Of a DNA stretch of 64,000 bases, positions 1-64,000 are shown piece after piece. The DNA comes from Trichoplax adhaerens (lineage: Eukaryota > Animalia > Placozoa). The DNA lies in NCBI RefSeq assembly GCF_000150275.1, contig NW_002060966.1, positions 340,581 to 404,580 on the forward strand. Direction: 5' to 3'. Positions within the stretch are counted from its first letter, which is position 1, and the number at the start of each line of letters is the position of its first letter. The notes under the pieces were generated by a model. That model had not been told where the DNA came from. It ran no database searches and worked only from the letters and a program-made list of their open reading frames with translations. A program made the translations under genes and the position numbers.

Positions 1-257
1 TTTATATAATTCATATTATGCATTATGCTTTTATCCAGTAAGGCTAAAATGTTATTGAAGTATGATATACATGAATAAATCTTGGTTTATATTCACTGCA
101 ATTCGTGGAGAAGATTAAGCATTCTCAAAGGAAATAATTTTGAAAGCTGACCTAATGCTTCCTTCCTTATTGACATTTACCTTATTGTTGGCCTGAAAAT
201 GATACTATAGGAAAATAAGTGATATAATAACAATCTTTTTATAATGCTATTTCTTAG

Positions 258-587
258 TTAATTTATCGGACGGCAGTTTGCGCCTCGTCGGTGGAAGAAC
301 TCCTTATGAAGGACGTATTGAAATTTATTACAAAGGAACGTGGGGAACAATCTGTGGTAAAGGCTTTGGCCAAAATGAAGCGGACGTAGTTTGTCGACAA
401 CTTGGATATGAGAAAGCAGATTTTTGCTGTTCAGATTATTCTATCGGGCAAGGAATAATTTGGCTATATTGGATCGCTTGTCCTACTGGTCGTGAAAGCC
501 ATATTTTGGAATGCAATCACAGTAACTGGGGTCACAATTTCTATTGCACCTGTCCACATACAGAGGACATCGGAGTTACATGTATAG
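258..587 (+). CDS. Exon: scavenger receptor cysteine-rich (SRCR) domain 1
   Basis: LRLVGGRTPYEGRIEIYYKGTWGTIC...ADVVCRQLGY...CPHTEDIGVTC is a canonical SRCR; flanked by ttcttag and gtaaca. Confidence 0.9.
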
Positions 588-3500
588 GTAACATGTTTTA
601 ATTAATGATTACTGTTTGCTACTACTACTAGTCGTATTACATTTCTTATTATTCCAGAGATTTCTTAAACGAAATTCTATATCTTTCTTAGATACGCAGT
701 TTGTAAGAGTATTTGTTTATCGATCTGTAAATAAGTAACATAAAAATTCATTTTCCGGAAAATATAAATACTTAAGTGAAATGTTCTTATTAATATGCTC
801 TCTAGCTCGCTAAAACTAAGCCTGGATTAATTTAATTTAATACGGTAACTTATATCATCATCATAGTGCAATATAGAAGAAATCAAAAGTTAATATTTTT
901 TTAAGATCAAATTTAATGATCGTAACAATTCACGCCAATAACGCATTTGGTTTCAATTAAATGTATAAAGTTTTAATAAATAATTTGTTAATCCTGAACT
1001 GATCAATACGGTGATTAAAGTATATAAAGCATTAGAAATGCAAAAATATAATAAAGTATCCTCATATTTCGATTAAATTGACGTAGTTAGCTTCTTAAAT
1101 TAGCTCTAATTTTAAAGAAATGAAAAACTTATTATTCTCTAGATTCTATAGATTTCAACCAATACATACATAAATAAAGTTAGCCTGCTAAAGTGTTGCA
1201 AATTTTATTTTCAATAGCTAATAACTTAAAAAGATATTATTCGGCATTTGATATACTATTTGACAATCGTCATACTTTTAATATATAGTTAGGCACTTTA
1301 GAAATATCCCAAATTATAGTCTAGTCATTAAACTTGTGGTAATAACAGTCAAAGAGTTGTCAACAATTAAACTAACTGCAGTGGTGCCGTAGATTTTATA
1401 GATAAAGCAAATCGTTTCATTTATGGACTCAAGTAACTATGTTTCCTCCGTCATGTCAAAATTACTAACATCTGAAATCTATTCTAATTTTAGGATATGA
1501 TTACTGCGCTTCTAATCCTTGCGGTATTAATGCTACTTGCTATAATAAAGCCAATGATTATATATGTCGCTGTAAGGACGGTGGATTCAAAAAGAATTGC
1601 TCCGAAGGTACTATACTATCCAAATTAGTGTATAGCAGCCTTAAATTACCTAAATTTAACACAGTAAATTAATAGTTATCGTTAATACTTTATCATATTA
1701 ATATTTCCATATCCGAGGTTATAAAATCATAGAGTGAGACTTTTATCGTCAAGTTTACCTATCTGTTTATAAATTAATATCAGAAGATGGTCGTTCTTTG
1801 ATGAATCTAGCTTGTTTAGTTGTTATGCCCAAAATTTCTTTGCTAAGTGTAAATTTTGCTTTCAAAAATAGAGTTGTCATTAAATATTTTTTACCAATAC
1901 GCTAAATATATTATTTTTTAAGCTTATAAGATAATTGAGATTCAAGAAATCAGATTAGGGAGCATCATGGGCAACAAATTTGATAAAGTTATTTAGTAGT
2001 TATTTAGTAGTTATTTAATAATTATGGAGACTTGTTTATAACAGTTTTCCAACCACCAATGCACGTATTAGAGCAATATAGCAGTGGATGCACGGATAGA
2101 TTAAATAAAATTACTGAATATATTTGGGTTATAGAAATAATCATGAGTGTAATCGTGAATCTGTCATTCCGTTTACCATCCATTAGTTATTATTCCGGGA
2201 GCTGTCCGAATCGTGGAGAGTTTAGATAGGATATTTGGAACCGTTCAAATTTATTCCGGAACATCGTGGTCAAAAATTTGCTGGAGCTCGGTATATCGTT
2301 TAAACGACGCAGCAAAACACCAAATTCAGCAAGCTATAGCTAAATCTGTGGGACAGAAAATCTGTGAAATAGGAATACGCTACGACGATCTTCGACCAAG
2401 TATTGAACCATACGTCAATATTCCTTACATATGTATAGCTGATGGAGACCTTGATATTTTGGGTAATTGTTTACCTTGGCAAGAAGGAATATTGACTTCG
2501 TATTGTGCCACCCGTAACTCTATTTATGCTGTCTGTTCGGGTAAGATAGAGTAAAGAGGACTAACTGATTGACCATAATAAGCTTACTTACATTGTAGCG
2601 ATCAAAGTATACTTGGCTAATCTAGATTCAAGTAGTAATAATAGACTATTTCTAGTTCAAAAATCAAAGCCTTTTGAAGCAGTCTCGCTTATCTTTTTCT
2701 AGAACTTAAGAGATTTTACAAGATTAATGTTTCTGATATTTTAAATAGATTTTCTATCAGTAACTATAACCATAGTACTGCTTTTAAGCATCCTTCTCGT
2801 GCTTATGGCGATTGTAATAGATGTTCTTTAATAGACTTACAAAACTTTTATAATGTAGACACAGCTTGTCTGTCTAATCCTTGCGTTAATGGACATTGCA
2901 CCAATGCTAACGTAAATGATACAGCCTACGTATGTAAATGCGCAGTTGGCTATACTGGTCGAAATTGTGATATAGGTAATTTCTTGACTTTACTACGCTT
3001 TAAAATCAGGCATGATTGACAGTACAGGAAAATTTGTCTTGCGAGTAGCCGAATAGATCGGTATAGTTGCTAATTATTTAAAAGAGCTTGAATAGTTTGA
3101 TCTGTGATTTAAAATCCGTTTGAAATACTTTGGTTTAAATTGGAGTAGAAATTGACCACTGCAAAAGATATCAAAATTTGTGCGACAATAATGCAACTTG
3201 CATTGAAATTGGATCGAGTTTTCGATGTGCTTGCCCTCCAGGTTACGATGGTTCACACTGTCAATATGGTGAGATGCAAGAAACATTATGTAAAACGAAA
3301 CTTTACATATTGAGATGGAATATTCTACTTTTATATTTCTCATAACGAATTTCTAGTCGATTACTTGTAGTATAGCCATCTTTTAATACTTAGCTGTAAA
3401 TAGCAGAGGAGAATAAATTAGACCTAAGTTAATCCTCTATGTATTGATATTAACCTTACGGAATAATTTATGCTATTTAATTAAAAATTTTAGGTCCATA

Positions 3501-6500
3501 TGCGGACGGGAGTATAAGGCTTATTAAGTTGAAATCGGGCGGTTATCAAAGCAGTGAAACATTTAGCCATGTAGCAACATCTCGTGGATATCCAGTTATC
3601 TACTTTAAAAGGCAATGGTTTTCCATATGCTACGATAACTTTCGCATCACTGAAGCGATAGTGGCTTGTAAACAATTAGGTTACGATACTGCACTGAATT
3701 ATGGCTATCAAGGGGAAGATCCTGTTTATAAGACATCGTTATGGTATGATCCTGTTGCTTTACAACGTATTCATTGCAATGGCAATGAAAGCCAGCTGTT
3801 GGAATGTGGAGATGTCAAATGGGATTTTTGTTTCAGAAACCAGATAACTGAACTCAATTGCGGATGTAAGCTGCTAGTAGATTTACAACCTATTTTATAA
3901 AACGCCTAAATTTCCATTTCTTACTATCAACTATGTTTATTTGACAACTTAGCCTGCCCTCCAAATTGCACATGTCGAGAAAATCTCATTATTTGTGTGG
4001 GCAAAGAAATTACAGAGATTCCAGAAACTGCTGGCCTGACTTATGATTATTGCCATATATTGTATGTGCGGCATTAGCTTATGAATATGTGATAATAAAG
4101 CTATCCTAAAATAAGGATATGATAATAAAGCTACCTTAAATAAAACAAGGATAGGATACTATAGCTATCCTAAACTAAATAAGGAAAAGTCCATCGGCGC
4201 TGTATATCTCAGTAGTAGCTTAAAATGTCTTGTATTTTATTCAATAAAGTATTTCAATAATAGCCATTATCTTGCTGGGTAAACAAGAATATCTTAATTT
4301 ATAAATAACCATCTTGTGTGACTAATTAATTAATCCAAGTTTTCCCTTTAGGAAGCTTCGTTTTACTAGCGTCAAGGTGATTAAAGACGATTCTTTTCGA
4401 GCTTACCCTTATGTGAATAAACTGTAAGCCAACAAATTTGTTCCTTTCACCGTGAAATTCAACTTTTTAAGTACTTGCAGAATTAATCACTACAGGTTTC
4501 TAGATCACAATGACATCGTAAGTATATCGAATAACGCCTTTCAGCGCTTGCCTGTTGTCGAGTACATGTAAGTATGTCGTTATGGTACTTGAATCTTTGT
4601 TAGAGTAGTAAATTTCATATTTAACAGTTGCTCGCTGTAGTGACTTCTGCTAATTACAGTAGTTTAGGGCTAATAACCCGTACACTACACAGGCAAAAGG
4701 ATGTAACACACTCGTAATGTTGATAGTATCCTTAATTATAAGAGAATGCTAACTATCACGTTGAGAAATCACAATAACTCTATAGTAAAAGGCCGTAAAA
4801 ACAATAATAAATTTTGAAGACAATTTTATCAAGATATCAACGTTGGCTAAAGGAATCGTTAATTAAATATTATATACAGTATATAAATTTTTAAGCGAGA
4901 AAGCAAACTGACATGAAGGGAGATAAAAAAACTCCATAAATAAGAGCTGCAAATGCGATAAAAATTTTAATGAAACTTTATCAAGAATTCGCCTGCCGCC
5001 AAAAGTATATGCTTCCGTAAAATTTAAACTGATTGTCATGCAAATGATTTAATATCAAATTATTTTCATTCGTTTATGATATATAAATTACTAATAAATA
5101 CGCATTAATACACGAATTGAGATACTTAATATTCTTGCAAGACGAGCAGAGAGGAAGTTTTCAAATTCGAGTTATATTAGCTCCGCTTATGATGCAAACT
5201 TTTTTTAATTTTATTAGAACTTTAGCTTTCAACCCTTTAACCAATACATCTGGTCGAGCATTCTCCAATTTGCCTAAGCTTTCCATTCTGTAAGTAATTA
5301 CGATAAAGTCAGATTACGGTAGTTTAGGCTTTCAATAATTGCCTTGACTCTTCAATTTTAGCTAGAGAACAATTAAAGCTAACGAAAAGTTTTATGCGAC
5401 TCTGAGTTTCTAACTCGGTTTTGATATAATTTACACAGTGAACTTGCCAATACTAGCTTTTCCATCCAAGAAACAATCTTTAATGTGCCAGCTTTAGCTA
5501 GATTGTGAGTTTACTAATTGCAATTATAGTTTTACCTTGGTTCTACATGATTAAAATATTTTTCTTCAATCTGTTTGTCATTATATAGACATTTGCAAAT
5601 GATGCGACTGAAGTATTATGATGAAAGAATAACTCGTAATATGAGAAGATTAAATAAATTGTGAGTATTCGTCGGTTTATGGATTTACATATTGTTTTGT
5701 ACTGTTTAAATGCCAAAAAAACCTGAAAAAGTTCTCTCTAGGAAGCACGCCAGCCACTCATTTATTATTCAATCATTTGACACTATCTTTTTTCTTTAAA
5801 ATCTAGATATTTAGATGAAAATGCGATAGTATGTCTACATCATGATGAATTCTTTCACTTGAAGAAATTACAGATTCTGTAAGATCTTTCGATACTATTC
5901 ATGTGTAGAAGAAGATTACAGTCTCCAATTTGACGATTGGTCATACTACTTTTCGTTTCTATTAGAAAACTGTACAATTTATTTCTCCAAAAGCCTGCAT
6001 GCCATCATGAAGAATGATTGTAACTATTTCCAATGTCTTCTTCTATCTGTAGCTCCCTGAGGACAAATCAAATTTGGAATATTCATCGTTATGCTCTAAA
6101 CGGATTAAAGGAATTAACAACATTGTAAGCTTAACGAGTTATATCGAAATTAGGCCATTATTTTTCTATTGAGATCATTTATTGATTTTACTAAATGTAT
6201 TTATAAAATGTGATTGTTCGAATCAGAAAACTAGGTGGAAACAGAATTTCTAATATTGATGGCAATATTTTTCATACCGCCCCGAAATTGCAGCTTATGT
6301 AAGTATTGACCTTAATCACTCGCTAAACTAAACTGATGGTATTGTAAAATAAAGATTCCTAGGAAAGATAGAAATATGAACGGTGGCTAATATTTTTATT
6401 CAGCATGTAGCAAATTTTATTTAGTACCTTACTGTATGTCTATTTATATTTCAGAGGGTTACACAAAAATCGATTTAAAGAAATTGGTTACTTAACATTT

Positions 6501-9500
6501 TATAACTCTTCGTCCATTCATTCAATGTATGGATGTCTCTTTATCTCTATTAATCAATTTTAGATAGTATTTCTGTATTATATCGATGCCATGGACTAAG
6601 AATTTTTATTTCCTTCGTGAATTTTAATCTACGACAATATATTTTATGGCACGCTGATAGCAATCTTAGGGACAATTCGATTAATTACATTTATCCAGAT
6701 GCATTTCATGGGATGACAGGACTTCGAAAATTGTAAGCTAGCACTATCATTATACGCGCAGCTTGAGATAAACTTATAAAATGGTGGTTATACGTGCATA
6801 TTCATTATTCGTTCATGCTTTTCTAAAACATTTTAGAGAATTAGCCAACAATCGGTTTACTTATGTTTCCAGAGAATTATTATCCAGGCATCTTAGCAAT
6901 TTAACATATCTGTTAGTTGAAATTTCATACAACAACTAGTCTTAAAGCGATCTTTCTAGCTAATTTAATTCTCTAGTTGTTACCTAACTTTATCCTGTCT
7001 GTAGACGATAACTATATGACTTCTAATTGTCTTGGAATTATTTGAATGTCTTGTACAGTGCAAATTTTATGTATCAGCTGATATTTGTTAACAAAATTAG
7101 TCAGATAAAAAATTAAAACAGACTACTATAAATTCTTTCGATTGAAAACGAAACCTAAATATGTCCTAATCTACATACTTGTATGCATCGAGCGAATAAC
7201 TCTGGAAAATGCACATAATCTTAGAAATACATCACTATAAGTTCAACTTAATTTTTCCTCAGTTCCATTAGTTAAGGGTGAACTCTACTGCGTGGTATTG
7301 AAGTGTAGAGCTCTTTAATTTTTGGTGATAAATTGATCGGTTAACGTGATTCTGTTTCGCCTTCGGAAGCTTACTTAATTTTCCTAAGTTACTAGGATAA
7401 ATACTAATCGTTATTATCATGTTAGATATACTATGCTTACTAATTTGCTATTCTTTAACTCGATACTATTACTATAGCTGTCTAATGGGAAATTTCATTT
7501 CAAGAATAGAACCACGAAGCTTTAGTAACTTGATAAATTTGCAAACGTTGTAAGTTTCATTTGTATTGTAGTTTAAGAATATTGTCTACCATGAATAATG
7601 AATTTACAGTAGGTTGCATATGTAGTACTCATGATTATTAGTGTTTAGTATCATAAGACTTAGAATACTGCTTGCAATATTATATTCAGAATAGTTTAGT
7701 CGATGGTTTTTATGTAACATCATTTACTGTTAAATTTTTGGTACAGGGTTTTATCCAATAATCCGATATCAAATCTATATGGTTATGCATTTTCTAAATT
7801 AAGGAACTTAACCAGATTGTGAGAGATTTTCAAATTAATAACTAATGCTCGCTAGAAAATCAATAGCTCACGGAGCAAATACGATTATAAATAATTAAAA
7901 CCTGAAATTAATTGGAAGTAAACAGTAGTTAATCAATAAATACTATATAACTCTAGAAGTGTAAATCATTGCCTGTTAGAGAAGATCGAAAAGAATGTAT
8001 TTTCGGGAAGATTACTTAACCTTCAAATTTTGTAAGTTTATCCATTTTTGTGATTTCCGAAACATATGAAATCTATTGAGAAAAAATTGGAAGTAGCCAA
8101 AATATAGTAATTTTGGAAGTTGAAATTTGCCATCACGTGAATTTAAAAACATTTACCAACCTAGCTATTTTATAATATTTTATAAGCTGTTCAGAAAAAT
8201 AGTAATTCTAGTGACTTTTAGCATAATTGAAGTCAAAATTAAAATTTTGGAGACTAATAGTAAAATTGAATTTAATATACTTTATGCTATATTATTTCTT
8301 ATGTTTGCTAGCACATTGCGATCATCGCAGCGAATCAAATATAATATTGCAGTCTAATTTCGAGAAAATATTATTAGGGATCTACAACATAATAACTTAA
8401 TAGATTTACAATTTCTTGGAGAGATGCCCAGCTTGCGGAACCTGTAAGTTGAACGTATATTTTAATAATAAGCATGTTTGTAGTATCTAAATGATACGAT
8501 AAAATTGCCCGTTCTAGATACTATTTGCAGGCTATGTGAATAGCGAAAAACCTTCTCAATATATTTTAATTTTTAACTATCTACTATGCATTAAATATCT
8601 CATTTAATTTTCATCTTACCTTGACGGAATTTCATGCATTAGCTAATATTTTGCATTAAAGCTTCTAATAGATAATAGCAGTAATTATATGCTTTAGGCA
8701 GTGGAAAGATTTACGGTAGAATTCTTCTTATATTCCAGTTTTCTATTCTACTATTATGATTAAAAAGTATTAAATATTATTAGGAATCCCCTGGCAATTC
8801 TGAATATATATCGTTAATCTAAGTAATCAATTATAAAGTGTTCTCTTATAATAATATTACTCTATGGTTCATTGTTACGGAGCAAAGCATCGTACTTGCT
8901 AATTAAATAGATTTTGTCAGTATTTAGCTAATGGATCATATTGGTAAGCATGATTGAAATTAAGAATATTAATTTCTAGATTGCTAGACGACAAAAGGCA
9001 TAATTGTATTTGCAATTAATTAGTAGAGCCTATATACAGTAGATATTAATAATGGCGATACGTTAGCACCCGCTACGAACGCGCGATTATCATGCATTTA
9101 TCGTGCGATTATCGCGCATTTATCGTGTGATTATCGCGAATTTATCGTGTGACTATCGCGCACTTATCGTGCGATTATCGCGTATGCAAATCATGTAAAT
9201 CTTATATTGTCAAGTTACTATGTGTGCACCATAAATTTAGTGGAATGGTATAAAAGGACGAGCGAATGCTCAGTTCCTGAGTTCCTTATTAGATCGTGTA
9301 CGAGAAGGTACTCGGCTACTCTACTAATAAAAACTATACTAATCTTTTAGAACAGTCTTATCCCTGTGTGACCGAAAGTAGTAAAGAACTACCATACAGT
9401 AGATCTCCAGATGTAGTGGAGCAAGGCATAAGTAATCTATTAGTTTAGTGTAGTAGTTCGCAACATAAGTTTGTGACATTCATATACTTGAAAGAAAGTT

Positions 9501-12500
9501 TTCATTTCTGAGATTAATGGTAGAAGCTACTATTTCTTGGTCTGAATTAGGTTTCAACTTTAACATCGATCACTATGTTTTGATAGCAATTTAGCCGAAA
9601 ATAAGTTGAAGATATTGCAATATGATAATTTCAAGACTTTGCCTGGTCTACAAAACCTGTAAGTAATTGTGAATCATTCTTAAATTATATGTGTTAGCTC
9701 GAATTTTTAATTACAGTTTGAAGAGTCCTCATTTTAAGTTCGAGTTTTTTCATATTTAAGATTATTTCAGACAGATGGTATCACATTTATGACGATGACA
9801 ATAAAGCAGTCTAAATTGCACTATTCATTAACTCATTACAATTACACATATTAGCTTTGATCGTACAATATCACATCTTCTCTCGATTAGCTATTATTTC
9901 AAATATTAATCAGCGCTATTCTTACTATTATCAAAAATTTTTTTTTTTCATACGTACATGCAGTTCTAATCTATTTCTAATCTATTCAAGAGGCTTTAGC
10001 TCGTAATTTTAAGATCAATCATAACAAAGTCTCTTGTTTTAGGCCTATAAATGTAGCTTAATTGATATTTACATAATTTAAACCAGGAATCTATCCAAAA
10101 ATTACTTTCTAACATATATGGAACCTCATATTTTTGGCAATTTGCACTCTCTAGTGACGCTGTAAGTAATAAAGCAAACTGTCTTATAATAATACTAAGC
10201 AATTACTTTCAACTTCGTTCTGGTTGTATTATGCTTAGGGATTTGCACGATTGCTATAATATTAAAGGGAATCTCGAGGCTATCTTGAACTCTAAATTAC
10301 TTCATCTTACTAAATTGTAATTCAATCACTCTCATCTTCACATTATTCTAAAGTTTAAAAGTTTAAAACAGAACTGTTTAATTTATAGGAATATGGCACA
10401 TACCGGACTCTCTAAAATAACTGATTATCACTTTGAAAATTTTAGTTCCCTCATCGAGCTGTAAATAATTCTGTGTATTCTTAAAATGAAAAATACCGAT
10501 TATTTATTAAATCAAAACGATGCCTGATGTATCATCTACCTTATTCATATAATGTCATAGAATAACCACATTAGTTTATGCAATTGATATACAATCATCG
10601 ATGAAACAAAGTATTAATGCATATTTTAGTAATTAATGTTATGAATTGATGCTGTATGACATAGATGCAATTTAATTTTCGTGATATTCTGATTATTAAA
10701 TCATATAGTTATTAGTATTTATTACCTTTAACGCTATCGGGAAATTTCGGTTCTCATTTTCTTTTACGGTAATAATACTTGCTACAAAATTTATAAATTT
10801 CTACAGAATACCGCTCAAGCGTTACTAGTAAAGACATTAATTCCATGGAACTAATGCTAATGATATAGAAGATATTTCTATCATTCATGATGCGCAGATT
10901 GATTGTAACAAAAAAATTACCGGCATGCTGCTTAGTACAATAATTCTTTCCTGTCTGTTGTAAATAGCTTTAAAGTTAAAATTATTGTGGACTATATCAT
11001 TGGCGTAAATCAATTAATCGATATATTTGATTAGTTTATCTGCAAAAACCTTAATCCATAATTCTAACTAATAGCAATAGGATCATTTTTGGAAAATTTG
11101 GTAAATTTGTTTTATTTTTTCTCTGTGCAGGGACATTAGTAACAATAAGATTCAAAAATTACCAAATAAACGCTTTTTTGGAGACAAATTGAAAATTTTG
11201 TGAGTAGAACCATTATGTTCACTTTTTAAGATTTGTTATCGAAATCAACGCCTTAAAAATGGGTTATTTGTGCCGCCTATTCTTTCAATGATACTATCTA
11301 GAAATCTAAACGGAAATAATTTCACATCTATCAACTGCTCTATATTTAATCCAGTTATCAAATCATGGAAATATTCAACGTGGATACGACATTTGTCAGT
11401 AACAAAAAAATTATTAAGACGGAATTAAAATATAATACCTGAAAAATATATCTAATGAAAGAAAATTCTACTCCAATTACAGGCACATTTGGGATACTTC
11501 CGTGGTTAACTATTCCGTTAATTGTCGGAATTTATTCACTAAGTTGACAGGACTGTAAGTTTACCATATTCTTTAAAAGCAAAGAGGTCGAAAATTTATT
11601 TCAAATAGGAAGAACTTTTCTAGAAATAAAGAAACATCTACTGTTGATACTAGCATTACTAGTATTGATGTTACAACAGAGCTCATGACTATCGCATTAC
11701 GTAGTATAACTTTCTGCTTTTGGCCATACTCTTATTGTAATGTAGTATGCGCTTTAAATTATTCCATTCATATTTATTTACACTTTTAATTAACTTAGAT
11801 TTTATTCACAGGAGTGTTGGTGGTCAAAAAACATTTCATAATAATGAACCCTCAAAAATTACTGAATTTTTAAATAACTTGGGCTTCATTACATATTTGT
11901 AAGTTGGGATACTATGATTCTGTGGTCTGCTCCTAAATAGTAAATTTTATATACATGTTATATGAAATGGAAATATCTTAATAATCAATACAGAGTTACT
12001 CTATATTGAAGGTTTAATGATAATTTAGATTAGATATGGTAGCAATTGTATGTAAGCAATATAAAATCCCTCTATGGATAGATGCTAAGTTCACCTTCCA
12101 TTAGATATTAACCTATCCTTGATATTCCTTCCTTTTCATTTACAGAAACATTGCCGATAGTAATATTAAGTCTCTACCTGTCCAATTCTTTTACAATAGG
12201 AGAAAGGGTGATTTAACTCTGTAAGCAATTACTATAATTAATAGTATTCCATCTAACCAATATGCTTTTATCCAAATATTGCTTGTTTTAATCGACTAAT
12301 TTTAGGCGTTTGGATGATAATCCACTGGTCCTTAATAATACAATTCACTACCCGTATGCTCATATTTCGATTGTTTCTCTGTAAGTTCATAAGAAATTCT
12401 GTTAAGATTTTACTGTAATTTATTTAAATTACGATGCCATCGTATTATAGCTAAATTCAAATTAATATTAATCAAATTGTTTTAATCTAATTTTATCTAA

Positions 12501-15500
12501 AGCTAAAGTGATGATTATCTTATTCTAAACAGTTTTTCCAATATGATTATTTATGTATTTAATATAGGGGATTGAAAAGTGCGTTACATCATATTAACAC
12601 CAATGATCATTGGCGACTTTCGAAGTTAACATCCTTTGTAAAAGATATGTAAGTAAAGGACGATTTTGTCCAATATGTGCATATATTTTGATTAATACTG
12701 TAGACTTAATTTTTCGAACTCAAATATAGCTATGTGAGAAGTATTATTTTCATAGATAGAATCACCTCCTATTCATAAAAATTATAGAACATCATACTTT
12801 TAATTGATATTGTATCTTTAATTGCATTAGTATTTTATAATAATAATAATTAAAAAGTGCTTATATCTCAGATATTATGCAATTGTGCAAGCCATATTGA
12901 CATATGTGTGATATACGCGTATGTACAGTAATTTGACTTATTGTAAATAGCCGTATACCTCACAAATGTGATGCTGATATTACAGTAATACTAAACATAT
13001 TTTGCACCATATATATGATAGCGATTTATCATGTAATGGCTTAAAAACATTGGATATATCATTAGTTGTCGGAGAAGGGTCGGCAACTCTCAAATCACTG
13101 TAAGTATTGTAAAGCATGAAATAAATTTTGGCCAAGAAAATAAATTTACATTCCAATTACTCTATCTGCTTTGAATTTTAGAGATGTATTTAATAATTCT
13201 TTGACTGGAATTATAAACGAACGAAAGGAACACTTTTTAGCTGCTAATTCCCTGTATGCCATGTTTTGTTTATTGATTGAGCGTTAAACTTCGTAAACTT
13301 TAAACTGATTGAAGATGATTCTCCGCCTGCACAAATTCATTGAAGCTGATTATATTTTGTTCTCACTTATTTAGCAATTTAGGCAGTAACTTAATAACAG
13401 ATATTTGTGAACTCGCAATTTTGAAATATATGCCTCATATATTATATTTGTAAGGATTCTAGAAATAAAAGTATTAGTCTTGTATAACTAGTATCTTTTA
13501 AATACGATACTGGCGATCGATAATCTAGGATCATAATTATTTTTATATTTAATTTTTTATAGAGATATTTCCAACAACCATATTACCACACTCAAACCAT
13601 TTTGCTTTATTTATACTTCTGAATTACGCTTCATGTGAGTTGAATTATTATAAACCTTATCCATCGAGCCAATATTTAAGACAATTTTATGTTATTAACA
13701 GAAATTTGGGAAGTATAAATATGTAGAAAATTTATTCTCTCGTTGGTTACAAAATGATATAACTACTCCTTCAATCCGTACATCTAATAAGTTGTGCATT
13801 GTTACTAAATTATTATTAAGTTATGACAGAATTTTATTATTTAGAAACAAGTTTAACTCTGGCTTATATTTAAGTAATATATGTTAATTTATTAATAGTA
13901 TGCTATCGAAAGACTTACATTCAGAAAATACAACATATAACCGATCACGAAAATATACTTCTAGTCTAAAATCTAAGCCTACTGTGCAAATAATATTATC
14001 ATATAGCTATCTAGTCTAACCGATAATTGATTCGCTGCTATCTGAATATTTGATAACTATCCAAGAAATTATCCAAACTAAATCGATTCTATAACTGATG
14101 TGCGTTCAATTTAATTTCTAATGTCGAACAATTTTCGGCAACTACATGGCTCATTATCTTATCAAATATATTTGCATGTATATCTGTTATTTGCAAGTTT
14201 GTATCAATCACCCTAGTCTCAAGAAAATCTCGCATCTATCCAAAATTGACTTTAATTTAAATATTATCGTTATCAGGATATAATGTTTATAAAAATAATC
14301 GGCTACCTTTTCGGATCTTTAATTAGAAATCTGCAAAATAATCAACTTGATCAAGTTATAACAGATTCATTCTATGGACCAACATATTTATACAAGCTGT
14401 AAGTTATAATTTATCTTTTACGCTAATGCTGGCATAAGATATTGTTGGATGCACCTTTATAGGTTTATAGCGTTAGGTGATTGATATATATCTTATACTT
14501 GAAGTGATTTTCGATGACAAATGCTTACTTTATTTTAGTAAGATAGCGTACTTTGAGGTTTGTTGATGATAACGTTATCTATGACATTATAATCAGTTTT
14601 AAAAATATTATCTATGTAAACCCTTTATAAATTGCCCAAATTCCAAAGTTTAGATTCAGTTTTGTCTAAAGTAATAAGTAGCTTACGACAATTTTCTGGT
14701 GAAGGTCGTCAGTGATTAGTCGTACGTTAGTTCGATGTCGTAAGGATAAACCTGACAGTAGGCAAGTAGTCTGTTATTTATTAGTTGCAATTTAACTTCC
14801 TCGTTACAAATGTTAATGTATAATAATTCTAAACAATAGATGGTGGCATAAGCTCTATTTTTCGCCTAGACATCGCCTATGTTGATTAATAATATACGCT
14901 TAATTGATCATTTAAATTATAAATCTTGGCTACCACAACGATGCTATATCAAATAATGTAGTAAATAAATTTTATTGTTAACGCGAGTGAGTGTACTTGT
15001 TACAATCTTTTAACAGTGCATCAATTCTGTAAACTAGCCTTGGTGATTGTTTATGCCTGAATATTTGTATCTTGAGTAATGCAAGGCTAATTTCTACAAT
15101 CTTTTAGGACTGCCGATCGGGGATATTTCTGTTGTATCGTCCCCGCTAAAATTAAAGAATGCTCAGTGACAGAATTTAATAGTCGTAATAAAATATCTAA
15201 TTGCCATGATTTACTTGCTAATCCATCTTTACGCATCTTTACCTGGATTGTTTCCATTCTAGCAGTCATTGGTAATGCTTTGGTTATTCTTTTATATCGT
15301 CGCGATAGTAAAGCTGGTCATCCTGTACCCAAATTAGTGGTTAGCCATCTTGCTTTCGCTGATTTCCTTATGGGACTTTATCTTTTAATTATAGCTATTG
15401 CTGATATGTTAACTCGCCATGACTATGGCATTTATTCCGTTTACTGGAATAAGCATCCTATGTGTTTATTAGCTAGCTTCCTAATGTCGTTATCCAGCTT

Positions 15501-16296
15501 TATGTCTGTCTTTATGATGTTATTGATTGGTATTGATCGCTACATTTGCATCGTCTATCCATTTTCTGATAAGCGTTTAGATATGGCAACCACTAAGAAA
15601 ACGCTAGGTTTAGCATGGGTCATTAGTATCGGTTATATCGCAGGTCCGATTGTATATAGTATAAATAAACCTTACACTCAAACTGTTTATGGTGATAGTC
15701 CAGTTTGTGTGCCTATCAATTTATCTCATAAATTCTTTTACCTGTGGCTACCGAGCTATATATTTTTAACATTCATCATGTGGATCATTGTGACTATTCT
15801 CTATATACGCTTATTTATGAAAGTAAAGCAATCTGGCCGATCAGTACGTCGAAATCAGAAAACAAATCAAGAGCATCGTATGGCTATTCGACTTTTTTTA
15901 ATCTGCATCACGGATATTGTATGTTGGCTACCATTTTATTTTGTGTTTTGGCTTTCTATCTTTCAGATTAAACGAGGAGAAGCCCATTCTTACTTAAATA
16001 GCGGCTTTAGCGTTATCTTACGATTTACCATCTTACCTTATGTTGCTGTCTTTGCATTACCAATCAACTCCGCTATCAATCCATTCCTCTATACTTTTAC
16101 TAGTAGCAATTTTACTGATCGATTACCCGGTTGGTGCAAACAAGGTAGTCCTTGGTGTAAAATGGACAGGAGAAAATGGTCATTTTTTGGATCATTGTCC
16201 AGTTTAAATCAATCATCTAAATCTAATAGTAGTTTAACAATTTCATCGCCGCCTGCAAGAATTCAAAGTTCTGCATCGATAGATTCCAAGTCATAG
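258..16296 (+). CDS. Multi-exon SRCR/EGF/LRR-containing G protein-coupled receptor (RXFP/GRL101-like, class A); 5' end probably incomplete
   Basis: Exons read by hand between AG and GT sites: SRCR 258-587, EGF 1494-1607, degenerate SRCR 2187-2540, EGF 2859-2975, EGF 3149-3268, SRCR 3494-3865, LRR N-cap 3953-4061, about 31 LRR exons 4352-14398, and final exon 15108-16296. Intron phases are consistent (phase 1 between SRCR/EGF modules, phase 2 between LRRs). No intact signal-peptide exon was found in the window. Confidence 0.85.
1494..3268 (+). CDS. Exons: three EGF-like domains (1494-1607, 2859-2975, 3149-3268) and a degenerate SRCR (2187-2540)
   Basis: CASNPCGINATC..YICRC..GFKKNC, CLSNPCVNGHC..YVCKCAVGYTGRNC and C..LCDNNATC..FRCACPPGYDGSHC show six-Cys EGF spacing. 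VRIVESLDRIFGTVQIYSGTSWSKIC is SRCR-like. Confidence 0.85.
3494..4061 (+). CDS. Exons: SRCR domain 3 (3494-3865) and LRR N-terminal cap (3953-4061)
   Basis: WFSICYDNFRITEAIVACKQLGY...CNGNESQLLEC (SRCR); CPPNCTCRENLIICVGKEITEIP (LRRNT). Confidence 0.88.
4352..14398 (+). CDS. About 31 single-LRR exons (66-93 bp, mostly 72-75 bp, phase 2)
   Basis: Examples: 4496-4567 FLDHNDIVSISNNAFQRLPVVEYI; 6661-6732 NLRDNSINYIYPDAFHGMTGLRKL; 9587-9658 NLAENKLKILQYDNFKTLPGLQNL; 14327-14398 NLQNNQLDQVITDSFYGPTYLYKL. All are bounded by AG and GT. Confidence 0.85.
9081..9183. repeat. CpG-rich intronic minisatellite (~11-bp unit TTATCGYGYRA)
   Basis: About 9 consecutive copies of ttatcg(t/c)g..a are visible directly. 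Confidence 0.85.
15108..16296 (+). CDS. Final exon: hinge plus 7TM domain of the LRR-GPCR
   Basis: Hinge YFCC..C..SNCHDLL; TM1 GN; TM2 LAFADFLMGLYL; TM3 IDRY; TM6 TDIVCWLP; TM7 LPINSAINPFLY. The acceptor at 15107 is in frame with ORF 15166-16296. Confidence 0.93.
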
Positions 16297-18500
16297 ATTG
16301 GCTATGCATAACAGATTCATCATACCATCTGTAGATGTAGGCGCATATTGTGTATTCGTATACAAAATGCTAGTTCTAGTTATCGGTATCTGTAGTTACG
16401 TAGTTAGAGCAATGTAGTATTAATTTATCCGTGCATTTACTGGCATGAGGTTTTTTTGAGAAGTAATAATATTCTATAATGTAGCTTCATTAATGTTTGT
16501 TGTATTCTCTATCGATAGTATACAGTACTATGAGAGTGATTCCTAGTTGCAATTCTTATAGAAATGATCGCTAATCTAGGGACTCTATACTATCGCTACA
16601 CAGTTATATAGAGTCTTTAGACTATAGCTATACAGAGAAAGTAGATATAAATTACAAAAAAGATATCTACGTATAAGTTAGCCTAGTTCTAACTTTTGTC
16701 TATCTTCTCTATAGTCATTTACTAATCCAATGATTCATTTTTTTGGTGTGATATTACAAGCAATAAATGATGTTCTAGTTGATATGACTGCTGTTAGATA
16801 GTAAAAATTGGATAAAATCAAATCAAAGGCGTAACATGCATGTTGATTAATTATCGAAGATATTGTTGTAATGATCACGCATAATAGTTATCTTACTCCT
16901 AAGCTAGTAAACAATTTAACATTAAATATACAGTATATAGGGTATCTACTCTGCGAGCAGTATAATATAATATGGAACTGATAATAACTATACACCAAAC
17001 AATCGTTTGATTCTGCTTGCTTGGTTGGATGGATTTGTGAAGTACTAGATGATTGCTATCTTATATGATTAACAGTTAATGCTATGAGGCTAATAAACAC
17101 TATACAATAATCGTCAATTTTATACGATTTTGCTCATATTTCGTCCAAGTGAGTAAGTGTAAGCTGCTAAAAATTCATACGTCATGTTCAAAAGAGGAAT
17201 ACCTGCTGTCAGAGTGGAAGAAAGTGTACAGTATGTACCTTTTCATAGCAGCATGGAATACGATATTACATTATAAACTATAGTATTTTTATTGATGATC
17301 AAATTACCGTCATAGCAGTTGATTCTACATAGGCGTATGTGTATTTCTTGTATTTTGAAGCATCTACAGTATGTGCACTATCGCAGGCATATTATTATAA
17401 TACAATTATTCAACAGTAGAGAGGAATTGACCTATTCCGCTTTTGACCTGATTTGCTAAGACTTATCGCATGCACTTGATCAAATAAGTGGAGAGATATA
17501 AGACAGAGTTCGTAGCTATCACAAACTTTAGAATAGTGATATACAGTAATGCACCATCGGTATTGTCGATATCCTAATAAACTGTTGTTGTACTGTAAGG
17601 TCCATCGCTGATTTTTGACTCGATTTAATGTCACTCTGTTCTCTACTATCAATTGTCAGGAATGGACTACTAATGGGCCAATATTGTAGAGACTTCTTAC
17701 TTTGTAATCAATCAAATAAAAGCAAAGAGATAATAAAATATCGTTCAAGACTTATCATAGACTCGGGAATACTGTAGTTATATACAGTTATCCACCAACA
17801 ATATTCTATAGTACTTGGATATCTCCATGTGTTGCTGTTATGGGGTCAAACCCATAGTCGATTTTATTGATACTATTGCCAACTGTTGAAGGGGTTAATT
17901 AAAGAATAGACATCTTTCTAGAGCTTGAACGTTGCTCTTTCTCTGGTCATTAGACCTGTACAAGACCAGTCACTCGTGAGATGTTGGTCAAGGTCTGGCA
18001 GTATCGTCGCAGCGAATGTTTTTTAACTGCTTCTAGGCTGACTGTAACTGCTAGTCATCGAGTGAAAGGTAAACTGTCCATAAGATTCATGTTATTTATT
18101 AATCCATTTAACAGCTATTATTTGCAATACAGATAACGCAACATTATGCATGAATTATGCGGAAAAAATGGCATTCGTATCCAGATATGGTTAGTCCAGC
18201 TATAAGAGCCACGTTAACATGCTACTAATGAACAAAATAACAAGCACAAAATAGAGTCGATGTACAATGTCAATCTGTTCTTCCAGTATAGTCATCCGCA
18301 AGATTACCCAATGATATTCTAACCTATCATAGATTGCCAAGTTATTTATTTCTTCATAAGATACAGCCAACTGGAAAAGAGAATAGAGTCTTTCCAACCT
18401 TGTAGAACTGTTAGCGTTAGCAAAATGGCCATTGAGTCATGACTGACGTTGAAATGTTCTTGTTTCAAAAATAATAAAATAGTAGTAGGCAATAAACTCT

Positions 18501-18752
18501 TTATTCATCATTGGCAAAATCGGCAGGATTCTTTCTGCTTAATTCAATAAATTTCTTATTGCTCCATTTGTAAACGCAAACGACCATGATCAACGATGGC
18601 GCAACATAAGGGAAGGATTCGCTGAAACGACGTATGGCGTTAGGGATGCCATTCTTCAAAATGCCAGCCATACTTCTTTGCTCGAAAGGTGATAACGAAT
18701 AGGTAATGACATGGCGTACTCTGGCTATTCTACCCCAAACTAGTCCAGTCAT
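18501..18752 (-). CDS. UQCRQ: Cytochrome b-c1 complex subunit 8 (ubiquinone-binding protein QP-C), intronless CDS
   Basis: 83 aa; WGRIARVRHVITYSLSPFEQR and the C-terminal RKNPADFAND match the QCR8/UQCRQ family signature. Confidence 0.95.
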   Translation of the reverse strand: MTGLVWGRIARVRHVITYSLSPFEQRSMAGILKNGIPNAIRRFSESFPYVAPSLIMVVCVYKWSNKKFIELSRKNPADFANDE

Positions 18753-18959
18753 GTTGAATTTTTTGCCTTGAGATTGGATAAATTGCCAAAAGGAATCTTG
18801 GATAGCGTTGCAACGACAATATGGCTGCCACCTTTCCGTTGACGCGAGGGCTAATGAAGTGGATAAATTAGACGTTGTACCGTCCTGTATGGTGCCAAGA
18901 GTATCGTATCAAACACTACATTCCATGTACTACGGAGAAAATCTCTACCAGCACGCTAT

Positions 18960-19510
18960 GGCAACGCACGTACTGTATTGTACAGTACATTGTACTCTAT
19001 TTTACAGTACTACTCACTGTACAGTGTGCATTTCGATAGTGGACCACTTTGGACGGTTCTGAAGTGTACGTCTGTACGTCTGTAAATCTCCAACCATTTG
19101 AGACGTTTCATCGGCGGATTCTCACCCTTTCCAGTGCTTCAAATCTGTACAGTGTACACTGTTGGACTGTTCTGCTGTGTACGTCTGTAAAATCTCCAAA
19201 GATTGGACGGTTCTGAAGTGTACGTCTGTACATCAGTCAATCTTCAACGATTTGAGACGTTTCATCGATGGATTCTCACCATTTCTAGTGCTGCAAATCG
19301 GTGGAGTACTGTACAGTACAGTACAGTAGAGTCTCGTACTGTACACTGTACAGTACATTAGATTGTAGTACTGTAGAATAACCTACAGTACTGTACTGTA
19401 CAGTACAGTATAATGTACTGTATACTGTACTGTACGTGACTTGATCAAAGACTTGTACCAGGAAGCACAATCTACTCGCGTTGTACTGTACAGTGTACAG
19501 TACAACGCAG
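18960..19510. repeat. Low-complexity (TACAG/CTGTA)n region with an internal ~95-bp direct repeat (19051-19146 vs 19206-19299)
   Basis: Many tactgtacagtac motifs; ggacggttctgaagtgtacgtctgta and tttgagacgtttcatcg..gattctcacc each occur twice. Confidence 0.8.
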
Positions 19511-19859
19511 CACTCAGTCATCGAAATTGAGCGGGTGTCATCATTTCTGCATTCAAAGTCACCAACCACTGTAATAGAGATGATGCAAATGGAAACATCC
19601 GTGCACAATCAATAGACACAATGTCAAGTGCACTGCATGATGCAACCGGTTTTCTTTCTTTCCTAAGTTGGATCATTTTGCAGTACTAGAAATACTGATG
19701 CATGAATCCATGCATGGACTGCTTTGCAATAGTAGGGTACGAGGCTTACTATTTACAACATATTCTACAATTTCTATTCACGTTTGCCATCCTAATGTTT
19801 GAAACGTTTGCTGATCAACTCACACACTGTACAGTGTAGACTACGGTAATGGCCACTGT

Positions 19860-20650
19860 GCAAAATAGATGTTGTCTAAATGTGTTTACGCTATACTAGG
19901 AAAGCTACCTATCGACGACATTCATTTTGCATGCTGAAGGTCAACGCTATTGTGAAACCTTAGACAAAATCATTTTGTATTGACATCAAGGCAGGAGAAG
20001 CTGCCGGTATGCGATCGAAAAGCGTGTCAAATAGATGTCGTTTAAAGTGTTGACACTATGGTGGAAAAGCTGCCTTTTGATGACATCTGTTTTACATCCA
20101 TACTGATTATACATTAATCTCGAAATGGGTTCAATACATGTCGTTTAAAGTCTTGACGCTATGGTGGAAAAGCTGCTTATGGACGACATCTGTGCCGACT
20201 ATTAAACTCTGAATTTGGCGAGTCCACGTTACTGCAGTAATTACTGAATTACCATAGTAAGCACTGCTGCAAATTTCTTGAAACGGTCCTCTACAAAGGT
20301 CCATCAGTCCATGCTAACCTGATGCAAAATCGATGATATTACACGAACATCGAGGTCGGAGAAGCTTAGGGTATAGGATCCAAAAACGCGTAAAATAGAT
20401 GTCGTTTAGAGTCTCGATGTTATTATACTGGCAAATGAAGTTGAATAGACAACATCTGTTTTTACTTCCTAAACTATCGAATTAGCATATGCAAACATTC
20501 GATGACATTCGTGAATTTAGCGAATATAAACATGATTGCAAAGAGAATGTTGCGAGTATGCCATTCGCACTAAAAGCACAAACAAAATACATGTCGTTAA
20601 AGCCATGATGCTATACTCAAAAGAGTACCTGTAAGGATGACATGTATTTT
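19860..20650. repeat. Five related ~65-75-bp elements with terminal inverted repeats (MITE-like or hairpin array)
   Basis: Copies at about 19860-19930, 20025-20096, 20132-20194, 20390-20465 and 20584-20650, each AAAATAS ATGTCGT...AYGACATSTRTTTT. Confidence 0.75.
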
Positions 20651-23600
20651 ACATAATAGTCTACGCTGAAGTAGCAGTATATCGTCTTGGTGCTCCACAT
20701 CACTTTAAAGTCATCCAACACCGATAGGAAGTCAACATACGCAAACATGCGGTAAAATCAATGAATTTGTATGAACCTCCTGGCAAGGAGAGAAGTATCT
20801 ACTCTCTTTAGCAAATCCTCTAGCGCCAGCCAATTCACTGATTGACAGCGTCATCATGGCCGCTTGCCCAGGCATCATGGAGCCATGCTTGAATTAAGTT
20901 AGCCATCCAGTTTGACAAGAGAATTAGTGATTGACTGTTGGAAAGGTTTCTACTATATCTTGAGTCGATATTTTCATTGGATGAAAGTGTCATGAAAACA
21001 TGGATAGCAGTGAATTAGCCACATCTTGCAAGAAGTTATTTCCTGGTGATGTTTGCATAGCCATATCCTTCAATTAAATTAATTATTTTTAATTGCTCTA
21101 ACCAAGATTGATTTCAAAGGGTAGAGTTAGATTTGATTCTTTCACTGGACGGTATAGTGAGCAGCAAGTAGCGAGGGATAAATGGCTGTAATAGTATAAA
21201 AGAGATAATCTTCTACATCAATGAAGAATGAATCCATAGATTGACTGTCAATTCGAGCTTGTCAAGAGTCTTGTGACTAGTTCATGCATGTGGAGGCAAG
21301 ATCGTCGAAAATCAAGAGTCTCTTTCTTCTAAGGAAGAATTTTTCCTACAGAACCTATTGGCTATTTTCACCAGTACGGCCCTATTTTCAGATACATGTA
21401 CTACTGCTGGCATTGGTTGTTAGTGACAGAGCTTGATTGATTCATATCTTGTTGATAGTTGAAATATTGATCCTATTGATGCATGGCAGACTGTCTATGT
21501 TAATGGTACTACCGTAGTCAGGAACATTCATACCGCTCGCAGTACTTTTTCTCATAGCGCTCTTATGTCGGATGAAAATCTTGCTTTTACTTTCTACTTT
21601 TCATGGCAACTCTTATCATCGATGCCATTCGTCGGAGCTCGATTTTATTTGCTACTGCAAGTAAACTGACGTAATCAGCAGCTAGACAGCACTGGTACTT
21701 TAGGCTGTGTTAGAAATTAGTTTTGTCTATCAATGCCTCAATCATTTTACGTAAACTGGTACGTCTATTCCCTTGTCTACTTGACCGTCTTATTCTGGAG
21801 AAAGCTTGTACTTGTAGATAGTTTTTAGATGCAAATCTAGTCCATTGGCCAAAGCCTATTTGCTCCTGTTTTGGGGGTTTGTATAACTACAGGATAAGGA
21901 TACGCCATCCGATAGTTAAAATTAATCAACAATTATTAAAGTGTGAACAGAATTTAGTCATGGCGTTGTCTTTCTTAAATTCTTCATCACGTTTGTGTCC
22001 TTGCATATGGACTATATTTAATAATAAATTAAGGTAGCAATGGAAGTCGACATCGTCATTTCAGCCTATGCTTAGTAGTCATTCGATAACTTTACAAGTA
22101 ACAATAGTAGAAGCTTGCCTCCAATCCTTCCGATCATCATCAATAAATTATAATTAGACTGAATAATCTGAGAGTAAACTCCCCTGCATGCGTTTTATTA
22201 TTATTATTTTTGTCGACGGTATTGCCAATCTCAAAAAACGCGATGGTAAATTATTTTGTTATTTTCATATCATAACTGACGATATCCTTTACCATTCCTG
22301 AAAGGTTGTCAGCCAATGGCGCTAATCTCTATCATCACAGTAATTTTGCAAATCCTATACTGATAGGAACACCTCTGGATTGGTCGTTATTAGTAACGAG
22401 AAAGTTATATATATATATATATATAAATATACATACGATGCATTTGCAAGTATCTTGTAGCGTAATCGGTCGGAATCTACCTGAGATGGCGGCATGTGAT
22501 GTTACTGATGACGATATGGTTCCAATGTTATTATATGTACTGCAACTTTCCAATCTCGTTTCATTATTATTCCGTAATGTATTTCTCATACGATCTAATC
22601 ATTAATGAGAAGAATATTAAGCAATACCATCAGTAATATAATTTCATTTAAGACGTTTTTTATAACCTAATCGAAATCCACTATAGATAAGGATAAGGCT
22701 CCAATATTATTGATGCTAACTATATCCCAATCTCCTTTTCAAACTGTCATGCCATAAATGCGATATTACTGCAATCGCTCTTGTACAGCAATGACTATTC
22801 TCTATCGTCTCTTTTATGGCGAGTATCTGTCATGGTTTTCTTCAATAGCTATGACTATTCTCTATCGTTCCTTTTATAGGGAATATATTATTGTCTTGTT
22901 AAATACGCGTATATTGACCTTGGATATTGTATCATAGCTGATATAATGATATAGTATCAGATAGACTATCAAGTTAACACAGGCATTATTTCATCGTTAT
23001 TAACGTGTTAAGAATAGAACTTGATACCGCAGATATGCCGTTACACCAGCGTACACTATTCTACAATACCATATTGTATAATGTCATTTTATGCTGCGTT
23101 TCCTTGACTTTCTCTAAGCAATCAATGCCTCACGCATGTCATGGAACAAGTCCATCGTTTACCGATCAATGCTGGTAATGTTGGTCAGAAGTTGTGACCA
23201 TGATTATGGGTTAGTAGGATTGTTATTGTTCATATGATTTTCGTGCAATCCTGCTTGATTTCATTGCAATATGAAATGATACAAATTAGACATTAGTTAA
23301 TAATCGAAATAACTTCCATCGGATTAATTAAGGTAATGAATAGAGTTATGTTCCATTCAGTGTAGATCGATCGATATCATGATTAAATATGGTGATGATG
23401 TGGTCTTAAAAATGAATAGCTTTAGAAGTGAAAGATAACTTGTTAATACTAGTATAATGCAGTTTAGAACTATTTAAACGCCTACTTCCAGAGTTCCACG
23501 ATTACAGTAATGTTCTATTCAGTGTAGACCGATCGATATTGTAGTTAATTTAATTATGATAGTGATTGAAACTGGCTTAATGTTTGTTCTACTTTCATAA

Positions 23601-23901
23601 TGATAATAGCGTAATTACTGCTTATTAAATAATATTGACTATACAGTGTACAGTATCATAGTCATCTCCGTAGTGAACGTGATGATGACTTAAAATTTAA
23701 TGTATGTTGTAGTGGATTGAATGTTTTGATGCTCACTACTGCGCTTTCTTAAGACCTTATTGCAACAAACAGGGACTAGTTGATTTCATTAACAAATGCA
23801 ATTAAAGTTTTATGCCATGTTTAACACTGCACTATAAAGATACTGACCAGCTTCATCAATTGCATAAAAAATTTCTTATTTAAAATTTTAGCATTATAGT
23901 T

Positions 23902-26900
23902 ATGGACACCTCTAATAGTGATCATCCGCATGTTATTGCTTCTATGGCGATTAATGGCCCTTTTAAAGTACAAGATGGTATATCTTAATGCAATAAAATT
24001 ACTTGAAGATTAATGACAATGTTATGCAGAATTGTACGCTTTATTTATTACACAAACAAACTAGTGGTTGCTAATCTACTTCAATTACCTTGCTTTCTTA
24101 AGTTAAAATAACGTGATGTCAGATAGTTAACGAAACTGACATTAATCACCAGTGCATGGAAAGTAGTTCTTGCTGCCATTTCCGATAATGTAACAAATGT
24201 AATGATTCACTGTGGTATAATCAAGTGCATAGCCTGTCACTGAGGATATGTTGATACTGTTGCGATATCTCTTATTCAGTTTATCATGTTCAGTAGAATT
24301 GCATGCATTATGCATCATGGCAGCTCATATCAACAAGCTGCTTTACTGCAGAATAAGTAATGCAGTACGAATCATGTGGTTGCAAAACCTATGAAACTAA
24401 TTTACTTGCAGTTAATACAGAATACATTACCTAAATCTTACCAAGATCAAGCCTGCCGTTTTTTAATACAATTTTTTTATTGCGTGAAATCATTTTACTG
24501 TGTATTGACCATTTCCTGCTCGATTCATTTTGCAGAAACACCATTAATCAATTTTGACGCGGGTAAGCAATAGAACTTGATGCATTTAAGGCTATATTTA
24601 GTGAAGCAGATCTTGCTATTTCCGTGTACAACTTGTAATTTTATTAAATTAAAACGTTGAACTGTTCTACGGCATTTCTAGTTCATCGATATTTACGCTT
24701 GCAATAACAGAAGTATTAATATTATGCACTTCTTTAAACACCTTCGTCTACATTTTAGAAGGTGACGATAGTAAGAAGCTCCGATTTATCGGCCAGGATA
24801 ATGACGAAATGCTTGTCAATATTCCGTCATCCGTTTCTGTTGTAAATTTTCTGGAAGAAGTTACTAAAGCGACTATTGGTTAGCTCTATTTGTATTTAAC
24901 TGAAGCAATACTAAATGAAGGATGAATAATAAATAGAAATTTAGTTTCAAGTTTAGTTTGACGCCTTAATGAATTGTAATTATACTGTTGTCTTCTAGTA
25001 TCGCAAACTACTTTAGGCAGTTCTCAAAGTTCATCCAAATGGATTCGATCGTACTTGCTTACAATCAAAGAAAGTCAACCTGAATCTGCAGCTACAAACT
25101 CTGCAGGTATAAATATCTATTGTAAAATTTACAGAGAACAGAAATGGACCTATTTTTAGCTCGTTCAATATCGAAGCTTAATGTGTAATTGATTATTTCA
25201 TTTGTAGTTTCAATCAATACGTTTGATCCCGGTAGCAGTCAAGATGAATTACTAATAGTTTTATCTGGAGCTAGTTCTGAAACTAGCTCGCTTGCTTCCA
25301 CTGTTAACGAAACTGAAAGCCTGATTGGCCCCAATGAAAGCACGGCTCGAAAAGTTTTGCAATCCGATTTTCCAGCTGGTGTTCAGGATAACTACGCAGA
25401 ATCAGCATTGTTAAGAGATCCTCGAATAGGGCTTCGGATGCAAGAGTATGAAGATCAATATACAGCTTATGAAAGAATAAGGTAAGATAAAAATGTCTCA
25501 ACATAATACCTCTGTTATACTTTGGTAACGTAATGCATGATTTATACTTAGGGTTACAGCTTGCACATGGAATGTCAATGGACAGCTGACTTCGGAAGAC
25601 ATTTCTGAGTGGCTAAGGAAAGAAGACGGCAATTCAGATATTATTGCTATTGGGTATATGAAAATTTTATTGTTTGTATTTTGTAATCAGAATAATTTTT
25701 TCCTATAAAGAAACAATCACCAATTTTGATGTTACGTTTAATTAGTGTTTTCATAACCATTAAATTTTTTATGACTGTGAGAAGCGGAATAATAGTTATA
25801 ATCTTGCTAATGTTTTGAAAGTGATGTACGTGTATTTCATGATGCAGTTTCCAAGAACTTGATCTTAGTGCCGAAGCTTTGCTACAATTAAAAGAATCGA
25901 GTAGAGCTGAGGAATGGGTGAAAATTGTTGACAAGCATTTGCCTATCGACATGTGCAAGGTTTGTTGGACAGAATTTAGCACGGTAGGTTAATTAATTAT
26001 AATATTCATAACATTATCGATTTTCTTCTTGCCGTCAGGTACGAGGTATAAGATTAGTGGGAATGTTACTATTAGTATATGCAAAATCCAATCTTCGAGA
26101 ATTTATAACTGAAATTCATGCTGATCACGTTGGTACCGGCATCATGGGAATGATGGTTTGTATCTATCATTAATAGGAAATGTTAAAATCTTTAGTATGT
26201 GTTAATGTCCGGTCTCAAGTAATATTCTAAAGAAGTTTTTGTGTTTAAATGCAACTACAAATATGCATAGAAACTAGTTAAAGCTGTAATCATACATTTA
26301 CCAGGACACATTTACAGCCTAACTTACGAAGTTATCAAATTAGGGTAATAAAGGAGGTGTAGCAGTACGATTTAAGTTGCACCTTACTACAATGTGCTTT
26401 GTCAATTCTCATCTTGCTGCTCACGCTGAGGAAATTGAGAAACGTAATCAAGATTTTAAAGAAGTCAGTTCTAAACTTTTTAGTCGCTCAAGTCAGCCTC
26501 TCTCGGTTCTAGATCATGAGTATGCATATCAATAATATAATGAATTGTTAATTTAATGACCACATGTCATATTCAGATTGATGTTTGCAAACTTAAAATT
26601 TGAAACTTTTTAATAAATGTGTGATTCCTTTATTATTAGGACCACGTTCTGGTTTGGAGATTTAAATTATCGAATAGCGGGAAATGAAGCTATAGTTAAG
26701 GATATGATTAAAAGCGGACTTTTAGATGATCTCTTCAAGTTCGATCAGGTATAAGCGTTAAGCTACCAAATAATTTGCATGTGTTGAAAATAAATCAATA
26801 ACCAATTGTGCAGCAATGCATGGAGCAATAACAGCTATGCCTTTATAGCTTAATTTAAAGATGCATTATTGATACGTGTAGTCTTTTTTCCAGTATAGTA

Positions 26901-29339
26901 TATTTTTGAAATTTAATAATGTTTTACGCGTATTTGCAACGTTAGCTTAACCAACAAATGAGCCAGCGAAAAGTTTTCCAAAACTTTATAGAAGGTCCAA
27001 TAAAATTCATTCCAACATATAAGTATGACCCTGGTACTAATAATTGGGATACAAGGTGAACCACGTACACTTTATTTGTTATAGCTAACCGAGCCGAAAC
27101 AGTTATTTACTGTTTTTACTTAATAAAAATATTTACAGTGAAAAGTGTCGAGCTCCTGCTTGGTGCGATCGCATTTTATGGAAAGCTACAAACGTTCTCT
27201 TTGTCGATTATCGCAGTCATCCGTCTTTGAAATGTAGCGATCATAAGCCAGTGTCTGCAAGTTTTAACGTATTTGTTAGTAAACTATGATATTAGCTCGT
27301 TTCTTATATGCACGTAACTAGAATTAGTGTTTCTGTAGATATTGAGTTTGCATACCTGCCCTATTATCTAGATTAAAGTCATTAATAAAGAAAAGCAGCA
27401 AGAAATCCTACATGATGTTATTCGAGATTTAGATAAAAATGAAAATGAACATTTACCTCAGATTTCGCTTAGCCAACAAGAAGTAAATATACGATCACGT
27501 ACTCATTGAACTCTTATGTAAGGTGATAGGTTCGTTCATAATTAATTTTTCGTAATTCCCTTTTACCACTTTCAGTTCAATTTCGGCGATATAAAATATA
27601 ATGTCTCAAAGACTGAAACGTTGAATGTTGTCAACACTGGAAAGGTAATAATACTGACCACCATAGCTTATTAGTTCGTAATTTTTTTTATAGCAGAAAC
27701 TTAATTAGTGGTTACGAACCGTATATTAATCAATTGCCAAAGTTTTTTAACACCTGTATGCGATTATATAGATTCCTATAAGGTACTCTTTTAACCCTAA
27801 GCCTGGCGAGTCAAACCATTGCAAACCATGGTTAGAAATTAAGCCTGCATCTGGAAACATCATGAAAGGTAATCTAGATATTTAATGGCATTAAATAAGG
27901 CATTCCCTAACTTGTCCATTTTATGAGCGATATCGGTTTTAAAATGTAGGTAAATCGGCCGAAATAAGTTTGATCATGAAAGTAACTAGTGAAACTGCCA
28001 CAAAGTTAAATACTGGTGAAGATAAATTAGAAGACATTTTGATTTTACACCTCGACGACGGAAAAGAGCATTTTGTATGTATTGTACTACGATTGTCTTT
28101 CTAGGCAATTTGATGTTACGATCTAAAAGTATTCATTCTAAATTAGGTATCCATTACGGGTAACTATCTACCTAGTTGTTTTGGTGTTGCAATTGAGACA
28201 TTAGTGTACATACCTGGCGGTATACGCGAGATTCCTATAAGTGACTTATTGGATTCGGTAAGTGGGTATCATTTTTAAATTATATAAAAATCCTTAATAA
28301 TATTTTGTACTATATTTCTTCCTTAAAATTCGAAAGCCTGATGGGAAGACGGTAGATAAACTTAATACAAAGCAAATGTTTGAAAAGATTGCTCATCCAG
28401 ACAGAAATGTAACTCCATTAGAAATTCCTAAAGAATTATGGCTACTGATGGATTATTTAAATGTGTATTGCACGGAAAAAGTAAGGCTATTAACGGTGCA
28501 ACATAGGCAATTATTTGTATCCGTAAATTTAGATTGTATTGTATCTAAGTTATTTTTACTGATAAAAACACATTTACATAGGAAGGAATATTTACCGAAA
28601 CGGGTTTAGAAACTGAAATGATGCATGTTCGTGATGCAATGGATACTCTTTCGTTTCCTCAAGATGAAAGTATCCATTTCTCAAACTCGGCAACTTGCAT
28701 ATTTGTTAAAATTCGATCCAGTTGTAATGTTATTATCGTAATTGTAATATGATGTTATGTAGAATCCTTTACATTACGAAAGAATTTAGCGCATTTTCAG
28801 TAGCAAATTGCTTGCTCGAATTCCTGGATGCATTTCCACAGCCGGTGATCCCACATTCCTTCTTTCAGAAATGCATAGATAACTGTAACAACTTTATAGC
28901 ATGTAAACAGGTAGTAGCCGCAATTCAAATCGAACTCTAACAACTGTTTAAATATTAGACTATCGTTTTAATGTACCGAATACGTAATTCTTGCAGATAC
29001 TACAACAAATACCCACAAGTCATCGTAATACCTTTAAATACGTATGTGCCTTCTTGCGCAAGTTGCTATTGAAAATAGGCAAGAATAAGCTTGATGCCAA
29101 AACTTTAGGTACTAATACCGACAAGGTTTATTTTGACTGCCTATTTGTGAATTACGAATGCATCTTCTGATATATATATCATACTAAAATATTCGCATTT
29201 TATAGCAACGATATTCGGTGAAATTTTATTAAAACCTATTATAAGAAAGAAACAAATCTCAAGTAGGGCGTTAGAACAAATGAAGAGAAGGAGAGTAGTA
29301 TTTGTGTGCCAATTTTTGACTCACGAATACGATGAATGA
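23902..29339 (+). CDS. OCRL: OCRL/INPP5B-type inositol polyphosphate 5-phosphatase (PH - 5-phosphatase - ASH - RhoGAP-like), multi-exon; start codon uncertain
   Basis: Spliced motifs: TWNVNG..DIIAIG|FQELDLS (25552-25960), GTGIMGMM|[28 protein letters not shown] (~26650), [23 protein letters not shown] (~27150-27250), [15 protein letters not shown] (ASH), [12 protein letters not shown] (RhoGAP-like). Stop TGA at 29337-29339 after FLTHEYDE. Confidence 0.9.
28670..28782 (+). other. Probable U12-type (minor spliceosome) GT-AG intron in OCRL
   Basis: Donor GTATCCATTT; branch-like TCCTTTAC at 28765-28772; the in-frame acceptor (AG 28781-28782) has no polypyrimidine tract. Confidence 0.7.
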
Positions 29340-30868
29340 AAACATTTCTAAAATATTGTTTATATTATGCGTGTAACATTTATCCATTTTTGACTAAATA
29401 TTGTCTTGAAATATAAATCCCTTGTATAGTAGTTTACAGTATGCTAATACATTACTTGGTCGTGAAAATTTAAGATGTATTCAGGCTCCGATTCATCAGT
29501 TACTCAAAGGTTTCGATAAAAACTTGGTGTAGTGTTTTAATATTACCTATCCTAAAAATTATTTTTACCATTCTTTACAAATTTGACTGATGAGTTGTTA
29601 TTCATTTTATATTTTCCCGTACTATTGCAAATCGCAGTGACAGATGCATATTTGAAATTACTTCGATAGTGTTCCTGTTATTTACGGTTCATAAGTGTAA
29701 ACCTTTTCACATGGTAAATACCTCAGACCTTTCTCTGTTTAAAGCTTAGTACTAAATTAGTCAATCAGCTTATTTCACCGGATTTTTGCACCTAAGATAA
29801 TTATACTGTTTTATTAATTAATTATGCTAAGAGCTGTACTACTTTCTTGACATCATTTCGTTTATACAGTATATGGAATTATAATTTATGTGAGTAGTTA
29901 AGGTTAAATAATTTAAATTAGTGATTACTAGCTCAGAAAGATATTACTATAGTTATGCTAATCGCGCAAGTATGAAAATGATCTTGTCGTAATCCGTTTT
30001 TAATTAATCCTGTTTAGTTCCTTTGTGTTTATCTGAGAGATGAGCCTGTTAACATTGTACATTTGGTACTAATGCCAACGTTATTTGACATTATGTCGTA
30101 GTTTTTCTTATTGCCATTGCTAAAATACTACAGTAGCTTTTAATTAGTCGAGATAAGTATATTATTAAAAACTGTGTACAAACTAAATAGTAGCGGTAAT
30201 TTAGTCTGGAGGTGTTGTTCTTAAGAGCACGGACAACCCAATAAACATGTGGGGTTATATTTGTAAGGAATAAATGATGACAGGTTTTTCATGGTTGCAA
30301 TGAAAATATTGTAGCGGTAATAGTTAGCAAGGTCTTGTAGCTTAGTCAACTTGTTTTATTTCCTTTATATGCTTGTGCTGATAACGTTAGTAATGAATGC
30401 GTAGAATAAACTTCTATTTTTCTAATTTTGATCTGATTATAGGGATAAATGTATCATTAGTCACTCAAATGTAACTAACAAGAGTTGCCGTTGGAGTGGG
30501 TTGTCATAGCACGAACCACAGTGAAGAGTAAATAACTAAATTTAGTGGTTAGCATTTATTTATGGAAATAACTAATAATGACTTACAGTAAGAACTACAG
30601 TAGTTATCATTTTGTTAAAGTAAATTGTGCTTTTCTGTAGTTGGAGTTCACATACGGTAACCAATGTTAATTGATTATAGCGTTATGTCTTGTAACGCTT
30701 GTGATAATATCCTGAAGATATTCAGTTATAGATGATATTATAAATAATTCTGTGCATAGACATACTGTAATCTAATTATCTATAATCGTTCAGTAGATAT
30801 CTAAGATTATGAATAATTTTCCGTATTAATTTAGCTGTCCAATATGAACTAAATTTTATGAACTATTA

Positions 30869-31070
30869 TGACTCATGCATGATAGCAGCTGCCGAAGGGT
30901 ATATAAGCTATGTAGATAGTTAAATAAAAGAAGAGTTCTATAGTTGTTTAACGTAGAAGCAAAGGCGTTTATATTCTTGTGAGATAGTTAAGGGATACTG
31001 AATCCCGGAGACTATATTAATTTAGAGATTTGTTTTACGTTATCTTCGTCATGAAGCTGGTTTGTAACTA
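30869..31070 (+). repeat. Dispersed ~200-bp repeat, copy 1 (TGACTCA + TATA box)
   Basis: Aligns with 46300-46495 (tttaacgtagaa.caaaggcgt, agggatactgaat, aatttagagattt..tttacgttatc, aagctggtttgt). Confidence 0.75.
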
Positions 31071-31874
31071 TGCGTTTTGCAGTACGATCGATTTAATAAG
31101 GAACAAAAATGACAGCTGGAAAAACTATGAAATTTTATATATTCTACTTCTACACGATTGTTTGTTAGTTTTATATCGTTATGTTATCGATCATTATGGC
31201 TTAATATGACCAATTGAAAACAATACAGAATGTAATATTTACTTTATCCAACCACGAATTTTATTTTTCTTTTCCGAAAATAAAATATTACATATAAGAT
31301 CAGTCATATCTTGTTATTTATCATTAATTATGGTTTAAGTATATTAATAAAATAAACTGGCACTTATTGCAATCCTAATGGTAATAGCGGATAGTAGATC
31401 ATCAAATGTCGTAATTTTACTAAGTACCATAATTCCGACAAGTATTACCTTTCCCTGTAGATTTTAATTACGGAATTATAATAATGCTCTGTACTTCACA
31501 GTAGACCTAATCTTAGATCAACATATTCCATGTTTATACGAGATGGTTAAATAATTAGGTGTGAAAATTAAAAAACATTGGCAAATTGTTAATTTACAAT
31601 CATCAGTTAGTAAATACAGTTTTATTAACAATTTAACGGCGAATCTAATAGAATCGCTTTAAAAAATTTCGCTTCAACAGCAATCCAATAGCTATCGATA
31701 TTAAAATATAGAAGATAAACCTTGAATTGCTGCTATCATGATTACTATAAATGTAAATAGGGCTACTTTAATAAATAGGAATAGTTCCCTGTCACCAAAA
31801 CCTATCGTCATTGGTGTGTAAGTATCCTGCACTAAGTATAGGTAAAGTTACGAACCTGAACTACCTTATAGGCT

Positions 31875-32654
31875 TTAATAATATCTTAGATTATAATTAT
31901 AATTACTGGTTGCTGGCGTATATTTCCTTAAAAATAAAGATACTTCCCGATAGCTCTGGTTATAGAGTTGGCTAAAGATGTTTTTATTTTGGTAGCTGTA
32001 ATCACGAATATCAATAGTACGAATTTTCTTCCAATCAGGCATACGTTCAACATTTCTTGTTAACGCCGGATGGTATAAAACAGAACAGACATGGCTATAA
32101 CCTTGACGTTGTCCTAGACTTTGTAGCAATAATAGTAGCATTAAGCTAATACATTTACCGCGGTACTGTGAAGAAACACATGTACCATCGATATAAAGGA
32201 TATGATTAGGGTCATCATAGTCTTTCGCAGAGAAGTTTTCAAGCAATAGACGTGTTATATCCATGATAGGGGCAACCTTTTTTCCATACAAGTCCTCCAA
32301 GTCTGTACATACTTCAGCTATGGCTGTGCTAAATAAATAAGCTCCAGTAACACCGGCCACGTCCCCATCACTACTTTTAGCGACTATGGCAACATTATTT
32401 TTTACTGCTTCATTGAAGCGTGATAATGCTACAGGTTGATAATCTTCTTTACTTAAACTTATGGCTTTAAAAAACATGTTTTCTTGACTATAGGTATGAG
32501 CCAAAATTTCTGCAGCTTGTACAGTATCGGATGCTTCCATTAGTTGATATTTTATATCGTGTTTAGGATCGAAAATTTCCGTTAAATTCTCATCGTGAAA
32601 TGTTTTAGCTAATGAAAAGCACCATTGGACATGATTATGAGAATTAGCCGACAT
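31875..32654 (-). CDS. GNAT-family N-acyltransferase (AANAT-like), subfamily A, intronless, 259 aa
   Basis: First ATG at 32654 (the ORF track starts at an upstream TTG); YIDGTCVSSQYRGKCIS motif-A region; paralogous to 36243 and 39244. Confidence 0.85.
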   Translation of the reverse strand: MSANSHNHVQWCFSLAKTFHDENLTEIFDPKHDIKYQLMEASDTVQAAEILAHTYSQENMFFKAISLSKEDYQPVALSRFNEAVKNNVAIVAKSSDGDVAGVTGAYLFSTAIAEVCTDLEDLYGKKVAPIMDITRLLLENFSAKDYDDPNHILYIDGTCVSSQYRGKCISLMLLLLLQSLGQRQGYSHVCSVLYHPALTRNVERMPDWKKIRTIDIRDYSYQNKNIFSQLYNQSYREVSLFLRKYTPATSNYNYNLRYY

Positions 32655-32886
32655 CTTCAAATAAAGAGAGATGAGAAGAATATAATAATGCAGTCCAGCT
32701 AGTCAGAAATATTCAAATTTAAATTTCAGTTGATAACATACATATAATGTATATCATCCAGATGACTTAAGTACATCATTTATTATCGAGTAGTAAGTTG
32801 CTTATTGGGAAATTTGAACTTACTAACTCTATCGCGGACAAATAAAACGAACTTAAGAATAATAATTGATATGTTGAGATGGTTTT

Positions 32887-32894
32887 CACGTGAT
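32887..32894 (-). promoter_or_regulatory. E-box ATCACGTG, 233 bp upstream of ATG
   Basis: The same motif sits at a similar distance upstream of five other paralogues. Confidence 0.6.
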
Positions 32895-35800
32895 GTCTGG
32901 CTATGCCCCTTAGTTTATTATTCATTGTCTACTTTTCTTTAACTGGTATAGTGATTGAATGGCCAATATGAGAGACCTATAACCATATGTTTTAAATTTA
33001 ATGCATTTAATTTGTATAATTATGTTATAAGAGTATAATCGATTCTTTAAGATCTGTCTTGACGTAGGATTTGTGTGGATACAGTTTACAGATCTTGCAC
33101 TTTAATTTCTTAAATGATAAACTACTTTGCATTACCCAAGTAAATATTTTACGATTAGGCTGCATTTTATTCCTACTATTAATTGCGATAGAGTGCTTAC
33201 TCAGCATTACTAAGGTGTTGCTATTCTTATTATTGAAAGAAAGAAAAGTTTCTGTACATAAGAGATTGTCGTTATGAAGTAAAAAGTAGTTGTAGCCGTA
33301 GCTCTAGGTTTATGTTGATATAGCAAAGTTGTTCACATTCAACAAAATATCTTATAATATGTATATATAGTAATAGTGTAGTAATTACAATATTAGTACA
33401 GAAAGGCGTATGGAAGAGTACAGTAGCTTAAAATAATGGCAAGCGATTGAATATATTTACTAGATTAAAGAAGAAAAATATAGGTAAAGTTAAAATTATG
33501 TTACTTTACACGCCATTAATCTTTTCATTACTGATCGAATAGAAGAGGAATAGGCACTATTCTTATAAATATGGCCGATTGATTTCATGCAGTTTCAGAT
33601 CCCATTTTAATATTGATATCTACTGATAGAGCGCTAGCTTGCATTTATTTCATATCTAGATTATTTTTGTCCTCTGTGCAATGATCTCTCTCGCATGTAA
33701 AATTGGTCAATCTATTAGAAAGAAGAGTTCTGTGAGAAAGTTATTAGGTGCTTATGATTTTATGCTACCACATAGGACGATAGATATTCGAAATTAGTAC
33801 TTAAACTTTCTAGAAATATAATTTCTAATCATAATGATTGTCGAATTGGCATTATAATTAGCCACCAAGAATAACGATCGTAACCATAGTTATTTAAATT
33901 TAGTTTATTTAACTGATGCACGAAGTATACTCTTTATTCGTTAAATCTTTGTCAATTTCAACATTTGAATAGCATAGCTTATTGACCTTGCAATAATTAC
34001 AATTGGGTTAATTGTTGTCTTGAATGCCCTAGTAGACAATTTGGAGTTAAATAACTCGTTATTCTTACACATACTTAAAAAGACTTAATATACTCTTGGA
34101 GCTGTCATTATATTAAATGTGCACCAAAGAACGTATTAAGTTTTGTAATTTATAGTAATATTGAAGTAAATTTTTAAGGTACCGTATTAGTGAAGGTTAG
34201 AGATCTTGTTTATATCATATTTGGCCAGAATATGTTATATGTCATATTCCAAGAATACATTGATGAATTGCCATCTTTCAAGCTAGCAATAAACAAAATC
34301 AAGTAAACTCATCTTTAATAGCACTAATATTCAGTAACGTACAAAAGAGACTTTTTAGTAAACACGTATGCACATTGTAATAATGAAGTAATTTTAAGAG
34401 GTACTGCTTTCATGCTTCATTTTTGGCCACTAAATTTGATTTAAACTTGCGTATATTGCATTATGGACCTGAATCAGAGAATAAAAATCTAGGCTTTGCG
34501 ATTGTTTACTAATAGTATCCGTTGTTTATGATGTTATACTGAACTAATTTAAAGAGCTAGCATTCGTTTTTGTAAACATACTGATAAATTGATGTCGCCA
34601 ACGATGCCTACCTAATTAAAAGAACTACATATTAATTTGTGTCAAATATTGATTATGGAACTAGATTTCATATAATTTTCAATTATATAGTTCAAGGTTA
34701 AAATGTATCAATCTGACATATAGCGATGCATAGCAGATCGTCAAGCATAATTTTAGATAGTTAATAATTAAGATCTTAAAATTGTTAGAAGCGTATCAAT
34801 TATCCATTTGAAGGAACTTATAACTTAAAATGCTCGCAATTCTTTAATTTGAATCTTACGTATTACACAAGGCCAACTAGAGAGCTTTAATGAAGCCAAT
34901 TTGTCCACAATAGACAGCGAAGTATGCATTGTACAACATTTATGTCTGGTGGTTCACTCAATAACGTTTTGCGATAGATTAGTTATGACTAAAGATTGGA
35001 TCAATCGATAAGAGAGAACTTACTAGCTATTATGGAGGTTCATACATGATGCTTTCGTAGTAAGATAGGCTTTTCATTGCATTATTTTTGGAAAAAGACA
35101 GAAAATAACTTCTTTAACCGTTGCTGAAAAACAACTGAGCTGTTGCGGAAGTAGCGATAAAAATGAGATAGACAACACTAGCAATTACAAGCTATATATG
35201 AAATAGAAATCAATTATATTAACACCTTATTGTCGATCATATCGCACATAAGGCATATTCAGTAATTAGAACGTACCAAATAGACCCTGCCATAATAGCT
35301 CCCTGCTAAGCATGCATAGCTGTGGGTTATTTATACAATAAATTGAAACAATCTATGTCAACAGAATCTAGCCTATGTCGAGATAAACTATTTTAACGCC
35401 ATAATAACGAGTACTTCAACTTTCAATAAAGTCTAATGTTATATCTGTAATTGATTGCTCTACCTAATTTACAATTGAAGTATCGTAGGAAAATGGTCAT
35501 GATCGATAGTGTCAACATCATCTAGAAATAAATAGCTACCTTTTCGATCTTACAAAATAAAGTGCAACTTTGAATCACTGTTGCATAACGCAAAAATTGA
35601 AAGCTATTTTCGATTCTGTGCTCCTTGAGGCGAAAACTATCAACTGCATTGTCTATTTGATGGTTAATACTTTAATACAATCTAATATATAGCGATACTC
35701 TCCACACAGAAAAATAGAAACTGCTCATAATCGCTGTCCTGATATTGCTTTTGAAGACTTTCATAGTAAATAATTTTTAATTTGGAATGATTTAGTTTTT

Positions 35801-36242
35801 GGGTATGTTGGATTATATAACGGTAATGATCACAAAATCGCTAACTGAAGCAATCATGCTAACCAATTATTCTTGGCTGGTTTGGATGAAATACCGCTTA
35901 TTTAAGATACGGTCGTTCTTTTTTAAAGGGTTGTATAGCAATAATGATTTACAAGCCTTCTAAGCCATTTTTACAACATTTATTTTATAAAATATCTTAT
36001 AATACATGTATATACCATGCATCAGCAATCAATTGGGGTATCCTAGTTTAATTATTCATTCATAATATCAAAATTTCCTTACAAAATGCTTTATTGAATT
36101 CAGGTAACTTGTAGACAAACTCATCAGATATACATCTTGTATCAATCTTTTTCGATTCGATAAATATTTTGAACAAGAAAGTTGCTCGTTGTTTTACAAC
36201 CCTTCATAAAGGTTAATCTATAGTTACCATTCTTAGCTAGTG

Positions 36243-36992
36243 CTATATCTTACTTGGTATAAATTTCTTAATGAACAGAGTAACATCACGATAGCCTTGA
36301 TTATACAGTGGAGCAAATATTTTTTCATTTCGGTAGCTATAATTGTTAACATTGACACTAGAGATTTTCTTCCAACCAGGCATATGTTCTACGTTTCTTG
36401 CCAAAGCTGGATGATATGCGATAGAACATACATGAGTAAAACTGCGACGCTGACAGATACTCTGCAATAGTAACGATAGCATCAGGCTGATGCCCTTGCC
36501 ACGGTACTGAGATAAAGCACATGTATCATCTATATAAATGATACGACTGGGATCATCGTAATCTTTGACTGAAAAATTTTGAAACAAAATGCGACTCATA
36601 TCCATGATAGGGGCTACTTTTTTTCCATAGTACTCTTCCAAGTTTACCTTGACTTCAGCTATAGCTGTATCTACTAAGTAAGCTCCACTAGCGCCGACCA
36701 AAACTCCATCTCTAGTTTTAGCGACCATTCCCATATTATCTTCCATTGCCTGTTTATAGCTTAATAATGCGCTAGGTAGATAATCTGCTTTACTCACACC
36801 CATTAATTTGAAAAACATATTATCTTGGCTATAAGCTTGTGACATAATCTCTGCAGCTTGCTGGATGTCCCAAGGCTTCATCATTTGATATTTAATATCA
36901 TTTTTCGGATCGTAAATTTCCGTTAGATTCTCATCATGGAATTTTTTAGCTAGTGATAAACTCCATTGCACATTATCTTGATAGCCTGTCAT
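36243..36992 (-). CDS. GNAT-family N-acyltransferase, subfamily A, C-terminal SKI (PTS1-like)
   Basis: 249 aa; YIDDTCALSQYRGKGIS; ends IPSKI-stop. Confidence 0.88.
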   Translation of the reverse strand: MTGYQDNVQWSLSLAKKFHDENLTEIYDPKNDIKYQMMKPWDIQQAAEIMSQAYSQDNMFFKLMGVSKADYLPSALLSYKQAMEDNMGMVAKTRDGVLVGASGAYLVDTAIAEVKVNLEEYYGKKVAPIMDMSRILFQNFSVKDYDDPSRIIYIDDTCALSQYRGKGISLMLSLLLQSICQRRSFTHVCSIAYHPALARNVEHMPGWKKISSVNVNNYSYRNEKIFAPLYNQGYRDVTLFIKKFIPSKI

Positions 36993-37229
36993 AGTTCGAT
37001 AAGGATTATAAACGTATGATGATGGTATTCCGTTAGATAGGATTTATTCCTTGGTCGATAACGAATAAATTTTGATAATAATCTAATAGTTTGAACCCTC
37101 CATAAGATCAGTCAACAAGAAATTTAGTCAAAGCACACTTGTATTAGCATTAAGCAGTTTGGAAATTTATGCTGTTGGTACGTGATTGAATAATAATATA
37201 GAGATAATGATCGTTTACTTTGATAACAT

Positions 37230-37237
37230 CACGTGAT
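37230..37237 (-). promoter_or_regulatory. E-box ATCACGTG, 238 bp upstream of ATG
   Basis: Palindromic ATCACGTGAT. Confidence 0.6.
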
Positions 37238-39243
37238 TGACAATAGTTCCTATCGATCAAATTATACATAGTAACACTATTTGAGGGACGCGTTGGGCTC
37301 TCTATACTGGTTAAAAGCTGTTCAGCTTAGATGCAACCTTTAATTAGGTCTTAAAAATTTACAAGGCATTGACATTAAACTTGGCTCAAATTTCACATAA
37401 GCAGATCATTACAACCTTGAACAATTGGCTTTTAATGTTTTTATTAATTTTTACTGGAGTATTATTTTATAATATTTCTTTCAAATTTCTAATACAAACC
37501 AACAGTGACTGCTACACGTCGGTCAGTTCAATCAGTAGACAAGTACTAAGGTCTAATTATTGATGAGGCTACATGACTGATGTAGTAGATAAACTAAAAT
37601 TGCAGTTGGAATCAATAGATCTGACATATTTTGATAGATTACGAATAAAAGGCAACAATTTAGATGGAATACTATTTATCCTCTTCATTGTACAGATTGA
37701 ATTGACTAAAGGATCTTAAACTGATGATACATATATGAGTGATCTTCATGATTAGTTATGACTAACTGTCCGCCTCTGTTCATAATGAACGGTAAATGTT
37801 ATTAATAACTCTATCGTAGAACTATAATATCTAAGTGCTTGACACATAAAGCTTCTCAACAATTACTGTACTAGTGGTATAAAAAACTATCTATATAGGT
37901 TGACAATGAACTGGAATAGTGGCTGTGTAAATCCATTGATATACAGCTATGAAGTTATCTGTATCGAGCTGCTCTATATTTAGAGCTCTCCAACAACTGC
38001 TAGCGTTATATACTTGCGTATAGCTGTTTACATCTATATTGGTTTACAGTAAATGGAAATTGTCCTACTGTACCTGTTTCCGATCACTATGAATATGATA
38101 TTTGAATCTTCGCTTATTTTATTACTTAATGATATTTCGTAAATAGAAGAGATGGAGTAAATTAATGCATCATAAAGTAATCATAATTTAAAGTCCTATT
38201 CTACAAAATTTCTATGTAATAATGGTGATATCCAAGATTAGTATTAAAAGTGACTACGATTATAAGACTTTCATGAGTAGATAAAACATTTGTATTGATT
38301 GCAATAGTTATAATAAAATTGACCAAAGTGCATTGCTAGAATATTGTTTGAAAACAAGGCTGAAAAAGTATGTGGAGGTCTTGATTGCACCAATAATTAA
38401 AAATCGATTTCTTGGATCCATTAGTTGGCCATACATATACAGTATATTAATGCTAAAGCTTGCAACTAGTCTATTTTCTAAGAATATCAGAAATTTTCGT
38501 CTGATCTTGAGCACTACTATGGATAAAGATTTTCCCATCTTCATAGCTATAAAAATTAATATTCTTTTAAGAGCAGGAACTTTCTCAACATTCTCATATC
38601 TAGTATTTTGAATAAAAGTGATATATCGTAATGCAGTATGAACGAGTAGTATACGGATTAGCCTCTATATAAGCTTCCGCCTGGCTATGATATCATTTCA
38701 ATATCACGTTAATTTTACCTAGATAGACCTTGTTCAATCTTTTGTCAGCGATCAAAATAGTTGTTTGTACTCATTAGTGAACAGTATTTAATATGATTTA
38801 AGCTAGCAAAGGTCAAATACTTTCGTTCTGCTTTATTTTCATGATGAAAAAGTGAAAATAATCGATTTTTAGGTCCTTACCAAGAATAGCAATATTTATC
38901 TACTTGATGTTTATTTCAGTAAGCAATGCAGTATCTTATTGATTGCCAATGCTTTTATTCGTCATTCAATACAACCGAAAACAGAAAAGATATCTGCCTC
39001 TTTTATTTATATATATTTTCATGAAATAACTTTGACTATTGAATTTATGCATGTTAAATCGTTGTATAAATGAATTTAAAATTAGAAGGTGGTTTACCAC
39101 TGCCTGTATTACCACTCTATTAAAGGTCTATTATTGCAACTTTTCGTAATTATTTCTACTATATTTATTCTATTCTTGGAATAATCCCAGTAAGATTCGT
39201 CTTGCAATAGCTTTCGACCATAAATTTATTATTAAGACCAGTA

Positions 39244-39999
39244 TTACAGTTTGCTAGAGGTGAAATTGCTTAGAACCAACGAAATTTCACGATAACCTTC
39301 TTCATACAGCTGGCTGAAGATCTTTTTATTCTGATACGTATAGTCACGGATATCAAGGATAGAAACCGTCTTCCACATTTGCATTTGACTTACTGATCTT
39401 GCCATTGCAGGATGATAGGAAATGGAACAAACCTGGTTTATACCGCGACGTTGGATTAAGCTTTGAAGAATTAACGAATTCATGATACCTATACCTTTAC
39501 CGTGATATCCAGACGAAACACATACATCATCGATATAGTAGATCTGATTATATTTACCATATTTTTTAGGAGGAAAATTTTTAAATAAAGTGTGGCTCAC
39601 ATCTACAATAGGAGCAATTTTCTTTCCATATATTTTTTCCAGATCGAGACCAAGATCGAATAATGCCGATGACAATAAATATGCAGCACCTGCGCCCACT
39701 ATTTTCCCTTCGTTAGTCGTAGAAATTAGCCCTATACCTTCTTCCAATGCTGTCTTAAATACTTCAATTGCAGTAGGTAGATAGTCTTCTTTGGTTATGT
39801 CCAATACTTGAAACATCCTGTTATTCTCAGCGTAACATTGTGCACAAATATCTGCAGCTTTTTCAATGTCCCATGGCTTAATTAAGCGATACTTAATATT
39901 ATTTTTACTATCGAAAATTTCAGTTAAATTATCTTGATGAAACTTTTTACCCAACGATAAACACCACTGGACGTTATTGTGATAGCTCATCGTATTCAT
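39244..39999 (-). CDS. GNAT-family N-acyltransferase, subfamily A, C-terminal SKL (PTS1)
   Basis: 251 aa; YIDDVCVSSGYHGKGIG; ends TSSKL-stop. Confidence 0.88.
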   Translation of the reverse strand: MNTMSYHNNVQWCLSLGKKFHQDNLTEIFDSKNNIKYRLIKPWDIEKAADICAQCYAENNRMFQVLDITKEDYLPTAIEVFKTALEEGIGLISTTNEGKIVGAGAAYLLSSALFDLGLDLEKIYGKKIAPIVDVSHTLFKNFPPKKYGKYNQIYYIDDVCVSSGYHGKGIGIMNSLILQSLIQRRGINQVCSISYHPAMARSVSQMQMWKTVSILDIRDYTYQNKKIFSQLYEEGYREISLVLSNFTSSKL

Positions 40000-40241
40000 T
40001 AATGTTCAAGGGTAATATAAGGAGAAAATTTCAGTATTATTTCAGCTGATGAAGGGTAGAACTTTAGACGAGAACCGGTAGGAATGGATTGAATGATTCA
40101 ATTATGAAAAGAATCAAATCAATCAAATTAGCCAGTTGTAACCAAAGAGGATTGTGTAATTTATCCCAAACGTTTTGGTTTACTCTGTCAATTAATACGG
40201 GTAATTAATTTAGTCTTTCTGGATAATGGGCACGCCATCAT

Positions 40242-40249
40242 CACGTGAT
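40242..40249 (-). promoter_or_regulatory. E-box ATCACGTG, 243 bp upstream of ATG
   Basis: Palindromic ATCACGTGAT. Confidence 0.6.
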
Positions 40250-42439
40250 AAAAGGATTAAGTTCTAATAATTAACTAAAACTAATTAGCATTGCCTCCTA
40301 TCGTACTGTACTGTTCAGCAGTGTTATTGGGTTTACAGAATTATCTAGCAGCTGTCGGTGATCCATCATGATATAGTAGTACCTTACCTATCCATACAAT
40401 CTGATACATATCATCGATATTGCCAGCTACAGAAAAATCTCATCAATCTGATATTTATGTACTCCTACTGTTGAATTGCATAAATAGATAATGATACTCA
40501 AATTGTTGGATTCAATTATAATCATCATTTCTAATAGATAGAATTCTTATTGAGGCTTTTTATTTTCTTAATCTGCTATCCGTGATCGTATCTTAATGAT
40601 TAAGAAAGCGTTAAGATTATACTTCTTATTTTTGTATGACTTTCATCAAGAATGATTATAATAATAGATTGATTTTACGATGGTATTACTAGATTATCTT
40701 CTTAACATACAGCAGCATAAAACTGACTGTTAGTAATGTTTTCTCTTATTTCGCACATCTTTATTTAGATAACTGCCAACTTTAACAGTGTTATCCTATT
40801 AACAATAACATATATTGATGCATCAAAACTATAGATTACTTTGGATTTGATTGAATTTTGTTATCGAAATTTCCGGCAGAGATGTAGTTGAATTCATAAC
40901 GACCACCTGATGATATTAGACTCTAAGAAAGTTTTTGCTGCGATAAAACTTTCATTGTAAGTTCAGATAACTGTAAGTAGAAACGAGGTGTTTTAAAAGT
41001 ATCATAATAAAAGGATGTAAATATACTGTAAAATAGATTTATCTGTAAGTTTAACAAAGTAATTGTACAAAATAATCGGAAGGGATGAAATGGTGTATTT
41101 GCACTATTCGTACTATAAACTTGAAATTTTATCGCTGATAGATATAAAGCCCTGTTTTATAGTAAATAGAATAATATGATTCTTAACTTAAGGTTAGAGT
41201 AGTATAGCAAACTATTTGATTATGTTTGTGTGAACTTTCTGCTTTTGTTTCTCTAAAGTGTCCAGGCTTTGTATACGGTTGAGCCTTTACTTAAATGAGA
41301 GCAGTTTAAAATGGAGTTAAATCAGTTCCAAACTTCTTCATTCTATTGGCAAATTCGCTCAACAGCTGCAGTACTCCCATTACTTCTTCAATAGATATTT
41401 CAACCGATTACAGAATAGAATCATTTTATTTCACAAATACTTAAATTACAAATACGGGTAGAGAAGCTAGTAAAAATATTTTCATTTTACACTTTGAGCA
41501 TGGTGATGAGCATTTTACCATTGTTTTTATTAACAATTTAACGTTCGTGATCTATCAGAGATCAATCTTAATCATACATCTATTACTGCAAAAACTTATA
41601 CTAGAACATTCAAATCCTATGCGTATTCATACTTATGCAAATTCTAGAATTGTAGATGATGTAATGTCATAACCATCATGGATAACTTTACGAATAGACA
41701 ATATTGGCAAATACAAGAGAAAGGATTAATGATACAATTAGACAGTAGTTACAATTGGAAGACCTATTGTACAATTTCGCTATAGATATTATCCAAGATT
41801 AGCATGAAGGATATGTATACTGTACAGTGTAAGCCGCTATTTCAAGAATATTCACAAGTGTACCATCGGCGAGACTATAAAAAGCGGAGTACTAGCTTAG
41901 CTTCTCAGTTTCAGTTAGTCATTTGCAGGATCTTTTGACTATTATTGCTAAGAATATTCTTATGTTTTTCTTTAGCACATTTTACGACTAAGGTTAACGA
42001 AAATAAAGTAAAGTATTTTAACCTATTACTCAATAGTAGTTTTTTTGTGTAGCTGAGAGTTAGTTCAACTACGATAGGTCCCTAAGTTAGTTGGGAACAC
42101 AAGTACTAGTGAAGATAGTGTTTAAGACCCGGTTTCTTATTACAAAGAAGAAGATTTGTAACAAATGGTAATTGCAAAATTTTCACACAGCAGGTGAAAC
42201 ACTTTGCGTTTCAATTGTTGCGATCCACGATATCGAAGCTTACTCCAAGGATATTGACTACGGACAAAAAATTTTCTAAACATCTTGATTTCACTATGAT
42301 GAGTAAAGGATTTACATACTGTAAATTGCATGCCTAAATGAATATCCTATCATAATTAAACAGAATAAATTAAAATTGCCGTGAGCTTATAATATTGGAA
42401 CTGTATCAACATAACCAACGAAAATTTTATTTTCGTAAA

Positions 42440-42750
42440 AAGTATGTATATAGATCGACCTTGATATGAGCTTAAGCCTGGCTTTGATATCGGTTCAATT
42501 TCACGTTAATTTTTCCCTGAATAGATCTTGTTTGATCTCTTGTAAATAATCAAAATAGCTACTTATATTTTTTAGTAAACAGCGCTTGATATGATCTAAG
42601 CAAGCAAAAGTCAAATACTTTCACTCTGCTTCATTTTAAAAATGTACAATTATTCGAATTTCCGGCCCTTACTTAGGATAGTTATTAATTAATTTTAATT
42701 TATTTGATGTTGATACAGGTCAGTCATTGAGTGTCTTACGTATTGCCAAT
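42440..42750. repeat. Duplicated 3' flank, homologous to ~38640-38950
   Basis: Shared cctggct.tgatatc..ttcaat.tcacgttaatttt, agcaaa.gtcaaatactttc..tctgctt and attgccaatgctt blocks. Confidence 0.7.
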
Positions 42751-43322
42751 GCTTGCAATCTTTATTAATAAAAAATATGGACCTATGAAGCGATGCAAGT
42801 AAATTGTGCACACTATTCTATATGTACTAATATCTATAACCTATTAGTCCATATACAAGTAGTAAAATAATATTTGGATAGAATACAACTATTCATCAAT
42901 GCGTAGATCGACTATTATCACCTTTCTACATTTCTTAGTGAGGCAATAGTGAAATGATTTGATTTATGATCCTGCCATTAGTGTTGAGTGAATTTAATCC
43001 AGTTGATATTAATTAAAATAAATAGATATTATGTTTATTAAATTGCTAATGTTTACGATCATTAAGGAAATAAAAATAATCATTACCTCTATTAGAATGT
43101 TTTACCCTATCATGTATGATTAAGCTTGGTTATTAAACTCACGTGTGTCCAAGTATTGTGCCTATAATTTCATCCTTATAGGACTCTTTATTATCACTAG
43201 TCCATTTGGTGGCTGATTAAAAAACTGTTTTATACCAGTTCTGGCATATTTATCTTATTCTTGCAAGAAATTTATAGTATTATGATTTGTCTTCGTGGCA
43301 ATAAATTCGCATAATAAAATGG

Positions 43323-43825
43323 TTATTGACGATTATCACCGCATGCTGATAGGGTTAAGTTTCCGATAGATGAAAAAATTCCGCGATAGCGTTTATCATA
43401 GAGTTGACTGAAGATCTTTTTATTGCGATAAGTATAGTTATCGGTATCAACAACAGAAAAAGCCTTCCACGTTTCATTTTTTGAACAGTTCTTACCGATG
43501 CAGGATGATATAAAATGGAACAAATCTGCGTGATACCACGATGTTGGATCAAACTTGGCAGAATTAATGAATTCATACCAATAATACCTTTGCCACGATG
43601 TTCATGCAAAACACATATGTCATCGACATAGTAGATATAGTAAAACTTATAACATTCTGGAGTTGAAAAATATTGAAAGTAATTTGTGACTTATATCTAC
43701 AATTAGAGCAATTTTCTTTCCGTATATTTTTCCAGATCTATGCCAAGATTGAATAATTCTACCGATAGTAAATAGGATGTACTGATACCAGCAATTTTTT
43801 CATCTGAGAGAATAATTATCATCTA
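43323..43825 (-). pseudogene. GNAT pseudogene, C-terminal two-thirds of a 39244-like paralogue
   Basis: Fragments KIAGISTSYLLSVELFNLGIDLEK / IYGKKIALIVDISH / YYVDDICVLHEHRGKGI..YHPAS / NYTYRNKKIFSQLY lie in shifting frames with stops. Confidence 0.85.
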
Positions 43826-43942
43826 TCATCGTTTCTTTATCGATACAAGTACTTTTGATATTGCTGCAGGAAAAATACTAATGTATATAGATGATTATAT
43901 TATTGTTAGTTAATCATCCTTTCAACTATATGAGAATCGTAT

Positions 43943-44700
43943 TCATTTTTTATTATTTTTCCCTATGTCCTTGATAAAGATTTGCACTTCCTTGTAGCCT
44001 TTTGCTACCAAATCCAGAAAGACTTTTTCATCTTTATAGGTATATTCATTTAAATCGATAGAATAAATTAATCGATAGCCAACTGCAAGAGCTCTTTTTG
44101 CATGATTGGATTGAAAATAGTGGTTATCATTTTGTCATAACCATGTCGAGCACTTATTGCTTCTACTAAAAAACCGCTCAAGAATCCAATAGCCTTACTA
44201 GCATATTTTTCACCTCTCAAGCAAGCAACATCATCGATAACGATCATTTTCTTTGGATCAAAGGATTCTTTTTTCTCTGCGTCTTCATATAATTGCATCA
44301 TACAATCCATAATCGGAGCCATAGCTTCTCCATAGTTATTAATAACGTTCTCGCCCGCTGTCACTTCAGTTACCTTACTATAAACATAACCAATTCCTAC
44401 TCCAACTAATTTATTATTTTCTATATCTCGAGCAACGATTGCTAATTTATCTTCCATCGCCAATCGGCATTCAAATTTAGCAGCAAGGATATACTGCTCG
44501 ACCGTAACACCTCGACTTTTATAAATTTCATTTTGTTCAATAAAAGAGATAGCAATGACTTTCATAGCTTCATCCATATCTTCTTCTTGCATAATACTAT
44601 ACCGTATATTGTTTTTTTCATCGACGATAAAGGGAGAATCGCTATCTCGAAATTGTTTATAAAGCTCTAGTACATGTTCCATAGGATTGTGTTTAGCCAT
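43943..44700 (-). pseudogene. GNAT subfamily B (MAKHNP type) copy with a 1-bp frameshift (pseudogene or sequencing error)
   Basis: Near-identical to 58782 and 61734. The T-run at 44095-44099 has 5 T versus 6 in the 58.9-kb copy; restoring one base gives a 252-aa ORF ending at TGA 43943-43945. Confidence 0.8.
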
Positions 44701-44927
44701 GTTGAAATCGTTGCAGTTTGATGTTTAGTAATATAATTGAACCTATCCACAAATGAAATAGTACAGTAAATGACTGTTAGATACAGGAGTACTTTAGCAA
44801 AGACAGATTGAAAGTGATGATGGAGACCACAAGAACTTCTATCTGCGATTTTAGCCGTAGGTGAAAAGGGCTGAGATCAAGAATGTGCCAAGGTCATGTG
44901 AAAATCGATGATGGAGCTAGCAATCAC

Positions 44928-44935
44928 CACGTGAT
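44928..44935 (-). promoter_or_regulatory. E-box ATCACGTG, 228 bp upstream of ATG
   Basis: caatcacCACGTGAT. Confidence 0.55.
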
Positions 44936-46299
44936 AGTGTACTGGGACTGCTATATATATTGTACACAATTTCATGCAAGGATTGATTTTTATAGGGCTT
45001 TAAATTAAATTAAATTAATTTAATCAGTTGTTTACCAAAGCGTATCGAGTTCATTGTTATGGAAATCAAGATTGATTTGCTCCGTTTTCAGAGAGTTTAA
45101 TCTTCTCTATCTTGCATTCATAATGGACTACCCATGGTATACAGTAATGCATGTTTCTATCGGTAGTCTAGGCTATTCTTAGTCTAAATTCGTTTCTAAT
45201 CCACTGTTGTAGAACTCCATATTTAGATAAGCCCTATTTCACTTTGATACTATAGGGCTCTAGTGCTACTCTAATCCGATTGCATTGCAGAAATCTCGTA
45301 AACAGACATAAGCTCTTCTTCGTACTCATTCGCGTTTCTCAATCATTTCATCCTGTCATACTTTTAACATTCTTAAAGGGCATCTTCATGTTTCGATGAC
45401 ACAATGTAGTGTTTCCTTAATTTACGGTGATTAATAAATCATTGGAAGGTATTCTGCATTCAATTCTATAACAGTAAACTACTTTACCTCATATAATGTC
45501 CGTTATAGTTTTGATTTAGCTTTATTTCTTATTATAATTTTTCAATAATGATGGATGATGTTAATCATTTAGCTTCATATCAATGTATAATAGTGATGCT
45601 GAATATACTTTTAGTCTTAGAATAAAATCGATAAGTCTGTAAATAGACTGCAGCACTTAGAGAGGCCTAGGACAGGTGATAAGGCAAGCGATGATGGATA
45701 GACTTTGAGCTTAAAATTAAATAAGTCTGTTATTACATTACAAAACTATGTGAACCTATTTTGAGCATAACACTTACACTACTTGTTTCAGGAGACTGAT
45801 TAACTACACTATTCATGGTAAGAATTTGAAGTTAAGAAATGAAGATCGTGGTATAAAGATGTATAACTTCATCATAGCAATGCAAATAATTTAAAAGTAG
45901 GTTAAATCTGTGCTCTTTTGGTTCAATAAGATTATCTATTCCTAGGATAATTTATGGTACTGCCTCATTTATGTGCATTATTTGTTCTATGTGCAATGTA
46001 CCTTAATTAATTAATAAGCTAAAAATCTGTTTAAGAAGCTATGTAACCTGATCTTAGCAATGCTGTCACGGTACGAACTACTGTGAAGAAAGAGCTATCT
46101 AAATTTGGTTTATATAATATAGTGATAATATATTACAACTAGTTACTTACAATAAGAGTTACTCTAATTATAAATGTGTTACAGTAAATTTAATGTTGTG
46201 CTGTAATGTACACTGAAATGATTCTGTGAATGCACATGTTGTTGTCTGAATGTCAAAAAATTAGTTAGTAGATGTTCTCACCTAGGTATTTTTATAAAA

Positions 46300-46495
46300 T
46301 GACTCATGAATGTTTGCTGCTTTACAAGGGTATAAAGCCCGTCAGATAGTTGAACAAAGTAGTTCTCAATTGTATAGTTGAGTTTAACGTAGAATCAAAG
46401 GCGTCTAAATTCTTGTGAGTAGGGATACTGAATTCCGAAGACTATAGTAATTTAGAGATTTATTTTACGTTATCCTTGTCACAAAGCTGGTTTGT
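46300..46495 (+). repeat. Dispersed ~200-bp repeat, copy 2 (TGACTCA + TATA box)
   Basis: Aligns with 30869-31070. Confidence 0.75.
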
Positions 46496-48488
46496 GACAA
46501 ATGCAAATAATAATTCATAAATTAGTTGTCTTCAACTCCGGATGTTCAATAAGATCAACTATCATTCTGTTAATTATTACCGAAACTTCTTTCACACATA
46601 ATAATTACGTACTGTACTTATACTTCCAATTTTATCTATATAATAGCGTACAATCACTTTTCAAAATGAGTATGTATTTAAAATTACTTGTGTATTCCTA
46701 GACACACGGACGAAAATTTTTAACAATTTTGGATAACTTTCTAATTCCGAGTGTATCATAGAGTATATGGAATAGGCTATAAATAATTGATCTTTTTTAG
46801 AAGCAATAATAACCTGATAGTTAACAACTGAAATGCGCTTTAGCTACTTTACTGGTTCATTATTTTCATTGTAAGTAAACATGCAGTTTTCTTTTCAAAT
46901 GATAAATATCATTATCCGTTAACATAGCGTATCATATGGAACTTTAATGACGAATTTTTATTAGTATAGCTTGTTTATTATTAATAACATAACAATCCCA
47001 CCCTCCCGTTAATACAGAGTGAGGAACTTTATAGCTAGGGCTCACTTCCTTCTATTATATAATTATCATTCATAGATCTTACTAATGGTGTCATATATGG
47101 TACTCTAGTGATATGAGATTAAATGCCATGACAAATTTAAAACATCACAACTAGCTAATTAGATAACCAAAATTAATAGCCAGCAATTAATTATAATATG
47201 TGCATGATTCTGCAGGAACTACTCGACGAAGAATTCACCTCCAAATTTGAAAATAGAGGAAATCAAGTAGAGTAGTGCCCGCTTTCTATCGCTTTGATAT
47301 ATGACATGTACAAACAATCTTGTACAACCTTCCATTTTTAATTTAACTTTATTCAATTTAATCCAATAAAGTAGAATAACATGCAAATTTCTGGTTACCC
47401 AGTGATTGAATAATCTAATTTTTGATCGCTGTTTAGTTTGAATGATATACTACCGCTGTTATAAAATACTTCTATTTTGGTTAACATCCATGAGTAAAAT
47501 GGCACTGAACCGAAATTTTTCTCTGCTATTGAATTAAATATTTCTCTGTAGTACAGTCGCAAATGAGCCCAAAATTACGATTGCAAGATTGTAGTGAGAT
47601 CATTTCAACTTGCATGTTAGATTATAAGATTGTCTAGGTACCCATTCGTAAAAGATGGTTCTATTACGTGGACTGTTTACTTCACAATATGGTATAGTCT
47701 ATTCTTAGTATGTTTATTTTCCCCTACTCTATAGCGTAACTCTATGGATGTAAATCTACATTGAATAATTCACACTGTAGAAATCTACTGATACTCTAGT
47801 TGAATTGTATCGTAGAGCTAATTTAACGTAAAAGTAAGATACTTTTAGAAGCCATTCGCCTTGATAAGAAATTCCTCCTACTGTGCTCCCTACGTTATAA
47901 AAGCTGTCTTCATTCGTCTGTCTAGTTAGTGATTCCTGTTAGTTATACGTTATGCGTCTACGATTTACCAGTACCAATCCTAGGTACTATAGCTATCCGA
48001 CTAGTCATGTCGTTACTCGCGCTGTAGCCTTGGATGGTTATCCTCTGCATGTTACCTCAATAAAAACTAGTATTTTACAAGTTATTCTTTTACAATTTAT
48101 TGATTATTCGACGCTTACTCTTCTGAAGCATCACAGTAATGCAGCATATATAGATACAATAGTACAAAATAATGTAGCTTTCAATTTTCTTGTAATATAT
48201 TGCTTAGGGTGGAATACATAGCTGTTCATTTAAACGAGAACTTTACTAGTTTATATCATGAATTAACGGTTACAGGCAATTTTAGTTCTTGCTTTAGTTT
48301 GAAGAAGACGCTTTATTACATTATCTTTCCGTCATTTTCAAGGTAAATAGCTTGGTTAAGCGGCTTTATAGTGGACTTCAATTCAATCGTTGTATGCAAA
48401 ATGAAATGAAAGGGTATCTTGTGTAACTGTTGATTGAACTGGTGCTCCTTTTCATCATTTTTATATAAAAATAGATGCAGCATTTTGA

Positions 48489-49238
48489 TTATAGCTTACT
48501 CGGATTTAGTACTCCTATGTAAAGTGAAATTGAGCGAAAGCCATTCTTAGATATGGATTCATATACGCGTTCTTTACCATCATTTCCTGTAATACTGGCT
48601 ACTTCGATACTATTAATTTCTTTCCAATTTGGAAGCATATCCAAATCATTTTTGGTGATTTTGTGTATGGCGATAGCTGCAGCATGTGTATAGCCTTTTC
48701 TTTCTGCTAATACTAACGCAAATTCTGGCAGTATGTAACCGACACCTTTGCCTGATGCATTCTTTAGTACAGATACTTCATCAAGATAAACTATTCGATC
48801 GATGCCACCATATTGATGCCATGGTGTTGTTTTAAATAGTTCTACAAGAGCATTAAGAAGTGGGACAAGTTTACTACCACAGCGGTCATACGATTCCTGT
48901 CCATGGGTAACATTTATTGCTGTGGATAATGAATAAGCTACATGAACACCTATCATTTGGCCTTGGCTATTACGAGCTATGCATCCAATTCTACTCTTAA
49001 CACTTTCTTGACAGGAAAAAGTAGAATCTTTAAGATATTCATCGGCAGACATACTAATAATTCTATAAAATGGATTGCTAGCCATACATTGTGCACTAAT
49101 TCGACTTGCTTCAGCGATATCGCTCTTTTCCATTATATGATAGGAAATTTTATTCTTGAAGTCGTATAAATAGTTCTCATTTCCGGATCTAAATTGCCGT
49201 AGAAGCTGATCATACCATGCTAAATCTTTTCTAAACAT
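48489..49238 (-). CDS. GNAT-family N-acyltransferase, divergent subfamily C, C-terminal SKL (PTS1)
   Basis: 249 aa; VYLDEVSVLKNASGKGVG; ends NPSKL-stop. Confidence 0.88.
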   Translation of the reverse strand: MFRKDLAWYDQLLRQFRSGNENYLYDFKNKISYHIMEKSDIAEASRISAQCMASNPFYRIISMSADEYLKDSTFSCQESVKSRIGCIARNSQGQMIGVHVAYSLSTAINVTHGQESYDRCGSKLVPLLNALVELFKTTPWHQYGGIDRIVYLDEVSVLKNASGKGVGYILPEFALVLAERKGYTHAAAIAIHKITKNDLDMLPNWKEINSIEVASITGNDGKERVYESISKNGFRSISLYIGVLNPSKL

Positions 49239-50689
49239 TTCGGCTGGTAATTAATTAAAGAATAAAAATTGGAGTTATTTTCACGAACGGCTATAGTATA
49301 CATAATACTAGATCGTTTATGGTGGCATAAACTCTCTTCTAGTGGTGCTAACGAATTGTTACACTAATTTTAGTTAACGATAAAAGAATCTATTTTTCGA
49401 TTCAATAGATTTGTGTTAAATCTCTGAATGGCTACTAACATTATTTCAGTTGAGTAATCAAACTTTCCGGCATAAGTTACTATCATAGTATAGTATTACC
49501 TTGAATTTGGTTTCCTATTTAGTTTTGCATTGATTCTATTAACATAGGTGACGAAATTGGTCATTAATTTTACAAGATTGAGGATAATTTAACAGTCCTA
49601 CTTGTTTAGAATAGATTAATGCCTAATTTAGCGCCTTAATCTAACAGCTATCTATGTAGAAGGTCCTATAGGATATGCTACAATCTTGAACTAGTTATCT
49701 TATTGAATAATACCTTCAATCTATTAAGACGAAGGCAAGATCTAGAATTGATTTAATGGTTGACTTGATAGGACTAGTGAACTTTGTTGCATTAATAAAT
49801 GTATAAATACCTTGTCTTACCGTTTTAACTAATTCAATTATAAGTATAACATATGATAATATTGAAAACGCCAAAGTCTTGAATTAGTCTATTCTGTTTA
49901 ACTTTACTTTGATTATATCAGAAGAACAACGTAATTCGTCACAAATCTTTATGATCGACAACTGAATAATCTTCTTGGCCTTCAAAGCTTGTATTAAAAA
50001 GTCTGTACTTATCGTACAATACAAGTATACCAGAATTTCGAATTCTGGTAAAAGGTACTGAGTTCTGCTAGGCAACCAAGGTGCAGTTCACCGCTATTTA
50101 TTGCTACTTATGTATACTCTTCGATGTCGCCAGCTTTTATCCTTAGACTTGTTTTTATACTTAATGGTGATAAATAGAGCCATCGTTATTTTCAAGGCGT
50201 TGCTTATGATGTAGAGCGTCTAAGATACGTGATCATTAAACATTCTTGTCTATAACAATATAGCAATTTCTAGTTCTGTATTGATTTTATTTATGCATGT
50301 ATGCTTTTGGATAATGCAGCTTATTATCTATAGTATCCAGAATAAAATTATCGCATTACGTTTCAATTAAAATTAGCATAATTTCTATATAGTTTAATTC
50401 AATGCTATTAAGCTAAGTAAGTAGATATTTTTAATCAGCAATGCTTTTTCGCTTATTTTATTTCATAATTTTGCGAATTGCTTACGATGTAGTAATTATT
50501 CCATTCTTATACCATTAAAGTGGTAGTTAATAAATGTAGAGTCGTATGTATTATTGGTTGTAGCTCAGAATTCGTGTTACCATTGTTTAAGATTTAGTTA
50601 CTGATAAGATTTGAACACCTAGATATTATAGAGTGTGAACTTTAATAATTGGTGGCAAGTACATTAAAGTAAATTAATATTATACCAGC

Positions 50690-50945
50690 AATTTTGCCAT
50701 CGTCTGTGAGAATAATTACATCTATACCTTCGTTCGGTTGCCGTGAGTAAATACTCTTCTTTAGAGATACCCAATACATTAAAAGACTTGTCATCGTCCG
50801 CATAACATTGCGCACAAAGACTAGCAGCTTCTTCAACATCTTTTTGTCGAATCAAGTGATAGTTGATAGTATTTCGACTATCAGAAATTTTAATTAATTT
50901 CTCTTCTTAGAACTTTTTACGTAAAGACAAGCACTACTAGAGGTC
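50690..50945 (-). pseudogene. GNAT pseudogene, N-terminal third of a 39244-like paralogue
   Basis: **CLSLRKKF*EEKLIKISDSRNTINYHLIRQKDVEEAASLCAQCYA..KEEYLLTATE, then a frameshift into GIDVIILTDDGKIAG; in-frame stops. Confidence 0.85.
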
Positions 50946-51428
50946 ACTTTGCTTGCTCCTGATGTTCGTTAAGAATTCGCAATGATGTTTCTTTTCGATA
51001 AGCCTCGTGTTCTAAATTAAAGTCAGCGGTAGTTGTGTCAAACCAAAGTATAGTTCAGATAGCTAATTTATAAATGCCAATAGATTGAAAGTTTTAAATT
51101 GAATGAAAATGATAATAATATAGTCTTTTTATATACTTCCATCAGCGTCTTTCCACGAAAGAATTACAAATAATAATAATAAACATTCCTAGCTTCCTAA
51201 GTTTCTTAATTGTGCTTTCCTGATAACTGAATAATTAGCAGTACAGCAGCCATTAATACCAATCGATGATGATTTAGTTTAATTAGTGTAAGAAATAGAT
51301 TTTTCTTGATAATCAGAAGTTAATCGAATCGATTTTTAAATACGTGTGCATTAATAGCAACTAGCAATCTACGGATGATTAATTGACTAATAGATGCATT
51401 ACGTGACCTGAAGTGTAGTTGCAGGAAC

Positions 51429-52214
51429 TCATAATTTTGCTTGTGAAGAGCTCCCTAATCTATTACTCTCCTCATTCAAATAATAAATAAAAATTTGGGC
51501 TCGATAATAACCCTGATCCAGTAATTCATGAAATACTTTCTGACCCTTGTAAGTATATTCGTCGAAATTGATGGAATGAATGAGTTTATAACCTATAGCA
51601 TGTGCTCGTCTTTGCATCACCGGATTGATAGCCACCGTCAGCAAATAGGAATAACCATTTCGAGCACTTACTGCTCTGATTAATCCACCGCATATAAATC
51701 CAATGGCTTTACCAGCGTACTTGACACCTTGTACGCAAGCAAGATCATCCATTATAACCGTTTTATGCGGATTAAATGATGGCATTTGTTCTACTTTTTC
51801 GTATAGTTGTAACATACAATCCATGATTGGTTCTATAGCTTCCATGTGCTTGTTCTCTGCGTTGTTTGCATCAAAAGCTTGAATTGCTTTGGTGTAAGAA
51901 TAACCCGCTGCTACTCCGACTATCTGATTTGTTTCTGTATCTCGTGCAACGATGGAAAGCTTTTCCTCTGCTGATATTCGACATTCATGGGATGCTATTT
52001 CAACATAGTCATCAAAAGTAATGCCTCTACATTTATACATTTCGTTTTGCTGTGTGAAAGCCATAGCAAGAACATTAGCCGCCTCGTCTATGTCGTCTTT
52101 TTCCATAATGCTATAACCAATACCATGATGATGATCGATGATAAATGAAGCATGACTATTTCGAAATTGATGTACGATTCTTTTTACATGTTGTACAGTC
52201 TTGTCTTCAGTCAT
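51429..52214 (-). CDS. GNAT-family N-acyltransferase, subfamily B, C-terminal AKL (PTS1)
   Basis: 261 aa; IMDDLACVQGVKYAGKAIG; ends SQAKL-stop. Confidence 0.88.
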   Translation of the reverse strand: MTEDKTVQHVKRIVHQFRNSHASFIIDHHHGIGYSIMEKDDIDEAANVLAMAFTQQNEMYKCRGITFDDYVEIASHECRISAEEKLSIVARDTETNQIVGVAAGYSYTKAIQAFDANNAENKHMEAIEPIMDCMLQLYEKVEQMPSFNPHKTVIMDDLACVQGVKYAGKAIGFICGGLIRAVSARNGYSYLLTVAINPVMQRRAHAIGYKLIHSINFDEYTYKGQKVFHELLDQGYYRAQIFIYYLNEESNRLGSSSQAKL

Positions 52215-52406
52215 GTCTAAATTGGTTGGAGATATTTATCGATATATTATTAACACGGACTAATGACAGAATGTTGCTAATCATAGATAACAAAAAAGAA
52301 AGAATGATGATCAAATTATCAAACTAGTTATGAAACTATACTATTTTACGTAAGAGCAGTGGCGTAAGTAACCGAGATGGACTCATAACTAAGCAAATAG
52401 AGTACA

Positions 52407-52414
52407 CACGTGAT
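52407..52414 (-). promoter_or_regulatory. E-box ATCACGTG, 193 bp upstream of ATG
   Basis: acaCACGTGATc. Confidence 0.55.
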
Positions 52415-54126
52415 CATCAACTAAATTAGGCCTTCGATTCTACTTATTGCTTCTACTCTTACATTTATTATGAAATATTATTATCAACGATGATGTATAA
52501 ATACATAGGCGCACTTATAGCATTGATTTTTAAATTAGATCAATTTGAAGGAATAAGCATGATGCTTCTTTTGCATCGCAGCATTTATGTAGATGTGATG
52601 TTGCTAGGAAAGTCTTTAAACTCGCTAATTGTGAGTGTAATAAGTGTATCTCACAACTACTCTATCTAATCGAGTCTAATTTTCACAAATACAGTCATCT
52701 CAGACAGATTGAACTTAAAATAATTTTTTATTAGTGTTAAGCATCGTCGAACAATAATTAATATATTATTAACTAAAACAAGAATCTAATCTAAAATATC
52801 CTGAGCTCAAAAGAATTGCAAGCTCCTATCTGCTATCCTTAAATGTATTTAGTTTAATCTATTTACGGCTATAAAGTTGCCTACAATCAGACTTGAGTCA
52901 TTAAACGGAAAAATTTTCCTCAAATAAATCATCAATATGTTTACTGTACGAATTGATCTACTTAAAATATCATCTCTCTTCTCTTATTGTCCAATACTAG
53001 GTGCTAGACATCTTGACAATGGCAGTATATCGAATTAAAGCAATATACTAAACTAATAATACTTTAATATCAAGACTTTGCTGTTGTATAATTCGATGAC
53101 AACCTTTCACATGAGCAGTTATACATATCCAACCAATTTTTTGTTGATAAATTCGTTACAGCTTTGATTTTATAGTCGTCCTAATCTGAATCTTCTTGTT
53201 CATTATAATATAAAGGATAGCAATCGTATAATATTAGCATCATGATAATATCTATTCTTAGCAACTATGCTATATCAAATATAGCTATCAATACAATCAA
53301 CTGTGGAGTTCATTACTACAGCAAGATTGACAAATATGGCTATTATTAATGTCGGAACTTAAGCAAGGCCAAAGCATAAATGAATTGTTATATGCTTTAA
53401 TTTATTTAGATTTAGCTTCGGACTTACTAGCTATTACCGATTATTATATATTAGTTCTATCTGAAGATGGGACTAATCAATAATATAGAATTTACAAGTT
53501 ATCTTATTTCAGCGATACCGTAACAGCGAATGTTCATATCATGATAACGATAACACTGATATTTTAATCTTAATTAAACTAGGTACCAACTGGAAGTAAT
53601 CAATCATCACCACTGTTTTAATCAATAAGCATTTTCAAATCAATATCTTATAGTCTCAACGAAAAAGTGTAGCGAGCTAATTTGGGTTATGTAAAAATGA
53701 TAGCAATCTCTATCAGCGAAATAACTGCCCCAAAATAATGCTCTTTGCTTAAAAATTGGTTGTGTTAATCATCAAATTCTTAAAGATTATAATTCCTTTC
53801 TTACAATTTTTTATCACGGGCTGTGAGTCTATAAGATCAAAACCTAGCTTTCTATCCATTGCATTTGCGGTTATAATCTCATTGGTTGGCAGCATAATTC
53901 TTAGATTACCAGAACTTAAAATAATTTTCATCACCTTCGAATAGATGACGTAAGTATAAATGCAATGCGAGCAGTGATTTATAAAATGAGTAATTTACTA
54001 TTTGACTGCTATATTAATTAATGCGGAGAACATTCGTAACTGTATAAAATTCTTATTTAGAGATGACTATAAAGTAAATGAAGCCAGTTAAATGATATAA
54101 TAAGGGGGAAATTGCCGTTAAGAAAA

Positions 54127-54912
54127 TTATAATTTCGCTTGTGGAGAGCTTACTAATTTTTTACAATTATCGTTTAAATAATTTACGAAAATTTGTCCAC
54201 TATGATAGCCTTTTTCGACCAAATTGGAAAAGACTTTTTCGCCTCGATAAATATATTCGTCCAATTTTAAACTATGAAGAAGTTTATAACCCAATGAACG
54301 AACTCTTCGTTGCATTACCGGATTGAGAACGACCGTTAGCAAATATGAATAACCTAATCGAACACATAATGCTTTGACTAGTCCAGCACATAGGAATCCT
54401 ACCAATTTACCTGTGTATTTTTCACCTCTTACAGCTGCAACATCGTCGATAATCACCGTTTTATCAGGATTGAAAGATTCCATTTGCTCTACTTTTTCTA
54501 CTAATCGCAGCATACAATCCATCACCGGTGCAAGCGCTTCTTTCGGCTGGGTAGTTTCCTCATTTTCTGCAAATGATTGAAGTGCTTTGTTATAAGAGTA
54601 TGCTACTGCTACTCCAATTATCTGATTGGTTTCCATATCACGAGCGATTATGGATAACTTATCCTCAACAGACATTCTGCATTCATGGATAACCGATTCG
54701 AGATAGTCATCCACAGTAATTCCTCTCGTTTTGTACATTTCATTTTGTTCAATAAAAGACTTTGCCATCATAGCAGCGGCCTCATCGATTTCGTGTTCTT
54801 CCATGATACTATAACGAATTGGATAACGAGGATCATTGAGAAAGGTAGCATGACCTTTTTGGAATTGGAGAATAATTCTATTTACATATTGTGCCCTCTC
54901 GTAACTGTCCAT
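54127..54912 (-). CDS. GNAT-family N-acyltransferase, subfamily B, C-terminal AKL (PTS1)
   Basis: 261 aa; IIDDVAAVRGEKYTGKLVG; ends PQAKL-stop. Confidence 0.88.
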   Translation of the reverse strand: MDSYERAQYVNRIILQFQKGHATFLNDPRYPIRYSIMEEHEIDEAAAMMAKSFIEQNEMYKTRGITVDDYLESVIHECRMSVEDKLSIIARDMETNQIIGVAVAYSYNKALQSFAENEETTQPKEALAPVMDCMLRLVEKVEQMESFNPDKTVIIDDVAAVRGEKYTGKLVGFLCAGLVKALCVRLGYSYLLTVVLNPVMQRRVRSLGYKLLHSLKLDEYIYRGEKVFSNLVEKGYHSGQIFVNYLNDNCKKLVSSPQAKL

Positions 54913-56429
54913 GTTTAAAATTGTTTTAAGCTTTAATAAGCAGGTAAAGCTTGATGCCTGATTAAGTTATGAAGATACAATTCAAGTTGGATAAGCAATA
55001 GCCAGATATCATGAAAGTTTTTTGATTTATTTTTCAGTCCACAAAAACAAGTCTTGATGTTTAATTTGGAAGGGTTCTGTAATGAAGTCAAGTTATGTAA
55101 AATCACGATCATATCATGACTAAGGATGTAGTACTCGCATGATTATTATCCTAATTAACTATGCAATGAACGAATTCATTAGTATATTTACCATTATTTC
55201 CTATACACTGGCTCTTGTTTCCTTCATTTAATGCCAAATTGTCATCAGTAGTTTTAATATAGAACTATTTCCAACCCTACAGTATCTAGTCATGCAAGGG
55301 TATTAGGCCTCTCTGTAGTGGTTAAAAGAGTTTATTACTTCAAAAATATTACCGTTGAATTTTACATTAGTAGAACTTAAGATGACGCAACTACACACAC
55401 AAATACAACTAGCGCAAGGTTATCGACCTACTCCAGCTCCAAGTAGTGAGTCTTTTATAGTCTACATTCCTAGAAAGGATTAATGATAAAGATGTTTTCC
55501 CAATCCCTATTTCAGTCAGTTCAACTCATATCTTATTTTTTGCTTCCTATACTATTGCTTATTTTCATTTATATTTAATGTGGGCCTTATGAGTGCAAGA
55601 CCCCAAGCTACGTATGATTGTCATCCCTCACTTTGGGCCAATTATACGCCATCTACTTAGAAGTGTCGGTACCACCTACCAAGGCGCCATGTAGTCCTAC
55701 TTAACCGCATGACTAACATCCCTAGTAATATCTTTTAATAATCCGCTAGGCCTATTACACCTGATAGAATGCCACTAACACCGCTAACCTACTATCTTAT
55801 TTACTCGGGCTCAGCGTAGTCTAGTTTTCATACAGTAGTAAACTGGGAAACCTCCTCATAACTGTTCATAAATATGAAAGATGCAAGCAAAAGCATGCCA
55901 AATTATTTTCTTAGGATTCATATTGTCATCATAGCTTATTGGCGTTGCTTTTACCGCAATTTCATACCTAATTCTTAATTTACTTTATATAGTAAATGAA
56001 GTACGTTATAATATTACAATTGCAACTCTGTTAGCAGAATAAATGAGATATGATATGGCCGATGATAAGGTAACGAAGGGAGGATAGGTATAGCTTCAGA
56101 AAGCATCTGGATGATCATAATGGTTATAAAAATTGCCTACCTCAAGGTTATATTGAATTAATTACAGTTACAAGAAGATTTATCGTTATTCTTGACCTTA
56201 CCGAATAGCTACTGCAACATCCTTAGTACGTAAGTCAATAGACATATCCTTCACGATACGATACCACTTCTTCGTTCAATGATAATTCCTTGAAACAGTC
56301 AGACGCCTCCTTGCTGAAGATTATATTGTACTGCATACTGTAGAAGATTAACTGCAGCATGACAGTAATCTGTTTTATTACTAACCAGCTAAATTAGACG
56401 GGATGAAATTTAAAAGTTTTCATGATATA

Positions 56430-57540
56430 GACTATCATCAATAGCAACAATAATAGAGTAAGTTATTAATTGAAATATTACAATTTCTTACGAGAATACA
56501 GTCAGCAATTATTCCCTCATCAAGACAAGTATCTTTGATTTTCCTAAAGGAGCAAACTTAGAATACAGATAAAGCAACGGCTATCATCAACAGTATTAAG
56601 AATAGAGTATTTTATTGATTGAGCATTTAATACGTTTATAACCATACAATAATCAATTATTTCATTCTCAGTACGATTATTTTCGATACTTCTACAGCAA
56701 TAGAATCAGAATATTATTGACGGCCCCGAGAATAATGTATTTTACTGATTAAGAAATTAAATATGTTTAAAAGTATACAAGAATTAATTATTGAATCATC
56801 AATATCAAAAACTTTGGTATTCCTGAATGGATATAATTTCAGAATATAGGCATGTTATAATTGTTATTTCTAAGCTATTCCGAACTACTAGTTCATAGCA
56901 ATACTGAGATTCGAGAGCCTTAGGATAAGAATAACTTTATCACATACAGTACGTGAAAAGGTTACAGAATATTAGCAATAAAAAGGCTATAACTAATTGT
57001 AGAATGTTAGTCTAGTAATCTCTACTTGGAAAATCTGTTAGGCTACTTTAGCTCTCTCTAAGGCCCCTTTTATACGATCCGGCCCATCTTATTATTCAAC
57101 ATACTTTGAGCAAAACTCTAGCACAAATATTCCCATAAGCAATTCTCGGCCTGTTGTAGGACTAATATGAGCTCAATCATCACAGCTAAACAACAGTCTC
57201 GTGACCGATCCAACATAGCGTTAACACAAAATCTATAAATATCTAATTCTAATATAGATCACAATATTACAAGACAAAATGGTTATCATCAACAGCATCA
57301 AGAATAGAATAATTTATTGATTGAGACATTAATCACATTTAAAATTTCGGTATGTAATTAGCAATTATTTCGTCATCAATGTTAGAATCTTTGATCTTCT
57401 TAACGTAATTAAATTAGAATATAGATAAAAAAAAAGACTAGTACCAACAGCATCAAGAATAGAGGATTTCATTGATTGAAATGTTAAATATGTTTTCCAA
57501 TATAGTATGCAATAAACAATTATTTCATCATCAGTACCGG
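56430..57540. repeat. Degenerate ~130-155-bp tandem repeat (interrupted block)
   Basis: Core ctatcatcaacagcatcaagaatagagtattttattgattgag at about 56430, 56580, 56690, 57283 and 57440. Confidence 0.75.
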
Positions 57541-57662
57541 TGTAACAGTCCAAACTATAACCCTAGTCTAGAATAGACTGGGAGTATAATCTAGGCTAGC
57601 CTAGTTTATATCCCTCTAGGCCGGAGTATACCCCCATCTTGCATACAAGTATATCAAGTAAT

Positions 57663-58686
57663 CGAGGAAATAAGATTAAATTCTGATCTGATTTCACACC
57701 AACTAATCTCATGCAGATCACATGGAGCACAAATTCAATAGATATTTTATAATTATAACTTTACTTATCAAGTTCTTCGGTTCTTCCAGTTTTGCAGAAT
57801 ACGTTAGCCTTTACTTTGTCTAGCGACTTTGATCTGAACGAATCTATTATTAGCAATTATAATCAACCATTTGTTGAGAAAATATATTTTTTAAACTCTA
57901 ATTACAGCATTTGGGTGCTGTGAAATATTCTCTAGGAATGCAGCATCGCCGGTCAAGATTTAGAGACTGATATTGGCAGGATACGTCAGACATCTCTTTG
58001 GCTGGCCAATTAGTGTGTAAATTACGATATCACAGCCTATCAAACTTGCTGCAGCCATGACTTGAGCATTAATAGCCATATTCCGTCTTGTATTATTTCA
58101 GAGTCGGTCATATAATCACGAACATTCTGATTAGGTAGAGTTGGAACCCTCACGGCAATATCAGTGTTCATATGCTACGCGACTTGATTGAGAATAATGT
58201 TGTGGCTTTCCTAAGATCCTGTAAGCGTATAGTTAATAGCTCGAAAGTAGCAGTTGCGATCTCTTTTGGTGCTGTAGGGTCTTCTTGGCTGTGATAGTTT
58301 AGATTGTCCCCCGAAGTATACTGAATTCGATAATGTCGGATACAGTGCAATCAATCGTTTAGCACGATCCAAGTGGTAAATATTTTGGAGATATTTTCTT
58401 TCGAAGCTGGTGTAGAAGTGTAAAATCTGGTTGTATAGATCGCTATCCACGATGCAAGTGTGCAGTAATACATAAATTTAAATCTATAAAGTTAACAGGC
58501 TAAGCTACGTATGAAATATGATCTGAAATCTTTAATGTTACACTAACGACAGGAACCAAATCAGAATATAAACAGAAAGTAGCTATTACCAACAGCCACA
58601 AGATTAGAGTGCTTCATCGATTGAGAAATTAGACATGTTTAGATCTATCGTACAGTATACAAAAAATAAATGTTTCTTTATCAATA
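57663..58686. repeat. ~1-kb segment duplicated at 62978-63999
   Basis: Near-identical from cgaggaaataagattaaattctgatctg to aatgtttctttatcaatac; both copies contain the 79-codon MDSDLYNQILHFY ORF. Confidence 0.9.
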
Positions 58687-58781
58687 CAAGTACTTTTGAT
58701 ATTGCTGCAGGAAAAATGCTAATGCATAGATGATTATAGTATTGGTAGTTAATCATCCTTTCAACTATATGAGAATCGTAT

Positions 58782-59540
58782 TCATTTTTTGTTATTTTTC
58801 CCTATGTCCTTGATAAAGATTTGCACTTCCTTGTAGCCTTTTGCTACTAAATCCAGAAAGACTTTTACATCTTTATAGGTATATTCATTTAAATCGACTG
58901 AACAAATTAATCGATAGCCAACTGCAAGAGCTCTTTTTTGCATGATTGGATTGAAAATAGTGGTTATCATTTTTTCATAACCATGTCGAGCACTTATTGC
59001 TTCTACTAAAAAACCGCTCAAGAATCCAATAGCCTTACTAGCATATTTTTCACCTCTCAAGCAAGCAACATCATCGATAACGATCATTTTCTTTGGATCA
59101 AAGGATTCTTTTTTCTCTGCGTCTTCATATAATTGCATCATACAATCCATAATCGGAGCCATAGCTTCTCCATAGTTATTAATAACGTTCTCGCCCGCAG
59201 TCGCTTCAGTTGCCTTACTGTAAACATAACCAATTCCTACTCCAACTAATTTATTATTTTCTATATCTCGAGCAACGATTGCTAATTTATCTTCCATCGC
59301 CAATCGGAATTCAAATTTAGCAGCAAGGATATATTGCTCAACTGTTACACCTTGACTTTTAAAAATTTCATTTTGTTCAATAAAAGAGATAGCAATGACT
59401 TTCATAGCTTCATCCATATCTTCTTCTTGCATGACACTATACCGTATATTATTTTTTTCATCGACGATAAAAGAAGAATCGCTATCTCGAAATTGTTTAT
59501 AAAGCTCTAGTACATGTTCCATGGGATTGTGTTTAGCCAT
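58782..59540 (-). CDS. GNAT-family N-acyltransferase, subfamily B (MAKHNP type), no PTS1, 252 aa
   Basis: First ATG at 59540 (the ORF track starts at an upstream GTG); VIDDVACLRGEKYASKAIG; ends GKNNKK. Confidence 0.88.
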   Translation of the reverse strand: MAKHNPMEHVLELYKQFRDSDSSFIVDEKNNIRYSVMQEEDMDEAMKVIAISFIEQNEIFKSQGVTVEQYILAAKFEFRLAMEDKLAIVARDIENNKLVGVGIGYVYSKATEATAGENVINNYGEAMAPIMDCMMQLYEDAEKKESFDPKKMIVIDDVACLRGEKYASKAIGFLSGFLVEAISARHGYEKMITTIFNPIMQKRALAVGYRLICSVDLNEYTYKDVKVFLDLVAKGYKEVQIFIKDIGKNNKK

Positions 59541-60734
59541 GTTGAAATCGTAGCTGTTTGTTGGTGTGTAATATTGTTGAAACCTATCCACAAGTGAATA
59601 GTATATTAATAATTAGCCACTAGTTAGAGAATTACCGTAGCAACGATAGATTGATAGTAATGATAGAGACAACAAGAATCTTTACCTTCGATCTTAGCCG
59701 TAGGGGGAAAATGGCTGAATAAAAGAAGGTGCCAAGGTTGTATAAATGAAAATCGATGATGGTACCGGCAATCATCATGTGACAGTATGAATAAACTATT
59801 AATCCAGAATTTTATTCATGGATTAATTTCTATCGGGTTTAAATTAATTCAACCAGTTGTTTACTAAAGCGTATCGAGTTCATTGTTATGGAAATCAAGA
59901 TTGATTTGCTCCGTTTTCAGTGGGTTTAATTAATCTTCTCTATCTTACATTCATAGTGGAATGCCAATAGTGCTGAGTATGTTTCTATCGGTGGTCTAGA
60001 TTATCCTTAGTCTAAGTTCATACCCGCTCCACTATAATAGTGTATAACTCCATATTTAGCTAAGCTCTATTTTACTTTGACACTGTGGGATTCTAGTGAT
60101 ACTCTAATCCGATTGCATTGTAGAAATCTTCCTAATATCTGAGCTCTTCTTCCTTTACTCTTTGGTTTTTCTCAATTGTTTCCTTCCGCTGTGCTTCTAA
60201 CATTCTATAAGCTATTTTCATACGTCGATAACTTGATTTAGTGTTCACTTAGCTTCCTGCGATGGCGTTAACTTTAATGTTATCACTAACGAACAATATA
60301 TATATATATATAGATCACTGAGTTTACTAAAGCTCAGGAGGCATTCCGATGAATTATTAGATGGTATTTCGTATTCAATTCTGCCTTACTATACTATCTT
60401 TACCTCAATGCAATATCAGTCATCGTTTTAACTTACCTTCATTTCTTAATAGCTACTTTATTGGTTTAATTATTTAAATTGTAGTTTAATATACAACCGT
60501 ATTTTCGTTTACCTGAGGCAAATATCATCATTCCTTGACATAACTTATCATATCGGACATCACGGATCAATTTACATCGGTAGAGCTTCTTAATTGCATT
60601 ATAATGTCCTGCCCATGATGTCTTAGAGGGTACTAAAGTTAGGTGGAAATCATTGCTATAGCAAATTTAGCACAGCATAACTAGCCAGTTGGAGAACCAA
60701 AATGATTGCCTGGCTATTCACTATAATACATGTA

Positions 60735-61640
60735 CGTTAGCAATTATTTCATCAACCCAAGCATATTTGATTCTTCTAAAGAAAAAAAATGAGAATATAG
60801 ATAAAAAATGGCTATTATCAACTGTATCAAGAATAGAATACTTTATTGATTCAGATTTCAGACATTAAATATGTTTATAACTATGTAATAAACATTTATT
60901 TCATCATCAATACAAGTATCTTAGAGGCTTCCTAAAGGAACAAAATTAGAACATAGGTAAAAAGTGGCTATCATCGACAGCACCAAGAATGGAATATTTT
61001 AATAATTGAAAGATTAAATTAAACATGTTGATAATTGCACAATAAGTAATATCTATATCATTGATATAAGTATTTTTAATGCTCCTAAAGGAGCAAATCA
61101 GAACACCATTAACAGCATCAAGAATAGAGTATTTTACTGATTGAGACATTAAACATGTTTATAACTACAACATGCAATCAGCAATTATTTCATTATCAAT
61201 ACAAGTACCATTGATCCTCCTAACGAAATTAAACTAGAATACAGATGAAAAAAACTATCATCAACCACATCAAGAATAGAGGATTTTATTGAATGAGAGA
61301 ATAAAAATGTTTAGAACTATGCAAGAAGCAATTAGTTTATCACCAATGTAAGTAACTTTAATGTTCTTAAGGGAAAAAATTACACTACCATCAACAGCGT
61401 CAAGAATAGAGTAATCTGCTGATTGAGATATTCAATATGCATTTAACTACGGCATACAATAAACAATTCCTTCATCATCAGTAAAGGCATCTGCAATGTT
61501 CCTTAAGGAACAAAATAAAAAAATAGACAAAAAGTGACTATCATTAACAACAACAAGAATAATGTAATTTATCGATGGAGAAGTTAAACATATCATAACT
61601 ACGATATACAATAAGCAATTGTTTCATCGTCAATCTTATA
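60735..61640. repeat. Degenerate ~130-157-bp tandem repeat, about 6 units
   Basis: Core at about 60811, 60967, 61107, 61255, 61385 and 61538. Confidence 0.8.
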
Positions 61641-61733
61641 AGTTTTGTTGATTTTTCTTCAGGTAAAATATTAATAAATTGATGATTATAGTATTGTTAG
61701 TTAATCATCCTTTTAACCATTTGAGAGTTATAT

Positions 61734-62492
61734 TCACTTCTTATTATCTTTGCGTATGTCCTTGATAAAGATTTGCACTTCCTTGTAGCCTTTTGCTACT
61801 AAATCCAGAAAGACTTTTTCATCTTTATAGGTATATTCATTTAAATCGACTGAACAAATTAATCGATAGCCAACTGCAAGACTTCGTTTTTGCATGATTG
61901 GATTGAAAATAGTGGTTATCATGTTGTCATAACCATGTCGAGCACTTATTGCTTCTACTAAAAAACCGCTCAAGAATCCAATAGCCTTACTAGCATATTT
62001 TTCACCTCTCAAGCAAGCAACATCATCGATAACGATCATTTTCTTTGGATCAAAGGATTCTTTTTTCTCTGCGTCTTCATATAATTGCATCATACAATCC
62101 ATAATCGGAGCCATAGCTTCTCCATAGTTATTAATAACGTTCTCGCCCGCTGTCACTTCAGTTACCTTACTATAAACATAACCAATTCCTACTCCAACTA
62201 ATTTATTATTTTCTATATCTCGAGCAACGATTGCCAATTTATCTTCCATCGCCAATCGGCATTCAAATTTAGCAGCAAGGATATACTGCTCGACCGTAAC
62301 ACCTCGACTTTTATAAATTTCATTTTGTTCAATAAAAGAGATAGCAATGACTTTCATAGCTTCATCCATATCTTCTTCTTGCATGACACTATACCGTATA
62401 TTATTTTTTTCATCGACGATAAAGGGAGAATCGCTATCTCGAAATTGTTTATAAAGCTCTAGTACATGTTCCATAGGATTGTGTTTAGCCAT
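61734..62492 (-). CDS. GNAT-family N-acyltransferase, subfamily B (MAKHNP type), no PTS1, 252 aa
   Basis: Near-identical to 58782 and 43943; ends RKDNKK. Confidence 0.88.
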   Translation of the reverse strand: MAKHNPMEHVLELYKQFRDSDSPFIVDEKNNIRYSVMQEEDMDEAMKVIAISFIEQNEIYKSRGVTVEQYILAAKFECRLAMEDKLAIVARDIENNKLVGVGIGYVYSKVTEVTAGENVINNYGEAMAPIMDCMMQLYEDAEKKESFDPKKMIVIDDVACLRGEKYASKAIGFLSGFLVEAISARHGYDNMITTIFNPIMQKRSLAVGYRLICSVDLNEYTYKDEKVFLDLVAKGYKEVQIFIKDIRKDNKK

Positions 62493-62719
62493 GTTGAAAT
62501 CGTTGCAGTTTGATGTTTAGTAATATAATTGAACCTATCCACAAATGAAATAGTACAGTAAATGGCTGTTAGATACAGGAGTACTTTAGCAAAGATAGAT
62601 TGAAAGTGATGATGGAGACCACAAGAACTTCTATCTGCGATTTTAGCCGTAGGTGAAAAGGGCTGAGATCAAGAATGTGCCAAGGTCATGTGAAAATCGA
62701 TGATGGAGCTAGCAATCAC

Positions 62720-62727
62720 CACGTGAT
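62720..62727 (-). promoter_or_regulatory. E-box ATCACGTG, 228 bp upstream of ATG
   Basis: Same context as 44928 (recent duplicate). Confidence 0.55.
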
Positions 62728-62927
62728 AGTGTACTGGGACTGCTATATATATTGTACACAATTTCATGCAAGGATTGATTTTTATAGGGCTTTAAATTAA
62801 ATTAAATTAATTTAATCAGTTGTTTACCAAAGCGTATCGAGTTCATTGTTATGGAAATCAAGATTGATTTGCTCCGTTTTCAGAGAGTTTAATCTTCTCT
62901 ATCTTGCATTCATAATGGACTACCCAT

Positions 62928-62977
62928 NNNNNNNNNNNNNNNNNNNNNNNNNNNNNNNNNNNNNNNNNNNNNNNNNN
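62928..62977. other. Assembly gap (50 N)
   Basis: Run of N. Confidence 1.
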
Positions 62978-63999
62978 CGAGGAAATAAGATTAAATTCTG
63001 ATCTGATTTCACACCAACTAATCTCATGCAGGCCACATGGAGCACAAATTCCATAGATATTTTATAATTATAACTTTACTTATCAAGGTCTTCGGGTCTT
63101 CCCGTTTTGAAGAAAACGTTAGCCTTTACTTTGTCTAGCGACTTTGATCTGAACAAATCTATTATTTAGCAATTATAATCAACCATTTGTTGAGAAAATA
63201 TATTTTTTAAACTCTAATTACAGCATTTGGGTGCTGTGAAATATTCTCTAGGAATGCAGCACCGCCAGTCAAGATTTAAAGACTGAAATTGGCAGGTTAC
63301 GTCAGACATCTCTTTTGCAGGCTAATTAATGTGTAAATTACGATATCACAGCCTATCAAACTTGCTGCAGCCATAACTTGGGCATTAATAGCCATATTCC
63401 GTCTTGTGTTATTTCAGAGTCGGTCATATAATCATGAACATTCCGATTAGGCAGAGTTGGAACCCTCGCGGCGATATCAGCGATCATATGCTACACGACT
63501 TGATTGAGAATAATGTTGTGGCTTTCTTAAGATCTTGTAAGTGTATAGTTAGTAGCTCGAAAGCAGCAAATGCGATCTCTTTTGGTGCTGTAGGGTCTTC
63601 TTGGCAGTGATAGTTTAGATTGTGCCCCAAAGTATACTGAATTCGTTAATGTCGGATACAGTGCAATCAATCGTTTAGCGCGATCCAAGTGGTAAATATC
63701 TTGGGGATATTTTCTTTCGAAGCTGGTGTAGAAGTGTAAAATCTGGTTGTATAGATCGCTATCCATGATGCAAGTTTGCAGTAATACATAAAATTTAAAT
63801 CTATAAAGTTAACAGGCTAAGCTACGTATGANATATGATCTGAAATCGTTAATGTTACACTAACGACAGGAACCAATTCAGAATATAAACAGAAAGTAGC
63901 TATTACCAACAGCCACAAGATTAGAGTGCTTTATCGATTGAGAAATTAGACACGTCTAGATCTATCGTATACAAAAAATAAATGTTTCTTTATCAATAC
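62978..63999. repeat. Second copy of the 57663-58686 segment
   Basis: Direct alignment by eye. Confidence 0.9.
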
Positions 64000-64000
64000 C

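What the first reader, a model, noticed from the sequence alone, without database searches (positions are those of the whole stretch)
31875..62492. Tandem array of peroxisome-targeted AANAT-like GNAT acyltransferases
Seen: 11 paralogous intronless GNAT loci on one strand in about 31 kb, forming three divergent subfamilies. Five intact copies spanning all three subfamilies end in SKI (36243), SKL (39244), SKL (48489), AKL (51429) and AKL (54127), although the residues before the tripeptide are poorly conserved. Established: C-terminal [SA]-K-L is the PEX5-recognised PTS1, and peroxisomes hold acyl-CoA pools from beta-oxidation. The motif layout (IxYxxM..D..EAA helix; SIVARD..xIVGV; PIMD; motif A; GY..I.S....Y.Y...KVF) resembles arthropod-type arylalkylamine N-acyltransferases, which I do not know to be peroxisomal. 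Inference: an expanded peroxisomal acyl-CoA:amine acyltransferase system that makes N-acyl amide signals or defence metabolites, or conjugates dietary amines and toxins.
Basis: partly seen in the sequence, partly recalled or inferred. Interest (0 to 1): 0.88.

Follow-up and report, generated by a model that had tools for sequence, protein, structure and literature searches.

The report
Placozoan peroxisome-tagged AANAT-like acyltransferase array
Trichoplax carries a tandem family of at least 14 insect-AANAT-like acyltransferase genes, most ending in a conserved peroxisome import signal, so this simple animal probably N-acylates amines inside peroxisomes, which is not known for this enzyme family.

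Summary
The window is Trichoplax adhaerens DNA. It carries 11 paralogous loci, all on the minus strand: 8 intact genes, 1 frameshifted copy and 2 pseudogene fragments, in three subfamilies that are 22-27% identical. The array continues past the window end with 3 more loci, a stretch the scan had already flagged (note s1-762693).

AlphaFold models are confident (pLDDT 94-95). Foldseek and profile searches place the proteins in the insect-type AANAT / Ebony C-domain branch of GNATs.

Five in-window copies and two beyond the window end in SKL, AKL or SKI. Evidence that this is a real PTS1:
- RNA contigs run unspliced through the stop codons of three copies.
- The three residues are kept through many synonymous codon changes, and a divergent placozoan relative has SRL.
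- Acyl-CoA oxidase genes in the same genome end in the same tripeptides.
- PEX13 and PEX14 are present.

Two lineages lost the signal and are probably cytosolic.

The clade is not a standard iAANAT. The catalytic Glu is Asn in all 12 members examined, the catalytic Ser positions are hydrophobic, and a new invariant Asp sits on strand beta-4.

Import, activity and substrates are untested. Some bacterial relatives also end in AKL, so the tripeptide alone is not proof. Verdict: a new variant of a known kind, of moderate interest.

The parts
31875..32654 (-). g1, subfamily A, intact ORF (259 aa from the ATG). No PTS1: the tail reads ...TSNYNYNLRYY. Motif A is degenerate (QYRGKC).
   Evidence: The tail DNA reads AGT AAT TAT AA, one A short of AGT AAA TTA TAA (S-K-L-stop). 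Trichoplax sp. H2 has the same tail. dN/dS against g2 is 0.17.
36243..36992 (-). g2, subfamily A, 249 aa, ends in SKI (TRIADDRAFT_61571; TrispH2_010278).
   Evidence: The H2 gene model keeps SKI. The older JGI model splices it off.
39244..39999 (-). g3, subfamily A, 248-251 aa, ends in SKL.
43356..43870 (-). Subfamily-A-like pseudogene, truncated at the N-terminus, with several stops and frameshifts.
   Evidence: (loci L014 and L017; 5 stops).
43946..44700 (-). g4, a subfamily C copy 97% identical to g9 with one frameshift near residue 203. Its tail reads ...KNNKK, with no PTS1.
48366..49243 (-). g5 last exon. The CDS is 48489-49238 (249 aa, subfamily B) and ends in SKL. About 120 nt of 3'UTR follows.
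   Evidence: RNA contigs span 48366-49244 unspliced in three RNA-seq runs. The AF2 model has pLDDT 95, with the last strand followed by the coil LNPSKL.
49500..50104 (-). g5 5'UTR exons (49500-49534 and about 49908/49946-50104), joined by GT..AG introns.
   Evidence: Joints 49243>49500 and 49534/5>49946/49908 carry CT..AC on the + strand.
50733..50966 (-). N-terminal pseudogene fragment, subfamily A-like, with no RNA coverage.
   Evidence: (locus L015; 3 stops).
51179..52214 (-). g6. The CDS is 51429-52214 (261 aa, subfamily C) and ends in AKL; the 3'UTR follows.
   Evidence: An RNA contig spans 51289-52082 unspliced through the stop. The AF2 model has pLDDT 94 with a low-confidence tail. TrispH2_010274 is 99% identical.
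54127..54912 (-). g7, subfamily C, 261 aa, ends in AKL.
   Evidence: An RNA contig covers 53977-54190 and beyond, through the stop. Its Ala codon is GCG where g6 has GCA.
58782..59540 (-). g8, subfamily C, 252 aa. Its tail ...KNNKK ends early, with no PTS1.
   Evidence: dN/dS against g9 is 0.21.
61734..62492 (-). g9, subfamily C, 252 aa. Its tail ...KDNKK ends early, with no PTS1.

Best explanation
This is a placozoan-specific, tandemly expanded clade of GNAT acyltransferases that belongs to the insect-type AANAT / Ebony C-domain branch of the superfamily. Each protein is encoded on a single coding exon, and at least g5 has spliced 5'UTR exons upstream. It folds into a compact GNAT domain with an extra N-terminal helix. 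In most copies a short flexible C-terminal tail ends in [SA]-K-[LI]. The inferred mechanism is that PEX5 recognises this PTS1 and imports the folded enzyme into the peroxisomal matrix. There it would transfer an acyl group from an acyl-CoA to an amine, yielding an N-acyl amide and free CoA. The acyl-CoA could be acetyl-CoA or a chain-shortened product of the expanded acyl-CoA oxidase system. The three subfamilies, 22-27% identical, presumably differ in substrates. Two lineages lost the signal and probably do the same chemistry in the cytosol: g1 through a one-base deletion, and the recently amplified g4/g8/g9 group through an early stop. The active site is rewired relative to iAANATs: Glu becomes Asn, and a new invariant Asp appears on beta-4. 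The acid-base chemistry or the substrate class is therefore likely to differ. Shown: the fold, family placement, C-terminal position of the tripeptide in transcripts, selective retention, and presence of peroxisomal import machinery. Inferred: import, catalysis and substrates.
For: Fold and family:
- AF2 models are confident: g6 pLDDT 94 and pTM 0.90; g5 pLDDT 95.
- The top 23 Foldseek PDB hits are all Ebony C-domain, mosquito, Tribolium or Drosophila AANAT-like enzymes, agmatine or polyamine N-acetyltransferases, or PBCV-1 A654L, with target-normalised TM 0.76-0.82.
- A profile of the eight window paralogs alone hits Aedes aaNAT2 (4fd5) at E 1.3e-7 over nearly its full length.
- The broader profile hits 4fd5 at 4e-32, Dat at 6e-23 and Ebony at 3e-21.
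- ESM Atlas neighbours are arthropod aralkylamine N-acetyltransferase clusters.
- 31 of 72 aligned homologues pass as Pfam Acetyltransf_1.

PTS1:
- Seven copies end in SKL (4), AKL (2) or SKI (1).
- RNA contigs cross the stops of g5, g6 and g7 without a splice, while intergenic DNA has no RNA coverage.
- The residues persist through synonymous variety: Ser AGT/AGC, Lys AAA/AAG, Leu CTA/CTG/TTA/TTG, Ala GCA/GCG.
- Divergent placozoan-like relatives have SRL.
- The tail is modelled as coil or at low confidence.
- Last exons of seven acyl-CoA oxidase loci in this genome end in SKI (3), SKL (3) or AKL (1).
- PEX14, PEX13 and at least 8 ACOX loci are present.

Functional genes and amine substrates:
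- dN/dS is 0.17-0.32 between diverged paralogs.
- A bacterial relative is fused to a PLP-dependent amino-acid decarboxylase.
- Several long hits carry the domain at the C-terminus of a larger protein, and Atlas structure neighbours include the Ebony NRPS family.
Against: - No localisation or activity data exist.
- The array proteins do not reach Pfam's GNAT threshold themselves (best 15 bits against a cut-off of 20.7).
- The iAANAT general-base Glu (Dat E47 column) is Asn in 12 of 12 clade members. The columns of Dat Ser182 and Ser186 are hydrophobic, so catalysis may be altered or lost.
- Motif A is imperfect in g1, g7, g8 and g9.
- Six non-placozoan family representatives also end in [SA]KL, and three of them (P0008, P0070, P0118) sit in clearly bacterial gene neighbourhoods, where the tripeptide cannot be a PTS1 for the organism's own use.
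- RNA support covers g5, g6 and g7 only. For g2 and g3 I rely on the H2 gene models.
- PEX5 itself was not identified here.
Confidence: 0.6

Rival explanations
1. The proteins are imported into peroxisomes but are not amine N-acyltransferases. After losing the iAANAT catalytic Glu and Ser residues they would act differently, for example as acyl-CoA-binding proteins or thioesterases, as O- or S-acyltransferases, or as non-catalytic pseudoenzymes.
For: In 12 of 12 clade members the Glu is replaced by Asn. E194, T196 and S200 are replaced by hydrophobic residues. The glycine-rich motif A deviates in several copies. No direct Pfam GNAT hit passes the threshold.
Against: New clade-invariant polar residues (N57, D156, K169, R185) and a D/E at position 157 point to a remodelled active site, not a decayed one. 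dN/dS is 0.17-0.32. GNATs often work without a dedicated general base (established knowledge). All characterised members of this structural branch acylate amines (titles).
Confidence: 0.2
2. The tripeptide is not a working PTS1 and the enzymes are cytosolic. The [SA]K[LI] end would be inherited family composition, or would serve another purpose such as a class I PDZ ligand or a structural C-terminus.
For: The wider family often ends in K-x-L-type strands. About 4% of non-placozoan representatives, including bacterial ones, end in [SA]KL. SKL, SKI and SRL also fit the S/T-x-hydrophobic PDZ class I pattern.
Against: AKL and GKL do not fit the PDZ pattern, whereas SKL, AKL, SKI and SRL all fit PTS1. 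The tripeptide sits on an added tail beyond the family's last strand. It is kept through synonymous changes in three subfamilies whose preceding residues and tail lengths differ. The same three tripeptides end this genome's acyl-CoA oxidases.
Confidence: 0.12
3. The array is bacterial: either contamination or a very recent unmodified horizontal transfer, not a true animal gene family.
For: The coding sequences are intronless. The best non-placozoan HMM hits (P0007 and P0008, E about 1e-20) include a protein in a bacterial gene context that shares the N-terminal helix.
Against: The array lies inside a contig of at least 413 kb (matches up to position 413546; the public scaffold is 752,879 bp), between animal genes: an LRR-GPCR and an OCRL-like phosphatase. 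GC content is 31%, like its surroundings. The array is syntenic in Trichoplax sp. H2. The g5 mRNA has spliced GT..AG 5'UTR introns. The placozoan clade is monophyletic on a long stem with no resolved bacterial sister. An ancient transfer into the placozoan stem cannot be excluded, but it would not change the functional reading.
Confidence: 0.03

Closest known systems
Insect-type arylalkylamine N-acyl/acetyltransferases (Drosophila Dat/AANAT1, Aedes aaNAT2/5b/7, Tribolium AANAT, AgmNAT, polyamine NAT)
   Same: Same GNAT sub-fold over about 210 residues (Foldseek TM 0.76-0.82 by target). There is significant profile similarity. Both are standalone proteins of about 210-260 aa, and motif A is retained in most copies.
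   Different: Sequence identity is 12-17%. There is an extra N-terminal helix of about 25 residues. The catalytic Glu (Dat E47) is Asn, the Ser182 and Ser186 columns are hydrophobic, and a new invariant Asp-Asp/Glu pair sits on beta-4. There is a C-terminal PTS1 tail. I found no report of a peroxisomal iAANAT. A survey of metazoan aaNATs listed only NV-aaNATs for Trichoplax (PMC4394704).
C-terminal amine-selecting domain of Drosophila Ebony (PDB 6dym)
   Same: It is the best Foldseek hit (E 1.3e-11) and the best single-sequence PDB hit. It has the same AANAT-like fold and acylates biogenic amines.
   Different: Ebony's domain is fused to NRPS A and T domains and takes its acyl group from a carrier-bound thioester. 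The Trichoplax proteins are standalone, so presumably CoA-dependent, and carry a PTS1.
PBCV-1 A654L polyamine acetyltransferase (PDB 3qb8)
   Same: It is the second-best structural hit and a strong hit for the broad profile (E 1.2e-26).
   Different: It is a viral protein of 197 aa with no targeting tail, and it keeps the family's E-P motif (alignment).
Fungal SidF (anhydromevalonyl-CoA:N5-hydroxyornithine transacylase)
   Same: It was the only paper returned by my literature search for a PTS1-bearing peroxisomal GNAT. It is an acyl-CoA-dependent N-acylation of an amine placed in peroxisomes.
   Different: It belongs to a different GNAT subfamily, occurs in fungi, and serves siderophore biosynthesis. 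No sequence or Pfam link to the array appeared.
Mammalian peroxisomal BAAT / ACNAT1-2 acyl-CoA:amino acid N-acyltransferases
   Same: They are the closest functional analogues. These peroxisome-targeted enzymes conjugate peroxisomal acyl-CoAs to an amine (taurine or glycine), making N-acyl amides and releasing CoA (PMC10470208).
   Different: The fold and mechanism are unrelated: a Cys or Ser active site according to the paper, versus direct transfer in a GNAT. There is no homology.

Membership tests
GNAT superfamily | GNAT alpha/beta fold | tested here: met
   AF2 pLDDT is 94-95. There are 307 PDB matches at E <= 0.001; all 38 rows listed in the output are GNATs.
GNAT superfamily | Motif A pyrophosphate-binding loop, Q/R-x-x-G-x-G/A | tested here: met
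   g2 has QYRGKG, g5 NASGKG and g6 KYAGKA. The loop is imperfect in g1 (ends in C), g7 (ends in L) and g8/g9 (S in place of the first G).
GNAT superfamily | Passes the Pfam Acetyltransf_1 gathering score | tested here: not met
   The best score is 15 bits against a cut-off of 20.7. The link to the family is transitive: 31 of 72 aligned homologues match.
GNAT superfamily | Acyl-CoA-dependent acyl transfer | not testable with these tools
   This needs a recombinant enzyme assay.
Insect-type AANAT-like (iAANAT) branch | Nearest sequence and structure neighbours are iAANAT-like proteins | tested here: met
Insect-type AANAT-like (iAANAT) branch | General-base Glu in the F-x-x-x-E-P motif (Dat E47) | tested here: not met
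   The residue is Asn in 12 of 12 clade members and Glu in 51 of 60 other family members.
Insect-type AANAT-like (iAANAT) branch | Ser/Thr at the Dat Ser182 and Ser186 columns | tested here: not met
   The array clade has hydrophobic residues there (plus Thr in four members at the second column). Other members have T in 44 of 60 and S/T in 52 of 60 (mapping to Dat from the alignment).
Insect-type AANAT-like (iAANAT) branch | Phylogenetic grouping with animal iAANATs | tested here: inconclusive
   The placozoan clade is monophyletic (99) but its sister group is unresolved among bacterial and animal sequences.
PTS1 peroxisomal matrix proteins | C-terminal tripeptide within [SAC][KRH][LM], or the accepted variant ending in I | tested here: met
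   In the window: SKL (g3, g5), AKL (g6, g7) and SKI (g2). Beyond it: two more SKL. g1, g4, g8 and g9 lack it.
PTS1 peroxisomal matrix proteins | The tripeptide is the true C-terminus of the expressed protein | tested here: met
   RNA contigs run unspliced across the stops of g5, g6 and g7. For g2 and g3 only the H2 gene models support this.
PTS1 peroxisomal matrix proteins | Exposed, flexible C-terminal tail | tested here: met
   The last 12 residues of g6 have pLDDT 41-64. In g5 a 6-residue coil follows the last strand. These are model-based.
PTS1 peroxisomal matrix proteins | Import machinery, and use of the same signals, in this genome | tested here: met
   PEX14 and PEX13 are present. ACOX last exons end in SKI, SKL or AKL. 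PEX5 itself was not searched. PMC3178647 tabulates a PTS1 on Trichoplax acyl-CoA oxidase.
PTS1 peroxisomal matrix proteins | Demonstrated import into peroxisomes | not testable with these tools
   This needs microscopy or cell fractionation.
Vertebrate / non-vertebrate AANAT ('timezyme') family | Sequence similarity to serotonin N-acetyltransferase | tested here: not met
   No serotonin N-acetyltransferase chain is among the PDB profile hits at E <= 0.001 or E <= 10. The four Trichoplax NV-AANAT paralogs in the literature (PMC2897805) are a different family.

The most novel reading that the evidence does not exclude
Placozoans have a peroxisome-resident amide-forming pathway built from a rewired AANAT-like GNAT clade. 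It would be non-homologous to mammalian BAAT/ACNAT. It would couple the animal's expanded peroxisomal beta-oxidation to the production of N-acyl amines (signalling lipids, defence compounds or export conjugates). Cytosolic sister enzymes would have arisen by repeated loss of the PTS1. This would be the first peroxisomal branch of the iAANAT family. It would also be a natural case of catalytic-residue relocation, from Glu on the alpha-1/alpha-2 region to Asp on beta-4.
Probability: 0.35. Interest if true: 0.72.

Novelty: new variant of a known kind. Interest (0 to 1): 0.55.

Why it matters
If the enzymes are imported and active, this would be the first animal case of AANAT-like GNATs working inside peroxisomes. 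It would give a convergent counterpart to the mammalian peroxisomal BAAT/ACNAT conjugation system. Placozoans have no neurons and coordinate behaviour with small secreted molecules, so a 14-gene family that could make N-acyl amines is a concrete, testable source of unknown signalling or defence metabolites.

The family is also a natural experiment. Sister genes with and without a PTS1 allow a test of how compartment switching evolves. The clade-wide Glu-to-Asn and Phe-to-Asp swaps bear on where the catalytic base sits in GNATs.

There is a practical point as well. The original T. adhaerens gene models splice off the signal at a cryptic GTAAG inside the Ser-Lys codons, so proteome-based peroxisome predictions made from those models would have missed these genes.

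Tried and rejected
- **Word-indexed homology searches.** They returned only a few placozoan or unnamed proteins and gave no taxonomic picture. The exhaustive HMM search was the useful one.
- **Scans of bacterial genome contigs.** I could not name the bacteria that hold the nearest relatives.
- **Origin of the clade.** The 151-row tree leaves the sister group unresolved, so I make no claim about horizontal transfer.
- **Polyamine idea.** I considered that the enzymes acetylate polyamines to feed a peroxisomal N-acetylpolyamine oxidase. The three intronless polyamine-oxidase-like genes of this genome end in ...NSNA...KIQS and ...YGLT, with no PTS1, so this coupling gets no support.
- **Cell-type expression.** There is no mention of these genes, or of acetyltransferase or peroxisome, in two placozoan cell-atlas papers or in the held supplements of one. 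No paper cites the TRIADDRAFT_6157x/6158x ids.
- **PEX5-tail complex prediction.** Not run. PEX5 of this genome is a multi-exon gene. For the same reason the ACOX last exons were read one by one, by reference, and never joined.
- **Contamination and assembly error.** Contamination is rejected by synteny with H2 and by the spliced 5'UTR. The identical H2 sequence rules out an assembly error in the g1 tail.

Full report
**Source and layout**

The window is Trichoplax adhaerens nuclear DNA. It maps to G000:C1391:340581-404580 in a 105.6 Mb assembly of 1414 contigs. Its proteins are 99% identical to Trichoplax sp. H2 proteins, and some are letter-for-letter T. adhaerens entries. GC content is about 31% throughout.

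Upstream of the array lie animal genes: SRCR exons, an LRR-GPCR ORF at 15166-16296, and an OCRL-like inositol phosphatase that also flanks the array in H2.

tblastn and a six-frame profile search find 11 loci between 31875 and 62492, all on the minus strand:
- Eight are intact: g1, g2, g3, g5, g6, g7, g8, g9.
- One is frameshifted: g4.
- Two are decayed fragments: 43356-43870 and 50733-50966.

The array continues past the window with three more loci: one cut by an assembly gap and two intact. An earlier scan note (s1-762693) had flagged that part. One dispersed paralog lies on another contig (TRIADDRAFT_51782). It ends in ...DLWIA and falls outside the array clade.

A 6.5 kb segment carrying one subfamily C gene and one subfamily B gene has been duplicated recently (94-98.6% identity). 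The g4, g8 and g9 units are 87-97% identical.

**Subfamilies and selection**

There are three subfamilies: A (g1, g2, g3), B (g5 and the two intact copies beyond the window) and C (g4, g6, g7, g8, g9 and the gap copy). They are 22-27% identical to each other, and each is a supported clade. With three unnamed placozoan-like sequences they form one clade with 99% SH-aLRT support, on a long stem.

dN/dS between diverged paralogs is 0.17-0.32, and this includes the copies without a signal. These are working genes.

**Fold and family**

The array proteins miss Pfam's GNAT threshold. A profile of the eight window paralogs nevertheless matches Aedes aaNAT2 (4fd5) at E 1.3e-7 over almost the full length.

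An exhaustive HMM search found 328 relatives. A 72-sequence alignment built from them matches:
- 4fd5 at 4e-32
- PBCV-1 A654L at 1e-26
- Drosophila Dat at 6e-23
- the Ebony C-domain at 3e-21

Of the 72 aligned members, 31 are Pfam Acetyltransf_1.

AlphaFold models of g6 and g5 are confident (pLDDT 94 and 95). The 23 best Foldseek PDB hits for g6 are all from this insect-type AANAT-like branch. ESM Atlas neighbours agree.

This is not the classical AANAT family, for which four Trichoplax paralogs are already published (PMC2897805). No serotonin N-acetyltransferase appears among the hits. A survey of insect-type aaNATs across animals did not list Trichoplax as having any (PMC4394704).

**A rewired active site**

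Column counts on the 72-sequence alignment, mapped onto Dat through the alignment, show consistent differences between the 12 clade members and the 60 other family members.

| Position (g6 numbering) | Array clade | Other family members |
|---|---|---|
| Dat Glu47 column (general base) | Asn in 12 of 12 | Glu in 51 of 60 |
| Dat Ser182 column | hydrophobic | Thr in 44 of 60 |
| Dat Ser186 column | Met/Leu/Ile, or Thr in 4 | Ser/Thr in 52 of 60 |
| 194 | Val/Ile/Thr | Glu in 48 of 60 |
| 156 (strand beta-4) | Asp in 12 of 12 | Phe in 36 of 60 |
| 157 | Asp/Glu in 11 of 12 | Met in 32 of 60 |

Motif A is kept in most copies. I read this as a relocated or altered acid-base arrangement, not decay, because the new residues are invariant and the genes are under purifying selection. 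This is inference.

**The C-terminal signal**

Seven intact copies end in SKL (g3, g5 and two beyond the window), AKL (g6, g7) or SKI (g2). Six lines of evidence support a PTS1.

1. Three RNA-seq runs of a closely related strain give contigs that cross the stops of g5, g6 and g7 without a splice and extend 120-250 nt into the 3'UTR. Intergenic DNA and the pseudogene fragment have no RNA coverage, although a DNA-like run covers them fully.
2. The same data show that g5 has two GT..AG introns in its 5'UTR, the first ending 5 nt before the ATG. Only the coding sequence is intronless.
3. The three residues are encoded by varied synonymous codons, and the stop codons vary too. The residues before the tripeptide and the tail length differ between subfamilies. 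Relatives about 40% identical, on 31% GC contigs from other samples, end in SRL, which is a conservative change within the PTS1 consensus. One ends in GKL and one has no signal.
4. The tripeptide sits on an added tail after the family's last strand, and the models show that tail as coil or low confidence.
5. As an in-genome control, I read the terminal exons of seven acyl-CoA oxidase loci separately, by reference and without joining exons. They end in SKI (3), SKL (3) and AKL (1). SKI is therefore used by a hallmark peroxisomal enzyme in this genome.
6. PEX14 and PEX13 are present. A published table lists a PTS1 on Trichoplax acyl-CoA oxidase (PMC3178647).

**Losses of the signal**

The g1 tail DNA is one A short of a sequence that would read Ser-Lys-Leu-stop. 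H2 has the identical tail, so this is not an assembly error. This agrees with scan note s1-774329.

The g4/g8/g9 group ends about 12 codons early, at ...KK. These copies are still constrained, so they probably act in the cytosol.

**Caveats**

Among about 137 non-placozoan representatives, six end in [SA]KL. Three of them (P0008, P0070, P0118) sit in clearly bacterial neighbourhoods, and a fourth (P0132) lies beside a MatE gene. The tripeptide alone is therefore not proof. These sequences are scattered on the tree and are not sister to the placozoan clade.

Import, activity and substrates are untested. PEX5 was not identified. g2 and g3 have no RNA check here. The old JGI models for three genes (TRIADDRAFT_61571, 61580 and 61581) remove the tripeptide. 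In g2, for example, a GTAAG lies inside the AGT AAG codons. The H2 models keep the tripeptide.

**Function**

All characterised members of this structural branch acylate amines. A bacterial relative is fused to a PLP-dependent decarboxylase, and Ebony-like fusions exist.

The most likely reading is a set of peroxisomal acyl-CoA:amine N-acyltransferases with cytosolic sisters. That makes them functional analogues of mammalian BAAT/ACNAT (PMC10470208). Among GNATs, the only parallel my literature search returned is fungal SidF.

A link to peroxisomal polyamine oxidation is not supported, because the three polyamine-oxidase-like genes lack a PTS1.

**Verdict**

This is a new variant of a known kind, of moderate interest.

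Noticed in passing
G000:C1408:5769000-5820000, plus C1307, C1395, C1144 and C1414: Acyl-CoA oxidase is expanded to at least 8 loci, five of them in one 50 kb cluster. Their last exons end in SKI, SKL or AKL. This points to an enlarged peroxisomal beta-oxidation system in Trichoplax.
   Followed up: partly
P0008 (L020), P0070 (L018), P0118 (L026), P0132 (L027), P0123, P0026: Non-placozoan members of the same GNAT family carry C-terminal extensions ending in AKL or SKL. Three (P0008, P0070, P0118) lie in clearly bacterial gene contexts, such as ABC transporter, Fic, riboflavin operon, Toluene_X and D-Ala-D-Ala ligase; P0132 lies beside a MatE gene. P0123 and P0026 were not checked for context. 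Several tails are Glu-rich. This is unexplained. It could be chance, a family feature, or host-directed effectors.
   Followed up: partly
L019:7001-9160 (P0010): In a bacterial contig, a PLP-dependent amino-acid decarboxylase (Pfam Pyridoxal_deC) is fused to this AANAT-like domain. It looks like a one-protein 'make an amine, then acylate it' module.
   Followed up: no
window 36243-36260; L009 and L012 3' ends: The original JGI gene models TRIADDRAFT_61571, 61580 and 61581 replace the SKI or SKL ends with other tails. In g2 a cryptic GTAAG donor lies inside the AGT AAG (Ser-Lys) codons. The Trichoplax sp. H2 models keep the tripeptide for two of the three (TrispH2_010278, 009711); the H2 copy matching 61580 (009710) is a partial model.
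   Followed up: partly
window 43977-50500 versus C1391:405922-411003 (window-equivalent 65342-70423): A recent segmental duplication (94-98.6% identical) carries a two-gene unit: one no-PTS1 subfamily C gene plus one SKL subfamily B gene. Separately, the g4, g8 and g9 units are 87-97% identical over 1.3-1.5 kb.
   Followed up: yes
L035, L036, L037 (C1414:3948437, C1397:1096540, C1414:3951484): Three intronless polyamine/spermine-oxidase-like genes (490-520 aa) have no PTS1. Two sit tail to tail about 1.7 kb apart.
   Followed up: partly
window 258-16296 and about 17000-30000: An SRCR / LRR-GPCR gene (376 aa 7TM ORF at 15166-16296) and an OCRL/INPP5B-like phosphatase with a RhoGAP-like exon near 28300-28940 flank the array. 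Another scan note covers the GPCR.
   Followed up: no
window 62928-62977 and C1391:404540-405930: Assembly gaps (runs of N) interrupt the array. One gap truncates a subfamily C copy (TRIADDRAFT_61579), so the true copy number may be higher.
   Followed up: no
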